Source: a virus
Lineage: Duplodnaviria; Caudoviricetes
DNA: 55,168 nt
Reading direction: 5' to 3' (one strand)
Virus record (IMG/VR): IMGVR_UViG_3300031673_000058
Location: 1-55,168 of that record
The notes under the pieces: generated by a model
Database searches by the model: none
The model's input: the letters and a program-made list of their open reading frames with translations, nothing else
Told to the model about the DNA's origin: nothing
Position numbers and translations under genes: made by a program
Shown here: positions 1 to 55,168 of the stretch, piece by piece
Layout: each line of letters opens with the position of its first letter
Position numbering within the stretch: the first letter of the stretch is position 1

Positions 1-27
1 TTACACGCCTTGATAATGGCGGTTAAT
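1..27 (+). repeat. Terminal direct repeat, copy 1 (copy 2 at 55140-55166)
   Basis: TTACACGCCTTGATAATGGCGGTTAAT identical at both ends. Confidence 0.95.
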
Positions 28-46
28 CTGACTTAACGGTAATTTC
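13..46. other. Arm-6bp-arm core of tripartite site 8 (third arm at 55086 across the circular junction)
   Basis: ATAATGGCGGTTAA-tctgac-TTAACGGTAATTTC. Confidence 0.8.
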
Positions 47-74
47 TTGACACGCATTTCAATGTGAGTATAAT
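47..74 (+). promoter_or_regulatory. Consensus sigma70/sigmaA promoter
   Basis: TTGACA (47-52), 16 bp, TATAAT (69-74). Confidence 0.8.
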
Positions 75-75
75 T

Positions 76-89
76 AGAACATAAGTTCT
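76..89. promoter_or_regulatory. LexA (SOS) box, Gram-positive/Chloroflexota type
   Basis: AGAAC-ATAA-GTTCT overlapping the predicted +1 region. Confidence 0.8.
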
Positions 90-312
90 TGATTTTTTCC
101 CAAGAGAAAACGGGATAAAAATTGGGCGTAGTTGGTTATAGGGTTCACCAGCGCAGCGAGCAAAAAGATCGGTGCAAATCCGACGCCAGGAAATCCAAGC
201 CGTAACCCCCCTACACGGTCAGGATGGTGGAAAGCCTCCAAGTCAATGGTCTGATGGTCTGTCAGTGACACAGATTCCGGGGCCAGCGTTATTCAACGCT
301 GGCCCCTTTTTG
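90..312 (+). ncRNA. Candidate structured leader or small RNA
   Basis: Lies between a strong promoter and an intrinsic terminator; several hairpins (TCGG-TGCAAAT-CCGA; CCGT...ACGG; TCTGT...ACAGA); no long sense ORF. Confidence 0.4.
278..312 (+). terminator. Intrinsic terminator
   Basis: GGGGCCAGCGTT-attc-AACGCTGGCCCC followed by a T-run. Confidence 0.85.
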
Positions 313-328
313 CTTCTAGGGCGATAAA

Positions 329-1069
329 ATGACGGAAATAGACGAATCACAAGTAAAGCTTATCCAATCCCTCGCCGACCTGGAACTCGACGCCAATAAC
401 GCGAACCTGGGGACGGAGCGGGGGATGTGGACGTTGCAAGAGAGCGTGATCCGCTTCGGCGTGGGCCGGGGGATCGTGGTGGATCGGCGCGGGCGGGTCA
501 TCGGCGGCAACAAAACTACCGAGACGTTAGGGAAGTTGAACCCTGGCGTGAAGTTGGTGGTGGTGCCGAGCGACGGCGACACGCTGGTGGTGACGCAGCG
601 GGTTGATCTGGACCTGGACGCGGATCCGGCAGCGCGCGAGTTGGCCTTCGCCGACAATCGCGTGGGGGAGTTGAATCTGGCGTGGGACGCGCAGCGGATC
701 GTGGAGGGTCTGGATGCCGGGCTGGATTTGGCGGCGTTCTTTCACCAGGGGGAGTTGGACACGCTGTCGCTGCCGGAAGACGCGCTGGTGGGGTCGGAGA
801 AAGAGACGGAGGCCGATCTGGTTCCGGAGATGGAAGTACAGCCCTTCGAGCATTATGATTACGTGATGCTTATGTTTCGGAATACATGGGATTGGGCGCG
901 CGCGGTGGATGTGTTGGACATCGAGCCGCGCGCGTTTGCGTTTACGTCCAGCAAGGGCGAGAAGCATCGCAAGATCGGGCTGTGCCGGGTGCTGGACGGG
1001 GCGAAAGTGCTGGCGCTAGTAGACGGTAGACGGCAGACAGTAGACGGGGGGGAGAGAGTTGGAGATTAG
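329..1069 (+). CDS. ParB/Srx-like N-terminal domain protein
   Basis: LADLELDANNAN...GRGIVVDRRGRVIGGNKT...LAFADNRVGELNLAWD pattern typical of ParB-like proteins in phage modification clusters. Confidence 0.7.
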   Translation: MTEIDESQVKLIQSLADLELDANNANLGTERGMWTLQESVIRFGVGRGIVVDRRGRVIGGNKTTETLGKLNPGVKLVVVPSDGDTLVVTQRVDLDLDADPAARELAFADNRVGELNLAWDAQRIVEGLDAGLDLAAFFHQGELDTLSLPEDALVGSEKETEADLVPEMEVQPFEHYDYVMLMFRNTWDWARAVDVLDIEPRAFAFTSSKGEKHRKIGLCRVLDGAKVLALVDGRRQTVDGGERVGD

Positions 1070-1340
1070 TGTAGTAATCCTCAGTCATGAAGATATGCGG
1101 CGGGCTGTGACAAAGTATCTGTGCGATGTGCTGGATGGAGAAGTGCAGGTCAACAGCATCAAAACCATGAAAGGGCAACGTGGTTTTGCCATCGATCTGG
1201 CGATTTTTGAACCGGACAGCCTCGGGGAGAACGCTGTCGAAGGATTTCTACCACCGTGCGGAAGGCATGAGACTAATCCGTTTGCACCAGAGGATGCACA
1301 TCCCAATGCGGGTCGTTATCCCATCGCGGAAGAGGGTTGA
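1059..1340 (+). CDS. Hypothetical protein
   Basis: TTG start after purine-rich RBS; fills the gap between neighbours. Confidence 0.45.
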   Translation: MEISVVILSHEDMRRAVTKYLCDVLDGEVQVNSIKTMKGQRGFAIDLAIFEPDSLGENAVEGFLPPCGRHETNPFAPEDAHPNAGRYPIAEEG

Positions 1341-2043
1341 GGCGTGCAGGCACGTGCTGCGGATGTTTCCGGGCGCGCTGGTGGTGGTCCACGAGGAAGA
1401 GGCCGCCGATTATGCCGTCCTCGGCGCGGAGCTGCTGGCGCATCCGGCCACGGTCGCGGGGATCGCGCCGCTGAAGAACTGGATTCTGGACAACGTACCG
1501 GACGAGACGGTGTTTATCGTGGACGACGACATCAGCGCGTTGAAGGCGATGGCGGGCCGGGCGACGGCGAGCGCGGTGATCCGCGATCCGGTCGCCATCC
1601 GGCAGATTGTGGAGAACGCGGAGCAGGGTGCGCGCGTTCTGGGAACGCCGGTGTTCGGGTTCAATCAGAACGGCGGGGACGTGCGCAAGTTCAAGAATCA
1701 AGACCCTTTCGCTTTCAGCGGATGGGTGGGCGGGGCGATGGGGATCATCGGGCGCGATCTGCGCTTCGACAGTCAACTGAAGCTGCGGGCGGACATTGAC
1801 TTCTGCTTGCAGGCGCAACGGAAGTATCGCTGCATCTTTGCCGACCTGCGCTTTGCTTTCGTCGAGCAGCGCTTTAACAATACGGGCGGCAATGCGGGGA
1901 TGCGCAGCGCGGAACGCAATCAGCGCGAGTTGGCGTATCTGCGGCAGAAGTGGGGCAAGTGGCTCACGATCGTCGAGGGTAAAGGGACGGTGATGCTCAA
2001 GGTCCACGTCAACCGCAGGCAAAATCTCGTGATGATTTCGTGA
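1294..2043 (+). CDS. GT-A fold glycosyltransferase, GREB1/TET-associated (TAGT)-like
   Basis: VVIPSRKR, GIAPLKNWILD, FIVDDDI, DIDFCLQ, NTGGN and YLRQKWG motifs; start at 1294 or 1306. Confidence 0.7.
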   Translation: MHIPMRVVIPSRKRVEACRHVLRMFPGALVVVHEEEAADYAVLGAELLAHPATVAGIAPLKNWILDNVPDETVFIVDDDISALKAMAGRATASAVIRDPVAIRQIVENAEQGARVLGTPVFGFNQNGGDVRKFKNQDPFAFSGWVGGAMGIIGRDLRFDSQLKLRADIDFCLQAQRKYRCIFADLRFAFVEQRFNNTGGNAGMRSAERNQRELAYLRQKWGKWLTIVEGKGTVMLKVHVNRRQNLVMIS

Positions 2044-2073
2044 TTGACAAGGGATGTGCTCCTGTGAGAGAGT
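2029..2073 (+). promoter_or_regulatory. Repeated promoter element, copy 1 of 4
   Basis: TCGTGATTGACA-N13-TGTGAGAGAGT. Confidence 0.75.
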
Positions 2074-2101
2074 GAGGGTAATTCACACACAGGAGGATAC
2101 G

Positions 2102-2722
2102 ATGAACGGCAGTTACAGACCTTTTACACAGAATAGCTATCCGCTGGACGAGATCATCAGCGCGCTGCAGAAGGACATCCGGCGCGGAAACGAGGAGCAG
2201 GCGCTCTACTGGTGTTTGGAGATGGTTCCCCGCTTCGAGGCGTATTTGTGGCGGCGGCTGATTGTGATCTGCAACGAGGACATCGGGATCGCCAATCCCG
2301 ATCTGCTGGTGCAGATCCCGGCGCTGCGGGCGCAGTTCTTCGAGTTTCGCGACGAAGGGAAGGATGGGACGTGCCGGTTGATCCTGGCGAACGCGATGCT
2401 GTTGATGTGCCGGTCGCCAAAGGCGCGGATGGCGGACCATCTACAGCGAGTTGTGACGCAGCAGTGGATGGACGAGCAGATGGCCGGACGGCGGGGAATT
2501 CCCGATTACGCGCTGGACAAGCACACGCGGCGGGGGAAGGCATTAGGACGGGGCTTCGATGACTGGCTGGACGTGGGTTGCCAGTTGGAGAATCTCGGCG
2601 AGGTGGACGATCCTTACCGGGAACGCGCCGAGGCACTGTGGCGGGCTGGAAAGAGTGATGCGCCCGTCTGGGGGAAGCGGAAGAAGGGTGGGCCGGAGCA
2701 GTTGAATATGTTCGATTCGTGA
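2102..2722 (+). CDS. RarA/MgsA C-terminal-like protein without the AAA+ domain
   Basis: ISALQKDIRRG...ALYW...WRRLIVICNEDIGIANP...RSPK; RBS AGGAGG; no Walker motifs. Confidence 0.75.
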   Translation: MNGSYRPFTQNSYPLDEIISALQKDIRRGNEEQALYWCLEMVPRFEAYLWRRLIVICNEDIGIANPDLLVQIPALRAQFFEFRDEGKDGTCRLILANAMLLMCRSPKARMADHLQRVVTQQWMDEQMAGRRGIPDYALDKHTRRGKALGRGFDDWLDVGCQLENLGEVDDPYRERAEALWRAGKSDAPVWGKRKKGGPEQLNMFDS

Positions 2723-2734
2723 TGTATCACGAAT
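2715..2734. promoter_or_regulatory. Palindrome carrying the TCGTGAT half-site of the promoter repeat
   Basis: ATTCGTGAT-gt-ATCACGAAT. Confidence 0.5.
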
Positions 2735-2847
2735 AGTATATCAGGGATGATATAGTTTGCCTGTCAGTGAAGGAATTCCGGGGCTATTACCATGAGGATG
2801 GTAGTAGCCCCTTTTTGTTATCAATTAGCAGTTTGTGGAGGGAAGCA

Positions 2848-3324
2848 ATGAAGACGAAAGTATGGATTGCGGCGGTAGTGGTTCTGTTGTTGGTGTTGGT
2901 GAGTGGCTGTGACGTGATTCCTGGCGTGAGTCCATTGGAGACACCAGTTTTCCCAGGTGCGGGTGGCGACGTGGATGTGCCAACGCTGCCGGCATTCTTG
3001 GAGATGCTGGCCGGGCCAACGGGATGGGTGATTCTCGGTGCGCTGTTTTCTTCGCTGTTGGCGAAGTGGCCGTGGTACAACGTGCAGGTTGACGAGATCA
3101 AACGCGGTTTGATTATCGTGGTTTCGGTAGTGGCCGCGATTTCCGCGCGCCTGCTATTGACTTATGTGCCTCCGGTGTTCTGGGAAGCTACTGCCGTGTA
3201 CTGGTATATTGCCGGTGGCGTCGTGCTGACGTGGCTTGGTAGCCAGGGATGGTATCGCGGGGTAGTGAAGCCGGCAGCGATGGCGCAGAAAATCAAGGAG
3301 AGCCTTGCGCAGACAGGGCTTTGA
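2848..3324 (+). CDS. Membrane protein, holin-like, with lipobox-like N-terminus
   Basis: LVLVSGC plus about 3 TM segments, directly upstream of the endolysin. Confidence 0.55.
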   Translation: MKTKVWIAAVVVLLLVLVSGCDVIPGVSPLETPVFPGAGGDVDVPTLPAFLEMLAGPTGWVILGALFSSLLAKWPWYNVQVDEIKRGLIIVVSVVAAISARLLLTYVPPVFWEATAVYWYIAGGVVLTWLGSQGWYRGVVKPAAMAQKIKESLAQTGL

Positions 3325-4570
3325 CGTTTCGCGGTATCAGGGCGCGATTGACTGGTCGCAGATCACGGGCCAGGATTTCGTGTTAATCCGCGCAATGCTA
3401 GGTGTGACGCTGGATGATCGCTTCGTCGAGAATCTAGCCGGCGCGCGTAGCGCCGGCATCGAAGCGTCGGTGTATCACGTCGCCCACGAGGATATTGCGG
3501 CAGAGCGCCAGGCGGCGGCGCTGTTGGAGGCGTTGAGCGCGGCGCAGTTGCGGCCCCGGCTGCCGGTGGCATTGGATATCGAGCGGCCACCGGTGGCGGG
3601 GAACACGGCGGCGCACCGGCGGACGTTGGAGCACGCGCGTGTCGTCGCGGCGTCCCTTCAGGAAGCAGGTTATCGGGTGATGATCTATACCGGGGCCTGG
3701 TGGTGGAATCCGGCCAGTGCGGACGTGGATGTGAGTTGGGCGACGGCGTTCGATTTATGGGTAGCGACTTACGGAACGCAAGCGCCAGTTCTGCCACGTG
3801 GGTGGTCTAATTGGCGCTTTTGGCAGTACACGTCGAGCGGGCGCTTGACGGGGATCGTGGGCAACGTTGATTTGAACGTTTTTGAAGGGGACTGGCTATC
3901 ATATCTCGCCCTGAGTGAGCCGGACGTTATCCCGACGTTCACTCTGCGCAATGCGCCGTTCGAGATAGTTCAGGATGGGCAGGTGCTCGCGCGCTTTGTG
4001 CTAGAGCCAGCCGTCCCTGAAGCGCCGCCGGAGCACGCTGCAGATTGGACGCTGCCGGTGGGGACGGCGCAATATCCGCCGTTGAAGTGGGGCGTGCGCG
4101 GGTACACGCACGATCTGCGGACGACGAACGAGAATCCTAACCGGCGCAACAGGCAGCCGTGGCCGCACAGTGGTTACGACATCAATTTAGACGTGCCACC
4201 TTACGGCGATGTTGAACGCGGTATGCCAGTCGTCGCAATGGCTGCCGGGGTGGTGCATTATGTGACCGACAGTTGGAGCGGGGTGGGAATGTGCGTGATT
4301 CGCCACGAGCACGAGGGCGCGCCGGTGTGGTTCCGGTACGCGCACATCGATGTGCAGGTGCAGGCCGGGCATGTTGTAGAGGCAGGGCAGGTGCTCGGCG
4401 TGATTGCGGATTATCCAAACGAGGGCGATCATCTGCATCTGGACGCGGCGCTTGATCCCATCACCCGCGAGTGGGTGACGCCGGAAATTCAGTGGGTGGA
4501 TCCGGCCCCGATTTTGTGCGCGCATATTGATCCGGCGTTGGTGTATGAAATGTTGCGGGTCGGAGATTAA
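3305..4570 (+). CDS. Endolysin: GH25 lysozyme plus M23 peptidase
   Basis: GFDVSRYQGAIDW, LDIE, WQYTSSG, VDLN; HSGYD, YAH, HLHL. Confidence 0.9.
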   Translation: MRRQGFDVSRYQGAIDWSQITGQDFVLIRAMLGVTLDDRFVENLAGARSAGIEASVYHVAHEDIAAERQAAALLEALSAAQLRPRLPVALDIERPPVAGNTAAHRRTLEHARVVAASLQEAGYRVMIYTGAWWWNPASADVDVSWATAFDLWVATYGTQAPVLPRGWSNWRFWQYTSSGRLTGIVGNVDLNVFEGDWLSYLALSEPDVIPTFTLRNAPFEIVQDGQVLARFVLEPAVPEAPPEHAADWTLPVGTAQYPPLKWGVRGYTHDLRTTNENPNRRNRQPWPHSGYDINLDVPPYGDVERGMPVVAMAAGVVHYVTDSWSGVGMCVIRHEHEGAPVWFRYAHIDVQVQAGHVVEAGQVLGVIADYPNEGDHLHLDAALDPITREWVTPEIQWVDPAPILCAHIDPALVYEMLRVGD

Positions 4571-4576
4571 GGTAAT

Positions 4577-4909
4577 ATGAACGACTTCGATGGACGGGTT
4601 ACGATGGCCGTGCTCGGCGAGCAGTTGACGCAGGTTGTTTTGCGTGTTGATAAGCTGATTGAGTCGGTGGATCGCCTGGTTGAGTCTGGGCATAAGCGTG
4701 ACATGGATATGACCAGCGTGCGCCTTGCGCTCGCTGGGGTTGAAAAATTCGGCGCGCGCCTGGATCAGAGCGAAGACGATATTAAAGAAATGCAGCCCTG
4801 GGTGCGCGGGCTGCGTTGGGGCTTGATAATCATCGGGGGGGTTATCATTCTGACGCTTTTCGGCGGGCTACTGTGGGCGGTTGCGCAAAGTGGAGGTTTG
4901 CTCCAGTGA
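4577..4909 (+). CDS. Coiled-coil protein with C-terminal TM (lysis accessory)
   Basis: Heptad pattern and hydrophobic C-terminus; follows the endolysin. Confidence 0.55.
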   Translation: MNDFDGRVTMAVLGEQLTQVVLRVDKLIESVDRLVESGHKRDMDMTSVRLALAGVEKFGARLDQSEDDIKEMQPWVRGLRWGLIIIGGVIILTLFGGLLWAVAQSGGLLQ

Positions 4910-5142
4910 TGCGCCACTGTAGATGTGGGCAGGAGTACGCGGGGAGGCGGTGTCCGTGCCGGAGGAAGAAGGGCCGGGTAGGCCATGTGTCGGTGGGTTG
5001 TGGTACGCGCGGTTGGCGGTTAGCTGAGGTGCGTGTGTGTTCACGGTGCGGGACGGCTTTGGAGCATGTTGGGACGCTGTGGCGGTGCCCAGAGTGTTTC
5101 GAGCGTGATGGGGCAGGTCGGGCGAAGGGAAACGGTGGTTAA
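4909..5142 (+). CDS. Small Cys-rich zinc-ribbon protein
   Basis: TGATG overlap with upstream stop; CRC, CPC, CSRC, CPEC. Confidence 0.45.
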   Translation: MRHCRCGQEYAGRRCPCRRKKGRVGHVSVGCGTRGWRLAEVRVCSRCGTALEHVGTLWRCPECFERDGAGRAKGNGG

Positions 5143-5145
5143 CGA

Positions 5146-6339
5146 ATGAGGGTCGCGGTTTTCGGGATGGGACATGTGGGGTTGGTGACGGCGGTGATGC
5201 TGGCCTATTACGGGCACGATGTTATCGGTGTGGACGTCGATCACGAGAAGTTGGCGTTGTTGCACGCGGGGAACCTGCCGTTTTACGAACCAGATTTGAA
5301 AAGTCTGATGAGTTACGCGTGCAATGAAGGGCGGTTGCACTTTATGCAGGACGGCGCGGCGGTGGTGCGCGATAACGACGTGAGTTTGGTGTGTGTGGGG
5401 ACGCCATCGGCAACGGATGGCAGTGTTGATCTAGGTGCAGTGTGTAGCGCGTTAGACGTGATCGCTGCGGGCCTGAAAGAGCATACTGGCTATCACGTAG
5501 TGGCGATACGGAGCACAATCCCGCCGGCAGCGGTGGATAACCTCGTGTTGCACTTAGACTGGTACTCCGGGCATAGCAAGTGCGGTTTTTGTGTGAATCC
5601 TGAGTTCTTGCGTGAAGGTTCGGCGGTGAAGGATTTTGCCAATCCGCCCTTTGTGCTGATCGGACAAGCAGACACTCGCGCCGGGGAGCAACTTGCAGGG
5701 CTGTATGCACATATCCGGGCGCGGCAGATTGTGACCGACTGCAAAACCGCGATGCTCGTGAAATACGTTTCCAACGCCTGGCACGCGCTGAAGGTGACGT
5801 TCGCTAACGAGATCGGAGACATTGCCGTGACGGTAGGTGTCAATGGGCGCGCTTTGATGGATATCTTCATCCAGGATACCGCGCTCAACATTTCCGGGGC
5901 GTACTTGCGCCCCGGTGCCCCGTTCGGTGGGTCGTGCTTGCCGAAGGATTTACGGGCATTGGTGGGAATGTGTGATGGAAAGAGCGCCTCTGTGTTAACC
6001 GCCGTTATGCACAGCAACGATAAGCGCGTGTGGCGGATTGTGGATCGGTCGCTGGCGACCGGCGCGCAGCGCTTCGCCGTGATCGGCGCCAGTTTCAAAA
6101 TGGGGACGGACGACGTGCGTGAGAGTCCGTGGATTACGGTGGCGCAACGCTTGCTGGATGCGGGGAAAGAAGTACGGATGTACGACCCCGAAGTGCGGCA
6201 GACGAATTCACTGCTGACTGACGATCTCCATACTCTTTTACAATGGGCCGAATGCACCATCATCGGTAAGCCAGACCTGATACCGCCAGGGGCGTATTTG
6301 CCGGAGTGGGTCATCTACGAAGATGGCAGGTGCGCGTAA
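5146..6339 (+). CDS. UDP-glucose/GDP-mannose 6-dehydrogenase family protein
   Basis: GMGHVG, CVGTP, NPEFLREG, KVTFANE, FGGSCLPKD, FKMGTDDVRESP. Confidence 0.92.
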   Translation: MRVAVFGMGHVGLVTAVMLAYYGHDVIGVDVDHEKLALLHAGNLPFYEPDLKSLMSYACNEGRLHFMQDGAAVVRDNDVSLVCVGTPSATDGSVDLGAVCSALDVIAAGLKEHTGYHVVAIRSTIPPAAVDNLVLHLDWYSGHSKCGFCVNPEFLREGSAVKDFANPPFVLIGQADTRAGEQLAGLYAHIRARQIVTDCKTAMLVKYVSNAWHALKVTFANEIGDIAVTVGVNGRALMDIFIQDTALNISGAYLRPGAPFGGSCLPKDLRALVGMCDGKSASVLTAVMHSNDKRVWRIVDRSLATGAQRFAVIGASFKMGTDDVRESPWITVAQRLLDAGKEVRMYDPEVRQTNSLLTDDLHTLLQWAECTIIGKPDLIPPGAYLPEWVIYEDGRCA

Positions 6340-6342
6340 TCA

Positions 6343-6681
6343 GTGGCGGTTACGGACGATGTGCGAAGGATGCGAGTGGCGGCGCTGCATCTGCGGGGAT
6401 TGACGCCGCTCGAAATCCGGGCCGCGTTGCAACAGGGTGGTATTCCCGGTGATCTGGAGACAGTGTGCGCGGACATTGTGTTTCTGGAAGCGGTGTGGGC
6501 TACCGATGTCAAGGTGGAGCAGGAGAAGCGCAAAGCACGGTTGTTGGCCGAATTGCGCGAGGCGCGCCGCGCGGCCTGGGCTGCGGGCAAGTTCGACCTG
6601 GTGCTGAAGGCCATCGAGCAGGAGGCGAAATCGATTGAAGCGCTGCCCCCGTCGCCGGTGGAGATGCTAAAACTGCGGTAA
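6343..6681 (+). CDS. Small HTH-like protein upstream of terminase
   Basis: GLTPLEIRAAL helical motif; position. Confidence 0.5.
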   Translation: MAVTDDVRRMRVAALHLRGLTPLEIRAALQQGGIPGDLETVCADIVFLEAVWATDVKVEQEKRKARLLAELREARRAAWAAGKFDLVLKAIEQEAKSIEALPPSPVEMLKLR

Positions 6682-6771
6682 AGCGTGTTTCGCGTATTCA
6701 TAAGGCGGTTACCTTATACGAGCAGCTTTCTCGAAGTGTTGAAATCAAAGTGACCAATAACTGACCACAAA

Positions 6772-7425
6772 ATGACCGAATTTTTGTTGCCCGACTCAGT
6801 TTTGTCGGTGCTGGATAGCGAGTTGTCATCCAGGCTCTCGGCGATCAGGGGCAAGGAAGCGGCGAAGATGCGCTATACCGCTATATTGTATGGCATCGCG
6901 CGCGCGACGCCAGGCGTAGCCGAGGATAGTATCTTCGACAGGGAACGCCCGGATAAGCGCAAGATTTGTGCGCGGTCGATCTGGTACGGGAAATGGAAGA
7001 CTAACCCCAAAATTCGGCTGGTATGGGAATACGTCGAGGCACAGTATGGTCAGCATAACGATGCGGAGACGTTACGTGTCGAGATGGCAGCACAGCAGTT
7101 CCTACGGCGTGCGATTGCCGAGGGGATGGTGGACGCGGTGATGGGCTTGCGACAGACGGCGGTCAGTGTAACGGACCGCGCCGATTACCGCACGGAATCA
7201 TCGGTGACGCTGCTGACGTTGGGCAGCGAGGAACTGGCGGCGCGGTTGGCGGCGCTGCATCCCGGCGCGGTGCCGGTAGAAATCACGGAGCAGCCAGACC
7301 AGGTGGTAAAACTTGACGTTAGCGGACTCTCTCCTCAATTCTTGCGGGCTATCGCCGACGAAGGCACAGATAGCGCAGTTGCGGCGGGATGCACGGAGAG
7401 CGTTAGCCAAGCAGAGCCTGATTGA
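6772..7425 (+). CDS. Putative terminase small subunit
   Basis: Overlaps the start of TerL; helical. Confidence 0.5.
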   Translation: MTEFLLPDSVLSVLDSELSSRLSAIRGKEAAKMRYTAILYGIARATPGVAEDSIFDRERPDKRKICARSIWYGKWKTNPKIRLVWEYVEAQYGQHNDAETLRVEMAAQQFLRRAIAEGMVDAVMGLRQTAVSVTDRADYRTESSVTLLTLGSEELAARLAALHPGAVPVEITEQPDQVVKLDVSGLSPQFLRAIADEGTDSAVAAGCTESVSQAEPD

Positions 7426-8809
7426 TTTCACGCGCTGGACGTATCCGCAATACGTGGCGGATCCGGCGCACTGGCTGATTGCCAGGCACCTTGAAAAGGT
7501 TATAAGCGGCGAGATCACGCGGTTGATGATCTTTGCTCCACCCCAGCACGGGAAGAGTGAGTTGGTGAGTGTGCGCCTTCCGGCCTTCTGGTTGGGGAAG
7601 CGTCCTGACGATCCGGTGATCCTTAGCTCATACGGGGCAAGCCTGGCCGAGCGACACAGCGCCGAGGCCCGGTCCTGTGTGGAGAGCGAGGCTTACGCGG
7701 AGATTTTCCGCAATGTGAAGACGCGGCAGGACAGCCGGGCCAAACAGCTCTGGCGCATCGCCGGGAAACGCGGGGGGATGTTGGCGGTAGGCGTCGGGGG
7801 GCCGGTGACCGGGCACGGGGCGAGTTTGGGGATCATCGACGACCCGTTCGAGAATTGGAAGCAAGCGCAGAGTCTCACGGTACGCAATCAGGTATGGGAT
7901 TGGTGGCGGGGGACATTCCGCACCCGTATCTGGGAGAACGGCGCGATCATCCTGGTGATGACCCGCTGGCACGAGGACGATCTCGCGGGGCGGCTGCTCT
8001 CCGAGCAGGGAGAACGCTGGACGATCCTGCGGCTTCCGGCAGTGGCGGAGAGTCAACCGGAGCGCGATGAGAGCCACGCGCTGGTGGGACTGCCGCCAGG
8101 GTTGCCCGATCCGTTGGGACGCCAGGCCGGTGAAGCATTGTGCCCGCAGCGATTCAGCGCGGAAGCGCTAGGCGAGATTCGGCGCGATGTGGGCGGGGTG
8201 GTATGGTATGCGGAGTACGAGGCCACGCCCAGGCAGCCGGAGGGCAACAAGTTCAAGCGGCAATGGTTCCAGATCGTCAACGAAATCCCTTCTGGCGCGC
8301 GCAGAATCAGATATTGGGACAAAGCGGGCACAGAAGGCGCGGGAAATTTCACTACAGGGCTTTTGATGGCCGAATATCAGAGCCGATATTATGTCGAGGA
8401 TGTGGTGTGCGGGCAATGGTCGGATTTAGCACGCGACCAGACAATGCGACTGACAGCGGAATTGGATGGCATCAATGTGGAAATCTGGGCAGAGCAGGAG
8501 CCAGGCAGCGGGGGCAAAGATAGCGCCAATGCGACGCTGCGCAATCTCGCGGGATTCACGGTGCATGTCGAAGTTGCCAGCGGTAGCAAGGAAGTTCGCG
8601 CCGGGCCGTTTGCAGCGCAGTGTGAGGCGCTGAATATGTTCCTGAAGCGGGCATCCTGGAACGCGGCGTACATCAACGAGTTGTGCGCGTTCCCGAATGG
8701 GACGAATGACGACCAGGTAGACGCCAGTTCGGGAGCATTCAGTAAGCTGGCATTTGGTGGGGGACGCGCGGCAAGTGCGCCGGGACGGGTAGTGCAGAGC
8801 GTGGTGTGA
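7313..8809 (+). CDS. terL: Terminase large subunit
   Basis: APPQHGKS Walker A, GIIDDP Walker B, MTRWHEDDL, YWDKA, FPNGTNDDQVDA. Confidence 0.95.
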   Translation: MTLADSLLNSCGLSPTKAQIAQLRRDARRALAKQSLIDFTRWTYPQYVADPAHWLIARHLEKVISGEITRLMIFAPPQHGKSELVSVRLPAFWLGKRPDDPVILSSYGASLAERHSAEARSCVESEAYAEIFRNVKTRQDSRAKQLWRIAGKRGGMLAVGVGGPVTGHGASLGIIDDPFENWKQAQSLTVRNQVWDWWRGTFRTRIWENGAIILVMTRWHEDDLAGRLLSEQGERWTILRLPAVAESQPERDESHALVGLPPGLPDPLGRQAGEALCPQRFSAEALGEIRRDVGGVVWYAEYEATPRQPEGNKFKRQWFQIVNEIPSGARRIRYWDKAGTEGAGNFTTGLLMAEYQSRYYVEDVVCGQWSDLARDQTMRLTAELDGINVEIWAEQEPGSGGKDSANATLRNLAGFTVHVEVASGSKEVRAGPFAAQCEALNMFLKRASWNAAYINELCAFPNGTNDDQVDASSGAFSKLAFGGGRAASAPGRVVQSVV

Positions 8810-8833
8810 GTGCTGGATTTGGCAATCCAGCAC
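8810..8833 (+). repeat. Hairpin repeat (second copy 21249-21270)
   Basis: GTGCTGGATT-tggc-AATCCAGCAC directly after the stop codon. Confidence 0.7.
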
Positions 8834-8840
8834 AAGCGAG

Positions 8841-8940
8841 AGAAGGGCCGTTAAACGGCTTTAATGGACGTTTTGACGGTAGACAGTAGGCCGTAGACGG
8901 TAGATAGGTGGGAGTTAGGGCGTTGAAAAATGCCTGTTAA
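8841..8940. other. Tripartite site 1
   Basis: AGAAGGGCCGTTAA-acggct-TTAATGGACGTTTT ... AAAATGCCTGTTAA; 80-bp unit 8861-8940. Confidence 0.85.
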
Positions 8941-8954
8941 TGCAGGAGGTGGGT

Positions 8955-11651
8955 ATGAAGAAGAAAAAAGTGGAGCGGGGGCAACCTCTGGATGAGGTGA
9001 AGGGCAGCATCGACTATATGTTGATGCAAATCCGGCGCGATTTCCGGGCGCAGTTTGTCACGACAGACGAGTGGTGGCCGTGGATTCGGGAAATCTTCGC
9101 CGCGCACGTCATCGTCGAAAGCGAGGAGCTGCAACCAGAAGAATTCTACTTTGTCACGTATCAACGCGAGGGGGAGCGTTACGTGTTCGCGCCGCGTGAG
9201 CAGTGGGAGGTGGTGGAGCTGGCATACGTGCCGCAGACTACCGACCGCCCGATGCAGGAGAGCACGCAACGACAAAAATGGGTGGAAACGATCCCCACGG
9301 CGGTGCGGCTGTTGACCGAAGGGCAGCAACCTAATCCGAATGGACCATGGTTGATCGCGGGAATGGGAGTGACTGCCGACGTGGTGAACGCCAACGGGCG
9401 GCGATATCCGGGGCCGGTGCTGGAAGCAGCGCTGCGACGATTACGCAGTCATCTGAATGAAAGCGCCGGGCAAGGACGTCTCAAGGTTGAGGCGTCTTCA
9501 GTGGTGACGGGGGAAGCGGATCATCCGAACTCGAAGGGAAATCGGCATCCACTGTTGTTGGAGACCGTGGTCAATTGGACCGGGGTCGGGTTCGACGGCA
9601 AGCACGCGACGGTATCGGGCAAACTGTTGGGCACCAGCAACGGGCGGGATGTGCGCGCCATGATGGAGGGCGGCGTTATTCCGGGTATCAGTCAACGCGC
9701 TTACGGAGAATCTAAAATAGTGGAAGAGGATAGTCAGCAGATCGAGGAGGTGACGTGGTTGGAGATCACCGGTTACGATCTGACGGCTCCATACCAGCAG
9801 AGCGATCCGGAAGCGGGTGTGACGCTGTTTGAAAGTCAAAAGTCGAAAGTTGAAAGTCAAAAGTCAGGAGATGAGACTATGTTACTTGATTTGGAAAAGC
9901 TACGAAAAGAGTATCCCGACCTCGTGCGGGCAATCATCGAGGAACACGATGCGCAGAAGCGCGTCGAATTGGAGGAAGCCCTCCGCGCGAAGGCGGAGGA
10001 TGATGAGCACAAGCGCAAGTTGTTGGTCGAGCACGATCAAGAGCTGCGCAAGTTGCTTGGTTTGAACGAGACCGCCGACATCACCGAGGCGATGCGGATG
10101 CAGGCCGAGGAGCTGCTGAAGTTGCGCGAGGAGAAGCGCGCGCGGGAAGTGAGCGAGTACATCGAGTCGCAGACCAAAGACCTGCCCTACAACGAGGTGA
10201 TGAAGCGGGCGTTCGTCGAGGCGGTCAAGGCTGCCGCACCGAAAAGTGTGGATGAGGCGAAAGTTTTCATCGTTGCCAAGCGCAAGGAGTACGACGCGAT
10301 TCAGGCGCAATTGGTGTTGGAAAGCCGGGGCTACCACGGCGGGATACGAGTAATGGGGCCGGTCATCGAGAGCGAGTTGGGGATTCCGGCGTTTGCGCGC
10401 GCGGGGTGGGCGCTGCAAGAGAGCATGATGAACTCTGGCCTGCGCCGGTGGGATCACCGCAAGCCACTCACGGCGGCGGAGATTTTCGCGGCGAAGTATC
10501 TGGCGCGCTTCGATGAGGCCCACAAGGGGCATCTGTTGCGTGAGGCCAGACTTTTCGAGGAAGCGGAAATCGCTAACGATCTGAATCTGCCCTATAGCGT
10601 GAGCCGGGCTATCGTAGCCGAGGCCATTCCGATGTTGATCGCGGCAGATGTGTTTGCATTCGGGACAACCGACGTCAGCCCCTTCCGCCTCTACTACGAA
10701 GTCTTCTCCGGCGACACCGGTTACACGGGTACATCGACCAGCGAGACGGTGGTGGCAGATCTGGATACGTGGGTGGTGATGACCTATAAGCGACTCACCC
10801 CGGGCGCGGTGGTCGTGACCAACTCCGGCGTGACCGTGACTTACACCGAAGGCAGCGACTACGTCGTCGACTATGCCGGTGGGCGGTTGAAGGCGTTGAC
10901 CGGTGGGCTTATCGCCGACAGCCAATCCCTGCGGGCCACTTATAACTACACCGCCATCCGCAAGGGCGAGATGTCGCCCATCGAGCACGGCGAACTGAAC
11001 CTGACCTACAAGACGATGGACGCCGCTGCCGACCGGCTCGCGCAACAAATCAGCAACGAGGCGGTGGTCTTCAGCCGCTCGCAGCTTGGATGGGACGCCA
11101 CCCAGCGCACGCTGTCTACGCTTGTCTCGCAGATCCGGCGCAAGATCGACCAGGGCGCGCTGTATATGGGGCTGAGCGCCGCGTTGAGCGTCGCCAGCAA
11201 CATTTCCGGGACGTGGACCAGCGCGACCGACACGCTGGATGCCCTGGTCAAGCTGATCGGGCAGGCCAGCGTCAAGGTTTACAACCGCTTCTACACGCCG
11301 ACCGGCATCATCGCCAGCAGGACCAACGCCGATCTGATCAGCAACTGGAGCGGGTTCAAGCGTGACGGGTTCCCGGACGCGGTACTCAACGCCAATGGCT
11401 TCGTGGGGCGGATCAAGGGGTTGCCGTTGTTCGCCAGCACCGAGTTCAGCGATGGGTATCTGCTGGTCGCCAACCGGGAGTTGGTGATGCACTGGGTTTA
11501 CAGCCCGATGACGATCAAAGGGCCGTACCCGACCTACGATGTGAGCGGCGCTACGAGCAAGCTCCTGGCGGCAGATCAGTATTATGCCGAGGAGTACAAC
11601 GTGACCGATTCGCCGGTGGCGGAGAAGGGGGCGTTAGTGAAGATTGCTTAA
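8955..11651 (+). CDS. Fused prohead protease - scaffold - major capsid protein
   Basis: ADVVNANGRRYP, GEADHP and GISQRAYG protease motifs; charged coiled coil; C-terminal capsid-like region with a beta-rich insertion. Confidence 0.85.
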   Translation: MKKKKVERGQPLDEVKGSIDYMLMQIRRDFRAQFVTTDEWWPWIREIFAAHVIVESEELQPEEFYFVTYQREGERYVFAPREQWEVVELAYVPQTTDRPMQESTQRQKWVETIPTAVRLLTEGQQPNPNGPWLIAGMGVTADVVNANGRRYPGPVLEAALRRLRSHLNESAGQGRLKVEASSVVTGEADHPNSKGNRHPLLLETVVNWTGVGFDGKHATVSGKLLGTSNGRDVRAMMEGGVIPGISQRAYGESKIVEEDSQQIEEVTWLEITGYDLTAPYQQSDPEAGVTLFESQKSKVESQKSGDETMLLDLEKLRKEYPDLVRAIIEEHDAQKRVELEEALRAKAEDDEHKRKLLVEHDQELRKLLGLNETADITEAMRMQAEELLKLREEKRAREVSEYIESQTKDLPYNEVMKRAFVEAVKAAAPKSVDEAKVFIVAKRKEYDAIQAQLVLESRGYHGGIRVMGPVIESELGIPAFARAGWALQESMMNSGLRRWDHRKPLTAAEIFAAKYLARFDEAHKGHLLREARLFEEAEIANDLNLPYSVSRAIVAEAIPMLIAADVFAFGTTDVSPFRLYYEVFSGDTGYTGTSTSETVVADLDTWVVMTYKRLTPGAVVVTNSGVTVTYTEGSDYVVDYAGGRLKALTGGLIADSQSLRATYNYTAIRKGEMSPIEHGELNLTYKTMDAAADRLAQQISNEAVVFSRSQLGWDATQRTLSTLVSQIRRKIDQGALYMGLSAALSVASNISGTWTSATDTLDALVKLIGQASVKVYNRFYTPTGIIASRTNADLISNWSGFKRDGFPDAVLNANGFVGRIKGLPLFASTEFSDGYLLVANRELVMHWVYSPMTIKGPYPTYDVSGATSKLLAADQYYAEEYNVTDSPVAEKGALVKIA

Positions 11652-11656
11652 CCTCA

Positions 11657-11697
11657 CCCCCTGACCCCCTCTCCACACGTGGAGAGGGGGTCAGGGG
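11657..11697. repeat. REP-like GC-rich hairpin after the capsid gene
   Basis: CCCCTGACCCCCTCTCCAC...GTGGAGAGGGGGTCAGGGG. Confidence 0.7.
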
Positions 11698-11742
11698 ATC
11701 AGATCAGAAATCAAAAATCAGAAATTAGAGAGGAGACGAACG

Positions 11743-12315
11743 ATGAAACTGAAGCAAAGTTTAACCTGGGTTGGATTGATTGCGCTGGCATTGGTGGTGC
11801 TGCTGGCGGGGAGTGTGGCGGCCAGCCAGCCGGGTGAGCCGCTGCCGGGGACGGTGCAGGGGATTCGGGGGCCGAACATGTTCTGGAATGGTGCGGTGGT
11901 TGCGGGATCGACCGTGACCTACACCGATGCGCCGAAGACGGTTTTCGGCAGCGATATCAGCCTGATCTGGATGTATCACAGCGCGGACATCTTTGTGACC
12001 GCCGACATTTCGCCTTCTTCGTACATCACGATTACGCCACAATTCAGCGTAGATCAGAGCAACTGGGCGGATGCCACTTATACCTACGTAGCCAACACGC
12101 TGGCCCAGACTACGACCGTTGTGACCAGCACCGGCACGGCAACCTCGACGACATCCATGAGTTCGGCGGTGACCGAAGCGACGTATCAAATCACTATGAG
12201 CGCGGACGGCACGGATTATCTGCGAATTCCGTTGACCGGGAAGTATGTACGGTTCAAGATCGAGCACAGCAGCACAGTGACGCCAACGATCAGCGTGATG
12301 TTGCGGAACGACTAA
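11743..12315 (+). CDS. Thr/Ser-rich beta protein with a signal peptide
   Basis: MKLKQSLTWVGLIALALVVLLAGSVAA; RBS AGGAG. Confidence 0.75.
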   Translation: MKLKQSLTWVGLIALALVVLLAGSVAASQPGEPLPGTVQGIRGPNMFWNGAVVAGSTVTYTDAPKTVFGSDISLIWMYHSADIFVTADISPSSYITITPQFSVDQSNWADATYTYVANTLAQTTTVVTSTGTATSTTSMSSAVTEATYQITMSADGTDYLRIPLTGKYVRFKIEHSSTVTPTISVMLRND

Positions 12316-12387
12316 CACGGTAGACGGTAGATGGTAAACGGAAGACAGGGGCGGGGTCACCTGCCCCTGTTTATGCAGGAGGGCAAT

Positions 12388-12642
12388 ATGGCAAAAGTGA
12401 AGGTGTTGCAGCGACGGGTGGTGGCACATCGATGGCGCGATGTGGACGACGTGGTAGAGGTGGACGAGTACACGGCGCGACAGATGGTCGACGATGACCC
12501 GGAGGCGTTTGTGTGGCTGGATCGCCCGGTGCAGCAGTTCGTGGACGTGGTGGAACCTGCGCCGGTGGACGACAATCCGGCGGCGCTTCCAGCACGCCGG
12601 CGCAGCAGGAAGGCGGAGGCAAATGATAAACGCGCAGGGTAA
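12388..12642 (+). CDS. Small head-associated hypothetical protein
   Basis: RBS AGGAGG; position after the capsid gene. Confidence 0.55.
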   Translation: MAKVKVLQRRVVAHRWRDVDDVVEVDEYTARQMVDDDPEAFVWLDRPVQQFVDVVEPAPVDDNPAALPARRRSRKAEANDKRAG

Positions 12643-12931
12643 GATGCAGGTTTATGAAGCACCTTTTGTGGCGGTGGGAGCACACACGAAAAATGCTGCT
12701 CTCAGCAGCACGGTGACGCTGACTGCGCCGGCGGGGGTCAATGCGCTCAAGATCCAGGTGGAGACGAAAGCCGTGAGATACCGATTGGATGGGACTGCGC
12801 CGGATGCGACGACCGGTTTTTCGATCTCCGCCGGTACATCGATCATTATTCCGATCAGCCCGGGCGGGGTGATCAAGATCATCGAAGAGGACGTCTCGGC
12901 AACTGTGCAATACCAGTGGGGGACGGTGTGA
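12623..12931 (+). CDS. Hypothetical structural protein (beta-rich)
   Basis: RBS GGAGG; VRYRLDGTAPDATTGF motif. Confidence 0.6.
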   Translation: MINAQGKMQVYEAPFVAVGAHTKNAALSSTVTLTAPAGVNALKIQVETKAVRYRLDGTAPDATTGFSISAGTSIIIPISPGGVIKIIEEDVSATVQYQWGTV

Positions 12932-13593
12932 GCATCGCACTCGATGACCTGGTGACGCGGTTGCAGGCCGACGTACTGGCGCGTGGCGGTGTGCCTTCCT
13001 CGGCGCAGTACGAGTACGCGGTCAAGGACGCGGTGGCGGATTATGCGCGGCGGCGTCCGATGACGCTGATTGCGATGCTGGCAGTGGTCAGCGGGACGGC
13101 GACCTACGCGCTCCCCGATGATTTCCAGTTTCTCATCAAGTTGGATGATTTTACCGCGCGGGATGGCATCATCCACACGGCGGCGGGGATCGTGCCGCTG
13201 TCGAGCAACTGGAACGAGCGATATACGGTGAACGGGTTGACGATCACGTTCACACCGACGCCGAATTACACGCTGAGCCGCACGCTGCGCTACGTGGCGG
13301 GGCACGTGTTGAACTCCAGCGAGGTATATCCCTATCTCACGGATGAGGATGCGGGAGTAGTGCTACTGAAGGCGCAGGCTATCGCGCTGCGCAAGCAAGC
13401 GCTGGCAGCGGTGACGGCCTCCACCGGCGAGATCGTGGAATACGCGATTGGCGACGAACGGGTGAAGAAGGCGACTTCCTCTGATAGTTTGAAGGCAATG
13501 GCGGTGGCATTGGAATCCGAGTATCTGGAAACCGTCGCCGGTGGGTCTACGGGCAGCCGGGCGCGCTACGATAGTCTGGGGCTGCTGATATGA
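12928..13593 (+). CDS. Head-tail adaptor-like protein
   Basis: GTATYALPDDF; YAIGDERV; position. Confidence 0.6.
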   Translation: MSIALDDLVTRLQADVLARGGVPSSAQYEYAVKDAVADYARRRPMTLIAMLAVVSGTATYALPDDFQFLIKLDDFTARDGIIHTAAGIVPLSSNWNERYTVNGLTITFTPTPNYTLSRTLRYVAGHVLNSSEVYPYLTDEDAGVVLLKAQAIALRKQALAAVTASTGEIVEYAIGDERVKKATSSDSLKAMAVALESEYLETVAGGSTGSRARYDSLGLLI

Positions 13594-13988
13594 TGGATTG
13601 TACAATTTACGATTTGCCGGTCAGTATGGATGATTTCACTACCAGAGTTCTTACAGCAAATTCATCCGATGGGGGAATCGTTGGATTTGCAGAGTTATCA
13701 CAGCTAGACTCTGAGTTTGTATGGATTGATCGACTATTTGTAGATCCAAAACATCGTCGTGTTGGTGTTGGATCTAGCTTGATAGCGACAATTAAAAGAT
13801 TTGCCAGCGTACTCGGTAAAGGTGTTTGCCTCGGCGTTAAATGTACAAATGAAGTTGCTATCAAATTTTATGAAAAAGTCGGTTTCCGGCGCGTGTATCA
13901 GTATGCTGATAGAGGTACATATATGTATGGCTGGTCTGGCGATACACGTGTAGATGGAACCGACGGAGTTGCTGATAGGGCTAAATGA
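13590..13988 (+). CDS. GNAT acetyltransferase (AT-rich insertion)
   Basis: LFVDPKHRRVGVGSSL; NEVAIKFYEKVGF. Confidence 0.85.
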   Translation: MMDCTIYDLPVSMDDFTTRVLTANSSDGGIVGFAELSQLDSEFVWIDRLFVDPKHRRVGVGSSLIATIKRFASVLGKGVCLGVKCTNEVAIKFYEKVGFRRVYQYADRGTYMYGWSGDTRVDGTDGVADRAK

Positions 13989-14004
13989 CCAGGAGTGGTA
14001 ACAG

Positions 14005-14319
14005 ATGATGGATTGGATGCAGGCGGCGACAGACCTGGCGGCGGTGCGCGGCGACAACGCGCAAAGCATCACGATCCGGCGCGGGGGAACGACGCTGGCG
14101 GCGCAGAGCGCGCGTATCGCACGGATGGGCGGCGGCAGCGTGCAGCAGGACGGTCAGGCCCGGGCCAGCCGAGGGCGCATCGTCGTATTATTTGGAATGA
14201 CCGGCAATGTGCAACCAGGGGATCGCTTCAACGATAGCACGGGGCTGTTGTATGAGGTGGTCATTGTCAGGCCGAATCAACGCGCGGCGGTGGTGGCCGA
14301 GGCCGAGGTGGTGCAATAG
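14005..14319 (+). CDS. Head closure-like protein
   Basis: Beta-rich ~100 aa; VQPGDRF; position. Confidence 0.55.
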   Translation: MMDWMQAATDLAAVRGDNAQSITIRRGGTTLAAQSARIARMGGGSVQQDGQARASRGRIVVLFGMTGNVQPGDRFNDSTGLLYEVVIVRPNQRAAVVAEAEVVQ

Positions 14320-14347
14320 AGCAGGATGGGGAGGATGGTAGGATAGG

Positions 14348-14788
14348 ATGGGGAGTGCTCTCAAGTTTCGGTGGGTGAAACGGCCTAAGAAGATTCAGGA
14401 GCGCATTGAGCAGGAGTTCGGCGACGGCGGGCGGCTGTTCGTGGCGCTGCACGCGGTCGCGGCGCACTGGGGCTTGTCGGTGCAGAACGCGGCGCGCAGC
14501 GGGGCGAAGTGGGAAGACCGCACGGGTAACGCGCGCAGTGGTTTGTTCTTCGCGGTTGATGGTTTTGGGATGCCGGCGATCACCGGCATAGTCAAAGTCG
14601 ATCCCTCGCTGAAGACGGACACGGCGACGATTAGCGGAACTAAGCAGCGGTTGGTCGTCACGTTGGGTCACACGGTCTTTTACGGGAAGTTCCTGGAACT
14701 CAATGCACGCTATGGTATTGTGATGAGCACGCTGGAGAGCAATTTATCACGCCTGGAAGCGATGATGCGGGGGTTATTAAAAACATGA
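14348..14788 (+). CDS. HK97 gp10-like tail completion protein
   Basis: AKWEDRTGNARSGL; YGKFLEL. Confidence 0.75.
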   Translation: MGSALKFRWVKRPKKIQERIEQEFGDGGRLFVALHAVAAHWGLSVQNAARSGAKWEDRTGNARSGLFFAVDGFGMPAITGIVKVDPSLKTDTATISGTKQRLVVTLGHTVFYGKFLELNARYGIVMSTLESNLSRLEAMMRGLLKT

Positions 14789-16098
14789 GCCTGGCAAACC
14801 AGATCACGCAGTTGTGGCAGAAGTGGCTGACCCGCGACCGTGGCGAGCAGACCACGAGCGAGCCGCGTTCCAAGCCTAGCGTGGGAGACGAGTTGACACG
14901 CCTGAGCGCCGATCGCGCGCGTCAAGCGATTATCGAGACGTGCCGGAAGATGTACGACGAGGATCCGCGCGCGGACGATGTGCTACACACGTTGGCGCGG
15001 GATATGGTGGGCGCGGGGTTCACGGTGACGACGGGCAACGCCGCCGCCGACCAGGTGGCCGCCGATCTGCTGACGCGGCTCGATCTGGTCTCACGGCTCG
15101 ACGACTGGATCAGACTCAGCGCACGCGACGGCGACTCGTTTCTCGAAGTGGAGATCAGCGAATCGCGGGAGATCGTCGGGGTGACGCGCAAGCCGACGAT
15201 TGAAATGCACCGCAATTCAAATCGGCAGGATCAGTTCGACGATCCGGCGCGGGCGTTTTGGTGGAGCGACGCGCCCTATCAAACCGGGCTGAAGCCGCCG
15301 AGCGATGCGCTGTGGTTTGCGGAATGGCAAATCATCCACGCGCGGTGGAGCCACGACGAGGGGCAACGCTACGGGCGGCCCCTCTTCAGGAGCGCGACCG
15401 GCGTGTGGAAACGGATCACTGAGGGGGAGCACGACGTCGCCACCCGGCGCAAGACGCGTGCGGGGATGAAATATAATCACCAGTTCCCTGTAGGAACGTC
15501 GGCCCAGGAGATTGAGGGGTACAAGGTGCTCAATGCCGACATTCTGGATAGCCCATTGGCCGCGATTCAGGACTTCTTCGGCACGGCAGAGATCAAGACG
15601 GTCGAGGGTGACGCGCGACTCGGTGAGATCGGGGACATTCTCCATCACGTCCGCACCTGGTGGCTGGCCTCACCAGTGCCGATGTCGCTCCTGGGCTACG
15701 GGCAGGATTTGAACCGCGACGTTCTCCAGGAGCAGAAGGAGCAGTACGACGAGACCCTGGAAACGCTGCGGCCCTGGACCGAGAAAGAGATTCTGCGCCC
15801 GTTATTTGCGTTGGCGTGGTTGCTGGCGGGAATTTTGCCGGATATGCTGACGGTCGAGTATCACTGGAAGGCAAAGAAGGTATTAAAACCGGCTGACCTG
15901 CGCGACATCGCCGAGGCCGGGGTGCGGCTGCGCGCGTTAGGTCTGCCAGACGCGGCAGTGTGGTTGTTGATGCAGCGTTTCCTGCCGGATGTGGAATGGG
16001 ATACGCTGCTGACGCCGACCGGCGACGCGGCAGAGGGTGCGCCGGACGTGGCGGCAAATTCGGCCGATCGATTACTGGCGAGGGTGAATGGCGAATAA
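14785..16098 (+). CDS. Portal protein
   Basis: 437 aa; RDGDSFLEV, WQIIHARW, YGRPLF, PVPMSLLG. Confidence 0.8.
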   Translation: MSLANQITQLWQKWLTRDRGEQTTSEPRSKPSVGDELTRLSADRARQAIIETCRKMYDEDPRADDVLHTLARDMVGAGFTVTTGNAAADQVAADLLTRLDLVSRLDDWIRLSARDGDSFLEVEISESREIVGVTRKPTIEMHRNSNRQDQFDDPARAFWWSDAPYQTGLKPPSDALWFAEWQIIHARWSHDEGQRYGRPLFRSATGVWKRITEGEHDVATRRKTRAGMKYNHQFPVGTSAQEIEGYKVLNADILDSPLAAIQDFFGTAEIKTVEGDARLGEIGDILHHVRTWWLASPVPMSLLGYGQDLNRDVLQEQKEQYDETLETLRPWTEKEILRPLFALAWLLAGILPDMLTVEYHWKAKKVLKPADLRDIAEAGVRLRALGLPDAAVWLLMQRFLPDVEWDTLLTPTGDAAEGAPDVAANSADRLLARVNGE

Positions 16099-17314
16099 AA
16101 AGACGCTAGCCGATATTCCGAGCAATTTGGCGGGAGACGCGCAGCAAGCCGGGCTGATGCGGCTGCACCTTTACTTTGTGGGGCAGACGCACCAACGGTT
16201 GAACGCGCTGGCGACGGAGTTCCGCGCGATTGCGATGCAGCACGCCGACGAGGAGGGGATGCTCAACGATCTGGGACTGTTGTTCGCGCAACGGGATATG
16301 CTGGCGGCCTGGCAGACGTTTTATCGCGGCTGGCAGGCGCTCTTCGAGGCGGCGCGCTGGCAGGCGGGAAGCCTGGCTTACGGCGGCCTGGCGGTTCTGC
16401 ACCGGGGGGCGAGCGAATTAGCGAATCAGCAAATGAGCGAATCGGTAAATCAGCGATTCAGTGAAGGGGTGAATCGCCAATTCTTGGAAATGGTGGAGGA
16501 GCCGGATTTTGACGCGGTGTTCAGACCGCAGTTGCAGGAGGTGCTGGACGCGGCGAATCGCCGGTTGTATGGCGATGGGCTGACGCTAAGCCAGAGGATC
16601 TGGAATCAGGATCAACAATCTTGGAATGGCATCCGCGCGACCCTGATGCAGGGCGTCGCCGAGGGGAACAGCGCGTGGAATGTGGCGAAGCAATTGGAGC
16701 AGTATCTCGGCGGGGGACGTGATTGTCCCAGATGGACCAGCACGCGCTTGTACGCGCGGACGAAGCAGGATATCGCCAGCGGGGACCGGACCGGGCTGTA
16801 CAGCGGCACGGCCTGCGCGGGGCAAGGGGTGGCGTACAACGCGCTGCGCCTGGCGCGAAATGAGTTCCAGGTCGTGCATCACATGGCGACGGATGACATT
16901 TTCAGCAAGATGCCCTGGGTAGAGAAAGAAGCGATCAATCTCAGCCCCAGTCACCCGGATATTTTTTGCGCGTGTGAGGACGTCGTCGTCAACGGGGAGG
17001 ATGGTACCAATGTCTACCCAAAGGGCGAGATCAGCCTGCCGATTCACGTGCAATGCCTGTGCTATAAGACTGCGGTGCTGATGGATGACGCGGCTTTTGT
17101 AGATAAGACACGCGGCTGGTTGAACGGGACGCAGCCCTGGGGTGCGATGGACGATTACGCCTCGTGGTTAGGCGTGATGCCGCAGAATATGTTCGCGACG
17201 AGTCTGGCCGTGGGGATTGCGAACGATCTGGTTGTGTGGCTGTGGGGCGACGAAGAGGACTTGGAGGCGCTGCTCGGCGATCAGACGGTGCAGTTGCCGT
17301 TCCCGGAAGATTGA
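16088..17314 (+). CDS. Minor head protein, MuF/SPP1 gp7-like
   Basis: LSQRIW, YNALRLARNE, PIHVQCLC. Confidence 0.8.
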   Translation: MANKKTLADIPSNLAGDAQQAGLMRLHLYFVGQTHQRLNALATEFRAIAMQHADEEGMLNDLGLLFAQRDMLAAWQTFYRGWQALFEAARWQAGSLAYGGLAVLHRGASELANQQMSESVNQRFSEGVNRQFLEMVEEPDFDAVFRPQLQEVLDAANRRLYGDGLTLSQRIWNQDQQSWNGIRATLMQGVAEGNSAWNVAKQLEQYLGGGRDCPRWTSTRLYARTKQDIASGDRTGLYSGTACAGQGVAYNALRLARNEFQVVHHMATDDIFSKMPWVEKEAINLSPSHPDIFCACEDVVVNGEDGTNVYPKGEISLPIHVQCLCYKTAVLMDDAAFVDKTRGWLNGTQPWGAMDDYASWLGVMPQNMFATSLAVGIANDLVVWLWGDEEDLEALLGDQTVQLPFPED

Positions 17315-17334
17315 AGATTGGGAGATTGGGAGAT

Positions 17335-17434
17335 TTAACGGGCGTTTTGTAGAGTGATTACGCGCGTATTCAATGGGCGAAACGCGGGGTATACGGTATA
17401 GAAATGACGGTTAAAGCGGATTAACAGAAACTAT
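17335..17434. other. Tripartite site 2
   Basis: TTAACGGGCGTTTT ... GAAATGACGGTTAA-agcgga-TTAACAGAAACTAT; 80-bp unit 17335-17414. Confidence 0.85.
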
Positions 17435-17882
17435 GATAATTCTACTTGGTTGCGGGAATGATTTCAGGCCGGGGTGTGTGCATGTGGACCGGGTGGCATT
17501 GGGACACGTGGACGTGGTTCACGATTTGAATATTATGCCCTGGCCGTTTGGCGACGATGTGGCGGAGAGGATTGAGGCTATAGATGTGTTGGAGCACCTG
17601 GATAACACCGTCGCCGTTATGGACGAGTGCTGGCGCATTCTTCAGCCCTCCGGTGTGTTGCACGTCCAGGCGGTGGGGTGGCAGAGCGAGAATCTGTGGC
17701 GCGATCCCACGCACAAGCGCGGGTTTCATCCCGATACGTTTTTGTATTTCGATCCTGAGAGTTCATGGCATCAGTCTTATGGGCGTTTGTATACCGAACG
17801 CGCGTGGGAGGTTCTCTGGCGGGATGTGCGCGACGGGAATGTGGTGGCGGAGATGAGGCCCAGGAAAAAAGATCATAGATAG
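17433..17882 (+). CDS. Class I SAM-dependent methyltransferase
   Basis: LGCG, DVVHDLN..PWPF, VLEHL, WRILQPSG, DPTH. Confidence 0.85.
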   Translation: MIILLGCGNDFRPGCVHVDRVALGHVDVVHDLNIMPWPFGDDVAERIEAIDVLEHLDNTVAVMDECWRILQPSGVLHVQAVGWQSENLWRDPTHKRGFHPDTFLYFDPESSWHQSYGRLYTERAWEVLWRDVRDGNVVAEMRPRKKDHR

Positions 17883-17896
17883 GAGAAATACACGAT

Positions 17897-18067
17897 ATGG
17901 AATATTTGAAAAATCGTTTCTACATTCGCGGTCTAACCCCACTGGGGATTTTTAATACCATCACCGGCTGCATTTTTAATCGTGTGGTTGTTTTACACAA
18001 AGACCGGGATGGAGTAATTCTGGACTGGCACATCGGGCGCGGAACAGATTTTCCGCCCGCTGATTAA
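17897..18067 (+). CDS. Small hypothetical protein (56 aa)
   Basis: Manually translated ORF behind the AGGAG of the linker repeat. Confidence 0.35.
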   Translation: MEYLKNRFYIRGLTPLGIFNTITGCIFNRVVVLHKDRDGVILDWHIGRGTDFPPAD

Positions 18068-18069
18068 CA

Positions 18070-18480
18070 ATGCGTGACACGCTTAGAGACTTCTTGGCGG
18101 CGGATACGACGACGCTGATGGCTACACTCACCGGCGGGCTGTATACCGCGACGGAGATCTCGCGGCAGTTGACGCCCAGCGCCTTTGACGCCAACGACGA
18201 AATTAAACCGTGCGCGCTATTGACATTGGAGGCCGAAGATCCGGTGGGGCCGTTTGCGACCAGCTCACGGCTCTTTGTGCTAGTGTATTTCTACGAGCGC
18301 CAGGGATACACGAACATCGACGCGGCCAGAGGTCGGGTGTACGCGCTGCTGCACCGGCAGCGGATCAGCAGCAGCGGGATGTGGGAGATGCGGCACGTGG
18401 GTGATGTGCCGGACCAGCGCGATGCAGTGCTAAACTGCGCATTGGCATTGAGCCGCTATCAAGTGACGCGATTGAGGTAA
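18070..18480 (+). CDS. Tail terminator-like protein
   Basis: Size, alternating alpha/beta pattern, position before the tail tube. Confidence 0.6.
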   Translation: MRDTLRDFLAADTTTLMATLTGGLYTATEISRQLTPSAFDANDEIKPCALLTLEAEDPVGPFATSSRLFVLVYFYERQGYTNIDAARGRVYALLHRQRISSSGMWEMRHVGDVPDQRDAVLNCALALSRYQVTRLR

Positions 18481-18531
18481 GAACAGGTGCAGCGCACTTC
18501 GGAAAGTGCAACGCACCTAGTGGAGGTGGGA

Positions 18532-19542
18532 ATGCAGCTTACATTTGCGGGATTTCATCAGCCGAAAGACGGATATGGGTACGCGACGATCAAGATCGCG
18601 GCGGCGTTGCTGAAGGATGCGCCGGAGACGACCGTGTTAAACCTGGGTGTGCCGGTGCTGGACGAGGCGCAGCGATGGGAGACTTACGCGCCCACGGTGG
18701 CGTTGTGTACTCCCGATTGGCTGCCGTTGATCGACACCAACGGCGCGCCGTTGGTGAGTTATACGATGTTTGAGGCGACGCGGCTGCCCGCCGGATGGGT
18801 GGAGAAGCTCAACCGCTACGCGGTGCTGGTGTTGGTCCCCTGCGCGTGGTGCAAGACCATCTTCGAGGCCAATGGCGTGACCAGGCCGATTGAGATAATC
18901 AAGTGGGGAATCGATCCGCAGGATTATTTCCCGCTAAAGCGCCGGCATAAGGGCCGCCCGTACACGTTCTTGTGGAGCGGGACTCCCGATGGGCGCAAGG
19001 GCTGGTCGATTGCGTATACCGCGTTCCGGCGCGCGTTTGGGGATCGGAAGGATGTACGGCTCGTGATGCACTTCCGCCAAATGCCGCCGGGGATCAAGGG
19101 CGTGCTCGACGATAATGTGCAGTTGATCGAGGGGCTGTTCGACCTGCCCAAGCTGCGGGAGATGCTGCAAGACGCCGACTGCTTCGTGTTCCCGTCGCGG
19201 GGGGAAGGATGGGGACTGCCGCCCCGCGAGGCCGCCGCGACGGGCCTGCCGGTGATCGCTACGGATTACGGAGGCCTGGCGGAAGATATTTACGCTTGGG
19301 CGCTTCCCATTACCACGAAGGGAATGTCGATAGCCGATTACGGTCCAGAGGAATGGGGCGACCTCGGCTATTGGGCAGAACCGGACGGCGCGGTACTGGA
19401 AGGGTGGCTGCACTGGTGCGTCGAGCATCCTGAAGATGCAGCAGACTTTGGACGGCGCGCAGCTTCAACTATGGCGCGCACGCCCTGGGAACGAACAGCG
19501 CGCGAGATTGTGGAGGTGCTACGATGCAGATTAGGTTTGTAG
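18532..19542 (+). CDS. GT4 (GT-B) glycosyltransferase
   Basis: FEATRLP, RKG, ADCFVFPSRGEGWGLPPREAAATGLPVI. Confidence 0.9.
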   Translation: MQLTFAGFHQPKDGYGYATIKIAAALLKDAPETTVLNLGVPVLDEAQRWETYAPTVALCTPDWLPLIDTNGAPLVSYTMFEATRLPAGWVEKLNRYAVLVLVPCAWCKTIFEANGVTRPIEIIKWGIDPQDYFPLKRRHKGRPYTFLWSGTPDGRKGWSIAYTAFRRAFGDRKDVRLVMHFRQMPPGIKGVLDDNVQLIEGLFDLPKLREMLQDADCFVFPSRGEGWGLPPREAAATGLPVIATDYGGLAEDIYAWALPITTKGMSIADYGPEEWGDLGYWAEPDGAVLEGWLHWCVEHPEDAADFGRRAASTMARTPWERTAREIVEVLRCRLGL

Positions 19543-19901
19543 GCCCGCAGGTAGTGCGGCGGTTGGTGGAACAGTATGAATGGAGCCGCGCGACCGGATT
19601 TGTGCAGGAAGTAGTCGAGGCGGGTTTGGTCGCCGAGCTACTGACCGAGCCGGGGGGTGCGTTCGTAGTGGATAGTGACGACGCGATACTCCGGCTCGCG
19701 GGCATTGGCCCACAACGCGCCGCGGAGATGGCGCTGGCCGGGATCGCCACACTATCTGATTTGGCGGCGTTGGATGACACGGGGATCACACGGCTGGATA
19801 AGACGATTTGGGCCAGTCGCAAGCAAATCCACGCATGGGTTAGCCAGGCGCGGGGTATTTTGAAAAATTCAGGTAAAGAAGATTGGGAGGTAACAGGATG
19901 A
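19524..19901 (+). CDS. Helix-hairpin-helix domain protein
   Basis: LAGIGPQRAAEMALAGIATLSDLA. Confidence 0.65.
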   Translation: MQIRFVGPQVVRRLVEQYEWSRATGFVQEVVEAGLVAELLTEPGGAFVVDSDDAILRLAGIGPQRAAEMALAGIATLSDLAALDDTGITRLDKTIWASRKQIHAWVSQARGILKNSGKEDWEVTG

Positions 19902-20428
19902 CGACTGACTATGGACAAAAGCCTTTTGGCATTTACGACATCAAGTTGACGAATATCGCCGGGAGCACTCAGGTGGACTTGCCTTACGCGCAGACGATGC
20001 AGTTTTCTGAGCGTCTGGTGAGCGGGGAGCTGCGCGGCGATGGGAAGACGGTGGCCGTGGTGAGCGAGGTGGACGCGGTGGAGGCCAGTCTGGAAGCGGG
20101 CGGGATCAGTTTGGAAGCCTACGCGCTGATGACCGGGCGCACGGTCAGTGTATCGGGTACGACACCCACGTGCAAGACGACGCTTACCGGCGATGGCGCG
20201 GAGCGGCTGCCATATTTCAAGGTTTACGGCAAGAGTCTGGCGGACGGCATCGACGATATTCACGTGAAGCTCTACAAGTGCAAACTCACGAATGGATTGG
20301 AAGGGAGTCTCGGCGACGGCGAGTTCATGATGTCTTCGATGGGGTCCATCATCTGTATCGATGACGGGGCGAACGGGATTTGGGACATCGTGCAAAATGA
20401 GACGGCGGAGGAGTTGCCAACAACTTAA
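19898..20428 (+). CDS. Major tail (tube) protein
   Basis: KPFGIYDIKL, ELRGD, PYFKVYGKS, LYKCK; upstream of chaperone and tape measure. Confidence 0.75.
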   Translation: MTTDYGQKPFGIYDIKLTNIAGSTQVDLPYAQTMQFSERLVSGELRGDGKTVAVVSEVDAVEASLEAGGISLEAYALMTGRTVSVSGTTPTCKTTLTGDGAERLPYFKVYGKSLADGIDDIHVKLYKCKLTNGLEGSLGDGEFMMSSMGSIICIDDGANGIWDIVQNETAEELPTT

Positions 20429-20432
20429 ACGA

Positions 20433-20533
20433 TTAGCGGGCGTTTTTTCGGGCGTGTAGATGACAGCCGGTAGACGGAAAACGGGACTGTTTGGCGTAGG
20501 GAACGCCCGCTAATCGACATTAACGGACGATAA
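20433..20533. other. Tripartite site 3
   Basis: TTAGCGGGCGTTTT ... GGAACGCCCGCTAA-tcgaca-TTAACGGACGATAA; unit 20433-20513 (81 bp). Confidence 0.8.
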
Positions 20534-20614
20534 CCACGGATAGGAGAAATATCCGATGGGAGCGGAGCGCGCTATGAAAAGCGCGGCTACGGCCACGGGA
20601 AGGAGAAATACACG

Positions 20615-21010
20615 ATGGATTTACAGACATGGCGAAAACAACAACAGGAAGGGGAAGAGATGCAGCTCCCTTCGGGCCTGGTAGTAAAGCTGTGCCGGGT
20701 GAGCTTGATGGATATGGCCGTGCGCGGCGATGTACCGGCGCCGCTGGTGGCGCAGGTAAATCAGGTGATGAGCAAGGGTATTGGCGACATCACTGTGGAG
20801 AGTGCGACCGAATACGCGACCGCGATTAACCTGGTAGTGAAGGCCGCCGTCATCGATCCCCGGGTCACGGACGAACCCGGCGAGCACAGCGTCGGCGTGG
20901 GCGAACTGCCGATCATCGACCGGCTGGCAATCTTCCGCGAGTGCAACCGCTATGGTGAAGCCCTGAAGCCCTTTCGTCGAGAACTCCCGGTTACTATGGA
21001 ATCTGCATAG
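20615..21010 (+). CDS. Tail assembly chaperone (gpG-like)
   Basis: Between tail tube and tape measure; LPSG; CCC TTT CGT near the end. Confidence 0.75.
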   Translation: MDLQTWRKQQQEGEEMQLPSGLVVKLCRVSLMDMAVRGDVPAPLVAQVNQVMSKGIGDITVESATEYATAINLVVKAAVIDPRVTDEPGEHSVGVGELPIIDRLAIFRECNRYGEALKPFRRELPVTMESA

Positions 21011-21248
21011 CCTGGGCGTTGCCTATGGGCAGCGCCCGGCCAGCTATCTGGGCCTGGACTTGGACGCCGATAGCTGGGAGGCCTACCAGGTGGATATGGC
21101 GTGCTTGACGGTCGGGCGCGACATAGAGGAACGCCTCCGCAAGAAGCGCCCTCTGCCGTGGCAGGATGGCAAACAACCACGTGGGGGATTCTCCCGGTTG
21201 AGCGGACGCGCGCGAAAGGTGAAGGTACCGGAAAGCGGGATTTGGTGA
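20973..21248 (+). CDS. Frameshift extension of the tail chaperone (gpT-like)
   Basis: +1 frame open from 20967 to 21248; AYGQRPASYLGL...EAYQVDMAC. Confidence 0.6.
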   Translation, partial: FVENSRLLWNLHSLGVAYGQRPASYLGLDLDADSWEAYQVDMACLTVGRDIEERLRKKRPLPWQDGKQPRGGFSRLSGRARKVKVPESGIW

Positions 21249-21285
21249 GTGCTGGATTGTGATCCAGCACAAGCGGAGATAGGCT

Positions 21286-24200
21286 ATGGCGATTGAACTC
21301 GGTAGTGCATACGGGAAGGTAGAGCTAGACGCGCAAGGCGTAAAGAAAGGCGCGCAGCAGGCGCAGGACGCACTCGGCGGGCTAGAGAAGTCGGTCAATG
21401 ACGTTTTCAACTTCTCGATGGGGGCCTTGGTCGCGCAAGGTATCGGGAAATTGATCGGTAGCGCGCGCGAGTTGTACGGTGAGACGAAGACGTTGGCGAC
21501 AGAGTTTCAGTCGCAGATGGCGATCATGTCCACGGCGGTGGATCCGGCCACGGCTTCGATGGAGACACTGAAAGACGCGGCGTTCGCTGTGGGCGGCGAC
21601 ATCACGCTGGTGGGGATCGATGCGCAGCAAGCCGCCGGCTCGATGACGGACCTGTTCAAGAGCGGCAAGAGCGTCAGCGACGTGTTCGGCGACCTGGAAG
21701 GGTACATGGCCGGGACCGCCGAACTGGGCGGGATTCTGCGCGCCTCTGTGGACTTGCAAGCTGCGTCGATGCTCGATCTGGATGGCGCGACCACGCTGGT
21801 CAATTCCACGATGAGCACCTACGGCCTGACTGCGCAAGACGCGGTAGACATAACTAACAATTTCGTGCGCACGGCGGACGCGAGCCAGGCCGAAGTTGAA
21901 GACCTGGCGGCTGCGCATCAAAACGCGGCGATTGTGCTGGCCTCGTTCGGGTACACCCTCGAAGATACCAACACGGCGCTGGCGCTGCTGAGCGAGAGCG
22001 CGCTGAAGGGCGCGGAGGCGGGTACGAGTTTGCGGGCGATGATCAATAATATGCTGCGCCCGACGAACAAGACTGCGGATGCCTGGCGCGAGCTTAACAT
22101 CAGCCTGTATGATAGCGAGGGGCAACTCAAAAAGATGCCGCAGTTGATCGGGGAACTGGTTCCCGCACTGCAAAATGTGACCACCGAACGGCGCAATGAG
22201 TTGGTGTATTTGCTGGCCGGGGCGGACGGCCAGCGGGCGCTGAATATCCTGTTGAGCAACGGCGCGGACGGCTGGCGAGATATGGAGCAGGCCATCGCCG
22301 GGGCATCGAGCGCGCAGGAGGTGGCGGCGGCGCGCGCGGCGACGCTCCGGGGGGCAGAAGAGGCACTGGAAGGAACACTGGACACCCTCAAGGCGAAGGT
22401 GGGGGATGAGTTCATCCCGGTGTGGACGGAGATGGCACAGGGGTTGGCGGCATTCTATGATGAGAACGGGCCGCAGATTGTGGCGATGGCGGGCAAGATC
22501 GCGGATGCGGTGTTGGGGATTATGGATGCGCTGAGCGATATGGACCCGGTGTTGGTCAATTCGGCGGTGCAGCTGGGGGGACTGGCGATTATAGCCGGGA
22601 CCGGATACCTAGCGTTTGTAAAACTCGCGCCGGTGGTGGGCGCGTTGGGGCCGGTGCTCTCCGAAGCCGCAGTGGGGATGCAACTCTATGCCGGCGGCGC
22701 GACGGCGGCGGAGGTCGCGTCGTTGGGCTTGTCGGCTGCGCTTGTGCCTATCGTGGTGGGATTAGCGGCGGTGGTGTTGAGCGTAGTCGCGATCAACAAG
22801 GCGCTCCAACTCTACAAGGATATTGTGGAGCAAACTGAGACGGTCGGGTCGGATTGGGCGAAGCAACTGGACAAGATCGCGGAAAGCTCTACTTCCGCGC
22901 AGGCCGTGGCGGAGAAGTACGCGACCAAACAAGCGGAAATCAACACGATCCTGGACGAAAGCAACCCGTTCGCCGTGGCGTTCATCGACAAACAGGCTGT
23001 GATGAATGCCAGCGGCGAGAAGTTGAACCACACATTGCTAACATCGGCTAACAGCTACGAGGATTATCGCGTAGCGGTGGAGCAGGTTAATCAAGCAATA
23101 CGGAAAAGCGGAACATCGTACAACCAGTATGGCAAAGAGATTCTCGACACACAGTTTGTTGCCGAATACAGTATCGAGGTGATAGATGCGACGACCTACG
23201 CGATGGAAAAGAATGCGCTTAGCAGTGGGGATTCCGCCGCGGGGGCCAGGTTATACAGTTCGGCATTACAGGATGTGGTCCGGACCACAGCGAAGGCTCT
23301 GATTTCGACGCAAGCCCTAAATGAAGAACAGGCGGCGCTTGAAGAACAGGCGGCGCTGTACGACACGCTCTCTACGTCGTTGGGGAATACCGGGTTGAGC
23401 CAAGCGGCGATGACACGCAAGCAGGGGGAACTGGCCGTGCAGATGGGTTACACCACACGGCTGGCGAATATGCAGGCCAGCGCGATGGATTTGCTGGCCT
23501 ACGAGTACGGTCAGGGAAACATCACGCAGTACCAGTACGTGGCAGCGGGCCAGGCCGTGCAGGCGGTGCATGCGGACAGTGTGGCGGGCTACCGGGAAGT
23601 AATGGGCGTGGTGCAGGAAGCCACCGGCAAGTACCAGGTGATGGGCGCGGCGGCGGCGAATTTGCCCGGCACGCTGCGCGACCTGGCGACGGCGGCGCAG
23701 GAGAGCGCGGCGGCGCAGGAGGAGATGGCGAAGCGCGCGGCGGCGGCCTGGGAGACGTTCACCGGCAATGTGCAGACGGGTGTGGCGGGGGCATTGGAAG
23801 CGTACAAGACTCACAATAAGGATATGTTAGCTGAGCAACAGCGCGCGCTCGGCGAGATGCTGTGGACGCAAACCGACCAGATGTTGGGAATGGGTCAGAT
23901 CACCAAAGATCAGGCGCTGGAGATGAAGTCGGCGCTGGCCGGGGAGTTCGGCATCGTGGTGGACGAGGTGCAACTGGCGACCGATAGGCTGCTGGGGCTG
24001 TTCAGCGATTGGGCGACGGGGGGAAAGACTTCGGCGGATGACGTGGTGGGTTTCATCAAAAACATCGGCACGGAGAGTGCGACATTGACGGCCGACGCGA
24101 AGGCCGACATCACCGCGCAGATTACAGCGTGGGAAACACTGCGCGCCAGCGCGGACACCGAGAGTACGACGATGATCTCCCGCATGGGCGATCTGGGGCT

Positions 24201-24693
24201 GGAAGTGGATACGCAGGGCGGCATCATCGAGACGGCGTTCGCCGACGCGGGGAGCGCATCCGGCACGATGGCCGGGGACGTTGAGGGGGCGGCGGGACGC
24301 GCGGTGACGGCGATCGTCAACATTCAGACCGCGATAGACGGGCTGCCGGAGTACAAGAAGATTGAGATTGAGATCGTGAAGACCGGCGATGAGGCTTTCG
24401 ACCAGGGTTCACCACAATTCAAGTTTTATTACTCGCTGCAAGACCTGGTGCAGTATGCGAAAGATCACCCGGTCGAGATCGGCGTTGCCAGCCGGATGGA
24501 TGGGGGAATGGCGTTGAACGCGCCGGCGTTGGCGCCACTCGCGCCGGTCACAGCGCCAACAAGCATGAGCGACGGCGGGATGTACGATCAGCGGCGCTAC
24601 GAGTTAAACATACCGGTGACGGCGCTGCGCGACGAGCTGGACATCGAGCGACTGGCGGCGCGGGTGGTGACACTGATTCGCGGCCGGCAGTAA
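21286..24693 (+). CDS. Tape measure protein
   Basis: 1135 aa, Ala-rich helical; MAIELGSAYGKVELD; LKGAEAGTSLRAM core. Confidence 0.93.
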   Translation: MAIELGSAYGKVELDAQGVKKGAQQAQDALGGLEKSVNDVFNFSMGALVAQGIGKLIGSARELYGETKTLATEFQSQMAIMSTAVDPATASMETLKDAAFAVGGDITLVGIDAQQAAGSMTDLFKSGKSVSDVFGDLEGYMAGTAELGGILRASVDLQAASMLDLDGATTLVNSTMSTYGLTAQDAVDITNNFVRTADASQAEVEDLAAAHQNAAIVLASFGYTLEDTNTALALLSESALKGAEAGTSLRAMINNMLRPTNKTADAWRELNISLYDSEGQLKKMPQLIGELVPALQNVTTERRNELVYLLAGADGQRALNILLSNGADGWRDMEQAIAGASSAQEVAAARAATLRGAEEALEGTLDTLKAKVGDEFIPVWTEMAQGLAAFYDENGPQIVAMAGKIADAVLGIMDALSDMDPVLVNSAVQLGGLAIIAGTGYLAFVKLAPVVGALGPVLSEAAVGMQLYAGGATAAEVASLGLSAALVPIVVGLAAVVLSVVAINKALQLYKDIVEQTETVGSDWAKQLDKIAESSTSAQAVAEKYATKQAEINTILDESNPFAVAFIDKQAVMNASGEKLNHTLLTSANSYEDYRVAVEQVNQAIRKSGTSYNQYGKEILDTQFVAEYSIEVIDATTYAMEKNALSSGDSAAGARLYSSALQDVVRTTAKALISTQALNEEQAALEEQAALYDTLSTSLGNTGLSQAAMTRKQGELAVQMGYTTRLANMQASAMDLLAYEYGQGNITQYQYVAAGQAVQAVHADSVAGYREVMGVVQEATGKYQVMGAAAANLPGTLRDLATAAQESAAAQEEMAKRAAAAWETFTGNVQTGVAGALEAYKTHNKDMLAEQQRALGEMLWTQTDQMLGMGQITKDQALEMKSALAGEFGIVVDEVQLATDRLLGLFSDWATGGKTSADDVVGFIKNIGTESATLTADAKADITAQITAWETLRASADTESTTMISRMGDLGLEVDTQGGIIETAFADAGSASGTMAGDVEGAAGRAVTAIVNIQTAIDGLPEYKKIEIEIVKTGDEAFDQGSPQFKFYYSLQDLVQYAKDHPVEIGVASRMDGGMALNAPALAPLAPVTAPTSMSDGGMYDQRRYELNIPVTALRDELDIERLAARVVTLIRGRQ

Positions 24694-24739
24694 CTACGGA
24701 GATATAGCAGGATTTTTGGAATGTCAGGATGGGATAGGT

Positions 24740-26140
24740 ATGATTTTACGGGTGACGGACGGGACGACGACGATCAATCTGACGGGGGGAACGAACAGTT
24801 TCTATCTGGCCGAGAATTACGCGCCCAGCACCCCGGAGCTAACCGTCATCGAGGCGGTGGCGCAGGCGGTGCGCGATGGCGGCGGCGTGACCGCCGTGAC
24901 GCGCCGCAACGTAGTCGAAACGGTCACTTTGAGCGTGGTCGCCAGCGCCTTCGCCACTGTGCAGACGGCGCTGCGCGGGCTAGAGACGCTGCTGCTGCAG
25001 GCGCTGCACCGCCAGAACACCGGTAAGGGTACGCAGGTCTTCGTCGAATATCGCGCTGCCGACAGCGGCGACGTGTATCGCAGCGAATTGCTGTACGCGC
25101 GTGCGGAACCGGACCGCGAGATGGCTTCGGCGGGGTGGATCGCCGCCGCCGCGCTGCGCTGCGTGGTGATGTGGCAAAGACGCTTCTACTGGGAGGGGCC
25201 GCGCGTAGAGTTGGCGTTAGACAATACCAGCACCGAGAGCAAGACTTTGGAGGGTGTCACAGTCTATAACCACAGCGACAGCACGGCAGGACACGACAAC
25301 TATGTCGATATTGCGGCCGGCGATGTGGTTGGGGTGCTGCCCTCTCCAGCAGAGATTTCACTCTACAATAGTTATAACTCCGCCACGCGCACGTGGCGAG
25401 CATATATGGCGAATAACATTTTTTCTGCGCCGACCACGTTCGAGCACATCCTGGAAGGCGAAAATGCTGCTTATGTGGCCGGCGGCGCTGCGGCGACGGC
25501 GAATGCCGATTCGAGCAATGGGTATTATCAAGGCGCAACGTGGGGCGGGGATACGCTGACGAAGGCATTTGCGTGGGATCTCTCCTCGACGTTTCTGGGG
25601 CGGGCGCGGGGCAACCGATTCAGGATGTTGGCGCGGGTGGTCTCAACCTCGACCGGGTTGCGCGTGACGGCACGCGTGCTGTTGGTCAATTTGACGACGG
25701 TGGCGGAGACGCCAGAGGTTACGTTGGCAACCGGGTTGAACGATCTGGGTATCATCCAGCTACCGCCGTGGCTGACCGGCCAGACGGGGTTGTATGAGCT
25801 GTCGTTGACGCTCTACGGGCATTTGACCGGCGGTGCGACGTTGAACCTGGATTACATTCAGTTAACGCCGCTGGATGGATACCGGATGCTCATTCCACGC
25901 GGGTATGGGGCAGCTTATCAAACAACGATTGTGGACGATGGCATCACGCGCTCGCTGTACGTGACGTGGGGGGGATCAGGAAAGACCGGGCATTACGTAG
26001 GTCACGGAGAGCCGCTGACTCTGTTCCCAACGGTGGCACAACGTTTGTATTTCCTGTTCTCGAACAGCAGTGGGGGAACAGATATCGCGCGCACGCACGT
26101 CGCGCGCGTTTATTACCGGCCACGATTGCTCACGATTTAG
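24740..26140 (+). CDS. Distal tail/baseplate protein
   Basis: Follows the tape measure; beta-rich; ends YYRPRLLTI. Confidence 0.65.
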   Translation: MILRVTDGTTTINLTGGTNSFYLAENYAPSTPELTVIEAVAQAVRDGGGVTAVTRRNVVETVTLSVVASAFATVQTALRGLETLLLQALHRQNTGKGTQVFVEYRAADSGDVYRSELLYARAEPDREMASAGWIAAAALRCVVMWQRRFYWEGPRVELALDNTSTESKTLEGVTVYNHSDSTAGHDNYVDIAAGDVVGVLPSPAEISLYNSYNSATRTWRAYMANNIFSAPTTFEHILEGENAAYVAGGAAATANADSSNGYYQGATWGGDTLTKAFAWDLSSTFLGRARGNRFRMLARVVSTSTGLRVTARVLLVNLTTVAETPEVTLATGLNDLGIIQLPPWLTGQTGLYELSLTLYGHLTGGATLNLDYIQLTPLDGYRMLIPRGYGAAYQTTIVDDGITRSLYVTWGGSGKTGHYVGHGEPLTLFPTVAQRLYFLFSNSSGGTDIARTHVARVYYRPRLLTI

Positions 26141-26193
26141 CATGAGCGCCCCAGGGACGGGGCTTAGAGCATAAGGCGAGGTTTTGAGCATAG

Positions 26194-27783
26194 ATGGACA
26201 TTCAGCCGGAGTTTCAGACGCGCAACTTTCAGGACGCGCTCAATTTCCCCGACGTGATTTTCAGCGTGCAGAACTATAGCTGGCACGTGCTAGGCGGCCC
26301 ACGCCAGGCGACGGTGACGGCGTGGGGCAACGAGTATGCGATCTGGGATTTGCTGAACTGGCTGCGCGCGCCAGTCATACTGCGCGATAGTGAGGGCAGC
26401 GCGCGCTGGTGGGGGTATCTACACACGGTCGATATTCAGGTGGGCGCGATCCAGGTAGGCGTAAGCCTGGATAGTATGTACAACCGGATCAATGTGGTAT
26501 ACGGCTATCTAGCGCCAGGATCGGCCACGGCGGGCACGCGGGCCAATACCGGATGGGCGCAAGACGATGATGGTGTAAGCGCCTACGGGACGCGCGAACT
26601 CAAATACTCGCTCTCCGAGGCCAGCATCGAAAGTGCAGCGCAGACACGCGACACACTGCTGTCTGCGCTGCGGTATCCGAATCCAACGTTGTTGCCGAAT
26701 TATGGGCAGAGCGATCTGCGCGCCACGCTCACGCTGCACGGTTGGTGGGATACGCTGGATTGGCAGTATTACGCGCAGCCGGCGGGCATCGAGGAACACC
26801 AGGTGAAGGGTATCATCGTACAGGTGGGGACCAGCACGGTGGAGAGGCTGGCGCAGAAGTTCCAGTTGGGCAGCGCGGTAACGTGGGATAGCTATTCGTT
26901 GCACATCCGCGCGAAGGTGTTGGCGGGGACGCCGGGTGATAATTTGCAACTCTCCTTGTACAGTGATTCGGGCGGCGCGCCGGGGAGCCTGCTGTGCGGC
27001 GCGGCGGTAGGCGACACGATCGACGAGAACATCCAATGGGTTTCAGCAGTCCCCTCCACACGAGTCGCGTTAAGCCCGGGGACGACGTACTGGCTGCTGG
27101 TGGCGCGTACCGGCAGCTTGGACAACAGCCACTATTTCGGCGTGGGGGTGGACGAGACGGCAAGCTACGCGCGCGGGACGTTGTTCGCTTACGCGGGCGG
27201 GTCATGGAGCGAATACGATGGAGATCCGGGGACAAGCGGAGTGCAGCCGGTCGCATTGACGTTCCAGGTAACGGGCGTATGGGAGACCACGGCGCAGATC
27301 GAGGATATCGTAGACGATGAGGCGCAGTTTATGACGGCGTGCGAGATCGAAAACGCGAGCGGAATTTATGCGAATCCATACCGCGACGGGGATGGTCTAG
27401 CCGGAGTAGAGATTACCAAGTTGCTGACAGTGGGGACGACGGCGGGGCGGCGTTTGCTGGCAGAGGTGACGGAAGCGCGCGTGCTGCGCGTGTATCTGGA
27501 GCCAGAATGCAGCGAGAGCAACATCACATTGTACATGGACAACGCCGGTGTGCTGTATGGGAAGTGGAACGATATGCAGGCGTTGCGTGGGGATATATCG
27601 CCGGTGGGCCAGTGGTGCCAGTTGCGGGATTGGCCGAGTACGATCAATATGAATCTGTTGGCGGATCCGTCCATCTTCTTCATCGAGTACGCGGAGTTCG
27701 ACATGGGGCGCGAGGCGTGGGTGAATGTGACGCCGCGCGGCGCGCCGACGCCGTGGGAGTTGGCGCAGCTCATACAAGGGTAG
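26194..27783 (+). CDS. Tail tip/hub protein with an inserted beta domain
   Basis: YNRINVVY, SAYGTRE, LSPGTTYWLLV. Confidence 0.6.
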   Translation: MDIQPEFQTRNFQDALNFPDVIFSVQNYSWHVLGGPRQATVTAWGNEYAIWDLLNWLRAPVILRDSEGSARWWGYLHTVDIQVGAIQVGVSLDSMYNRINVVYGYLAPGSATAGTRANTGWAQDDDGVSAYGTRELKYSLSEASIESAAQTRDTLLSALRYPNPTLLPNYGQSDLRATLTLHGWWDTLDWQYYAQPAGIEEHQVKGIIVQVGTSTVERLAQKFQLGSAVTWDSYSLHIRAKVLAGTPGDNLQLSLYSDSGGAPGSLLCGAAVGDTIDENIQWVSAVPSTRVALSPGTTYWLLVARTGSLDNSHYFGVGVDETASYARGTLFAYAGGSWSEYDGDPGTSGVQPVALTFQVTGVWETTAQIEDIVDDEAQFMTACEIENASGIYANPYRDGDGLAGVEITKLLTVGTTAGRRLLAEVTEARVLRVYLEPECSESNITLYMDNAGVLYGKWNDMQALRGDISPVGQWCQLRDWPSTINMNLLADPSIFFIEYAEFDMGREAWVNVTPRGAPTPWELAQLIQG

Positions 27784-27815
27784 ACGATAGACGGTAGACG
27801 GGGGAAGAGTTCTGA

Positions 27816-27915
27816 TTAACTGGCGTTTTACGGGATGATTACGCGCGTATTCAGAGCAGGATTGGCGGAATGTTAGGATTAAAAAGGGCCGTTAAAGAGA
27901 GTTAGCAGACGTAGA
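27816..27915. other. Tripartite site 4
   Basis: TTAACTGGCGTTTT ... AAAAGGGCCGTTAA-agagag-TTAGCAGACGTAGA; 80-bp unit 27816-27895. Confidence 0.85.
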
Positions 27916-27959
27916 CAGTAGACATAGGCGGTAGACGGTAGACGGGAGAAGGGAACACG

Positions 27960-28928
27960 TTGACGAAGGTTACGGAGCTGCTACAGGAAATCAAGCCCTA
28001 TGTGTTAGGGTGGATCGAGACGGGCGGGGGGGAGGAGGGTGGTTACGCGCCCAGCCCGCACGAGCTGGATGGCGCGCACCACGTTGGGACGCTTTCCAGC
28101 AACCAGTATCCCGACGCGCTGCTGCGGGACGGCTCGCGGTCATTGCTGGGAGACCTGGCAGTGGCAGCGGGAATCAAGGTTGACGGGGTGGACGTCAGCG
28201 CCTTCGAGAGTTCCTACGACGCGCATTTGAGCGCCGACGCCCACACGCAGTACGTGCATATCAGCGTGGCGCGGATAATTACGGCGCAACACAGTTTTGC
28301 CCCAACTGCGCCCGGCGCGCCGTTTGTATTAGGCCCCAATGCGCAGGAAGTTCTCGTGACGGGCCTGAACGCCGATCTGTGGAATGGGCAATGTGTAGAT
28401 GCTACCGGTTCAAGTGACGACGATGTACTGACCTGGGACGCTTCCCGCGAGTTATGGATACCGAGACAGCCGCCGCGCCCAGCCGATGCGGAGTTTCACA
28501 TTGATGGGGCATTGGCGGTAGAAACGCAAGTGGCGGGGGTGTGGATTGCTCCGGCTGACGGCTTTATAGCGACGGTCTATATCCATTGCGCCAGTACCGG
28601 GACTTCGGGGGCCACCATCGTGGATGTGAACAAGAACGGGACGACGATTTTCACCGATCAGGGCGCGCGGCCCACGCTGGCCGCGGGCGCGTATCCACCC
28701 GTGGCGACAGCGATGCCGAGCGTAACGACGATCACGGCGGGCGACATCATCAGCGTGGACATAGACCAGGTGGGCGCGAAAGCGAGCGGGTTGTCGGTGC
28801 TGGTGATACTGGACCTGCGCGAGGATGTCGGCGGCGGGGGCAGTGGAGACATCGTATTTTCTATTGGTAACACAATTGATACGCGGAGTTTGTCTGATAG
28901 TTTAGAGGAAAGCCAGGTGACAGTATGA
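27960..28928 (+). CDS. Tail fibre-like protein
   Basis: VDGVDVS, DAHTQY, LNADLWNG, VDVNKNGTTIF, AGDIISVDIDQVG. Confidence 0.7.
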   Translation: MTKVTELLQEIKPYVLGWIETGGGEEGGYAPSPHELDGAHHVGTLSSNQYPDALLRDGSRSLLGDLAVAAGIKVDGVDVSAFESSYDAHLSADAHTQYVHISVARIITAQHSFAPTAPGAPFVLGPNAQEVLVTGLNADLWNGQCVDATGSSDDDVLTWDASRELWIPRQPPRPADAEFHIDGALAVETQVAGVWIAPADGFIATVYIHCASTGTSGATIVDVNKNGTTIFTDQGARPTLAAGAYPPVATAMPSVTTITAGDIISVDIDQVGAKASGLSVLVILDLREDVGGGGSGDIVFSIGNTIDTRSLSDSLEESQVTV

Positions 28929-29626
28929 TATACGCGCTTGATCCCACAAATAACACATCGCTCATAACCAGCTTAAAAGCAGCTTTGACGAGCGCGGGTA
29001 TTTTACAAACCTTGCACTACGAAGATGCTGCAAATCTGATTGTCACATTGACCCGCAATAACCGGGTCTTCAAATTTACAGCCTCTAGTATACGGTATCT
29101 CACATACTACGGCACAAGTTACGTGTCTGGCGTTACCATTGCCGACTCGGTCACTTTGAATAGTGTGCAGTCCGGCACAGGCGTCTCGGATGCATTGATC
29201 GTCACCGGCGATTTGTTGGCTATTGTTGAGTATCGCGGGGCAACCTATACATATGATGTACTCATCGGAAATATAAATAATGAGCAGCAAACTAGCATAG
29301 CATGGGGATGGTCATCCATTTCCAGTGTCCCACTGCTGCACAACACGGTAAACATGACGCAGATGTACATAAATGTTTACCCTAAAGCATTAGCTTCGAT
29401 GGACGGCAAGTATTATATGTCGGATGTGGTGTGTATGAACAACGCTCTTGTGTTGGAGGGTATAGGCGTCAAGGGTCTCAAGGCGCTGCACATGGGGATG
29501 AATACATCTAATGCCTATGTCGTCGTCGGGAACGATGTGATCGTTCCAGGGGGAAGGGCCAATGCAGATGACGACGCCATTTTCAACAGCCTATACATTC
29601 TAAATGCCGTAACCTGGACACCATGA
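28925..29626 (+). CDS. Hypothetical tail-associated protein (lower GC)
   Basis: ATGA overlaps at both ends; beta-rich. Confidence 0.65.
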   Translation: MIYALDPTNNTSLITSLKAALTSAGILQTLHYEDAANLIVTLTRNNRVFKFTASSIRYLTYYGTSYVSGVTIADSVTLNSVQSGTGVSDALIVTGDLLAIVEYRGATYTYDVLIGNINNEQQTSIAWGWSSISSVPLLHNTVNMTQMYINVYPKALASMDGKYYMSDVVCMNNALVLEGIGVKGLKALHMGMNTSNAYVVVGNDVIVPGGRANADDDAIFNSLYILNAVTWTP

Positions 29627-31869
29627 TCAAAAACGATAAGCAGTTAGGGAAGCCATTCACGCACTTCGGCGCAACTGCGGCGGCGATTGAAACACTGAGC
29701 GCCGAAGAAGGCATGGCAGCCTTTGCCACCAACACCAAGCAATTCGGGTTCTACAACAACACGAATTGGCTATGGGCGACGGCCACGCCAGCCGCGAATG
29801 CTATTCCCATTTCCAACGCGGCGGCAAATCTGAACGCCTGGATTGCAGCAGGCACGCCTACGTCACTCGATGTAGCCTCTGTAAACACGGAAGGGGTCGG
29901 CGCGGAATTTGCGCGCGCGGCGCACATCCATCAAGTCATCACCGACAACAATCCGGGCGCGGAGGCCGCTATTCTGGCGAGCAGCGATGACGGCTGGTTG
30001 ACGCTGGTGCGACTCAACACCGATACGATTTCCGACCGCAGCGGCGGGAATCTGTCCATCGCGCCGACCGGTGATCTCGAGCTCGATCCCACCGGCGCGC
30101 AGGTGCGGGTGATGGCCGCGCACACGTTGCAATCCGATCATTACGCCTCGCAGACGACGGGGTGGGGCATCAGTTACGCTGGCGGCGGCGATTTCCGGTA
30201 CTTGTACGCGGACGAGTTGCACGTCAAGTCGTTCATCGCTGATTTGGAGCAGGCTTTGGCGGGCGGGCAGATTATCACGAAGAGCGTGGCCGTGTTGAGC
30301 CGGGATTTTACTGCGCCGGCGGCAGGTGAAGCAACGACGCTGTATGTGCAAGATTTGCCCTCCGCCGAGAATATGGCGGTCTTCGAGAGCGGCGACATCG
30401 TGCGCGTGCGGACGTTCAGTCGGGCGGACGGCAGCTTGACAGTAGCCGACTGTTGGGGAGTGGTGACAAGCTACACCGATTTGAGCGACAAGGAACAAAG
30501 TTGGACGTTCACACGCTCGACGGGCGGCAACTCCGGGACGATGACGGCAGCGACGGTGGTGGCTGCCGACGCTCTGGTGCTGGACTACGGCACAACCGGC
30601 AATGGGTTCTATGAGGTGAACGCGATTGACGGGTTGTATGCCGAGAACAGCCCGTACAGCCAGATCGTGACGTGGGTAACACATCCGGCGACGGGAAAAA
30701 CCGTGCGCGTGCGGATGGGGAATTTGCACGGTATCACGGCGACGACAGAATATGGGCTATTCGCCGGTGATGGGGTCGCGGCGGGAGATGCCTACATCCG
30801 GCTGACAGATCAGAATTTCGAGCTACACAACCTCGACATGGCATTCTACGACGTGGGGAATGTGCAGCGGATCGGGATTGATCCTGGCGCGGGCAGTACC
30901 GATAATCTGATGTGGATGGGGGCAAGCTCGGCCAGCGTGCAGTTCGCCGTGCGAGGCAATGGCGACGTTTATCTGACCGACTGTAATCTGAGCATCACTG
31001 ACGGCAATTTCACTCTCAAGACTACTGCGAGTGGGGCGCGGGTGCAGATTGACGCGAACGGCATCAGCGCATATAGCGACGATACCACGCAGACGGTGAG
31101 CCTCGAAACAGATGGCGACTTCTTCGCCGGGAGCGACATCGCCGCCGCTGCCACCACGTCTCTTGCTGTGTTCGCCAATGCGCAGACGTACAACTCCGAG
31201 AATATGGGGACCAGCGACGTGCTGTTGGGGGATAACAGCAGCGGCAAGTCGAATTTGTTGTGGGACAAGAGCGACGGCGCGTTAAAAATCCGGCAAGGAA
31301 CGGAGAGCCGGATCATCTTCGATCCTGACGGCCTGATGCGCTTCGAGTACAGCGCCAACGGGGAGACTTACAACAGCATCTTGTGGAGTGTGAGCGGGGA
31401 CGCTAAGGCTTCAATTGGAGTCGGCATAGCTCCTTTTACAACCTCCGCTTATACGCTCGATCTCAGGTGCGGATATGCGCGGCAATCGGGAATCAGCATC
31501 ATCTCCGGCGAATCATCCACGAGCGATGATGAAATCCGCATGGGCATCAACGCCGATCAACTGGTGATTGCGAACAGTCAAATTTCCCTGAACTCCTACG
31601 TAGAACTGGTCAGTGTCCAAATGGCCTTCTATGACAGTTCGTCGAATCAACTTGTACGGCTAGGCAATATGGGGACGACCGTTGCAGAGATCACCGGCGA
31701 CATTGAGCTTGATGGCGACCTGATCGGCAGCGGAACTATTCAAACCGCTGCGGGATATGAATGGGATTTGGGCGCCTATGTTGATTCTGTTGTGGCGGAC
31801 ACCGGTTACGTGGATGTCACGATTGGCGGTACAACTTACAAACTTTTAGCACGAGTAGAAGAGGTATAA
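29623..31869 (+). CDS. Tail fibre/receptor-binding protein
   Basis: 748 aa, Gly/Thr/Ser-rich; ARAAHIH; RVRMGNLHG. Confidence 0.7.
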   Translation: MIKNDKQLGKPFTHFGATAAAIETLSAEEGMAAFATNTKQFGFYNNTNWLWATATPAANAIPISNAAANLNAWIAAGTPTSLDVASVNTEGVGAEFARAAHIHQVITDNNPGAEAAILASSDDGWLTLVRLNTDTISDRSGGNLSIAPTGDLELDPTGAQVRVMAAHTLQSDHYASQTTGWGISYAGGGDFRYLYADELHVKSFIADLEQALAGGQIITKSVAVLSRDFTAPAAGEATTLYVQDLPSAENMAVFESGDIVRVRTFSRADGSLTVADCWGVVTSYTDLSDKEQSWTFTRSTGGNSGTMTAATVVAADALVLDYGTTGNGFYEVNAIDGLYAENSPYSQIVTWVTHPATGKTVRVRMGNLHGITATTEYGLFAGDGVAAGDAYIRLTDQNFELHNLDMAFYDVGNVQRIGIDPGAGSTDNLMWMGASSASVQFAVRGNGDVYLTDCNLSITDGNFTLKTTASGARVQIDANGISAYSDDTTQTVSLETDGDFFAGSDIAAAATTSLAVFANAQTYNSENMGTSDVLLGDNSSGKSNLLWDKSDGALKIRQGTESRIIFDPDGLMRFEYSANGETYNSILWSVSGDAKASIGVGIAPFTTSAYTLDLRCGYARQSGISIISGESSTSDDEIRMGINADQLVIANSQISLNSYVELVSVQMAFYDSSSNQLVRLGNMGTTVAEITGDIELDGDLIGSGTIQTAAGYEWDLGAYVDSVVADTGYVDVTIGGTTYKLLARVEEV

Positions 31870-31871
31870 AG

Positions 31872-32246
31872 ATGGGACGAAAAATTGGCTTGTTGATTTT
31901 GCTGGCGGGATTGCTGATTGTTCCCGCAGTGTTCACCGGGGCGCAGGGGCAACGTGAGGAAGTGCTGGCGCTGGCGGGGAACACTGACGGTGACAGCGTC
32001 CTGGTAACGCTAGTCGGGGGAACCGGCGTGTGGGTGACGGAGATGCCGCACAACAGCGCCGCGAGCTACGACGCGCGTGACGCCGTCTGCGCTGTAGAGC
32101 AGGCGATGGTGACAGTGTGCGGGAGATACATCTACGTGGCGGTAAGTTGCGGGGATTGGCCGCCACAGACGTTTGTTTTTGAGACACGCATGACGTTTCC
32201 GTGCGCGCAGCCGACGACGGTATACATTCCAGTCGTGCAGAGGTAA
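31872..32246 (+). CDS. Small secreted protein
   Basis: Signal peptide; C-terminal VYIPVV. Confidence 0.6.
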   Translation: MGRKIGLLILLAGLLIVPAVFTGAQGQREEVLALAGNTDGDSVLVTLVGGTGVWVTEMPHNSAASYDARDAVCAVEQAMVTVCGRYIYVAVSCGDWPPQTFVFETRMTFPCAQPTTVYIPVVQR

Positions 32247-32310
32247 ACGGTAGACAGTAGACGGTAGACAGTAGACGGGAGACGGGAGACGGGAGAAAGA
32301 AGGAGAAAAT

Positions 32311-32631
32311 ATGAGACTCAGGCTTAATACTTGGCAACGGGTTCAACTGGAGATGCTCGTCGGCGCGGTTAAAGGCACAGCGGCGGCCATCCGCAAGGCG
32401 GTCCAACTGCTCGACATCCTGGAGATGAGCGACGAAGAAAAAGCCCAGGTCGGCTTTAAACAGGACGTGAGCATAATCAAGTGGGATGATTTGGAGCATG
32501 TGTGGGAGATTGAGATCGGGGATAGCAATCTCGCATCGTTCTTGCGGGAGCTGGTCAAGAGAAAAACCGATTGGACGGTAAACCGGAATGTGATCGGCAT
32601 CTTCGATCAGTTTGGAATTCAGGACGACTAG
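32311..32631 (+). CDS. Hypothetical protein (possible fibre chaperone)
   Basis: RBS AAGGAG; last gene of the late cluster. Confidence 0.6.
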   Translation: MRLRLNTWQRVQLEMLVGAVKGTAAAIRKAVQLLDILEMSDEEKAQVGFKQDVSIIKWDDLEHVWEIEIGDSNLASFLRELVKRKTDWTVNRNVIGIFDQFGIQDD

Positions 32632-32690
32632 CCGATGATTAACGGATGTCTTTGGGGCGGGTAGACCGTAGACGGGGCTGTTTTGCCCTG

Positions 32691-32790
32691 GAAATATCTG
32701 TTAATTGGTTTTAATAGACGTAAAAGCGCGGTAGACGGTAGGTGGTAGACGGTAGACGGGGGTTTTAGTGCGGTAGAAAACGCCTGTTAA
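32691..32790. other. Tripartite site 5 (additional arm at 32639)
   Basis: GAAATATCTGTTAA-ttggtt-TTAATAGACGTAAA ... AAAACGCCTGTTAA; 80-bp unit 32711-32790. Confidence 0.85.
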
Positions 32791-32866
32791 TGCGCGGGGA
32801 CAACCACGGATACGGAAATGGACGATGGGCAAAGCCCCGGAAGTTGTTGATTTCCGGGGCTTAGTC

Positions 32867-33808
32867 TTAGGGCAGGGACTCGCAGGCGATGCCGTCGTTG
32901 TCGGCATCCAGTCTGTGGATATCGCCGCGTCCCTGGTCGATGCAAAACTGGAAACACGCTTGCGCTGCCGCGTGGGTACGAAAGTCGCCGCAGTTGTAGC
33001 GGTTGGAGGAACAATCGCAGCCTTGTGATGGGGGCGGCGCGGGTGACGCGGTGGGCAATGGTTTAGGGGTTGCCGCAGGACGAGGGGTTGCTGTTGCCGG
33101 GCGGCGCGTGGCGGTAGCAGTGGGGCGCAACGTAGCTGTAGCGGTGGGGGTTGGTTGCCATAGGCCGCGTTGCACAGTGCGCGCTTCGGTTTGCGCGGCG
33201 ATAAAGACCTCCTCTAGCGCGACGTCGGGAGGGTAGGTACTGACCTGGGCGTATCCCTGCCGCACCAATTCTGCGTTGATAAACGTGCCGTCGGCAAGAT
33301 ACACATAACGCAACAATCGCCCGTATCGATCCGTTTCTGAGACATCCTTAACCAGGTAAACGAGCTGCTCCTCTACCAGCGCGCGGTTGGCTTCGGTCGC
33401 CTCTGCGCCCATCCACTCCACGGGCTTGCTAGGATGCTTGGTCTCAGGCGTATCAATTCCGATGTAGCGTACCGTAAAGATTTCCCCCTCGATCTGCACT
33501 TTGATGGTATCGCCGTCCACGATCTCAAGCACTTGCGCGGCTTCCCCGGCGGGCGTGGGGGTGAGGGTCGGCGTGGCTGTGGGCTTTGGAGTAGAAGTCG
33601 GCGCCGGCGCCGGCGTAGATGTCGCGGTCGCGGTGGCGGTCGCCGTGGGCGTGCGTGCCGGTCTCGCCGGTAGCGTCAGCGTCGCCGTCGCTACCGGTGT
33701 GCCGGTTGGTATAATCGTCTTACTTTGACAGGCGCAGAGCACACCCGACAAAGCCACACAGAGGAATGCTAAAAACGCGAAGTAAAATTTAAGGTTTCTC
33801 GATTTCAC
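32867..33808 (-). CDS. Thermonuclease (SNase) lipoprotein with Excalibur Ca-binding domain
   Basis: IVDGDTI, VRYIGIDTPET, DRYGRLLRYV, RGLW; LDADNDGIACE; lipobox LCAC; GTG start after AGGAG. Confidence 0.9.
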   Translation of the reverse strand: MKSRNLKFYFAFLAFLCVALSGVLCACQSKTIIPTGTPVATATLTLPARPARTPTATATATATSTPAPAPTSTPKPTATPTLTPTPAGEAAQVLEIVDGDTIKVQIEGEIFTVRYIGIDTPETKHPSKPVEWMGAEATEANRALVEEQLVYLVKDVSETDRYGRLLRYVYLADGTFINAELVRQGYAQVSTYPPDVALEEVFIAAQTEARTVQRGLWQPTPTATATLRPTATATRRPATATPRPAATPKPLPTASPAPPPSQGCDCSSNRYNCGDFRTHAAAQACFQFCIDQGRGDIHRLDADNDGIACESLP

Positions 33809-33910
33809 GATGCGGCTCCTTTCTATAGCTAATGTGCGCGCTGGGTGTAAAAATTGGTTTCTGTTTTGTAGCGCCACGAACCAAAAACGACAGTTAATGC
33901 ACTCTCCCTC

Positions 33911-33938
33911 TTGCAATGTTCAAAATTGAACATACAAT
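33911..33938 (+). promoter_or_regulatory. Promoter with a palindromic operator in the spacer
   Basis: TTGCAA-16-TACAAT enclosing ATGTTCA-aaat-TGAACAT (33916-33933). Confidence 0.6.
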
Positions 33939-33972
33939 AATACATGTAATTTCACTTCAATGGAGGTACGCT

Positions 33973-34152
33973 ATGGTTTGGACGGCCAGCAGACTATCAC
34001 AGGAAGCTGGATTGACTCGGCAGCACATCACGCGACTTCTTCGCACCGGGAAAATAAAGGGCGAGAAATTAACATCGGGATGGATTATCAACGACGAAGA
34101 CGCCAAGAAATTTCTCGATGAGAAGAAGAAGCAGTTACAATCTGTTGAGTAA
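33973..34152 (+). CDS. HTH_17/excisionase-like protein
   Basis: GLTRQHITRLLRTGKIKGEK..GWII; adjacent to attP; RBS GGAGG. Confidence 0.75.
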   Translation: MVWTASRLSQEAGLTRQHITRLLRTGKIKGEKLTSGWIINDEDAKKFLDEKKKQLQSVE

Positions 34153-34254
34153 TCCAAACCGTGGGGCGCGCCACCCGGCAAGAGTCACGCGCCCCACTAC
34201 CCAACCAGCACATTTACAAGCGCATACAACCAGAGGCGAGCTAACAACTTGTTC

Positions 34255-34378
34255 GTTGTTAGTCTGCCGCCAGTTTTAACGCCAGAAACGCGCCTTCGGA
34301 CTCCTCGGGTAGGACTCGAACCTACAACCAACCGGTTAACAATCCGAGCAGCCTGTAAATTGAGGGCAGACTAACAAC
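34255..34378 (-). other. attP: 3' half of tRNA-Asn(GTT) at 34301-34341 with flanking arm repeats
   Basis: Minus strand TGTTAACCGGTTGGTTGTAGGTTCGAGTCCTACCCGAGGAG (anticodon loop to acceptor stem); inverted GTTGTTAGTCTGCC / GGCAGACTAACAAC; next to the integrase 3' end. Confidence 0.88.
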
Positions 34379-34393
34379 TGCAACGTTGCTCGC

Positions 34394-35452
34394 TCACCTC
34401 TCCACCAGACGGAACAACTCCGCCGCCAGCGCGCGAATCCGCGCGTCGCCGCTCCCGCTGCCCCGCTGCCCCAGGGCAGCCATCCGCTCGGCCACCTGAT
34501 TGTGTAGCATCACCGAGTAGATCGCGTCCGTCGTCCCCATCTGTTCGTGCATGAGGTTCTGAGAGACCGCCTTAAAATCCTCCATCGTGTCGCAGAGGCT
34601 CAGCGCGTACACAGCAAACCCGTGGCGGAACTTATGCGGGCTGCGATACGGCAACCCGGCGCGTACACACAGCATCTCCAGGTGGCGCGCCAGATTCTGC
34701 ACCCTGGCCTGCCCCGGAGTTTGTTCTTCCGCGAACGCCTCACCGGTGCGATCCAGCAGGGCGTACCACGGGGCAGCGGGTTCGAGCGTCCGGCGCGCCA
34801 ACGTATCCCAGGCGCGCGCGACATCGAGCAGCGGCCCCACTTCGGCGGATTGCAAAAGGTACGTCGTCGCCGCCTTCCCGTTCTTCGTCCGCACGCCCAG
34901 GCTCGGCCACTGATGGACCTCGAAGCGTTCCAGATTCACCGCAGACAGCGGCAGAGTTACAAACGCCGTCGCGCGCATCCCGCTGAGGAACAACATGCAC
35001 GCCGCCGCGCGGTCCCGCTGCTCGGTAAGCGTTCGGGCCGGCGCCGTCGCCAGCGCCAGCGCATCGTCGAGAGTGTACAGTTCCCTCTCCGGCACGGCCT
35101 GCACGTGTTCGTTCACCGGGCGCAGCGTCGCCCAGAAGGAGCGCGGGGGATAAGCGTCGGGGTAGCGTTCCCGCGACCACTCAAAAAACGTCCGGCAGAT
35201 CTCCAACAGCTTCCCCTGGTATCCAGGCGACAGCGCACCCAGGTCGGCCAGATAGCGCGGGAACACCGGACGCAGGTCGGCAGCGCGGGCGAACGGCGTA
35301 TCCGTAGCCCAACGTAGGAGATGATCCACGGCGACGCGATACAGCGCCACCGATCCGGGCGCCGCGTGCAGCACCTCGCTCCGGTAAGTGAGATAAGCGC
35401 GGGTATCGCGCCAATTGCGGCGACTGATCAGTACGTCGGGATGGCGTTTCAT
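34394..35452 (-). CDS. int: Tyrosine integrase
   Basis: SGMR, RTKNGK, HKFRH, LMH, IY catalytic set; ATGA overlap with the upstream gene. Confidence 0.9.
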   Translation of the reverse strand: MKRHPDVLISRRNWRDTRAYLTYRSEVLHAAPGSVALYRVAVDHLLRWATDTPFARAADLRPVFPRYLADLGALSPGYQGKLLEICRTFFEWSRERYPDAYPPRSFWATLRPVNEHVQAVPERELYTLDDALALATAPARTLTEQRDRAAACMLFLSGMRATAFVTLPLSAVNLERFEVHQWPSLGVRTKNGKAATTYLLQSAEVGPLLDVARAWDTLARRTLEPAAPWYALLDRTGEAFAEEQTPGQARVQNLARHLEMLCVRAGLPYRSPHKFRHGFAVYALSLCDTMEDFKAVSQNLMHEQMGTTDAIYSVMLHNQVAERMAALGQRGSGSGDARIRALAAELFRLVER

Positions 35453-35835
35453 TCCGCCACCTCCCGGCGCAGCCGGTTCACTTTTGCGCCGCATACCGCG
35501 CACCGCCCGCGCACCAGCTCCACTCCCGGCGAGTTTGGCGCGCTGCTTGTCTCCACCATTTTTCGCGCGGATCGGCAGCGTAAACAATACGCCTCGTCGT
35601 TGGCGAGGGGAATTTTACGCACCGCCGGCGCTGCCCGGTACCACGCCGCGAAAGCCTCGCCCACCACGTAGAGCCGGTTAAGCTCTTTGCGATGTGGGCA
35701 GCCCGCCGCGACCGCGCACTCGACGACGCGCCGCGCGCAGCCGATCTCGGCGGCCAGCTCTGAGAGCGTGTATTCCATCCGCAGCAGGCGGCGCAACCGT
35801 TCCGTCTGGGGTTGTGACAAATGAATTGATGACAT
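35449..35835 (-). CDS. HTH plus zinc-ribbon protein
   Basis: YTLSELAAEIG; AYCLRCR...GRCAVCGAKV. Confidence 0.7.
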   Translation of the reverse strand: MSSIHLSQPQTERLRRLLRMEYTLSELAAEIGCARRVVECAVAAGCPHRKELNRLYVVGEAFAAWYRAAPAVRKIPLANDEAYCLRCRSARKMVETSSAPNSPGVELVRGRCAVCGAKVNRLRREVAE

Positions 35836-36151
35836 CGACTATCCTCCGTTTCAGTTTTTTTGAGACGGAACTTAATTATAGGATAGTCCTCTACATAGGG
35901 GGCATTCCAAACCGGGGCGTGTCTTGGCAGGCCGCCCCGGATGACCCTCATTATACAGCAATTTTTTAGCATTTCGTCGCTCGACCGCCCGTAACAACGG
36001 CAAGAGAATCCCGGCCCCACTCGGTGGCTCGACGGCGGTCCGGCAACCTCCTCCGGCCGTCCTGGGGATTTACCTCCTTTGCCCCAGGACGGCAAGGGGA
36101 GGGGGAGAGTGGGAGAGTGGGTTGATTTCATTGTAGGGGAGGAGTTGGGGG

Positions 36152-36442
36152 ATGTTATTTTTGGTGATTGTTTTGAGTTTGTTTTGGGGCGTTTTGTGGG
36201 CGCTTTTTCTGCAACACAATCGATATGGGCGCTATCTGGCGCTAAGGCGCACGTGGGTTAGCGTTGTGGTCGGTGTGGGCGTGGACCTGCTGATTATGCT
36301 CTTCGTTGTTCCGCTCGCCGCCTGGCTCGCTGCCTGCGCCATTATGCTCGCCAGTAGTCTGGGGGTTATCGCCCGCAGTTTGTACAACGAGCACACGGAT
36401 GAGCAGGCGGTGAGTGAGGTGGGGGACGATAACCACGGATAA
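36152..36442 (+). CDS. Small membrane protein
   Basis: Three hydrophobic segments; RBS. Confidence 0.6.
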   Translation: MLFLVIVLSLFWGVLWALFLQHNRYGRYLALRRTWVSVVVGVGVDLLIMLFVVPLAAWLAACAIMLASSLGVIARSLYNEHTDEQAVSEVGDDNHG

Positions 36443-36458
36443 CCACGGATAGGAGAAA

Positions 36459-36695
36459 TTGACGATGGATGATTTTCTTAATGCTATGGGTACAAAGTCA
36501 AAAGACAAGCAGTTGAGACTGGTGCATATTTTGGAGACCGTGCTGAAATTGGTCGAATTGCCGGAGAAAGAGCTAGAGCGGCGCATGACTGCGTTGCGGA
36601 CAGCCATTATTGCCGACTACAACGAGATAGAGGATGAGGAGAATGGTAGGATGGTAGGAGATGGACAAGGTCGCCAATGTACGATTGTCGAATAG
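36459..36695 (+). CDS. Hypothetical protein
   Basis: RBS supplied by the linker repeat. Confidence 0.5.
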   Translation: MTMDDFLNAMGTKSKDKQLRLVHILETVLKLVELPEKELERRMTALRTAIIADYNEIEDEENGRMVGDGQGRQCTIVE

Positions 36696-36984
36696 GGTGA
36701 TTTGGGCCCTGGAAGACATTGGGGCGCACACGATCCACGCGCTGGCAGTATGGGAGAAGGCGCTCCAACGCGCCGAACTCAAGTGCGCCGACCCGGCCCT
36801 GCTGATCGCCCTGTCGAAGATCAAGAATGACCTGGCCGACATCCGCCTGCTGGCCCTCACCGCGCGCCGGCTCAATCTCGCCATCACCATCGCCAACATC
36901 ACCGAGCTGCTATCGCACACCGGTCCGCATTTCACCCTCACCGCCGCCGACGTGCCTGGCTTGTTAAAAGAGGTGTCGAACTAA
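36661..36984 (+). CDS. Hypothetical protein
   Basis: Operon packing; GC3-rich codons. Confidence 0.6.
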   Translation: MDKVANVRLSNRVIWALEDIGAHTIHALAVWEKALQRAELKCADPALLIALSKIKNDLADIRLLALTARRLNLAITIANITELLSHTGPHFTLTAADVPGLLKEVSN

Positions 36985-37511
36985 TGGACGTGGATACCAC
37001 CAATATCTATCCACTGCGCGACGTGTTCGGTCCGAGCTGGCCGTCCGTGGACGTACTGCGCCTGAAAGACCCCGATATTCGCCCGCAACTTTTGCGCGAC
37101 GAGAACATTGCGCAGCGCCGCGTCCTCACTCAAGCCATCAACGCCGTCATCAGGTCGCTGATGACGCGCTATAACATTCGTAATTTGTACGCCCTCGCGG
37201 ATATGCGCGAGCGTTACCAAACGTGCGCGATCGCCAACCTGGGCAAAACCGGGCGCATCTATCTCGATACCCTGTTCGGCGTTCGCTCTGCCGAGCAAGC
37301 GACGCCCGGCCCGTGCTACACCTACCCGCTGACCACGCTCTCCGGCATCGCCTACTGTGACCCGGTCACCGATTACAACGCCGGCAACTACTGCCAGAAA
37401 TGCCCACATCTCGAACAATGCCGCGAAATCGTCACACAACGCGATGGCCTCGCGCTGTGTGAAATCATCCTGGAAAGCGAGCTGATGCAGGAGGTCCGTT
37501 ATGCCGCCTAA
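36984..37511 (+). CDS. Hypothetical protein with an alphaCTD-like HhH segment and a Cys cluster
   Basis: NIRNLYALAD...IANLGKTG; CQKCPHLEQC...LCE. Confidence 0.55.
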   Translation: MDVDTTNIYPLRDVFGPSWPSVDVLRLKDPDIRPQLLRDENIAQRRVLTQAINAVIRSLMTRYNIRNLYALADMRERYQTCAIANLGKTGRIYLDTLFGVRSAEQATPGPCYTYPLTTLSGIAYCDPVTDYNAGNYCQKCPHLEQCREIVTQRDGLALCEIILESELMQEVRYAA

Positions 37512-37797
37512 CGCAACCGTTTTTGAGTGCTATGGTCACGGCATAGTAGGCGAAGCTGTTGTTATGGCCGCCAGCCGTTCACAAGCCATCCAGGCCTGTT
37601 GGGAATGGCTCGGATGGGAAATCACCATCGCGTTCAAAGCCCCGGAGCAGTATGCCCGTTGGCTTAACGGTGGGGGAACGGTCGAAACCCCCGTCGTCTT
37701 CGCCACCGACGGCGAGCACTTCAACGTGATTACCCATCGCCTCGAAGTCACGGCAGATGTTACACAGGGATGGGAGGCAATCTATGACCGCGAATAA
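37501..37797 (+). CDS. Hypothetical protein
   Basis: RBS AGGAGG; operon packing. Confidence 0.55.
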   Translation: MPPNATVFECYGHGIVGEAVVMAASRSQAIQACWEWLGWEITIAFKAPEQYARWLNGGGTVETPVVFATDGEHFNVITHRLEVTADVTQGWEAIYDRE

Positions 37798-38038
37798 AAG
37801 CAATGGCGTCCAGCCCCTCGTCTGCTGCGTTTGTCAGAACATCGTTGGCGTGATCAATACCGAGGCTCTGGCGCAGATGCTCGGCGCTGAAGATGTCTAT
37901 ATTTGCCGGATCTGCGCGGAATTCGACGAGACGTGGATCGAGTGGTCTCTCGCCGAACAACCTGTCGACCACTACGCGCACCTGATCAGCCGCGCGCTGC
38001 TTGCCGCAGAACTGGAGGCGCTCAATGTCCTTGGGTGA
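37784..38038 (+). CDS. Small zinc-finger protein
   Basis: CCVC and CRIC; RBS GGAGG. Confidence 0.55.
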   Translation: MTANKSNGVQPLVCCVCQNIVGVINTEALAQMLGAEDVYICRICAEFDETWIEWSLAEQPVDHYAHLISRALLAAELEALNVLG

Positions 38039-38267
38039 ATGGTATGACTATAACATTCTCAGCCTGCCCCCGCACTGCGTCCTGCTGCATGTCGAGGAAG
38101 AAATTGTCACAGAGTACACCAACAGCGCGGATTCCCGCGTGCGTCAAATTCTCGCCTGGTACGATTCCTATCTCGACGAATTTCACAACTCATCGGGCAA
38201 GCTGCGCGGTAAGGTGCTGCGTTGGCGGGTCATCGACCTAGAGGGGGAAAATAATGGGGCTGCATAA
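38025..38267 (+). CDS. Hypothetical protein
   Basis: RBS GGAGG; operon packing. Confidence 0.5.
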   Translation: MSLGEWYDYNILSLPPHCVLLHVEEEIVTEYTNSADSRVRQILAWYDSYLDEFHNSSGKLRGKVLRWRVIDLEGENNGAA

Positions 38268-38661
38268 CGATGTAGGCGCGCTTGGCGAACAGCTCATCGC
38301 CGTCCACCTGACGCAGATCGCGCCGGTGCAACCGAGCCGCGTCGCCGATATGAACTTCTATGGCGTGCAGATCGAGATCAAGACCTCGCGCGCCACACTC
38401 TACAACGGCCAAACGCGCGGCTACCAATTCCTGTTGGAAAAGTGTGGGCACACAAATTTACGCAACGTCGATGTGCTGATACTCATTTGCCTCGACGACA
38501 ACCTGGATCCCGTTGCCACTTATATTCTGCCCCCGGCGTTTGTGCTCTTAATGGTACGGGAGGATCGCAAGAAAATCACCATCCCGCTGAATCTCTCTTC
38601 GCCATTGCATATCTACCGCGACCGGTGGACGGTGATTGCGGATACGTATGAGCGGAGATAA
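38254..38661 (+). CDS. PD-(D/E)XK nuclease-like protein
   Basis: GALGE...AD...IEIKTS. Confidence 0.6.
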   Translation: MGLHNDVGALGEQLIAVHLTQIAPVQPSRVADMNFYGVQIEIKTSRATLYNGQTRGYQFLLEKCGHTNLRNVDVLILICLDDNLDPVATYILPPAFVLLMVREDRKKITIPLNLSSPLHIYRDRWTVIADTYERR

Positions 38662-38711
38662 CCACGGAGATAACCACGGATGGAAGAAATGGGCGATAGG
38701 GAGGCGCAGAG

Positions 38712-38933
38712 ATGATGCAGTTGAAAATCGTCCCTGAAGATCGGCACATGATTATCTCTGAGGCTACCGAGGTACGGGTGCTGTTCGATCGCGAAGTGGT
38801 TGAGGTATGGAGCCCCCGCGCCGGATTGTGGGCGTGCGTTGGGGTTCCATACGAGGAATTGCGTTCGTTCATTGCGGCGCTGAAGAGCGCGCAATGTCTG
38901 TTAGAGGAGCAACGGGAGAAATATGAAAACTGA
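38712..38933 (+). CDS. Hypothetical protein
   Basis: RBS GGAGG; operon packing. Confidence 0.5.
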   Translation: MMQLKIVPEDRHMIISEATEVRVLFDREVVEVWSPRAGLWACVGVPYEELRSFIAALKSAQCLLEEQREKYEN

Positions 38934-40986
38934 ATCGATTGCACTGTGGAACATTCGACCCTCACGCTGGCAGCCGCGCGAGCCGCAATTCGATGCCGAG
39001 TCTCTGACCGAACTCGCGCAGAGCATCCACGAGCATGGCCTCATTCATGCGATCCTCGTCTTTGGCTGTCCCGACGAGGACGGGTACACTGTTTGGGAGT
39101 TGATCGCCGGAGAGAGACGCGCGCGCGCCACCATCGCCCTGGAACTGGCAGAGTTATTCCCGCAGCACACGCTGGCGGAGTGGTGCACCAGGCTTGCCAA
39201 TGTGGGGCTGGCCGGGCTAGGGGAGGAGGAGCGCGCAGCGCTGAAGACGGCGCAGGCCACCATCCCCGCGCAGGTCTATCCCGCCGGCGATCTGAAGGTG
39301 CTACACCTCCTCGCCGTCATCGAGAATCTGGACCGCGCCGATCTCTCACCTATCGAGGAAGCGCGGGCTTACAAGGGATTGCTGGATGAGTACGGCTGGT
39401 CCCAGCGCGAACTGGCGGCGCACGTCAACAAATCCCAGGGCTACATCGCGCAGCGCCTGGCGATCCTGGGGCTGCCCCAGAGCGCGCAGGAGGCCGTGAG
39501 TACGCGCGTACTCAGTTTCTCGCACGCGCGGGCGCTGGCCGCCGTACCGGAGGCGCTTCAGGAAAGCATGACTGCCTGGACAGTGGCGGCGGTGCAGCAG
39601 GATAACAATCCGCTCACGTCGCGCCAGGTGGAGAACCGTCTGCGACAGGTCGCAGCCTTCGTCGATCCGGCGCGCTGGGAACCCAACGGAGAGACAATCT
39701 ACACGCCCGAACAGCGCAACCGGTTGCGCGTGATTCGCGGGATTTTGCAAAGCGAGGGCGATGATATTGCCAAACGCACCGACGCCATCCTGCTGCTGGC
39801 CGAGTCTGGCTATTCTAAAACCAATCTCCTGAATGTTAGACCGATTGAAGTGGTCAGTGATCGAGTCCACACATCCATGGTTATTGCGGCCCTATCCGGT
39901 AGTGAGCTCGACGAAGACAAGCGCATTGAAACTGCCGGCATGCTGTGCCATAACTGCGTGTGGGTGCAGGCTTGGGGTGAACTCTCGGCATATCCAAACC
40001 TTCCAATACCGTGCGCCAGGATCGAGCATCCAACCGCGCGCGCGTGCTCGAATTACATCGGCCCGGTTGATCCGGTCGTGATCCCCCTGTATTCGTGGGA
40101 CCTGCGGCGCGAGGCCGAAAGAATTGAGGGCGTGACGCTGATCACGGAACCCTTCCTCCACTTAACGAGCGTAGAGGAGTTCATCACGCTCTACCGGCAC
40201 ACGGCCACGTTCAGGATGAATCAGGACGACACACACGAACAGGCTGTGGCGCGCAAGCACATCGAGAAAATTCGCGAGTATTACGAATGGCAGCGAGATC
40301 TGCCGGATGCGTGGCGCGCGCACTTCCAGGCGCACGCTTGCGAGAAGTGCGTCCACTACGCGCCGTCGCTCATAGAGCAAGGGGATCCGCCCTGCGCTCT
40401 GGTCGTCAATCCGCTGGAAAAACGCGAGTATGGCAAGATGACCTACTGCGCGCCAGAGTTCGGTTGCCTGGTGCAATCCACTGGCCAACTCGCGCCGCGC
40501 TGCGAAGCGTTCGCCTACCGCGAGTTGCCGGGTTTCGCTTTCCCGGAGTATATGCTGATCAATCTCCCGGCGCGCAGTCGCGTTTTGGCCTGGTTGGAGG
40601 CCATCGCCGGGCAGGCCAAGAGCAACTACACGAATCATGTGCTCTGGGGTAGTTTCTCGTGGCTCAACTACGGTCGCACAATGGGGCACACTGCCGTGGA
40701 TTGGCCGGCGTTCAAAAAATGGCTCGGCGCGCATTGGGACGAACTCGGCGACGCGGCGGTCGCGCACCTCATCGATGTGGCCGTGAGTGAGCTGGAGCTT
40801 TTCCGGCACGTCGATACCGAGTTCGCGCTGCTCAACGCGACCGATACTCAGCCTGAGATATGGCGACGGCTCACATTCCCGTTTTCGTACTATCAAGAGC
40901 ACACTTACAGCATACCGCCTCATTGGCCGGAGGATTGGCCGAAACCGTGGGAGGGAGAATCACGGATAAGAGAAATGAATGATTAA
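38923..40986 (+). CDS. ParB/Spo0J-family protein with a long Cys-rich C-terminal extension
   Basis: QPR, LAQSIHEHGLI, LIAGERR, IENLDRADLSPIEEA, HTH WSQRELAAHVNKSQGYI. Confidence 0.88.
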   Translation: MKTESIALWNIRPSRWQPREPQFDAESLTELAQSIHEHGLIHAILVFGCPDEDGYTVWELIAGERRARATIALELAELFPQHTLAEWCTRLANVGLAGLGEEERAALKTAQATIPAQVYPAGDLKVLHLLAVIENLDRADLSPIEEARAYKGLLDEYGWSQRELAAHVNKSQGYIAQRLAILGLPQSAQEAVSTRVLSFSHARALAAVPEALQESMTAWTVAAVQQDNNPLTSRQVENRLRQVAAFVDPARWEPNGETIYTPEQRNRLRVIRGILQSEGDDIAKRTDAILLLAESGYSKTNLLNVRPIEVVSDRVHTSMVIAALSGSELDEDKRIETAGMLCHNCVWVQAWGELSAYPNLPIPCARIEHPTARACSNYIGPVDPVVIPLYSWDLRREAERIEGVTLITEPFLHLTSVEEFITLYRHTATFRMNQDDTHEQAVARKHIEKIREYYEWQRDLPDAWRAHFQAHACEKCVHYAPSLIEQGDPPCALVVNPLEKREYGKMTYCAPEFGCLVQSTGQLAPRCEAFAYRELPGFAFPEYMLINLPARSRVLAWLEAIAGQAKSNYTNHVLWGSFSWLNYGRTMGHTAVDWPAFKKWLGAHWDELGDAAVAHLIDVAVSELELFRHVDTEFALLNATDTQPEIWRRLTFPFSYYQEHTYSIPPHWPEDWPKPWEGESRIREMND

Positions 40987-41000
40987 GGAGATGAAGAACG

Positions 41001-41180
41001 ATGATAGACACACGTTGTCCAAATTGCAATGTAGATATTGAACAACAGCTCAAAGAGCAAGTTCTCGATGGTGCAGGATTGTACTTCGAGTACGAATGTG
41101 CGTGCGGGGAAATTCTCGATGTTGAGGTTGAAATGTATATCGAGTTCGACATCAGACAAAAGCCCATTAAGGGCGTTTAA
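41001..41180 (+). CDS. Small zinc-ribbon protein (59 aa)
   Basis: Manually translated: RCPNC...YFEYECACGEILDVEVE. Confidence 0.6.
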   Translation: MIDTRCPNCNVDIEQQLKEQVLDGAGLYFEYECACGEILDVEVEMYIEFDIRQKPIKGV

Positions 41181-41256
41181 CAGGCGTTTTGTAAAGAAAA
41201 TCTTTACATTGCAGTCGTAAATCTATAGATTAAGAATCTCTAAAAATGACCGTTAA
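41157..41256. other. Tripartite site 6
   Basis: CAAAAGCCCATTAA-gggcgt-TTAACAGGCGTTTT ... AAAATGACCGTTAA; 80-bp unit 41177-41256. Confidence 0.85.
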
Positions 41257-41266
41257 TCAGGAGGAT

Positions 41267-41539
41267 ATGATGGCACAAGGAAAATTTACCAAACAGGAAG
41301 CAGCGGAAACAAGAAAGGCCGTTCAGGAAATGTGGGAAGCCCTCACGAAGGCCAAGCGAATGGAATATTTCGGGAATCTCAACGACATTTTTCTTTTTCT
41401 GGATGCTGCTGAATTTATCGCCCCAGATGAGAATGCGGGTAGCACTCTCCTATCAGAAGTATCGTTTGATCCCACTGAAGACGATTTGCCTTCTCTCACC
41501 ACAGCGGAACGGGAGAAAATTCTAAAGGAGGCAGCATGA
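41267..41539 (+). CDS. Hypothetical protein
   Basis: RBS AGGAGG; ATGA overlap with parA. Confidence 0.55.
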   Translation: MMAQGKFTKQEAAETRKAVQEMWEALTKAKRMEYFGNLNDIFLFLDAAEFIAPDENAGSTLLSEVSFDPTEDDLPSLTTAEREKILKEAA

Positions 41540-42300
41540 GCGTAAAGGTGATCGCTATCGCATCGCAGAAGGGAGGGGTGGGCAAGACGACCACGGTGGT
41601 CAATGCGGCCCACGGTCTGGCCCTCAAAGGCAAGGAAGTGCTCGTCATCGATTTCGATCCGCAGGGGCAGGTGAGTGTGGCCCTGGGGATGAAGCAGGAC
41701 GATTGTGTTTTCGATGTGTGCATCGGCGGCAGTGAGGTCGCGCAGGCGCTCCGCGCGACAGATCGGCAGCGCCTGTGGGCCATCCCTGGCTATAAGCGCA
41801 CGGCGACGGCGCAGACGGTGCTGCTGGCCGAAGGCGAGGATATTCTGGTTACGGCGAAGAATCGCTTTGTCAAGCCCTTTAACGGGCGGCCCGATTTCAT
41901 CGTGTTCGATACCGCGCCCTCCGTGGGCGGTTTGCAGGAAGCGGCGATGTTCGCTGCCGACCTGGTGATCGTTCCCGCTGCGACGGACTATCTCGCGCTG
42001 TTCGGCGTGACCGGGGTGCTGCAAACGCTGGACGCGCTGCGCAAGCGGGGTTGGAAAGGGCATGTGATCGTTCTGCCGACGTTCTTCGACGAGATCACCA
42101 AACACAGCAAGACGCAGTTGGCGCTGCTCACGGGGCGCATCAGCGCGATGGGTGTGGAGGTGCTGCCGGCGATCCACAGGGCGACGGAACAGCGTGAGGC
42201 TACGTCGGAGGGGAAGACGATCTTCGAGTATGCGCCTACCAGCCGCACAGCGCAGGAATATGCGGCGCTGGTCTGGAAAATCCTGGGGGTGCTCAAATGA
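41536..42300 (+). CDS. parA: ParA/Soj ATPase
   Basis: QKGGVGKTT, DFDPQG, DTAP. Confidence 0.93.
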   Translation: MSVKVIAIASQKGGVGKTTTVVNAAHGLALKGKEVLVIDFDPQGQVSVALGMKQDDCVFDVCIGGSEVAQALRATDRQRLWAIPGYKRTATAQTVLLAEGEDILVTAKNRFVKPFNGRPDFIVFDTAPSVGGLQEAAMFAADLVIVPAATDYLALFGVTGVLQTLDALRKRGWKGHVIVLPTFFDEITKHSKTQLALLTGRISAMGVEVLPAIHRATEQREATSEGKTIFEYAPTSRTAQEYAALVWKILGVLK

Positions 42301-42626
42301 AGCAGGACCCGTTTGCCGGACTTCCGACCGCAACCGTATCCGTCGAGCCGACCGAGGCCGTGCCCGATGTGCTGGAGCACCGGCCCAGCACGGCGCAGCG
42401 CGACCGCGATTGGGAGAAGAAGCAGCGCAAGAACGGCGACGTGGCGACCTATCGCGGCATCCCCAAGCACTTGCAACACGAGATCGTCCGCATTGCGGAT
42501 AAGCACCACGTGCCGGTCGGCGAGGTGGCGCGCGCTTTCCTGGAATACGCGCTGGTGGGGTACGAGCAGGGGACGTTGACGTTCACTCCGCAGTTCGGGC
42601 CGGGGAAGTTGACGTTGTATCCGTAG
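42297..42626 (+). CDS. Small ParA partner, ribbon-helix-helix-like
   Basis: Coupled to parA; ATYRGIPKHLQHEIVRIADKHHVPVGEVARAFL. Confidence 0.55.
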   Translation: MKQDPFAGLPTATVSVEPTEAVPDVLEHRPSTAQRDRDWEKKQRKNGDVATYRGIPKHLQHEIVRIADKHHVPVGEVARAFLEYALVGYEQGTLTFTPQFGPGKLTLYP

Positions 42627-42682
42627 GGGTAGATGGGGATAAGAATGTGTTAGGCCGCCAAGCACGGCAAAGGGGTGTATCT

Positions 42683-42952
42683 ATGAAAAGACTTTTTGAG
42701 CGATGCCCAAGTTGTAATACTGACCTATCGAACGCTCTGTCGCGCTATTTTCACGGCAGCGGGGATTACCAAACGTATTTTGAGTATACGTGCAGCGGGT
42801 GCGGCGCTGTACTGGAAATCGAGGTCGAAGCGATACCGCAGTTCTATTGCACGCTGAAAGGCGGCCTAACACCCGTTGCACCCGACGCCGCTTGCACGCC
42901 TGACAGCGACGGAGACGACACGGACCGCCGCGCCGCTGAACACGACGGTTAG
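42683..42952 (+). CDS. Cassette 1: zinc-ribbon protein
   Basis: CPSC...CSGC; stop codon lies inside the R' box. Confidence 0.6.
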   Translation: MKRLFERCPSCNTDLSNALSRYFHGSGDYQTYFEYTCSGCGAVLEIEVEAIPQFYCTLKGGLTPVAPDAACTPDSDGDDTDRRAAEHDG

Positions 42953-42969
42953 ACCGCAAAGGGTGAATT

Positions 42970-43245
42970 ATGGGAATGAGTGACGATTTTTACAGAGGGA
43001 TACTCGTTGCGTTGGAAATCATTACGTTGCACGATGATCAAGTCATTTTTGACGAAATTGTGCAATCTGTCGGCGTGAGAAATCTGGTGCGTGTGGCGCG
43101 CAAAGACAATGAAATGCGGCGCAGCGGACTTACGAAATACGGCTATGGAAAGCGGCCTAACACCGCTTCGAGCGGACGCGGCTTTGTTGGCGGCTGCGGC
43201 TCAACCCAAGCCGTTAGGCGGAAACGCCTCGGAGATATGCAATGA
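42970..43245 (+). CDS. Cassette 2: hypothetical protein
   Basis: Starts just after attC1; reads through attC2. Confidence 0.55.
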   Translation: MGMSDDFYRGILVALEIITLHDDQVIFDEIVQSVGVRNLVRVARKDNEMRRSGLTKYGYGKRPNTASSGRGFVGGCGSTQAVRRKRLGDMQ

Positions 43246-43670
43246 TATGGTACGTCTTTTACAAACCAAATCTATTTGATAGCTCACAAGCACTGAGGAT
43301 AAATTGCGCAATACAAGAGCGAGCAGAGAAAGCGGCGCTTAAAGATCTTCAGGAAATGCCAGGCGCAAAACTGCTTGATATTCTTCCGGGTTCTGCTGTG
43401 TGCCCGGAATGTTATCACCCGTGGGACATTCATAAGCAGAGATGTACCGCAGAAATCAAGATGAGTATTGAGGGGGTTTTGTATGAGCATCAGTGTTCGT
43501 GTAGGCGGCGTTCACGCCGAACACCGATTGGAGCGAACGCGGCTATCAACTCAGATGGCGGCGAGCAGACTACAGCTGCCGCGCCGCTCAAGCATGACGG
43601 TGGCGCGATCTTTCTAGGAGAGATCGGCGTCTCGGTTGACAACCCCGCAGATGACATTGAGGGATTTTAG
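43242..43670 (+). CDS. Cassette 3: hypothetical Cys/His protein
   Basis: CPECYHPWDIH...C...CSC; reads through attC3. Confidence 0.55.
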   Translation: MIWYVFYKPNLFDSSQALRINCAIQERAEKAALKDLQEMPGAKLLDILPGSAVCPECYHPWDIHKQRCTAEIKMSIEGVLYEHQCSCRRRSRRTPIGANAAINSDGGEQTTAAAPLKHDGGAIFLGEIGVSVDNPADDIEGF

Positions 43671-43683
43671 ATGATTTTGCTCT

Positions 43684-43764
43684 GCCGCTTACCACGATGT
43701 TTACACTATGTAAACACGCCGCTTACAGGGTGTATACAGGCTTGTAAGCGGCAATGTAAGCGGC
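43684..43764. repeat. Nested inverted repeat cluster
   Basis: GCCGCTTAC x2, TGTAAGCGGC x2, internal TGTTTACA-cta-TGTAAACA. Confidence 0.75.
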
Positions 43765-43907
43765 ATAGGGCTAGATTCCAACGGAGCGCTGTTTTTTACG
43801 GACGGGCAGTATGATCCTATCAATAACGGTAATCAGGGCGTAGAGATCAATTTAAGCGCAGTCGGCGCAATGCAGTTTTAGGCCGCAAATCAGAAAAAGA
43901 GGCATCA

Positions 43908-44126
43908 ATGACGGAGACCGTATCATTCGATAAGCTAGACTGGCGGGTGCGGGTAACGCTGGAGCGGCTTGCAAGCAATATCCCAGCCGCCGTCAAGGTG
44001 CTCGACGAGGAAGGTTTTAGCAACCTCGCCGGTCAATTGACTAGGGATGCTGAGAATCTAGCCTACTGGCTAGAGCAGGGCGGCCTAGTTGCAGGCGACG
44101 GAGATGCCCGTATTCCTAAACTGTAA
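43908..44126 (+). CDS. Hypothetical protein
   Basis: RBS GAGG. Confidence 0.5.
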   Translation: MTETVSFDKLDWRVRVTLERLASNIPAAVKVLDEEGFSNLAGQLTRDAENLAYWLEQGGLVAGDGDARIPKL

Positions 44127-44159
44127 TTCATAATTCGTAATTTCCATAGGAGCTACACC

Positions 44160-44393
44160 ATGCAAATCGGACTACTCTGGAACGACGCGAAACCACCCGC
44201 GCTGGCGGTCCCGCTGGCCGCGGCGCGGTACGCGGAGAGGTTCGGCGCGCCGCCGAACACATGCTACGTCCATCCGGCGGCGTTACCGGATGGGGAGGTC
44301 GTCATCGGTGAGGTGCGGGTACGGACGTCGCCGAGGGTGCTGAAGCAGCATTATTGGATCGGGGTGGAGGTGGACTTATGCCAGCCATCGTGA
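44160..44393 (+). CDS. Hypothetical protein
   Basis: RBS AGGAG; RFGAPPNTCYVHP. Confidence 0.6.
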   Translation: MQIGLLWNDAKPPALAVPLAAARYAERFGAPPNTCYVHPAALPDGEVVIGEVRVRTSPRVLKQHYWIGVEVDLCQPS

Positions 44394-44528
44394 TCGTTGC
44401 CATCATCGTTTTCGGAGCGATCTTCTACCACGTCATTCACAGCGCGCCTTATCAATGCCCGCAGTGCGGCGCGATCATACAACGTTATGACTACTGCCAC
44501 AAATGTGGATGGCAGGCTAGGAGGAGAG

Positions 44529-45590
44529 ATGACGTATAGTCCTAACAATCAAGGCGGCTTTGGCGGTGGGGGATTCTCGCAGCCTGGTGGACGCACCATA
44601 CGCCAAGAAAATAAGCAAACCGAGCTAGAGCTTCCAGCGATGCAGGCCGGGCTGCGGGCGATAGCTGATGTGATCGCTGTGATCCTGGTGCTGGTCGCGC
44701 TCACGCTTCTGGGCCGGTGGGTGATCTGGGGACTCGTGTCCCTGTTTTTCTTCAGCGAGATGTGGGATAAATTTCTCGATAATCTGATCGGGAAATTCTA
44801 TGGCGCAGGCGCGGGTACACTTGAAATCGGCGCGGTTATTGTCAAGTGGGGCTGGATCATCGTGGGCTACTTGGTGTTGAAGCTGATCTTTCCCTTTACC
44901 TGGACGATGGAAGCTCTATGGATACAATTTTCAACGATTGAACCGGCGTGGCCTTTCGTCTGGGGTGTCGCGACGATGGCGCCGCTTCCTTTCCGCCCAC
45001 TGGCGCGGATAGTCTGGCTAATTATTTGCATTGTCCCGCTGGCCTCGCTGCGCCCGCTGCGCGACCGGATGCTCTGGGCTTTGTGGGAGTTTACGCCATA
45101 CGGGCCGGTGGATATTGCGACGTTGGGCATCGATCCGCACAAGTGGGGAGCGGAGAAGGCGTCCCCACAATCCGCGCAAAACAATGAGATGGGCGTGATC
45201 TTTGAGCGCACGGATTTCGAGCCGCACGTTGAGCGCCTTGCCGAGGGGGTATATATTTCGAATGGCACAGGACGGTCGTCGTTGCGCATCGATATGCGTT
45301 GGGTGACGGAGGAGCAGTGGGAAACCGTCGCGCGCATGGTCGTCGTAGAGCAGCAGCCATTCGACGAAAGCACGCTGGGGCGTGGGCGCGTTTTTCCTAC
45401 GCACGGGGCGTTCTCGACGACGTATAACGCCAATCTTGGGTATCGCTTTTTCCGCGATCAGATGATTGAGGCTGGCCGTGTTGAGCGCGTCAGCAATCAT
45501 CCTAATGCGGGGGTGACGTTGACGCCAGCCGGAGAAGATTTTTTGCGACGGCGTTTTCTGGACGGGAATGAAGGAGATGATGATGCTTGA
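44529..45590 (+). CDS. Multi-pass membrane protein with soluble C-terminal domain
   Basis: Several TM segments; RBS AGGAGG. Confidence 0.7.
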   Translation: MTYSPNNQGGFGGGGFSQPGGRTIRQENKQTELELPAMQAGLRAIADVIAVILVLVALTLLGRWVIWGLVSLFFFSEMWDKFLDNLIGKFYGAGAGTLEIGAVIVKWGWIIVGYLVLKLIFPFTWTMEALWIQFSTIEPAWPFVWGVATMAPLPFRPLARIVWLIICIVPLASLRPLRDRMLWALWEFTPYGPVDIATLGIDPHKWGAEKASPQSAQNNEMGVIFERTDFEPHVERLAEGVYISNGTGRSSLRIDMRWVTEEQWETVARMVVVEQQPFDESTLGRGRVFPTHGAFSTTYNANLGYRFFRDQMIEAGRVERVSNHPNAGVTLTPAGEDFLRRRFLDGNEGDDDA

Positions 45591-46116
45591 TACAGGATTA
45601 CAGATGCTTTTTGGCACGCCGGTCGCACTGGCAGATGATACCCCTGCTCGTCAGTCGTTGGTCAGTCGTCCGTTGGTCAGTCAGAGAGGGGGTGACGAAC
45701 GACTGACGAACGAAAGTGGGGTGGGGGGCCTCGCGGGCCTGTCTGCGGCGCACGTGGCGGCGGTGCTGCCGGCGTTGGTCGCGGGGATCGTGCAGCGCCC
45801 GGTCGTCTCGATCTCGCTGGTCGAGCAGTATGGGCGGGTCATGATAGCGCGCGTTGTGCCCTATGCGCAGGTTGATCCGGTGCTGCCGCTGGTCATGGGG
45901 CTACGGTCGCCTGGCTATTTGTACTGGTATCGCCGGTACTGGTCGGCGCTGATGCTGTTATTGGGCGGGTTCCCCACAGCGCTGCGGCGCGTCGAGCGGA
46001 TGAAGCGCCGTCTGCTGATGCAGTTATTCGGCCTGGGGTTGGAGGCGCGCGAGATCGCGTATTTCCAGACGTGGCTGGAGCATGGGAGCCTGGGGGATTA
46101 CACGTTAGGAGAGTAG
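45577..46116 (+). CDS. Hypothetical protein
   Basis: RBS AAGGAG; internal GTCAGTCG repeats. Confidence 0.5.
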   Translation: MMMLDTGLQMLFGTPVALADDTPARQSLVSRPLVSQRGGDERLTNESGVGGLAGLSAAHVAAVLPALVAGIVQRPVVSISLVEQYGRVMIARVVPYAQVDPVLPLVMGLRSPGYLYWYRRYWSALMLLLGGFPTALRRVERMKRRLLMQLFGLGLEAREIAYFQTWLEHGSLGDYTLGE

Positions 46117-46118
46117 CC

Positions 46119-47018
46119 ATGACGCTCGCGATTACAACGCCGCAACAACTTTGGACTACGGCTCTCGGAGAGCTCGAACTACAGATGACGCGGGCGACGT
46201 TCGACACGTGGCTGCGGGACACGCAGTGCATCGGGCGCGACGAAGACAATACGCTCGTCATCACCGTGAAGAATGGCTACGCGGTGGAGTGGCTGGAGAA
46301 CCGGCTCTATCCGGTCATCGAGCGCACCTTGCAGCGCGTGACCGGGAACGGGACGCTGGCACGGTTTGTGATCAACGAACCAAAGCGCGCCAGGCCCACC
46401 GTTACCCTACCAGACATTCCGGCTACCTACGATCTCGTCGCAGAACTGGCCGACGTGCTGCGGAATGTGATTGACCCCGCAACCCGCAAGCTCCTCCAGG
46501 AGCGCATCGCCGCCATTCAGGGGGTGCCTGAGCCAGAGCCACCCACCCCACCCGTAGACTTCGACACTTACGGCAAAGCCGGCGGCGGCTGGTATCCCAT
46601 CAGCAATTACGCGGATGCTTTCTGGAAGCCTTTGCTGCGCGAGCGCAAAGCCTTCCTGACCTACACCACCATCCGCGCGCTGGACAAAAACGCGGCCAGC
46701 AGCGAGTGGACGCAGATGAAACACGTGCCGATCCGCGAGATTATGCAGCGTGTGCCGTGCTCGCGCAATACAATCTTGGGAGAAATGCGCGGTGGAGTCT
46801 ACCGGTCTGGCGCGCTCGATATGCTGCGAGAGGCCGGTCTGGCGCGGCTCGAGGTGCATGGCGACGACAAACACACGACGTATCACGTTTCAGTCGTGAC
46901 AAAACTGCCGCTGCTGACAGCGGTACAGGCACAACAGCTTTCCGACGAGTTACAGGCTCAGCACCGGGCTTTCCTGGTGCAGCACAGCATCGATCCGACG
47001 CCCTGGGAACCAGATTAA
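46119..47018 (+). CDS. Replication initiator-like protein with a DnaA N-terminal domain
   Basis: LWTTALGELELQMTRATFDTWLRDT...NGYAVEWLENRL; C-terminal wHTH-like region. Confidence 0.75.
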   Translation: MTLAITTPQQLWTTALGELELQMTRATFDTWLRDTQCIGRDEDNTLVITVKNGYAVEWLENRLYPVIERTLQRVTGNGTLARFVINEPKRARPTVTLPDIPATYDLVAELADVLRNVIDPATRKLLQERIAAIQGVPEPEPPTPPVDFDTYGKAGGGWYPISNYADAFWKPLLRERKAFLTYTTIRALDKNAASSEWTQMKHVPIREIMQRVPCSRNTILGEMRGGVYRSGALDMLREAGLARLEVHGDDKHTTYHVSVVTKLPLLTAVQAQQLSDELQAQHRAFLVQHSIDPTPWEPD

Positions 47019-47028
47019 ACCGACAGAC

Positions 47029-47300
47029 GTTTGATGTCAAAATTGACATCAGCTGATGTCAATTTTGACATCAAACACAGGAACGAACCCCGGAACAAGG
47101 TCTTGTTCCGGGGCTTTTTTTGCCTACGGTTTTGTGAATTTTTCCGGGATACGCATTTACCGATGTCACTTTCCCGCAGAAATACTTAACCGTGATGTCA
47201 AAATTGACATCACGGTTAAGTATTTACATTAACGGCAGGGGGGGAAGAAGAAAAATAAAGAAAAATTAAAAAACAAAGAGATTCTATCCTTTCTTAAAAG
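47029..47300. other. Putative replication origin: long palindromes plus A-rich tract
   Basis: Perfect 48-bp palindrome 47029-47076; 46-bp palindrome 47180-47225; three GATGTCAAAATTGACATC units. Confidence 0.6.
47087..47121 (+). terminator. Intrinsic terminator
   Basis: CCCCGGAACAAG-gt-CTTGTTCCGGGG followed by a T-run. Confidence 0.8.
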
Positions 47301-47448
47301 AAGAGGGGTTGCGCTGTTTTGAGAATTTCGGTAAATCGGGGAATTAGTAGACGCGGTGGACGGTGTAGACAGATGTGAAAGAAGGGATTCGTGGGATATA
47401 ATGAATTAAGATAGTTAAACAACAAACCGGGCTAGACAGGAGGGTGAA

Positions 47449-48090
47449 ATGACAGAAGCAGGGCGTTGTCCTTACTGTGGCGGGGAGATTCAGGAGTTGA
47501 CGGTTATTTGTCGTCATTGTGGAAAGAATGTGCGGAAGGCGGGGCTGGCGCCGGGTCAGGTCAAGCCAGCGGGCGCGCCGTGGCAATTATGGGGCGCGCT
47601 GTTGGTGTTAATGGCGTTTGTCTTGATGATACTTTGGGTCTTTGGGGGAAGGTCTTCATCCGATAGGACGACGGCAACGATTGTCACGAAGCCTGGTCTC
47701 CAGGGGGCGGTTGAGACAGCGTTGGGTGAGGGGAATCGTGCGGTGGAGCGGGCCCGCGATTTTCGCGGCAGCAGCGGCCCGACAGGGCAGGTATACGTGG
47801 AGTTTGCGATCAACGATAATTTTTCAGAGGATTTGATCATAGGGGGCGCGCAGCTCGATTGCATGGATGTGCTGAAGGCTATCGCTAAATCCGATGCCAG
47901 TTATGGGAGCGTGCGGATTGTGGGGACGTTCCCGATGAAGGATGCGTTCGGCAATGTGGTGGAACAGGAGGTGGTGCGGCTGGATTTTGAGGCCGCGACG
48001 GTGCGGAAGATCAATTGGAGTGGTTTTTCATACAAGAACATTTATACCGTGGCGGATAAGGCGGAGATTCACGCGCAGTTCAGGCCGTAG
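47449..48090 (+). CDS. Zinc-ribbon plus TM membrane-anchored protein
   Basis: CPYC...CRHC, one TM segment, soluble C-terminal domain. Confidence 0.75.
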   Translation: MTEAGRCPYCGGEIQELTVICRHCGKNVRKAGLAPGQVKPAGAPWQLWGALLVLMAFVLMILWVFGGRSSSDRTTATIVTKPGLQGAVETALGEGNRAVERARDFRGSSGPTGQVYVEFAINDNFSEDLIIGGAQLDCMDVLKAIAKSDASYGSVRIVGTFPMKDAFGNVVEQEVVRLDFEAATVRKINWSGFSYKNIYTVADKAEIHAQFRP

Positions 48091-48233
48091 GACGCGCTAT
48101 GGAAAGGGCGGGCGACAACAGAGAGCAGGATGGGGAGAAATGGAGGATGTAGAACAAGATATGAGGAACGCCCGGTTATGGCCGGGCGTTTGGTGTGGGA
48201 GGAACGAGTTTTGAAGTTTGGTGGGAAAAACTC

Positions 48234-48262
48234 TTGACAACGCGGGGAATATCCGCTATAAT
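48234..48262 (+). promoter_or_regulatory. Consensus sigma70 promoter of the recombinase operon
   Basis: TTGACA-17-TATAAT, followed by ATGTTC-atattg-GAACGT. Confidence 0.85.
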
Positions 48263-48274
48263 GTTCATATTGGA

Positions 48275-48374
48275 ACGTTGGCCGCTAACGGGCATTAACA
48301 GACGATAAGCGGGTGGGAAGTGGTCGAAAAGTCGGCTTTGAGGATGTTTAAGATCGTTATAAAACGTCAGTTAA
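48275..48374. other. Tripartite site 7
   Basis: ACGTTGGCCGCTAA-cgggca-TTAACAGACGATAA ... AAAACGTCAGTTAA; 80-bp unit 48295-48374. Confidence 0.85.
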
Positions 48375-48399
48375 ATGGTTTAGAAAGAAGGAATAGACG

Positions 48400-48861
48400 A
48401 TGGCGCATAAGGATTGGGATCGTGAGCGGGATTTTGTGATGGGCGTGGCGCTCGACCTGGTGATGGTGCGCGGGTATGAGGTAGAGGGTGTGGCGGAGTC
48501 TATGACGCGCTTGTACTATCGCGGGATCTCGCCGGAACGCGCGCAACGCAGTTTTTCCAGAGACCTTCACGCGCTGGTGAATACGCAGAAGCGGCTCGTG
48601 TTTGAGCGGGAATCGCGGGTGTTGGTGACGATGGCGCACGCGCTGCAAGCCGAGGGCTGGCGCTGGCTGACGATGTCCGACCGACCTGGGGGGTTTTTCT
48701 GGCACGATCAGTACGGGTCGGTGAACAATATGGGCGGTGGGTTTGGGTCGTGGGATGAGGCGGTGCGGCGCACTTTCAATTCAGAGATCCGTGCGCTGAC
48801 ACAACATCGCCGGGGGACTGACCCGCTCCCACTCTCGGCGGAGTCAGAGGGCGTCCAATGA
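48400..48861 (+). CDS. Hypothetical protein upstream of the recombinase
   Basis: RBS AAGGA; first gene after the promoter. Confidence 0.65.
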   Translation: MAHKDWDRERDFVMGVALDLVMVRGYEVEGVAESMTRLYYRGISPERAQRSFSRDLHALVNTQKRLVFERESRVLVTMAHALQAEGWRWLTMSDRPGGFFWHDQYGSVNNMGGGFGSWDEAVRRTFNSEIRALTQHRRGTDPLPLSAESEGVQ

Positions 48862-48924
48862 AATGCCCCGGTGTTCGTAGCACCGGGGCGGGCGTCCAAC
48901 ATTTCACTTGAAAGGGGTAAAAGG

Positions 48925-49914
48925 ATGGACAATTTCATTGTAACAGAAACGGCAGTGGAAAGCAAGACCCAAACCCTCGTGGTCTCCACATACGACGAGG
49001 CCTTCGAGCAATGGCTGTTAGAGAAGGATCGCTCTGAGCGAACGGCGCGCTTATATATGACCGGGTTGCGGGATTTCCGCGAGTGGTTCGAGCGCAAGAC
49101 CGGAGATATGTTGAATCCGGCAATGGTGACACCGCTGGACGTGCGCTCGTATCGCCGGTATCTGACCGATGACCGTAAACTGAAAGCACGGTCGATCAAC
49201 AGCTACCTCGCCGCCGTGCGTGCGTTCTGCCGGTGGGCGATGGATAAGGGGCTGGCGATGGGCGACCCTTCCAGCGGCATCAAGGGGATCGAGATTGAGG
49301 AGCAATCACCGCGCTGGTTGAGCAAGCAGGAGCAGTACGCTCTGCTGCGGGCGGCTCAGAAGGAGGTCCAGATCGGCGATCTGCGCGCCGGCGGCGATAA
49401 GGCGGCGCCCGGGTACGTGTGGCCGCGCCGGGATCGCGCGATTGTGGTGCTGATGCTGAACACGGGCTTACGGCTCTCTGAGGTGGCGGCGCTGGATATG
49501 GACGACGTGATGATCCGCCCGCGCTCCGGGCAGGTGACGGTGCGGATGGGCAAGGGACGCAAGACACGCATGGTGCGGCTGAATGCGGATGTGCGCGAGG
49601 CGCTGGACGAGTGGATCGCCACGCGCCCGGAGACGGATGATGCGGCGCTGTTCCTTTCGCAGAAGGGCAAGGCGCGGCTGACCGCGCGGGCGATCGCGCG
49701 GCGCGTGGCGGAGGTCGGGACGCAGGCGCAGTTAAGTGTGTCGCCGCACATGCTGCGCCATAGCCTGGCGAAGAATATGGTGGACGAGGGAATCTCGCTC
49801 GACCAGGTGGGGATGGCCCTGGGGCACAAGAGTTTGGATACGACGAAGCGGTATACCATGCCGTCGGTTGCGGATATGCAGATCGCTATGGAGCGGGTGG
49901 CGTGGAGGGATTGA
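48925..49914 (+). CDS. XerC/D-like tyrosine recombinase
   Basis: SAM-like N-terminal domain; TGLRLSE, GKGRKTR, HMLRH, LGH, TKRY. Confidence 0.93.
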   Translation: MDNFIVTETAVESKTQTLVVSTYDEAFEQWLLEKDRSERTARLYMTGLRDFREWFERKTGDMLNPAMVTPLDVRSYRRYLTDDRKLKARSINSYLAAVRAFCRWAMDKGLAMGDPSSGIKGIEIEEQSPRWLSKQEQYALLRAAQKEVQIGDLRAGGDKAAPGYVWPRRDRAIVVLMLNTGLRLSEVAALDMDDVMIRPRSGQVTVRMGKGRKTRMVRLNADVREALDEWIATRPETDDAALFLSQKGKARLTARAIARRVAEVGTQAQLSVSPHMLRHSLAKNMVDEGISLDQVGMALGHKSLDTTKRYTMPSVADMQIAMERVAWRD

Positions 49915-50081
49915 GGCGCAAGCCTAAAACACAGAGACAATGGGGAGTGAGAGTACCCGCAATAACAAAGTGGCGCCGGTGTTTGTGGAGCAGAAGGCGC
50001 TGCGGGTGATTTGATTGTGGCGCGTAGAATGAGGAGAAATTCGTGTTCTGCGCGCCTTTTTGTGCTGTTAATATGTGTTAA

Positions 50082-50133
50082 TTGGCATTATCCTGGCGCG
50101 GGTGTAGAATCACGGATATAGAACATCTGTTCG
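50082..50133 (+). promoter_or_regulatory. Promoter with LexA box
   Basis: TTGGCA-17-TAGAAT, then AGAAC-ATCT-GTTCG (50120-50133). Confidence 0.75.
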
Positions 50134-50138
50134 GAGGG

Positions 50139-50372
50139 ATGAGGCAGACGATGACGGCGAAATGTAATGATGCCTTTACCGATCCTGAAGATCTGGCGGC
50201 CATCGTCGAGGATGTGCGGCGGGGGTTGCAGTTCATTCGCAACGCGCAGGGCTATGGTGAGGTAGTGGTACGCATCCAGGTCAGGCCGCACGGGATCGCG
50301 GATTGGGATGTCGCGCCGAGGTTCGTGCGGAAGCCGAGGCGGGAGGCAATGGGTGATGGGGTGAGAGGGTGA
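50139..50372 (+). CDS. Small protein, probably SOS-controlled
   Basis: Behind the LexA box; GYGEVVVRI; terminator downstream. Confidence 0.6.
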   Translation: MRQTMTAKCNDAFTDPEDLAAIVEDVRRGLQFIRNAQGYGEVVVRIQVRPHGIADWDVAPRFVRKPRREAMGDGVRG

Positions 50373-50393
50373 GGGGGAGACAGGAGAGTTTGA

Positions 50394-50430
50394 GGCGCCT
50401 GGTTATTGAGATAATCAGGCGCTTTTTATT
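50394..50430 (+). terminator. Intrinsic terminator
   Basis: GCGCCTGGTTAT...ATAATCAGGCGC followed by a T-run. Confidence 0.75.
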
Positions 50431-50580
50431 TTCTCTCAAAATTAACTGGCGTTTCCTGGGGCATTCCAGGGGCATTTCAGGGCAAATGTTCTAAAGCCAT
50501 ATAAACTACCACGTAGATTCTAATTCTAGTTATCCCTAGCGTTCTCTTTGCGTAGGAATAACGCTGTACGGGGAGCGAGA

Positions 50581-50616
50581 AAAGCGGCTGGTCACGACGA
50601 CCGGCCGCTTTTTTTG
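50581..50616 (+). terminator. Intrinsic terminator
   Basis: AGCGGCTGGTC...GACCGGCCGCT followed by a T-run. Confidence 0.75.
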
Positions 50617-50710
50617 TGTGAGGGGGGAGCACTACGGATAGGAGAAATACACGATAGGAGAGCGCCGGATTATGATCTGGCGCGAGCATCTTAAAATTGG
50701 GGAAAAACTG

Positions 50711-50754
50711 GTGATAACTCGTGATTGACATCCCGTGTGATCCTGTGAGAGAGT
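50711..50754 (+). promoter_or_regulatory. Repeated promoter element, copy 2 of 4
   Basis: GTGATAACTCGTGATTGACA-N13-TGTGAGAGAGT. Confidence 0.8.
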
Positions 50755-50785
50755 GAGGGCATCTTACTTGAAAGGGGATACGGAA

Positions 50786-51679
50786 ATGGCAAAAAACGGG
50801 GCAAGTCGCAGGGTGAAGGTAGATGTGGACGAGGTTACTTTCGGGGTGGAGATCGAATGCACGCTGCCGAACGGGTACGTGCGAGCGCAGCGGATTCAGG
50901 TCGGGGGATATCACCACGGGGTACAGTTACCAGCGCCCTTCCCGAATGGCTGGACAGCGCAGCACGATGGGTCGCTGGACGCGAATCGTGATTACACCGC
51001 GCTGGAAATCGTCTCCCCGGTGCTGAAGGGGATGGACGGGTTGAATCAGGTGGTCCGGGTCTTTAACATCTTGAACGAGGCCGGCGCGAAGGTGAACCGG
51101 AGTTGCGGTTTCCACGTTCACGTGGGGGTGCAGTCGGTGTTGGGGGAGCGCGCGAACGATGAGGGGTTGGTGGTGCGGTGGGTGCGGCGGATGCTGCACC
51201 TGGTCAGCGTCCACGAGTTGGGGCTGTTTGCGATCACCGGGAAGCGGTCGCGGCTGGACAACTGCTACTGCGAGACGATCAAGGGCCAATGGGATCAGGT
51301 GCTCGAAACGACCAGCAGCCTGGAAACGATCACGCGCAAGGTGGAATATCACGGCGAGCGTTACCACACTCTGAACCTCTGCAATCTGGCGGATGGCAAG
51401 CGCACGGTAGAGTTCCGGGTCTTCGGAGCGACGCTGGACGGCATCCAGGCGATTGGGTATGTCATCACGGCGATGGGGATCACGCACCGCGCTGCGGAGT
51501 GCGGCGTTGCGCCGCAGTTCGATAGTCACGCGCCCACCGTCACCGAAGAGAGTTGCCTGGACGCTGTTAAGACGTTGCAGCGTGCGCTGGCGGATTACGG
51601 CTGGCCGACCGGCGCAAAGCAGTGGGGTAAGGCGATCCGCAAGGCACAGTTAGATGCTGCCCAGCGGTTTGTGGCATAG
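50786..51679 (+). CDS. Amidoligase (COOH-NH2 ligase) family protein
   Basis: TFGVEIE, DGSL, EIVSPVL, SCGFHVHV, RYHTLN, TVEFR. Confidence 0.9.
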   Translation: MAKNGASRRVKVDVDEVTFGVEIECTLPNGYVRAQRIQVGGYHHGVQLPAPFPNGWTAQHDGSLDANRDYTALEIVSPVLKGMDGLNQVVRVFNILNEAGAKVNRSCGFHVHVGVQSVLGERANDEGLVVRWVRRMLHLVSVHELGLFAITGKRSRLDNCYCETIKGQWDQVLETTSSLETITRKVEYHGERYHTLNLCNLADGKRTVEFRVFGATLDGIQAIGYVITAMGITHRAAECGVAPQFDSHAPTVTEESCLDAVKTLQRALADYGWPTGAKQWGKAIRKAQLDAAQRFVA

Positions 51680-51682
51680 GGG

Positions 51683-52309
51683 ATGATGATGAAGACACGG
51701 GTTTTGATGACTTCTGGGTCGTGGGTCGAGGAAATTTACACGCTGTTATCGGGGTTGGGGGCGAGGGTACACATCCTCGCCCCCGGCGAAGATTGGAAGA
51801 AGGCATACCAGGGCGCGACGCACATCCTCATTCCGGGCGGCGCCGACATTGCGCCGCGCGAGTATGGGGAGCGGCCGACGTGGTCGCGCCCGACTGCACC
51901 GGGGCGCGACCGGGTGGAGCTGCCACTGGCGCGCCAGGCGCTAGCCGATGGGAAGCCCCTGATGGGGATTTGTCGCGGGCATCAGGTGATTGCGGTGGCG
52001 GCTGGCGGGGCGCTGCACCAGGACATCGAGCAGGATTTGGGGGTAGCGCATACGGCGCGGCAACACGCGGTCCGCGTCCTCCCGCGATCGCGCCTGGGGC
52101 GGCTGATGGGATCGGCGGCCTGGGTCAATTCCTACCATCACCAGGCGGTGAAGCGCGTACCGGCGGGTTGGCGCGTGGTGGCCGAATCGTTGGATGGAAT
52201 GGTGGTGGAGGCGTTGGAGCATCCCAGGCTGCCGGTGCTTTCGGTGCAATGGCATCCCGAAGTGCTAGAGGATTGGGATCTCTTCCAGTTGTTTTTGGAG
52301 ATGCAGTGA
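51683..52309 (+). CDS. Class I glutamine amidotransferase (peptidase C26/PuuD-like)
   Basis: PGGADI, GICRGHQ, VNSYHHQAV, VQWHPE. Confidence 0.92.
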   Translation: MMMKTRVLMTSGSWVEEIYTLLSGLGARVHILAPGEDWKKAYQGATHILIPGGADIAPREYGERPTWSRPTAPGRDRVELPLARQALADGKPLMGICRGHQVIAVAAGGALHQDIEQDLGVAHTARQHAVRVLPRSRLGRLMGSAAWVNSYHHQAVKRVPAGWRVVAESLDGMVVEALEHPRLPVLSVQWHPEVLEDWDLFQLFLEMQ

Positions 52310-52345
52310 TCAGCTATTAGCGATCAGTAGTTACTTGAAAGGGGT

Positions 52346-53242
52346 ATGGGGATGACGGGGATTCAGGATGTGGCGGTGGTCCGGATCGTGCCGGGCGACA
52401 ATGACCGGGAAGAATTCGAGCCGGTGGCGTTGCGCGAGTTGGTCGACAGTATTGCGCAGCACGGGCTAGCGCAGCCGATCACGGTGCGGCTCTACGGGGC
52501 GGGGTATCAGATTGTGGCCGGGGAACGGCGCTGGCGGGCGGCGCTGCTCCTGGGATGGGAGACGATCCCGGCGCTGGTGCGCGAGTTAGATGACGAAGCA
52601 GCCAGCGCGATTATGCTCTTGGAGAACATCCAGCGGGCGGAGTTGAACCCCATCGAGGAGGCGCGCGCCTATCGCAAACGGATGACACAGTTTGGATGGG
52701 ATGCTGACACAACGGCGCGCGCGGCCAACGTGCCGGTGGAACGGGTGCGGCTGCGGTTGATGTTGCTGGACGTGGTGCCGGAAGCGCAGCAGCTCATCCG
52801 CGACGGGCAGTTGGGGGTGAAGTACGCCTACGTGATGCGCGATCTGGACGCGAACCGGCAGAGACTGGCGTTGCGCTATCTGAGCCTGGTGGACACGCCG
52901 CGCCTGCGGGAGTTCCGCGAGTTGTGCGCACGATTGTTGGCGGAGCAGGCCCAGGAAGCGATGTTCGATATGGCGGCGTTTATGACCGGGGTGCAAGTCA
53001 CGCGCGCCCAGGAAGCCACGAGCCGCCTGGAGCGAGTGATCCCGGTGGACGCCGATCTGCCCGGCGTGCGCAAGGCGCGCTCAGCGGGACAGGCATTGGA
53101 GCGCTACATCCGCGATCTGCTGGACGGGGGGTTGGACGACGCGGCGCGGGTGGTGGGGACGGTGTACCAGGGGTTGCTGGCGCACGGGTTGGTGAAACTG
53201 CCGGGTGGACCTAGTCCGCTCATCCCCGGTGAGACGCTATGA
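52346..53242 (+). CDS. ParB/Spo0J-family protein
   Basis: SIAQHGLAQPITVR, IVAGERRWRA, LENIQRAELNPIEEA. Confidence 0.9.
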   Translation: MGMTGIQDVAVVRIVPGDNDREEFEPVALRELVDSIAQHGLAQPITVRLYGAGYQIVAGERRWRAALLLGWETIPALVRELDDEAASAIMLLENIQRAELNPIEEARAYRKRMTQFGWDADTTARAANVPVERVRLRLMLLDVVPEAQQLIRDGQLGVKYAYVMRDLDANRQRLALRYLSLVDTPRLREFRELCARLLAEQAQEAMFDMAAFMTGVQVTRAQEATSRLERVIPVDADLPGVRKARSAGQALERYIRDLLDGGLDDAARVVGTVYQGLLAHGLVKLPGGPSPLIPGETL

Positions 53243-53302
53243 ATACGCGCGTAATCAGGGGGGGAGAACCACGGATAAGAGAAATACACGATGGGAAAAC
53301 TG

Positions 53303-53346
53303 GTGATAATTCGTGATTGACAACCGGTGTGCTTTTGTGAGAGAGT
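53303..53346 (+). promoter_or_regulatory. Repeated promoter element, copy 3 of 4
   Basis: GTGATAATTCGTGATTGACA-N13-TGTGAGAGAGT. Confidence 0.8.
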
Positions 53347-53398
53347 AGGTGCAATTCAGCGCGTTATGGAAAACGCGACTACTTTTAGGAGGTTGGTT

Positions 53399-53593
53399 AT
53401 GGATACAAACATGGTGGTGGAGGTTTTGCAGGGAATGGTGGAAGATCCAGCGTGGGAACCGAGTGAGGATTACCCTGAGTTTGAGGGGGCTTACACGAAG
53501 ACCTGCACGGAGGCCGGGCTGCCCGGTACGGGGCTGGTGTTATACCTGCCCGCAGTGAACGGGCGGTATATCCTCACCGTCCAACAGGGGTGA
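53399..53593 (+). CDS. Small hypothetical protein
   Basis: RBS AGGAGG. Confidence 0.6.
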   Translation: MDTNMVVEVLQGMVEDPAWEPSEDYPEFEGAYTKTCTEAGLPGTGLVLYLPAVNGRYILTVQQG

Positions 53594-53669
53594 GGGAACA
53601 ATAGGCCGGGGCGAAATGCTCCGGCCTGATCTTTGGTACATATCAACATACAAACTTGAAAGGGGTGGC

Positions 53670-54227
53670 ATGAGCGATTTGAAAGCGTTTACGTTGACGG
53701 TGGCAGAGCATCTGCCGGGATGGGAGTTCGATGCGGCGTATTGGGAGGAATACCAGCACGTGGCGCGCCTGGTGAATCCGGGGATTCCTGGGGCGAAGGT
53801 TTATATGCAGTGCTCGCGAGGGCGCGCGGAGATTTCGGGCGGTTACCCGGAGGGGTTTCACCCGAGTTCTGAACAGCGTGTGACGATCACGGTCAACATG
53901 GAACGCGACGTGGCAGCCGTTGCCAGGGACATTGAGCGCCGGTTCTTAGGGCTGTATCTGGACAGCTTCTACGCGGCAGTAGAAGCTGCGTACCGGATGG
54001 TGCAAGCGCAGGCCCGCGCGCGGGACGTGGCCGATGAGTTGGCGGCGATCATGGGGTGCAGCGCCCGGCACGACCGGGAGACTTCGTCAATTTGGTCTAA
54101 TCACGGGACGTTCAGGATTACATGTGGATCGGATGGCCCGTACATTTCAGTAGAACGGTTGTACAGCATTTCTATAGAGATGGCGAAGGAGATCGCACGG
54201 ATATTTGCACGGAGTAACCACGGATAG
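53670..54227 (+). CDS. Hypothetical protein
   Basis: ACTTGAAAGGGG RBS motif; AVARDIERRFL. Confidence 0.65.
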   Translation: MSDLKAFTLTVAEHLPGWEFDAAYWEEYQHVARLVNPGIPGAKVYMQCSRGRAEISGGYPEGFHPSSEQRVTITVNMERDVAAVARDIERRFLGLYLDSFYAAVEAAYRMVQAQARARDVADELAAIMGCSARHDRETSSIWSNHGTFRITCGSDGPYISVERLYSISIEMAKEIARIFARSNHG

Positions 54228-54258
54228 GAGAAATGGACGATGGGAAGCGCGGTTACGG

Positions 54259-54287
54259 AGGCCGGTCAATTAGACCGGCCTTTTTTG
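54259..54287 (+). terminator. Intrinsic terminator
   Basis: GGCCGGTC-aatta-GACCGGCC followed by a T-run. Confidence 0.75.
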
Positions 54288-54310
54288 TGGTCAAAATTGG
54301 TGAAAAATTG

Positions 54311-54354
54311 GCGATAACTCGTGATTGACAATCCGTGATTGCCTGTGCGAGAGT
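54311..54354 (+). promoter_or_regulatory. Repeated promoter element, copy 4 of 4
   Basis: GCGATAACTCGTGATTGACA-N13-TGTGCGAGAGT. Confidence 0.8.
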
Positions 54355-54384
54355 GAGCGCATCTTACTTGAAAGGGGATTGGAA

Positions 54385-55077
54385 ATGGACGCTCATTACA
54401 GGATTGCGGATTTACCAGAACGGGAACGACCGGTGAACCGGCTGCGGGAAGCGGGGCCGCTGGCCGTGAGTAATGCGGAGTTGCTGGCGTGTATTTTGCA
54501 GACCGGCGACGCGCTGCACCAGGCTAATGCGTTACTGGCAGAGTTGGGCGGGTTGGAAGGTTTGGCGCGCGCGGAGCAGTGCATGTTCACGGAGGTGCAG
54601 GGCATCGGCCAGGCGCTGGCTACCAGGTTGCAGGCTGCGATTGAGTTTGGGCGGCGGATTGCGGCGGGGGCCGTAGAGGAACGGGTGCAGATCCGCGCGC
54701 CCCAGGACGCGGCTAGACTGGCCGCGCCATTGATCGAGCACCAGGAGCAGGAGCACTTCCTGGTGCTCTTCCTGGACACGCGCAACCGGGTGATCGATCA
54801 CGAGGTGTTGTACAAGGGGACATTGAACACGTCGTTGGTGCGCGTGGCGGAGGTATTCCGTGGGGCGATCCGGCGACACTGCGCGGCGATCATCGTGGCG
54901 CACAATCATCCTTCGGGGGATCCGGAACCGTCGCCAGAAGACATTACTCTCACGCGGCGGTTAATAGAAGCCGGGCAGTTGATGGAGGTCGATATGCTGG
55001 ATCATCTGATTATCGGGCGGGGACGGCATATCAGTCTGCGGGAGCGCGGCGCGGGATTTGAGAATGCGCGCGTGTAG
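54385..55077 (+). CDS. radC: RadC/JAB domain protein
   Basis: ERP..RL...SNAELLA, HhH, QEHF, AHNHPSGDPEPSPED, LDHLII. Confidence 0.95.
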   Translation: MDAHYRIADLPERERPVNRLREAGPLAVSNAELLACILQTGDALHQANALLAELGGLEGLARAEQCMFTEVQGIGQALATRLQAAIEFGRRIAAGAVEERVQIRAPQDAARLAAPLIEHQEQEHFLVLFLDTRNRVIDHEVLYKGTLNTSLVRVAEVFRGAIRRHCAAIIVAHNHPSGDPEPSPEDITLTRRLIEAGQLMEVDMLDHLIIGRGRHISLRERGAGFENARV

Positions 55078-55085
55078 ATTTTTGA

Positions 55086-55165
55086 TTAACTGACGTTTTG
55101 CGATGAAGCTATGAGGCGTGTAACCGGCCGTTCAGCCGGTTACACGCCTTGATAATGGCGGTTAA
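55086..55165. other. 80-bp unit of tripartite site 8 (core continues at 13-46)
   Basis: TTAACTGACGTTTT ... ATAATGGCGGTTAA; interior hairpin AGGCGTGTAACCGGC...GCCGGTTACACGCCT. Confidence 0.85.
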
Positions 55166-55168
55166 TAT

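Follow-up and report, generated by a model that had tools for sequence, protein, structure and literature searches.

Three-arm sites of fixed geometry, evenly spaced along a tailed-phage genome: candidate composite sites of a phage-encoded Xer-like recombinase

Xer-family enzymes act on sites such as dif, laid out as an arm, 6 bp and a second arm with A/T-rich inner ends; at cer and psi, accessory DNA (for PepA/ArgR) wraps and imposes topology. Integron attC sites, the substrate of a Xer-related tyrosine recombinase, are imperfect inverted repeats (...AAC / GTT...) of 57–141 bp located between genes, which conserve their fold rather than their sequence and act as single-strand hairpins. GalR-type DNA-looping repressors bind paired operators that enclose promoters at fixed helical phase, while a stoperator is one asymmetric site whose orientation follows transcription. 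In cluster A mycobacteriophages, many copies of such a phage-specific protein site occur in non-coding gaps and can block transcription (PMC9283540). PeSL cassettes of T4-type phages, composed of a promoter and a stem-loop, lie at module boundaries and have been proposed to take part in modular shuffling (PMC2839356, PMC4122927), and in Acinetobacter plasmids the pdif modules are bounded by sites that occur many times per replicon (PMC6449649, PMC7399989). In transposon Tn4430, one tyrosine recombinase, TnpI, binds both the core of the 116-bp IRS site (two inverted 14-bp motifs, with cleavages staggered by 6 bp) and accessory copies of the motif, where the additional TnpI subunits set the geometry of the complex (PMC2847244).

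The window analysed here is the complete stretch of 55,168 nt of a Caudoviricetes record (IMG/VR IMGVR_UViG_3300031673_000058). It contains eight composite elements, termed triads, all of which were found where an earlier note had placed them. A triad is a rigid element of about 100 bases with three copies of one 14-base motif and a 52-base filler, in the order distal arm (armB), 52-bp interior, inverted armA, 6-bp spacer and a weaker arm3, the arms being offset by 66 bp and 20 bp. The arm consensus reads TTAAC-N-G-N-C-R-TTTT, and armB is the best conserved of the three. The third arm described earlier is present but much weaker than the other two, as only CYGTTAA is kept. The core, CYGTTAA-N6-TTAACNG, occurs in 8/8 sites as two inverted arms around 6 bp, within the 6–8 bp central region of Xer/Cre-type cores. 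Allowing up to two mismatches, the arm pattern of the earlier note has 15 matches in the window against 1.24 expected, a count reached by none of 100 shuffles (highest: 5). When a weight matrix derived from the 24 window arms is used, convergent arms pair at offsets of 66 (n = 7) and 67 (n = 1), core arms at 20 (n = 8) and same-strand arms at 86/87 (n = 7).

The core lies on the left in S1, S5, S6 and S7 and on the right in S2, S3, S4 and S8, so that the four-to-four division reported before stands, as do the eight spacer sequences and the gene-block labels given to the loci. S1 (8841–8940), between TerL and the protease/capsid gene, comprises arm3 (8841–8854), spacer acggct (8855–8860), armA (8861–8874), an interior of heptamer repeats (8875–8926) and armB (8927–8940). 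S2 (17335–17434), located 3′ of a MuF-like gene, has armB at 17335–17348, a palindrome (ATTACGCGCGTATT) in its interior, armA at 17401–17414, spacer agcgga and arm3 at 17421–17434. S3 (20433–20533; armB 20433–20446, armA 20500–20513, spacer tcgaca, arm3 20520–20533), flanked by the tail tube and chaperone genes, is the sole 81-bp unit. S4 (27816–27915) consists of armB (27816–27829), armA (27882–27895), spacer agagag and arm3 (27902–27915), and S5 (32691–32790), where the late genes end, of arm3 (32691–32704), spacer ttggtt, armA (32711–32724) and armB (32777–32790). S6 (41157–41256; spacer gggcgt) separates ParB from the ParA operon and carries within its interior a sigma-70-like promoter, TTTACA-17-TAGATT (41203–41231). 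S7 (48275–48374; spacer cgggca) starts 13 bp past the −10 of a 12/12 consensus promoter (48234–48262), upstream of the operon of orf153 and a recombinase. The 80-bp unit of S8 (55086–55165) has armB at 55086–55099, a hairpin interior and armA at 55152–55165, and its core runs over the end of the record: the first 27 bases recur at 55140–55166, and S8 is complete only if the record is circular. At the record start (13–46), armA (13–26, the repeat of 55152–55165) is followed by spacer tctgac (27–32) and arm3 (33–46), which adjoins the −35 of another 12/12 consensus promoter (47–74).

The same architecture occurs 7–10 times per genome in three larger related viral records (G001–G003). In all, six viral records hold 38 triads, all 38 non-coding, with offsets of 66 (65–67) and 20 bp, whereas five base shuffles of each of the six genomes gave no triad. 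Triads are also found in L072, L076, L079, L080, L081, L049, L063, L064 and L097, the sources beyond G001–G003 being further viral, metagenome and Chloroflexota-MAG contigs. Among weight-matrix pairs, offset 20 is dominant in five of the six genomes. In G002, one core pair above threshold is found at 20 and one at 21, and third arms are weak; this genome has an arm variant, concerted throughout, with GCNG in place of GNCG. At orthologous sites in relatives, arms, length and orientation are kept. On the earlier question whether each locus keeps its spacer, spacers proved more conserved than interiors: orthologous spacers are 70% identical, as against 40% for interiors and 28–40% for flanks. Moreover, one phylogenetic switch maps to about 90 bp that contain the S3 core. 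Both observations, spacer conservation and this switch, speak in favour of a site-specific identity.

The S7 operon encodes a Xer-like tyrosine recombinase of 347 aa (48871–49914, + strand), the candidate binder of the arms. It matches Pfam Phage_integrase (1.1e-33) and a SAM-like N domain, and in alignments with XerD and XerC-like structures it retains R, K, HxxR, H and Y. R201, K228, H293, R296, H319 and Y328 do not vary among four homologues of 44–65% identity, which argues that the enzyme still cuts something. Of the 69 window proteins, only TerL and the recombinase find a homologue in each of G001, G002 and G003, both by tblastn and by phmmer at E ≤ 0.05. The arm-N6-arm layout had been taken for a tyrosine-recombinase core, and it fits one; an intact Xer-like enzyme is the only protein other than TerL common to the four large triad genomes. 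Of the loci fetched with the recombinase, L072 (12.5 kb) and 4/4 metagenome loci with at least 49% identity and at least 6.5 kb in length contain triads; there are none in the 13 metagenome loci where the recombinase is at most 35% identical, in L070 (30%), or in four loci of about 2 kb (45–66%). In four records the recombinase gene or operon has a triad upstream, armB proximal: 26 bp before the operon in the window, 64 bp away in G001, about 170 bp in L072 and 31 bp in L097. The recombinase genes of G002 and G003 have no adjoining triad. From the co-occurrence with triads we infer that the recombinase is the cognate enzyme, although the association could simply reflect common lineage. The arm variant of G002 does not track recombinase divergence: the G003 recombinase is more divergent, and the G003 arms are window-like.

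Compared with IRS as described for TnpI, the 38 triads likewise have a motif copy beyond the core at fixed distance within a site of about 100 bp, and S7 stands before the recombinase operon. In that account, however, two tandem direct accessory motifs lie beside the core, whereas the triad has a single inverted one, separated from the core by 52 bp of phased, bendable DNA; an element carries one IRS, next to its gene, whereas triads occur 7–10 times per genome, evenly spaced, with only one per genome beside the recombinase gene and none so placed in G002 and G003; and IRS belongs to a transposon, whereas triads belong to phages. Like XerCD at dif, cer and psi, triads go with an Xer-family enzyme and have an arm-6 bp-arm core with A/T-rich inner ends, and like the pdif sites as reported they occur many times per replicon. 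They differ in their 14-bp arms of unrelated sequence, in a single phage-encoded enzyme that scores far below the XerC and XerD cut-offs (181.9 against 335), in an accessory element that is another arm copy and not PepA/ArgR DNA, and in spacers that are not common between sites. PeSL, in the reports cited, are likewise conserved composite non-coding motifs repeated at phage gene-module boundaries with promoters and stem-loops, but the cassette is the promoter and stem-loop itself and is thought to work by homology, whereas the triad is a fixed-length frame of protein sites around variable cargo with which a dedicated recombinase co-occurs. Stoperators, as reported, resemble triads as protein sites dispersed through non-coding gaps and differ from their three-arm, 80-bp geometry in both orientations. 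Identity with attC was rejected: triads conserve sequence, their arms do not covary, and the recombinase reaches 59.8 bits with the integron-integrase model, whose cut-off is 265. No phage counterpart of the triad site is known.

The interiors had been called unrelated; their sequences do differ, but they share an A/T pattern phased at 10.5 bp, reached by 0/2000 shuffles overall and by 0–1/2000 in each of the six genomes singly, which suggests bent or wrapped DNA. They often contain terminator-like hairpins or promoters. Triad spacing, about 6–7 kb, is much more even than chance (CV 0.21–0.35; P = 0.0006 in the window, <5e-5 in G002, 0.009 in G001 and 0.0015 in G003). By a rough ORF list, triads occupy 8 of the 22 non-coding gaps of at least 90 bp in the window, that is, not every gap.

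We tentatively favour, at somewhat less than an even chance, the reading that each triad combines a core and an accessory arm in one composite site of the Xer-like recombinase that the phage encodes, with strand exchange between same sites. Two protomers would occupy the core (arm3, 6 bp, armA) and a third the distal armB, and the 52-bp interior would bend or wrap so that the protomer on armB becomes part of the core complex. The length of the interior would be fixed and its sequence free for terminators, promoters or repeats because bending or wrapping brings the distal protomer to the core. Such complexes would form at evenly spaced operon junctions, where an active enzyme might exchange the strands of two genome copies at the same site, inside the 6-bp spacer, for the resolution of multimers or concatemers or for in-register exchange with a co-infecting relative. 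Where the core adjoins a promoter, including the recombinase's own, binding could double as operator function. Against this, multimer resolution needs one site and this role does not predict even spacing, triad gaps hold no excess of gene-content transitions, alignments with relatives cross S1, S3 and S4, and a single inverted accessory arm 52 bp off is unlike the characterised arrangements compared.

A real possibility is that triads have a purely architectural or regulatory role: the recombinase, merely binding DNA, or else some small phage protein that went unrecognised would clamp the inverted arms and loop or wrap the 80-bp unit with no strand exchange, so that operon junctions would carry insulators, roadblocks or supercoil-domain barriers at even intervals. 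The fixed-geometry wrapping or organising system that the earlier note offered as an alternative gains direct support from the phased A/T pattern and the even spacing; the strict length and the hairpins and promoters frequent in interiors point the same way. Cores adjoin three of the five window promoter-like sites scoring at least 10/12, and cores or lone arms adjoin the promoters at 47–74, 48234–48262, 50082–50110 and 33911–33938. Whether breakpoints fall at the triads had been asked earlier; gene-content transitions are no more frequent there (8/40 triad gaps against 58/305 other gaps). The catalytic residues, all kept at 44–65% identity, argue in the opposite direction. So do the triads facing both ways relative to transcription (four and four) while the heptamer cargo stays on the + strand, the lack of a nearby sigma-70-like promoter at most triads and of a triad at most strong promoters of G001 and G003, and searches for a helix-turn-helix protein, which found none, including among those early proteins that G002 has in common with the window.

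We consider it unlikely that the triads amount to a grid for addressed recombination, with evenly spaced crossovers, site-specific spacers and one phage recombinase. If they did, co-infecting relatives, or a prophage and a superinfecting phage, would trade segments of about 7 kb in register, a programmed reassortment of a non-segmented genome in which the wrapped accessory arm would force like-with-like pairing. The module exchange between addressed sites that the earlier note inferred is weakened in several points. Long alignments with G005 and G004 pass through S1, S3 and S4 without a break, and no joints at cores were found in the contigs of four runs, contigs being blind to rare events. 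That all spacers differ, put forward earlier as a sign of addressing, is uninformative, since eight random hexamers are all distinct about 99% of the time by simple arithmetic, and the spacers have a weak consensus in common (N-G/A-C-C-N-A), so that as addresses they are not free.

It is doubtful that the arms are recognised by a host protein (a host Xer, a nucleoid protein or a global regulator) and that the phage recombinase is unrelated to them. TTAA-N6-TTAAC superficially resembles TTAA-rich host motifs such as the CtrA box (TTAA-N7-TTAAC), and arms are nearly identical in phages with very few genes in common. The core spacing is N6, however, not N7, the arm variant of G002 is concerted, and three Chloroflexota MAGs with family contigs show no enrichment of the exact arm pattern, which they contain 3, 2 and 3 times against 2, 2 and 0 for a reversed control.

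Three other readings are very improbable. Dispersed centromere/operator sites for a ParB-family protein, as in KorB and N15, would suit the ParB-family proteins of the window (38923–40986, 52346–53242 and, weakly, 329–1069) and the position of S6 next to parB and parA, but ParB as reader is excluded, or close to refuted, because G002 (91% complete, 10 triads) shows neither a ParB_N match at E ≤ 0.01 nor a protein homologous to the 687-aa ParB. It is scarcely credible that arms pair as an RNA stem marking processing sites between operons, in the manner of T7 RNase III sites: co-directional genes do flank the triads, and minimum-free-energy folds pair the arms in 17/32 units on one strand and 14/32 on the other, but within-genome shuffles pair equally well at all variable positions (561–1000 of 1000 reach the observed value), both orientations occur, sequence rather than pairing is conserved, the 10.5-bp phasing is a property of double-stranded DNA, and an Rfam search gave no match. 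The lack of within-genome covariation indicates that each arm is read independently; an RNA or cruciform stem thus appears unlikely. Spreading MITE-like elements, suggested by TTAA-bounded terminal inverted repeats and by interiors exchanged length-for-length between close relatives, are hard to reconcile with conserved arms around unrelated interiors (40% identity even at orthologous sites), orthologous positions at only about 65–85% protein identity, even spacing, a third arm set off by a constant 6 bp and a window annotation devoid of transposase.

Beyond the triads, the window contains four pieces that the earlier note had not listed: an additional arm beside S5 (32639–32652), a lone core and two lone arms. 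The core-like element, CTGTTAA-tatgtg-TTAATTGGCATTAT (about 50058–50091), stands without a distal arm and overlaps the −35 of a 10/12 promoter (50082–50110). The lone arms each have one mismatch; one (33884–33897, − strand) lies 13 bp upstream of the promoter-like site at 33911–33938, and the other (50442–50455, + strand) directly past a terminator-like hairpin (50392–50425).

All eight loci at which the earlier note had claimed three arms of fixed geometry are present in the window as described. These triads, S1 to S8, start at 8841, 17335, 20433, 27816, 32691, 41157, 48275 and 55086, respectively, S8 running across the record end to 13-46. Read with the core last, each consists of armB (14 bp), an interior of 52 bp, armA in inverted orientation, a 6-bp spacer and arm3, the unit from armB to armA measuring 80 bp. 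The arm consensus is TTAAC-N-G-N-C-R-TTTT; armB is the best conserved of the three, and arm3 is well kept only at CYGTTAA. The arm pattern of the earlier note has 15 matches in the window against 1.24 expected, and in the weight-matrix scan it had proposed, arms pair almost exclusively at 66/67-, 20- and 86/87-bp offsets. No triad turned up when each of six genomes was base-shuffled five times. An open frame of 100 codons spans none of 38 triads, as compared to 86-95% of random 100-bp windows. The triads are real and conserved, and their statistical support is robust. Only S5 in the window has a fourth arm-like copy (32639-32652; three mismatches), 52 bp upstream of its arm3.

Loci reached via the MuF-like protein (62-70% identical) carry matching units, 80 bp long, at matching positions, and a pattern scan of viral contigs returned 14 stretches. 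Five related viral records harbour eight (G001), ten (G002), seven (G003), three (G004) and three (G005) triads, and additional ones occur in the fetched contigs L072, L076, L079, L080, L081 and L097. In G002, the arms have shifted in concert, reading TTAAC-N-G-C-N-G-TTTT at all sites. Amongst contigs of bacterial and archaeal genomes, we found 31 pattern matches: three are real contigs of the family (L049, L063 and L064), 27 are without a triad, and the remaining one (L053; weak, with a spacing of 21 bp) is probably due to chance. All three come from bins of metagenome-assembled genomes (MAGs) assigned to Anaerolineae or Chloroflexota, and several recombinase homologues (P0010, P0021, P0041 and P0050) bear Anaerolineae or Chloroflexi MAG names. 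Binning of phage contigs in MAGs is weak evidence, and these data hint at a link of the phage lineage to a Chloroflexota (Anaerolineae) host.

Three other readings of the triads were rejected, and a host motif is made less likely by the exact arm being unenriched in the three MAGs that contain family contigs. Miniature transposable elements (MITEs) would not fit the unrelated interiors, the orthologous positions and the lack of a transposase. For an RNA or cruciform stem, there was no match in Rfam and, with partners shuffled within genomes, no covariation between the arms of a unit, so that the arms are read as sequence and not as a stem. The window encodes both ParB and ParA, and the triads could have been ParB/parS sites; this reading is rejected because G002 (91% complete, with ten triads) lacks any ParB_N domain.

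The interiors had been called largely unrelated in the earlier note, which holds for their sequence, of which little is conserved, and not for their composition. Over the 32 triads of standard length, the A/T content rises and falls every 10.5 bp, from ~0.2 to 0.8-1.0. The power of this phasing was reached by none of 2000 within-unit shuffles, also genome by genome in five genomes (one of 2000 in G005), and the phasing persists after removal of the units with a CG-rich palindrome. A/T phasing of this type is known as the hallmark of DNA with a planar bend, and it accounts for an interior whose length is fixed and whose sequence is free.

Transcription signals ride in the interiors as cargo in the window and in G001-G003: a promoter-like site in S6, a hairpin with a 14-bp stem in S8 and terminator-like hairpins in many interiors of G001-G003, while other interiors contain GGTAGAC repeats or a palindrome. 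The heptamers stay on the plus strand, that of transcription, whatever the orientation of the triad, so that frame and cargo are independent. In the window, a pattern of two tandem GGTAGAC heptamers is matched 24 times where 0.23 matches are expected; every match is on the plus strand and seemingly within a non-coding gap, inside or beside several triads (1018-1045, 8878-8905, 12319-12346, 20469-20482, 27779-27799, 27910-27950, 32242-32290, 32660-32673 and 32730-32757); they also occur in G004 and G005. The palindrome, close to TGATTACGCGCGTAATCA, has four matches in the window (0.24 expected), among them 17357-17370, 27838-27851 and 53242-55, and is found in units of L009, L010, L011, G001, G003, G004 and G005; in the relatives, its place is either within the unit, at ~7 bp from one of the arms, or immediately beyond the unit. 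It looks like a putative site for a second, dimeric DNA-binding protein.

The triads of the window are evenly spaced, with gaps of 3.1-8.9 kb (CV 0.27; P = 0.0006 against uniform placement and P = 0.0018 against random choice among the 22 non-coding gaps). The same is true for G001 (CV 0.35, P = 0.009), G002 (CV 0.21, P < 5e-5, treated as circular) and G003 (CV 0.21, P = 0.0015). Both promoters of the window that match the consensus at 12 out of 12 positions adjoin a core: the one at 47-74 abuts arm3 of S8, and the one at 48234-48262 is followed, after 13 bp, by arm3 of S7. The -35 box of a 10/12 promoter at 50082 is overlapped by a lone core. The association of promoters with cores is merely partial in G001 and G003. 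Directly 3' of the -10 box of the 50082 promoter lies a copy of another motif, AACCACGGATA, which has ten matches in the window (0.66 expected), all on the plus strand and mostly just 5' of gene starts (20532, 32802, 36431, 36441, 38660, 38672, 40958, 50108, 53267 and 54216), and which may mark leaders or start sites.

Of the 69 proteins of the window, only two, TerL and an Xer-like tyrosine recombinase of 347 amino acids (48871-49914, plus strand), are common to all three large relatives, G001-G003; tblastn at 1e-4 and phmmer at 0.05 agree on this, the weak cross-matches of the integrase in the relatives being recombinase paralogues. We noted three tyrosine-recombinase paralogues within ~7 kb of G003 (L071, L033; 19441-20517, ~20971-21414 and ~25948-26637) and two in G002. 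Amongst loci fetched with the recombinase, triads occur in L072 and in all four metagenome loci of at least 6.5 kb with at least 49% identity, as compared to none of 13 metagenome loci at 35% identity or less and none in L070 (30%); in four loci of ~2 kb with 45-66% identity, no triad was seen. Viral contigs searched with the recombinase alone yielded only an unrelated integrase (30%), without triads. The protein can be aligned to XerD and XerC-like structures, and R201, K228, H293, R296, H319 and Y328 are kept across homologues of 44-65% identity. It scores under the cut-offs for XerC, XerD and integron integrases, and is an Xer-like enzyme outside these equivalogs. The window, G001, L072 and L097 each have a triad upstream of the recombinase gene or its operon, armB being the arm closest to the gene; G002 and G003 do not. 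Among the small early proteins that the window has in common with G002, Pfam (E<=1) revealed no DNA-binding domain. By correlation within one lineage, the recombinase is the best candidate for the arm binder. Most likely, the triads are composite sites for this candidate recombinase, placed at operon junctions with even spacing and wrapped there in a fixed complex.

The output of such sites may be strand exchange, regulation or insulation, or both. In favour of strand exchange, we counted the layout of the core and the conserved catalytic residues. The earlier note had looked to kept spacers and to breakpoints at the cores as signs of recombination. Spacers are indeed kept at orthologous sites (70% identity, versus 40% in the interiors and 28-40% in the flanking DNA; the S7 spacer in L097 differs at one of six positions), while breakpoints are not enriched: transitions in presence or absence of homologues fall in 8 of 40 triad gaps and in 58 of 305 gaps elsewhere. 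That all spacers of the window differ is expected by chance alone on our arithmetic, and we discarded it as evidence. Long alignments with relatives cross S1, S3 and S4, and the spacers have a weak common consensus, both of which we counted against recombination. No joints at cores were found in contigs from four soil-metagenome runs, the only one close to a triad, which links 8904 to 27925 (side 22), lying inside GGTAGAC repeats and being a repeat artefact. Further points in favour come from individual sites. On the upstream side of S3, G004 is sister to G005 (83-90% protein identity), whereas downstream it is the window that is sister to G005 (73% and 91%), with G004 at 48-55%; this phylogenetic switch is located between ~20510 and 20600, and the core lies inside. 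In L009 and L011, the flanks of which are 85-91% identical, 40 bp of the S2 interior is replaced by unrelated DNA of equal length, and a gene-sized indel of ~455 bp starts directly after arm3 (L011:3401-3960 versus L009:3533-3640). The indel holds one gene, the start of which resembles that of the window's 17433 gene. In L097 (1-6000), a module of triad, recombinase (76% identical) and homologue of window gene 50082 is part of a leftward operon beside the integrase; the same module is in a rightward early operon in the window.

Xer/dif, cer and psi with the pdif modules, PeSL cassettes, stoperators and integron attC sites each have one feature in common with the triads. The nearest characterised architecture, following the same logic, is the TnpI/IRS site of Tn4430 (PMC2847244): it measures 116 bp, its core consists of two 14-bp motifs in inverted orientation with cleavage staggered by 6 bp, and extra recombinase subunits on accessory motif copies fix the geometry of the synapse. 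The triads differ in that their accessory arm is single, inverted and 52 bp off across phased DNA, and by being phage-borne and evenly spaced, with 7-10 per genome. The earlier note knew of no phage system with this layout, and none was found in the literature searched; nor did we find a description for isolated phages, in which the closest proteins by tblastn are ~41% (TerL) and ~33% (recombinase) identical. Megablast of the first 20 kb of the window against isolated phages gave no match.

If the recombinase binds the triads, the phage would carry a rigid three-protomer recombinase site every ~7 kb, at operon junctions. How modules are exchanged in mosaic phages is a long-standing question, and strand exchange at triads would offer a concrete mechanism for exchange in register. 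Binding without exchange would imply that a tyrosine recombinase fold serves to divide a viral chromosome by building wrapped complexes at even intervals. Being short, orthogonal-looking and coded by geometry, triads could also serve as genetic tools. Phages of Chloroflexota (Anaerolineae), to which the lineage appears linked, are little known.

The source classifies the record of 55,168 bp as linear and 48% complete, despite its bases 1-27 recurring at 55140-55166; because of this repeat, we read it as a circle or circularly closed assembly, and the repeat suggests a closed circle. The late region is siphovirus-like, with TerL (7313-8809), a protease/capsid-like protein of 903 amino acids (8940-11651), the tail tube (19883-20428), portal and MuF-like proteins and a tape measure. 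A nuclease and the integrase are encoded leftward. Other genes specify RadC and a cluster of amidoligase, amidotransferase and ParB-like proteins. The genes at 329-2043, 5146-6339, 18487-19542 and 50753-53242 form a possible modification set, with glucosyltransferase-like and UDP-glucose dehydrogenase-like proteins, an amidoligase, a glutamine amidotransferase and three ParB-like domain proteins, and their predicted products suggest a function in DNA or sugar modification.

Follow-up and report, generated by a model that had tools for sequence, protein, structure and literature searches.

The phage genome analysed here encodes, besides an integrase, a second tyrosine recombinase that is probably a Xer-like enzyme with its own DNA site in the leader of its gene. 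Through this leader site (site 7) the enzyme would regulate its own expression and resolve genome multimers, and it would also occupy an array of related sites spread over the genome, a combination which sequence comparison moderately favours. All positions refer to the window, i.e. the whole stretch of 55,168 nucleotides that was analysed; it derives from a phage of Anaerolineae bacteria.

The recombinase locus starts with a sigma-70-type promoter on the plus strand (48234..48262) whose hexamers, TTGACA (-35; 48234-48239) and TATAAT (-10; 48257-48262), are 17 nt apart and agree with the consensus at 12 of 12 positions, as the original prediction had claimed. A scan of the entire window with up to two mismatches allowed yielded only three such sites (positions 47, 48234 and 50082), and homologous promoters precede the recombinase gene in the five closest relatives (L163, L164, L165, L083 and L003). 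The promoter at 48234 is followed, in this order, by a three-part site (48278-48374), an ORF of 153 amino acids, a GC-rich hairpin and the recombinase gene (48925-49914). Directly 3' of the -10 hexamer lies an inverted repeat, GTTC-N6-GAAC (48263..48276, plus strand), which could possibly form a 5'-terminal mRNA hairpin or serve as an operator; the corresponding position in relatives also holds a palindrome, with other stems and other loop sizes. The hairpin between the two ORFs (48865..48889, plus strand; 9-bp stem, 7-nt loop, no T-run) has a folding energy of -22.7 kcal/mol (z -3.1), and its position, not its stem sequence, is kept in all ten relatives that were folded. Both ORFs do lie behind the promoter, as in the two-gene operon proposed earlier, but with this hairpin between them their co-transcription is not assured. 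Downstream of the recombinase gene, a 24-codon remnant of a small ORF was found (49940..50014, plus strand), of which only the C-terminal part can be aligned in the window; the full version of about 50 aa overlaps the recombinase stop codon in L163, L164, L165 and L083. Further downstream on the plus strand, the segment 50105..50372 comprises a -10 element (TAGAAT) and an inverted repeat (AGAAC-N4-GTTCG, 50120-50133), followed by a small ORF that starts at 50139 or 50151, encodes about 73-77 aa and is also present 3' of the recombinase gene in L163 and L003. No tRNA was detected in the window with ARAGORN.

The recombinase (48925..49914, plus strand, ATG start) comprises 329 aa and matches the catalytic domain PF00589 (E 1.1e-33) as well as the N-terminal, SAM-like core-binding domain of Xer type (PF02899, E 1.4e-11; PF13495, E 2.2e-8). 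The catalytic residues R183, K210, H275, R278, H301 and Y310 are invariant in an alignment of 36 sequences, in line with the earlier description of a second intact enzyme. Judged from its sequence, the protein is thus a member of the tyrosine recombinase superfamily with a complete catalytic set and Xer-like domain order, and it looks active. It was rejected as an equivalog of XerC or XerD, as both scores (182.2 and 155.9 bits) are below the curated NCBIfam cutoffs (335.15 and 329.6, respectively); the scores for XerA (164 bits, cutoff 220) and XerS (NF003462; 94.8 bits, cutoff 267) are also too low. A conserved extension of about 25 aa at the N-terminus is common to both phage subclades and a gap in all 17 other homologues compared. 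A search for specificity-determining residues common to both phage subclades yielded only three alignment columns in which they differ from the other sequences. The recombinases of the related records G026 and G014 are only 50% and 47% identical to that of the window and fall into another subclade in a quick tree, the sole phylogeny computed. Distant homologues (34-54% identity) occur in Anaerolineae DNA, with several paralogues per MAG.

As stated in the original prediction, a separate integrase is encoded elsewhere (34394-35587, minus strand; PF00589, E 9.5e-7), and the repeats next to it differ from the arms of the recombinase site. Neighbours of the recombinase gene include an initiator with a DnaA_N domain, large perfect palindromes, ParA and two ParB proteins.

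Site 7 lies between the promoter and the first start codon, where it had been placed before. Its 28-bp core (48278..48305, plus strand; PWM score 30.0) consists of the 11-bp arm TTGGCCGCTAA, the 6-bp spacer CGGGCA and the 11-bp inverted arm TTAACAGACGA. The distal part (48346..48374, plus strand) contains a GTTTAAG box, an A-tract and, behind the latter, a third arm copy with CAGTTAA (48362-48374) that is located exactly 86 bp downstream of the first arm. Measured from the start of the core the distal copy is at offset 90, a value shared by 12 of the 14 elements compared. In the window nine cores score at least 24.8, the next best position reaching 12.6. A search with the core pattern gave 16 strand-matches where 0.76 were expected, a number attained in none of 100 shuffles. 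All nine cores lie in the gaps between the 66 listed genes, whose coverage of the window is 89.7%, and five of the cores have a distal copy at offset 90. Apart from site 7, full three-part sites are present at 8844..8940 (plus strand; TAGACGG heptads between core and distal copy), 27816..27912 (minus strand, with the distal copy on the other side at offset 90 and heptads following on the plus strand), 32694..32790 (plus strand; with heptads, at the end of a long plus-strand gene block) and 41160..41256 (plus strand; the distal copy borders directly on the ribosome-binding site of the first ORF in the ParA operon). The remaining cores, all on the plus strand, are found at 16..43, 4 nt upstream of the -35 hexamer of the perfect promoter 47-74; at 17404..17431, ending 2 nt ahead of the ATG at 17433; at 20503..20530; and at 50061..50088, where the core overlaps with the -35 hexamer (50082-50087) of the promoter that follows. 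The two sites 17404..17431 and 20503..20530 consist of the core only.

That site 7 belongs to the recombinase is suggested by the leaders of homologous genes. The leaders of L163 and L003 contain a core homologous to site 7 and that of G015 a degenerate one; a distal copy at offset 90-92 is present in all five closest relatives. When 241 related loci (2.89 Mb) were searched, window-type cores scoring at least 20 were confined to five loci, namely those with the closest recombinases. In leaders of distant homologues the geometry of core plus distal copy is kept while the arm sequences differ, with an arm-to-copy distance of 86-89 bp (L097/L178/L099/L100, L188, L012, L206, L167/L086/L087 and L172). 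A strict signature of this geometry was detected in 9 of 159 leaders, compared with none of 3180 shuffles and none of 650 positional controls; additional matches were recognised by eye. Of 14 such homologue loci, 11 have a single core, which lies in the leader, and none has two. Within about 4 kb of the site in 15 loci, including that of the window, the recombinase is the only gene family common to all; the remaining large clusters consist of antisense shadows of its gene, and there is no transposase among the shared families. Pfam scans of selected window ORFs, nearest neighbours included, did not reveal a transposase family either. The site is thus located directly upstream of the recombinase gene and inherited together with it. 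Given the constant geometry, the single-copy core and the recombinase as sole conserved neighbour, comparison of these loci makes site 7 most likely the enzyme's own site. Against this stand the genes of L164, L165 and L083 (three of seven in the window subclade), whose leaders have no clear site, as well as G026 and G014, which share the arms of the window despite their distant recombinases.

Two components of the original prediction did not hold up. The first is the proposed role of the 153-aa protein (48400..48861, plus strand) as accessory factor of the recombinase. Its ORF is a lineage-specific insertion in the leader: no homologue was found in the 241 related loci, and in the five closest relatives the leader joins the recombinase gene without it. 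The ORF has a GC3 of 0.73, similar to that of neighbouring genes. It is a real gene, as a search of 1.84 billion representatives revealed 43 relatives at E <= 1e-3; the alignment of this family is too variable for pattern scanning. Neither Pfam nor NCBIfam contains a matching family, and the single, weak PHROG hit (phrog_18047, E 4.4e-4) has no assigned function there. The structure model (pLDDT 92.8) gave no PDB match at E <= 0.001 in a fold search and no usable feature match in the Atlas (TM < 0.5), and no close relatives were found in viral contigs. A truncated copy in G004 adjoins another recombinase, behind a different small ORF, and the giant protein P0157 has a similar stretch that is absent from the L168 locus. 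Neither viral contigs, fold search and Atlas nor the G004 copy and P0157 provided a link to the recombinase, and the comparison of loci indicates that an unrelated gene, the 153-aa ORF, was inserted here.

The second concerns the TAGACGG heptads, whose triplets had been taken as part of the recombinase site and expected to co-occur with the enzyme. Site 7 has no heptads. Four phage records (G001, G002, G004 and G005) carry heptads, but neither cores nor a recombinase of more than 30% identity, and are thus, taken literally, relatives that keep the triplets and lack the enzyme; G003, cut at its ends, is an ambiguous case. In turn, heptad pairs are missing from G015, G026 and G014, whose arrays comprise 7-9 cores. 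Because heptads occur without cores or recombinase and arrays without heptads, the heptads appear as an element separate from the recombinase site.

In the mechanism we propose, the inverted arms of the core (11-6-11) would be occupied by two recombinase subunits and the third arm copy, at a distance of about eight helical turns, by a further one. The resulting complex would be looped or wrapped and comparable to the core-plus-accessory sites of resolution systems. As site 7 lies between a strong promoter and the coding region, its occupancy would lower expression of the recombinase, and autoregulation is therefore plausible from the layout. The catalytic task at site 7 may be the resolution of genome multimers, as in a plasmid maintenance backbone; this is the likeliest task in view of the neighbouring replication and partition genes and the separate integrase with its own attP. 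An argument against it is that one site is needed and nine are present. The other eight cores, four of them in full sites, agree with site 7 in arms and spacing, so the same protein is the best candidate for their occupant. To this extent the idea of the recombinase as enzyme of the array stands: on comparative grounds it ranks first among the candidates for binding site 7 and the array. All nine spacers differ, which makes complete exchange between different members of the array unlikely; the latter more probably are binding sites at promoters and operon starts, or independent resolution sites. The spacer of the related record G032 also differs from that of the window. Two of three spacers at orthologous sites are identical between the window and G009, which is uninformative because the two phages are about 80% identical in protein overall.

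It is tentatively conceivable that the phage family has turned its recombinase into a genome-wide organiser by multiplying the enzyme's own site to 7-9 copies, placed at operon starts and promoters. In one version the protein would act as master repressor or insulator, a recombinase-based stoperator system over the gene blocks of the phage. In the other, sites with private spacers would be orthogonal crossover points at which co-resident phages swap whole modules site-specifically.

We think it unlikely that the cores are operators of another phage protein, such as an unrecognised repressor or a ParB-like global regulator, with the recombinase operon as one target. This explanation would fit the presence of cores ahead of, on or behind the sigma-70-type promoters, three in number, in the window, and two proteins of the ParB/Spo0J family pass the TIGR00180 cutoff. 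It would also fit G003 (40.9 kb), whose eight cores (six with distal copy, at offset 90-92 in five and at 112 in the sixth) speak against the recombinase as array enzyme since only recombinases of at most 28% identity are encoded; this record is incomplete on both sides, and a tyrosine recombinase gene is broken off at its left end. Further, G026 and G014 have nine and seven cores, respectively, of the window arm type but no leader site, while homologues as distant as their recombinases in other Anaerolineae or metagenome contigs have different arms. On the other hand, the recombinase clade is present in four (G015, G026, G014 and G032) of the five core-bearing records of at least 23 kb besides the window, and no candidate binder common to all array-bearing records was found at E < 1e-8. 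Another binder would leave unexplained why the leader geometry recurs in other contexts with different arms and no other conserved neighbour. A separate family of 14-bp palindromes is present, which we infer to be at least as good a candidate for the ParB site as the cores.

It is quite improbable that only site 7 functions, in recombination or autoregulation, and that the other copies are passive, MITE-like repeats of about 105 bp derived from the leader. Such an origin would agree with the restriction of arrays to the phage family of the window, outside of which the core is single-copy, with the fixed length, conserved ends and free interior of the elements, with the one inverted copy and with site positions that vary between related records. 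Yet each of five diverged records (the window, G003, G015, G026 and G014) has retained 7-9 copies, and those of the window are outside genes, at promoters or directly before ribosome-binding sites. The maintained copy number and this placement argue for selection. An action of the element as RNA, by attenuator-like alternate pairing of the third copy with the second arm in transcribed intergenic regions, is very improbable and was set aside, since the arms, inverted repeats though they are, are conserved in their letters and do not covary in the arrays of the window and G003; moreover, pairing in site 7 is poor, exact DNA spacing is kept across unrelated interiors, and no Rfam family was matched in the window.

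The preferred reading, a Xer-like recombinase with its own leader site, was compared with known systems. The tyrosine recombinase TnpI acts on IRS, described in PMC2847244 as a core of two inverted motifs with cleavages 6 bp apart plus adjacent direct-repeat copies (DR1, DR2) that serve as accessory sites, no other protein being needed. The phage site likewise appears to combine a core with 6-bp spacer, a direct arm copy and possibly a second accessory box within about 100 bp. In contrast to TnpI/IRS, the phage recombinase is not accompanied by a Tn3-family transposase, the accessory copy is 86 bp away across a free interior and reaches into the region where translation of the downstream gene starts, and the site, whose binding is putative, is multiplied 7-9 times per genome. 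In streptococci and lactococci a single Xer-type recombinase, XerS, is inherited as a module with difSL immediately upstream, and autoregulation of xerS through binding is a speculation of the authors of PMC1914069. The phage site shares this upstream position and co-inheritance, whereas the phage enzyme scores far below the XerS cutoff, its site has an accessory copy, its gene resides in a phage and its relatives include several paralogues per MAG. P1 Cre acts in dimer resolution. Cre/loxP, compared as a recombinase-site module in PMC1914069, resembles the present case in its layout: a phage-borne tyrosine recombinase, a site beside its gene and partition genes ParA/ParB in the genome. The window phage differs in also having an integrase with attP, and in a site that includes an accessory part and occurs many times. 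Stoperators of cluster A mycobacteriophages are, according to PMC9283540, asymmetric, 13 bp long and the target of a monomeric HTH repressor; they are located in promoters and many short intergenic spaces and oriented with transcription. The phage cores are intergenic, three of them at promoters; they differ in being 28 bp long and near-palindromic with a distal copy, in the inverted orientation of one of five full sites, the other four being oriented with the genes, and in a candidate binder that is a catalytically intact recombinase. An integron was rejected because the IntI scores (TIGR02249, 60.2 bits, cutoff 265; NF011946, 31.1, cutoff 435) are below the cutoffs, because the extra segment of the recombinase clade precedes the first catalytic arginine, and because the sites are scattered between operons across all 55 kb, to the left and right of the recombinase gene, unlike an arrangement of one site per cassette on one side of an integrase gene.

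To our knowledge, there is almost no experimental phage biology for Anaerolineae hosts. If the recombinase binds these sites, it would represent a subfamily of Xer-like enzymes that has not been described from Chloroflexota so far. A core of dif size, combined with an accessory arm copy at a fixed distance of eight turns, overlapping the enzyme's own translation start, would be a compact, host-factor-free design of use for studies of recombination mechanism and for tool building. The spread of a recombinase's cognate site through a phage genome, unreported in the literature searched, would link site-specific recombination to global control of phage genes or to modular genome exchange, and it would provide a testable regulatory grammar for phages of Anaerolineae.

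The repeated unit in the window is a 28-bp pseudo-palindrome in which a 6-bp spacer separates an 11-bp arm that ends in TAA from an inverted arm starting with TTA. On a matrix derived from the nine window copies themselves, these cores scored at least 24.8 (next best window position, 12.6), and a degenerate core pattern gave 16 strand-matches versus 0.76 expected by chance. All nine cores are entirely intergenic, with genes making up 89.7% of the window, and their 6-bp spacers are all different. Five are followed, behind an A-tract, by a third arm copy whose offset relative to the core start is exactly 90, an arm-to-copy distance of 86 bp. These full three-part elements are found at 8844, 32694, 41160 and 48278 on the plus side and at 27885 on the minus side; the one at 48278-48374 is the leader site of the original prediction, and its presence was confirmed. 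What lies between core and distal copy varies: the elements at 8844 and 32694 have TAGACGG heptads there, the leader site has unrelated sequence, and some copies of the phage record G003 have a different palindrome. Only three σ70-type sites with at most two mismatches occur in 55 kb, including the one at 48234-48262, which has the full consensus as predicted. Each of the three strong promoters is touched by a core, which ends 4 nt 5' of the -35 hexamer at 47, lies 15 nt 3' of the -10 hexamer at 48262 or overlaps the -35 hexamer at 50082.

The recombinase gene is likewise intact, extending from an ATG at 48925 to 49914 and encoding 329 amino acids with a Xer-type N-terminal domain, a catalytic domain and all catalytic residues. 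The protein scores below the curated cutoffs for XerC, XerD, XerA, XerS and integron integrases; membership in XerC, XerD, XerS or IntI was rejected on this score criterion. The separate integrase is present (34394-35587, minus strand; PF00589, E 9.5e-7) with its own adjoining repeat set. Between the integrase-side repeats, 34290-34345 resembles by eye the 3' part of a minus-strand tRNA gene, which would suit an attP that targets a tRNA gene; no tRNA was called in the window by ARAGORN. L166, a related phage fragment, has three tyrosine recombinase genes inside 7 kb: an integrase-like gene (5876-6877, minus), the recombinase homologue (9983-11008, plus) and, two genes downstream, a 440-aa recombinase (11623-12945, plus).

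The comparison covered 241 loci encoding recombinase homologues (2.89 Mb). Window-type cores scoring at least 20 were confined to the five loci with the closest recombinases (L163, L003, L164, L165 and L083; 62-76% identity), all of them fragments of related phages; L164, L165 and L083 have no clear leader core. Leaders of distant homologues (34-54% identity), carried by MAG contigs of other Anaerolineae and by metagenome contigs, display the same three-part geometry with different arm sequences. A core-anchored distal copy at equal offset was found in L097, L178, L099, L100, L188, L012, L206, L167, L172, L087 and L086, and in several distant leaders this copy spans the first recombinase codons, the A-tract being the spacer before the start codon. 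A strict signature (inverted 8-mers ending in AA/TT, 6-nt spacer, direct copy 80-98 nt further on behind AAAA) was present in 9 of 159 leaders versus none of 3180 shuffled leaders and none of 650 segments taken elsewhere in these loci; since it misses imperfect cases, the window included, nine is a lower bound. Eleven of 14 such loci have exactly one core, in the leader; two of the others have none by the criterion used, the third has a single weak match elsewhere, and none has two. The recombinase is the sole gene family common to all 15 neighbourhoods (about 4 kb around the site). Given the constant architecture, the lineage-varying arms and the recombinase as sole constant companion, the three-part leader element is most simply interpreted as the recombinase's own site.

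A search of IMG/VR for the core plus distal copy yielded 33 stretches in 25 records; the recombinase was sought in 23 of these 25, and cores were scanned in 12 rebuilt records and the window. The recombinase clade is present in the window (55.2 kb, nine cores; 100% identity) and in G015 (43.1 kb, seven cores; 65%), G026 (58.9 kb, nine cores; 50%), G014 (72.0 kb, seven cores; 47%) and G032 (23.6 kb, three cores; 67%). It is absent from G003 (40.9 kb, eight cores), whose recombinases reach at most 28% identity. The left end of this incomplete record truncates a tyrosine recombinase ORF and the right end stops at a start codon, so that the recombinase may lie outside it. Shorter fragments with structural genes only (G009, G011, G031, G018 and G021; two to three cores each) are uninformative. 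G017 and G013 matched the pattern by chance and contain no cores. Judged from these genomes, the array is a trait of the window's phage family.

In a quick tree of the recombinases the window subclade (seven rows) had strong support (SH-aLRT 99), and G026 and G014 fell into another group, within an unresolved 29-row clade that also holds homologues of other arm sequences. The recombinase genes of G026 and G014 have no leader site and each follows another gene. The split in the tree and the leaders of G026, G014, L164, L165 and L083 argue against a simple link between array and recombinase. An N-terminal extension of about 25 aa, which is a gap in 17 of 17 others, and a GC hairpin 5' of the ribosome-binding site (in all 10 folded) are common to both phage recombinase groups and hint that they form one lineage.

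Two elements of the original prediction did not hold. The 153-aa ORF at 48400-48861, proposed to encode a recombinase partner, does belong to a real gene family and is separated from the recombinase ORF by a GC hairpin without a T-run. However, none of the 241 loci contains a homologue, and the leaders of L163 and L164 lack it: between promoter and hairpin, that of L163 is otherwise collinear with the leader in the window, and in L164 a DnaA_N gene and a zinc-ribbon gene are followed directly by the recombinase. A confident model of the 153-aa protein (pLDDT 92.8) matched none of the solved folds. The TAGACGG heptads, read as part of the recombinase site, occur independently of cores. G001, G002, G004 and G005 contain heptad runs but neither cores nor a recombinase exceeding 30% identity; G015, G026 and G014 have arrays and no heptad pairs. 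The phage records with such runs and without cores look unrelated. In the window, runs of three to six copies (1020-1049, 8873-8905, 12321-12350, 20457-20486, 27781-27810, 27912-27954, 32244-32301 and 32732-32761) are exclusively intergenic and on the plus strand (30 pattern matches versus 2.2 expected). Since the period is 7, three copies suffice to bring a TAG stop into every frame; the spaced UAG repeat could also be the site of an RNA-binding protein.

In L163, L164, L165 and L083 the recombinase stop is overlapped by a conserved small ORF (about 50 aa), of which only a 24-codon remnant is left in the window. Just 3' of their -10 hexamers, the promoters at 47 and 50082 have the inverted repeats AGAAC-N4-GTTCT (76-89) and AGAAC-N4-GTTCG (50120-50133), respectively, and L163 and L165 have the same box after the homologous promoter. 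These repeats resemble the Gram-positive-type LexA box, which suggests SOS control of another small ORF, the one of about 73-77 aa that follows the promoter at 50082, after the recombinase.

The window spans an entire IMG/VR virus record of 55,168 bp, with genes on the plus strand almost throughout, and relatives of its proteins are found on contigs of Anaerolineae and other Chloroflexota MAGs. In L003, a homologue of 54325-55077 is followed by a homologue of 329-1069; the right end of the window thus runs into its left end. Replication and partition genes encode a DnaA_N-domain protein (46071-47018), ParA (41536-42300) and two ParB/Spo0J-family proteins (38923-40986 and 52346-53242; TIGR00180, 111.7 and 122.4 bits, cutoff 58.45). 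An Amidoligase_2 gene and, after it, a class-I glutamine amidotransferase/peptidase C26 gene (50753-52309) lie between the recombinase module and ParB, and the pair is kept in G014. Directly 3' of the DnaA_N-domain gene, perfect palindromes at 47029-47076 (24+24 nt, no gap) and 47180-47225 (22+22 nt, 2-nt gap) with the common word TGATGTCAA/TTGACATCA form a putative replication origin; two arm-like CGGTTAAG words in the second palindrome face outward. A 14-bp palindrome family, ATTACGCGCGTAAT and variants (17355-17385, 27830-27861, 53234-53265), is intergenic, often about 50 nt before a core, and recurs in L164, L165 and L083 after the small ORF and within two G003 elements; it may be the site of the two ParB-family proteins. 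An 87-nt repeat with GTGATTGACA and TGTGAGAGAGTGAGGG is present in four copies (2012-2098, 50693-50779, 53285-53371, 54293-54379), each just 5' of a gene (2054, the amidoligase gene at 50753, 53327 and the RadC-like gene at 54325), and probably represents a second class of promoter. A motif of about 26 nt, CCACGGATAGGAGAAAT..ACGATGG (17873-17898, 20534-20559, 20593-20618, 36443-36468, 38671-38703, 40949-40983, 50632-50657, 53269-53294, 54218-54243), recurs at least seven times, on the plus strand only and chiefly at gene starts. It looks like a start-associated element that brings its own ribosome-binding site; some copies have no real ORF after them.

A limited literature search found no description of this recombinase family or of phage recombinase-site arrays. 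The closest site design is TnpI/IRS of Tn4430, with a core plus accessory direct repeats of one motif and a 6-bp stagger (PMC2847244). The gene-plus-site module is like XerS/difSL, for which autoregulation was likewise proposed (PMC1914069), the 28-bp core has the length given for dif (PMC3025954), and the spread of sites over the genome is like that of stoperators (PMC9283540).

Comparison establishes the architecture of the site, its linkage to the recombinase gene and its multiplication in the phage family. The features described in the original prediction are all present. Their reading, which rests wholly on comparative inference, is partly supported; the 153-aa partner and the heptads drop out of it. 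The recombinase would bind both core arms and the distal copy, and binding between promoter and gene would reduce its own synthesis. The leader site may serve to resolve genome multimers, in view of its replication and partition neighbours and of the presence of a separate integrase. The remaining cores would be occupied by the same protein. Because tyrosine recombination requires matching overlap regions and the nine spacers all differ, complete strand exchange is expected to be disfavoured between different copies. At promoters and operon starts the other cores may act in regulation or insulation; alternatively, they may be independent resolution sites.
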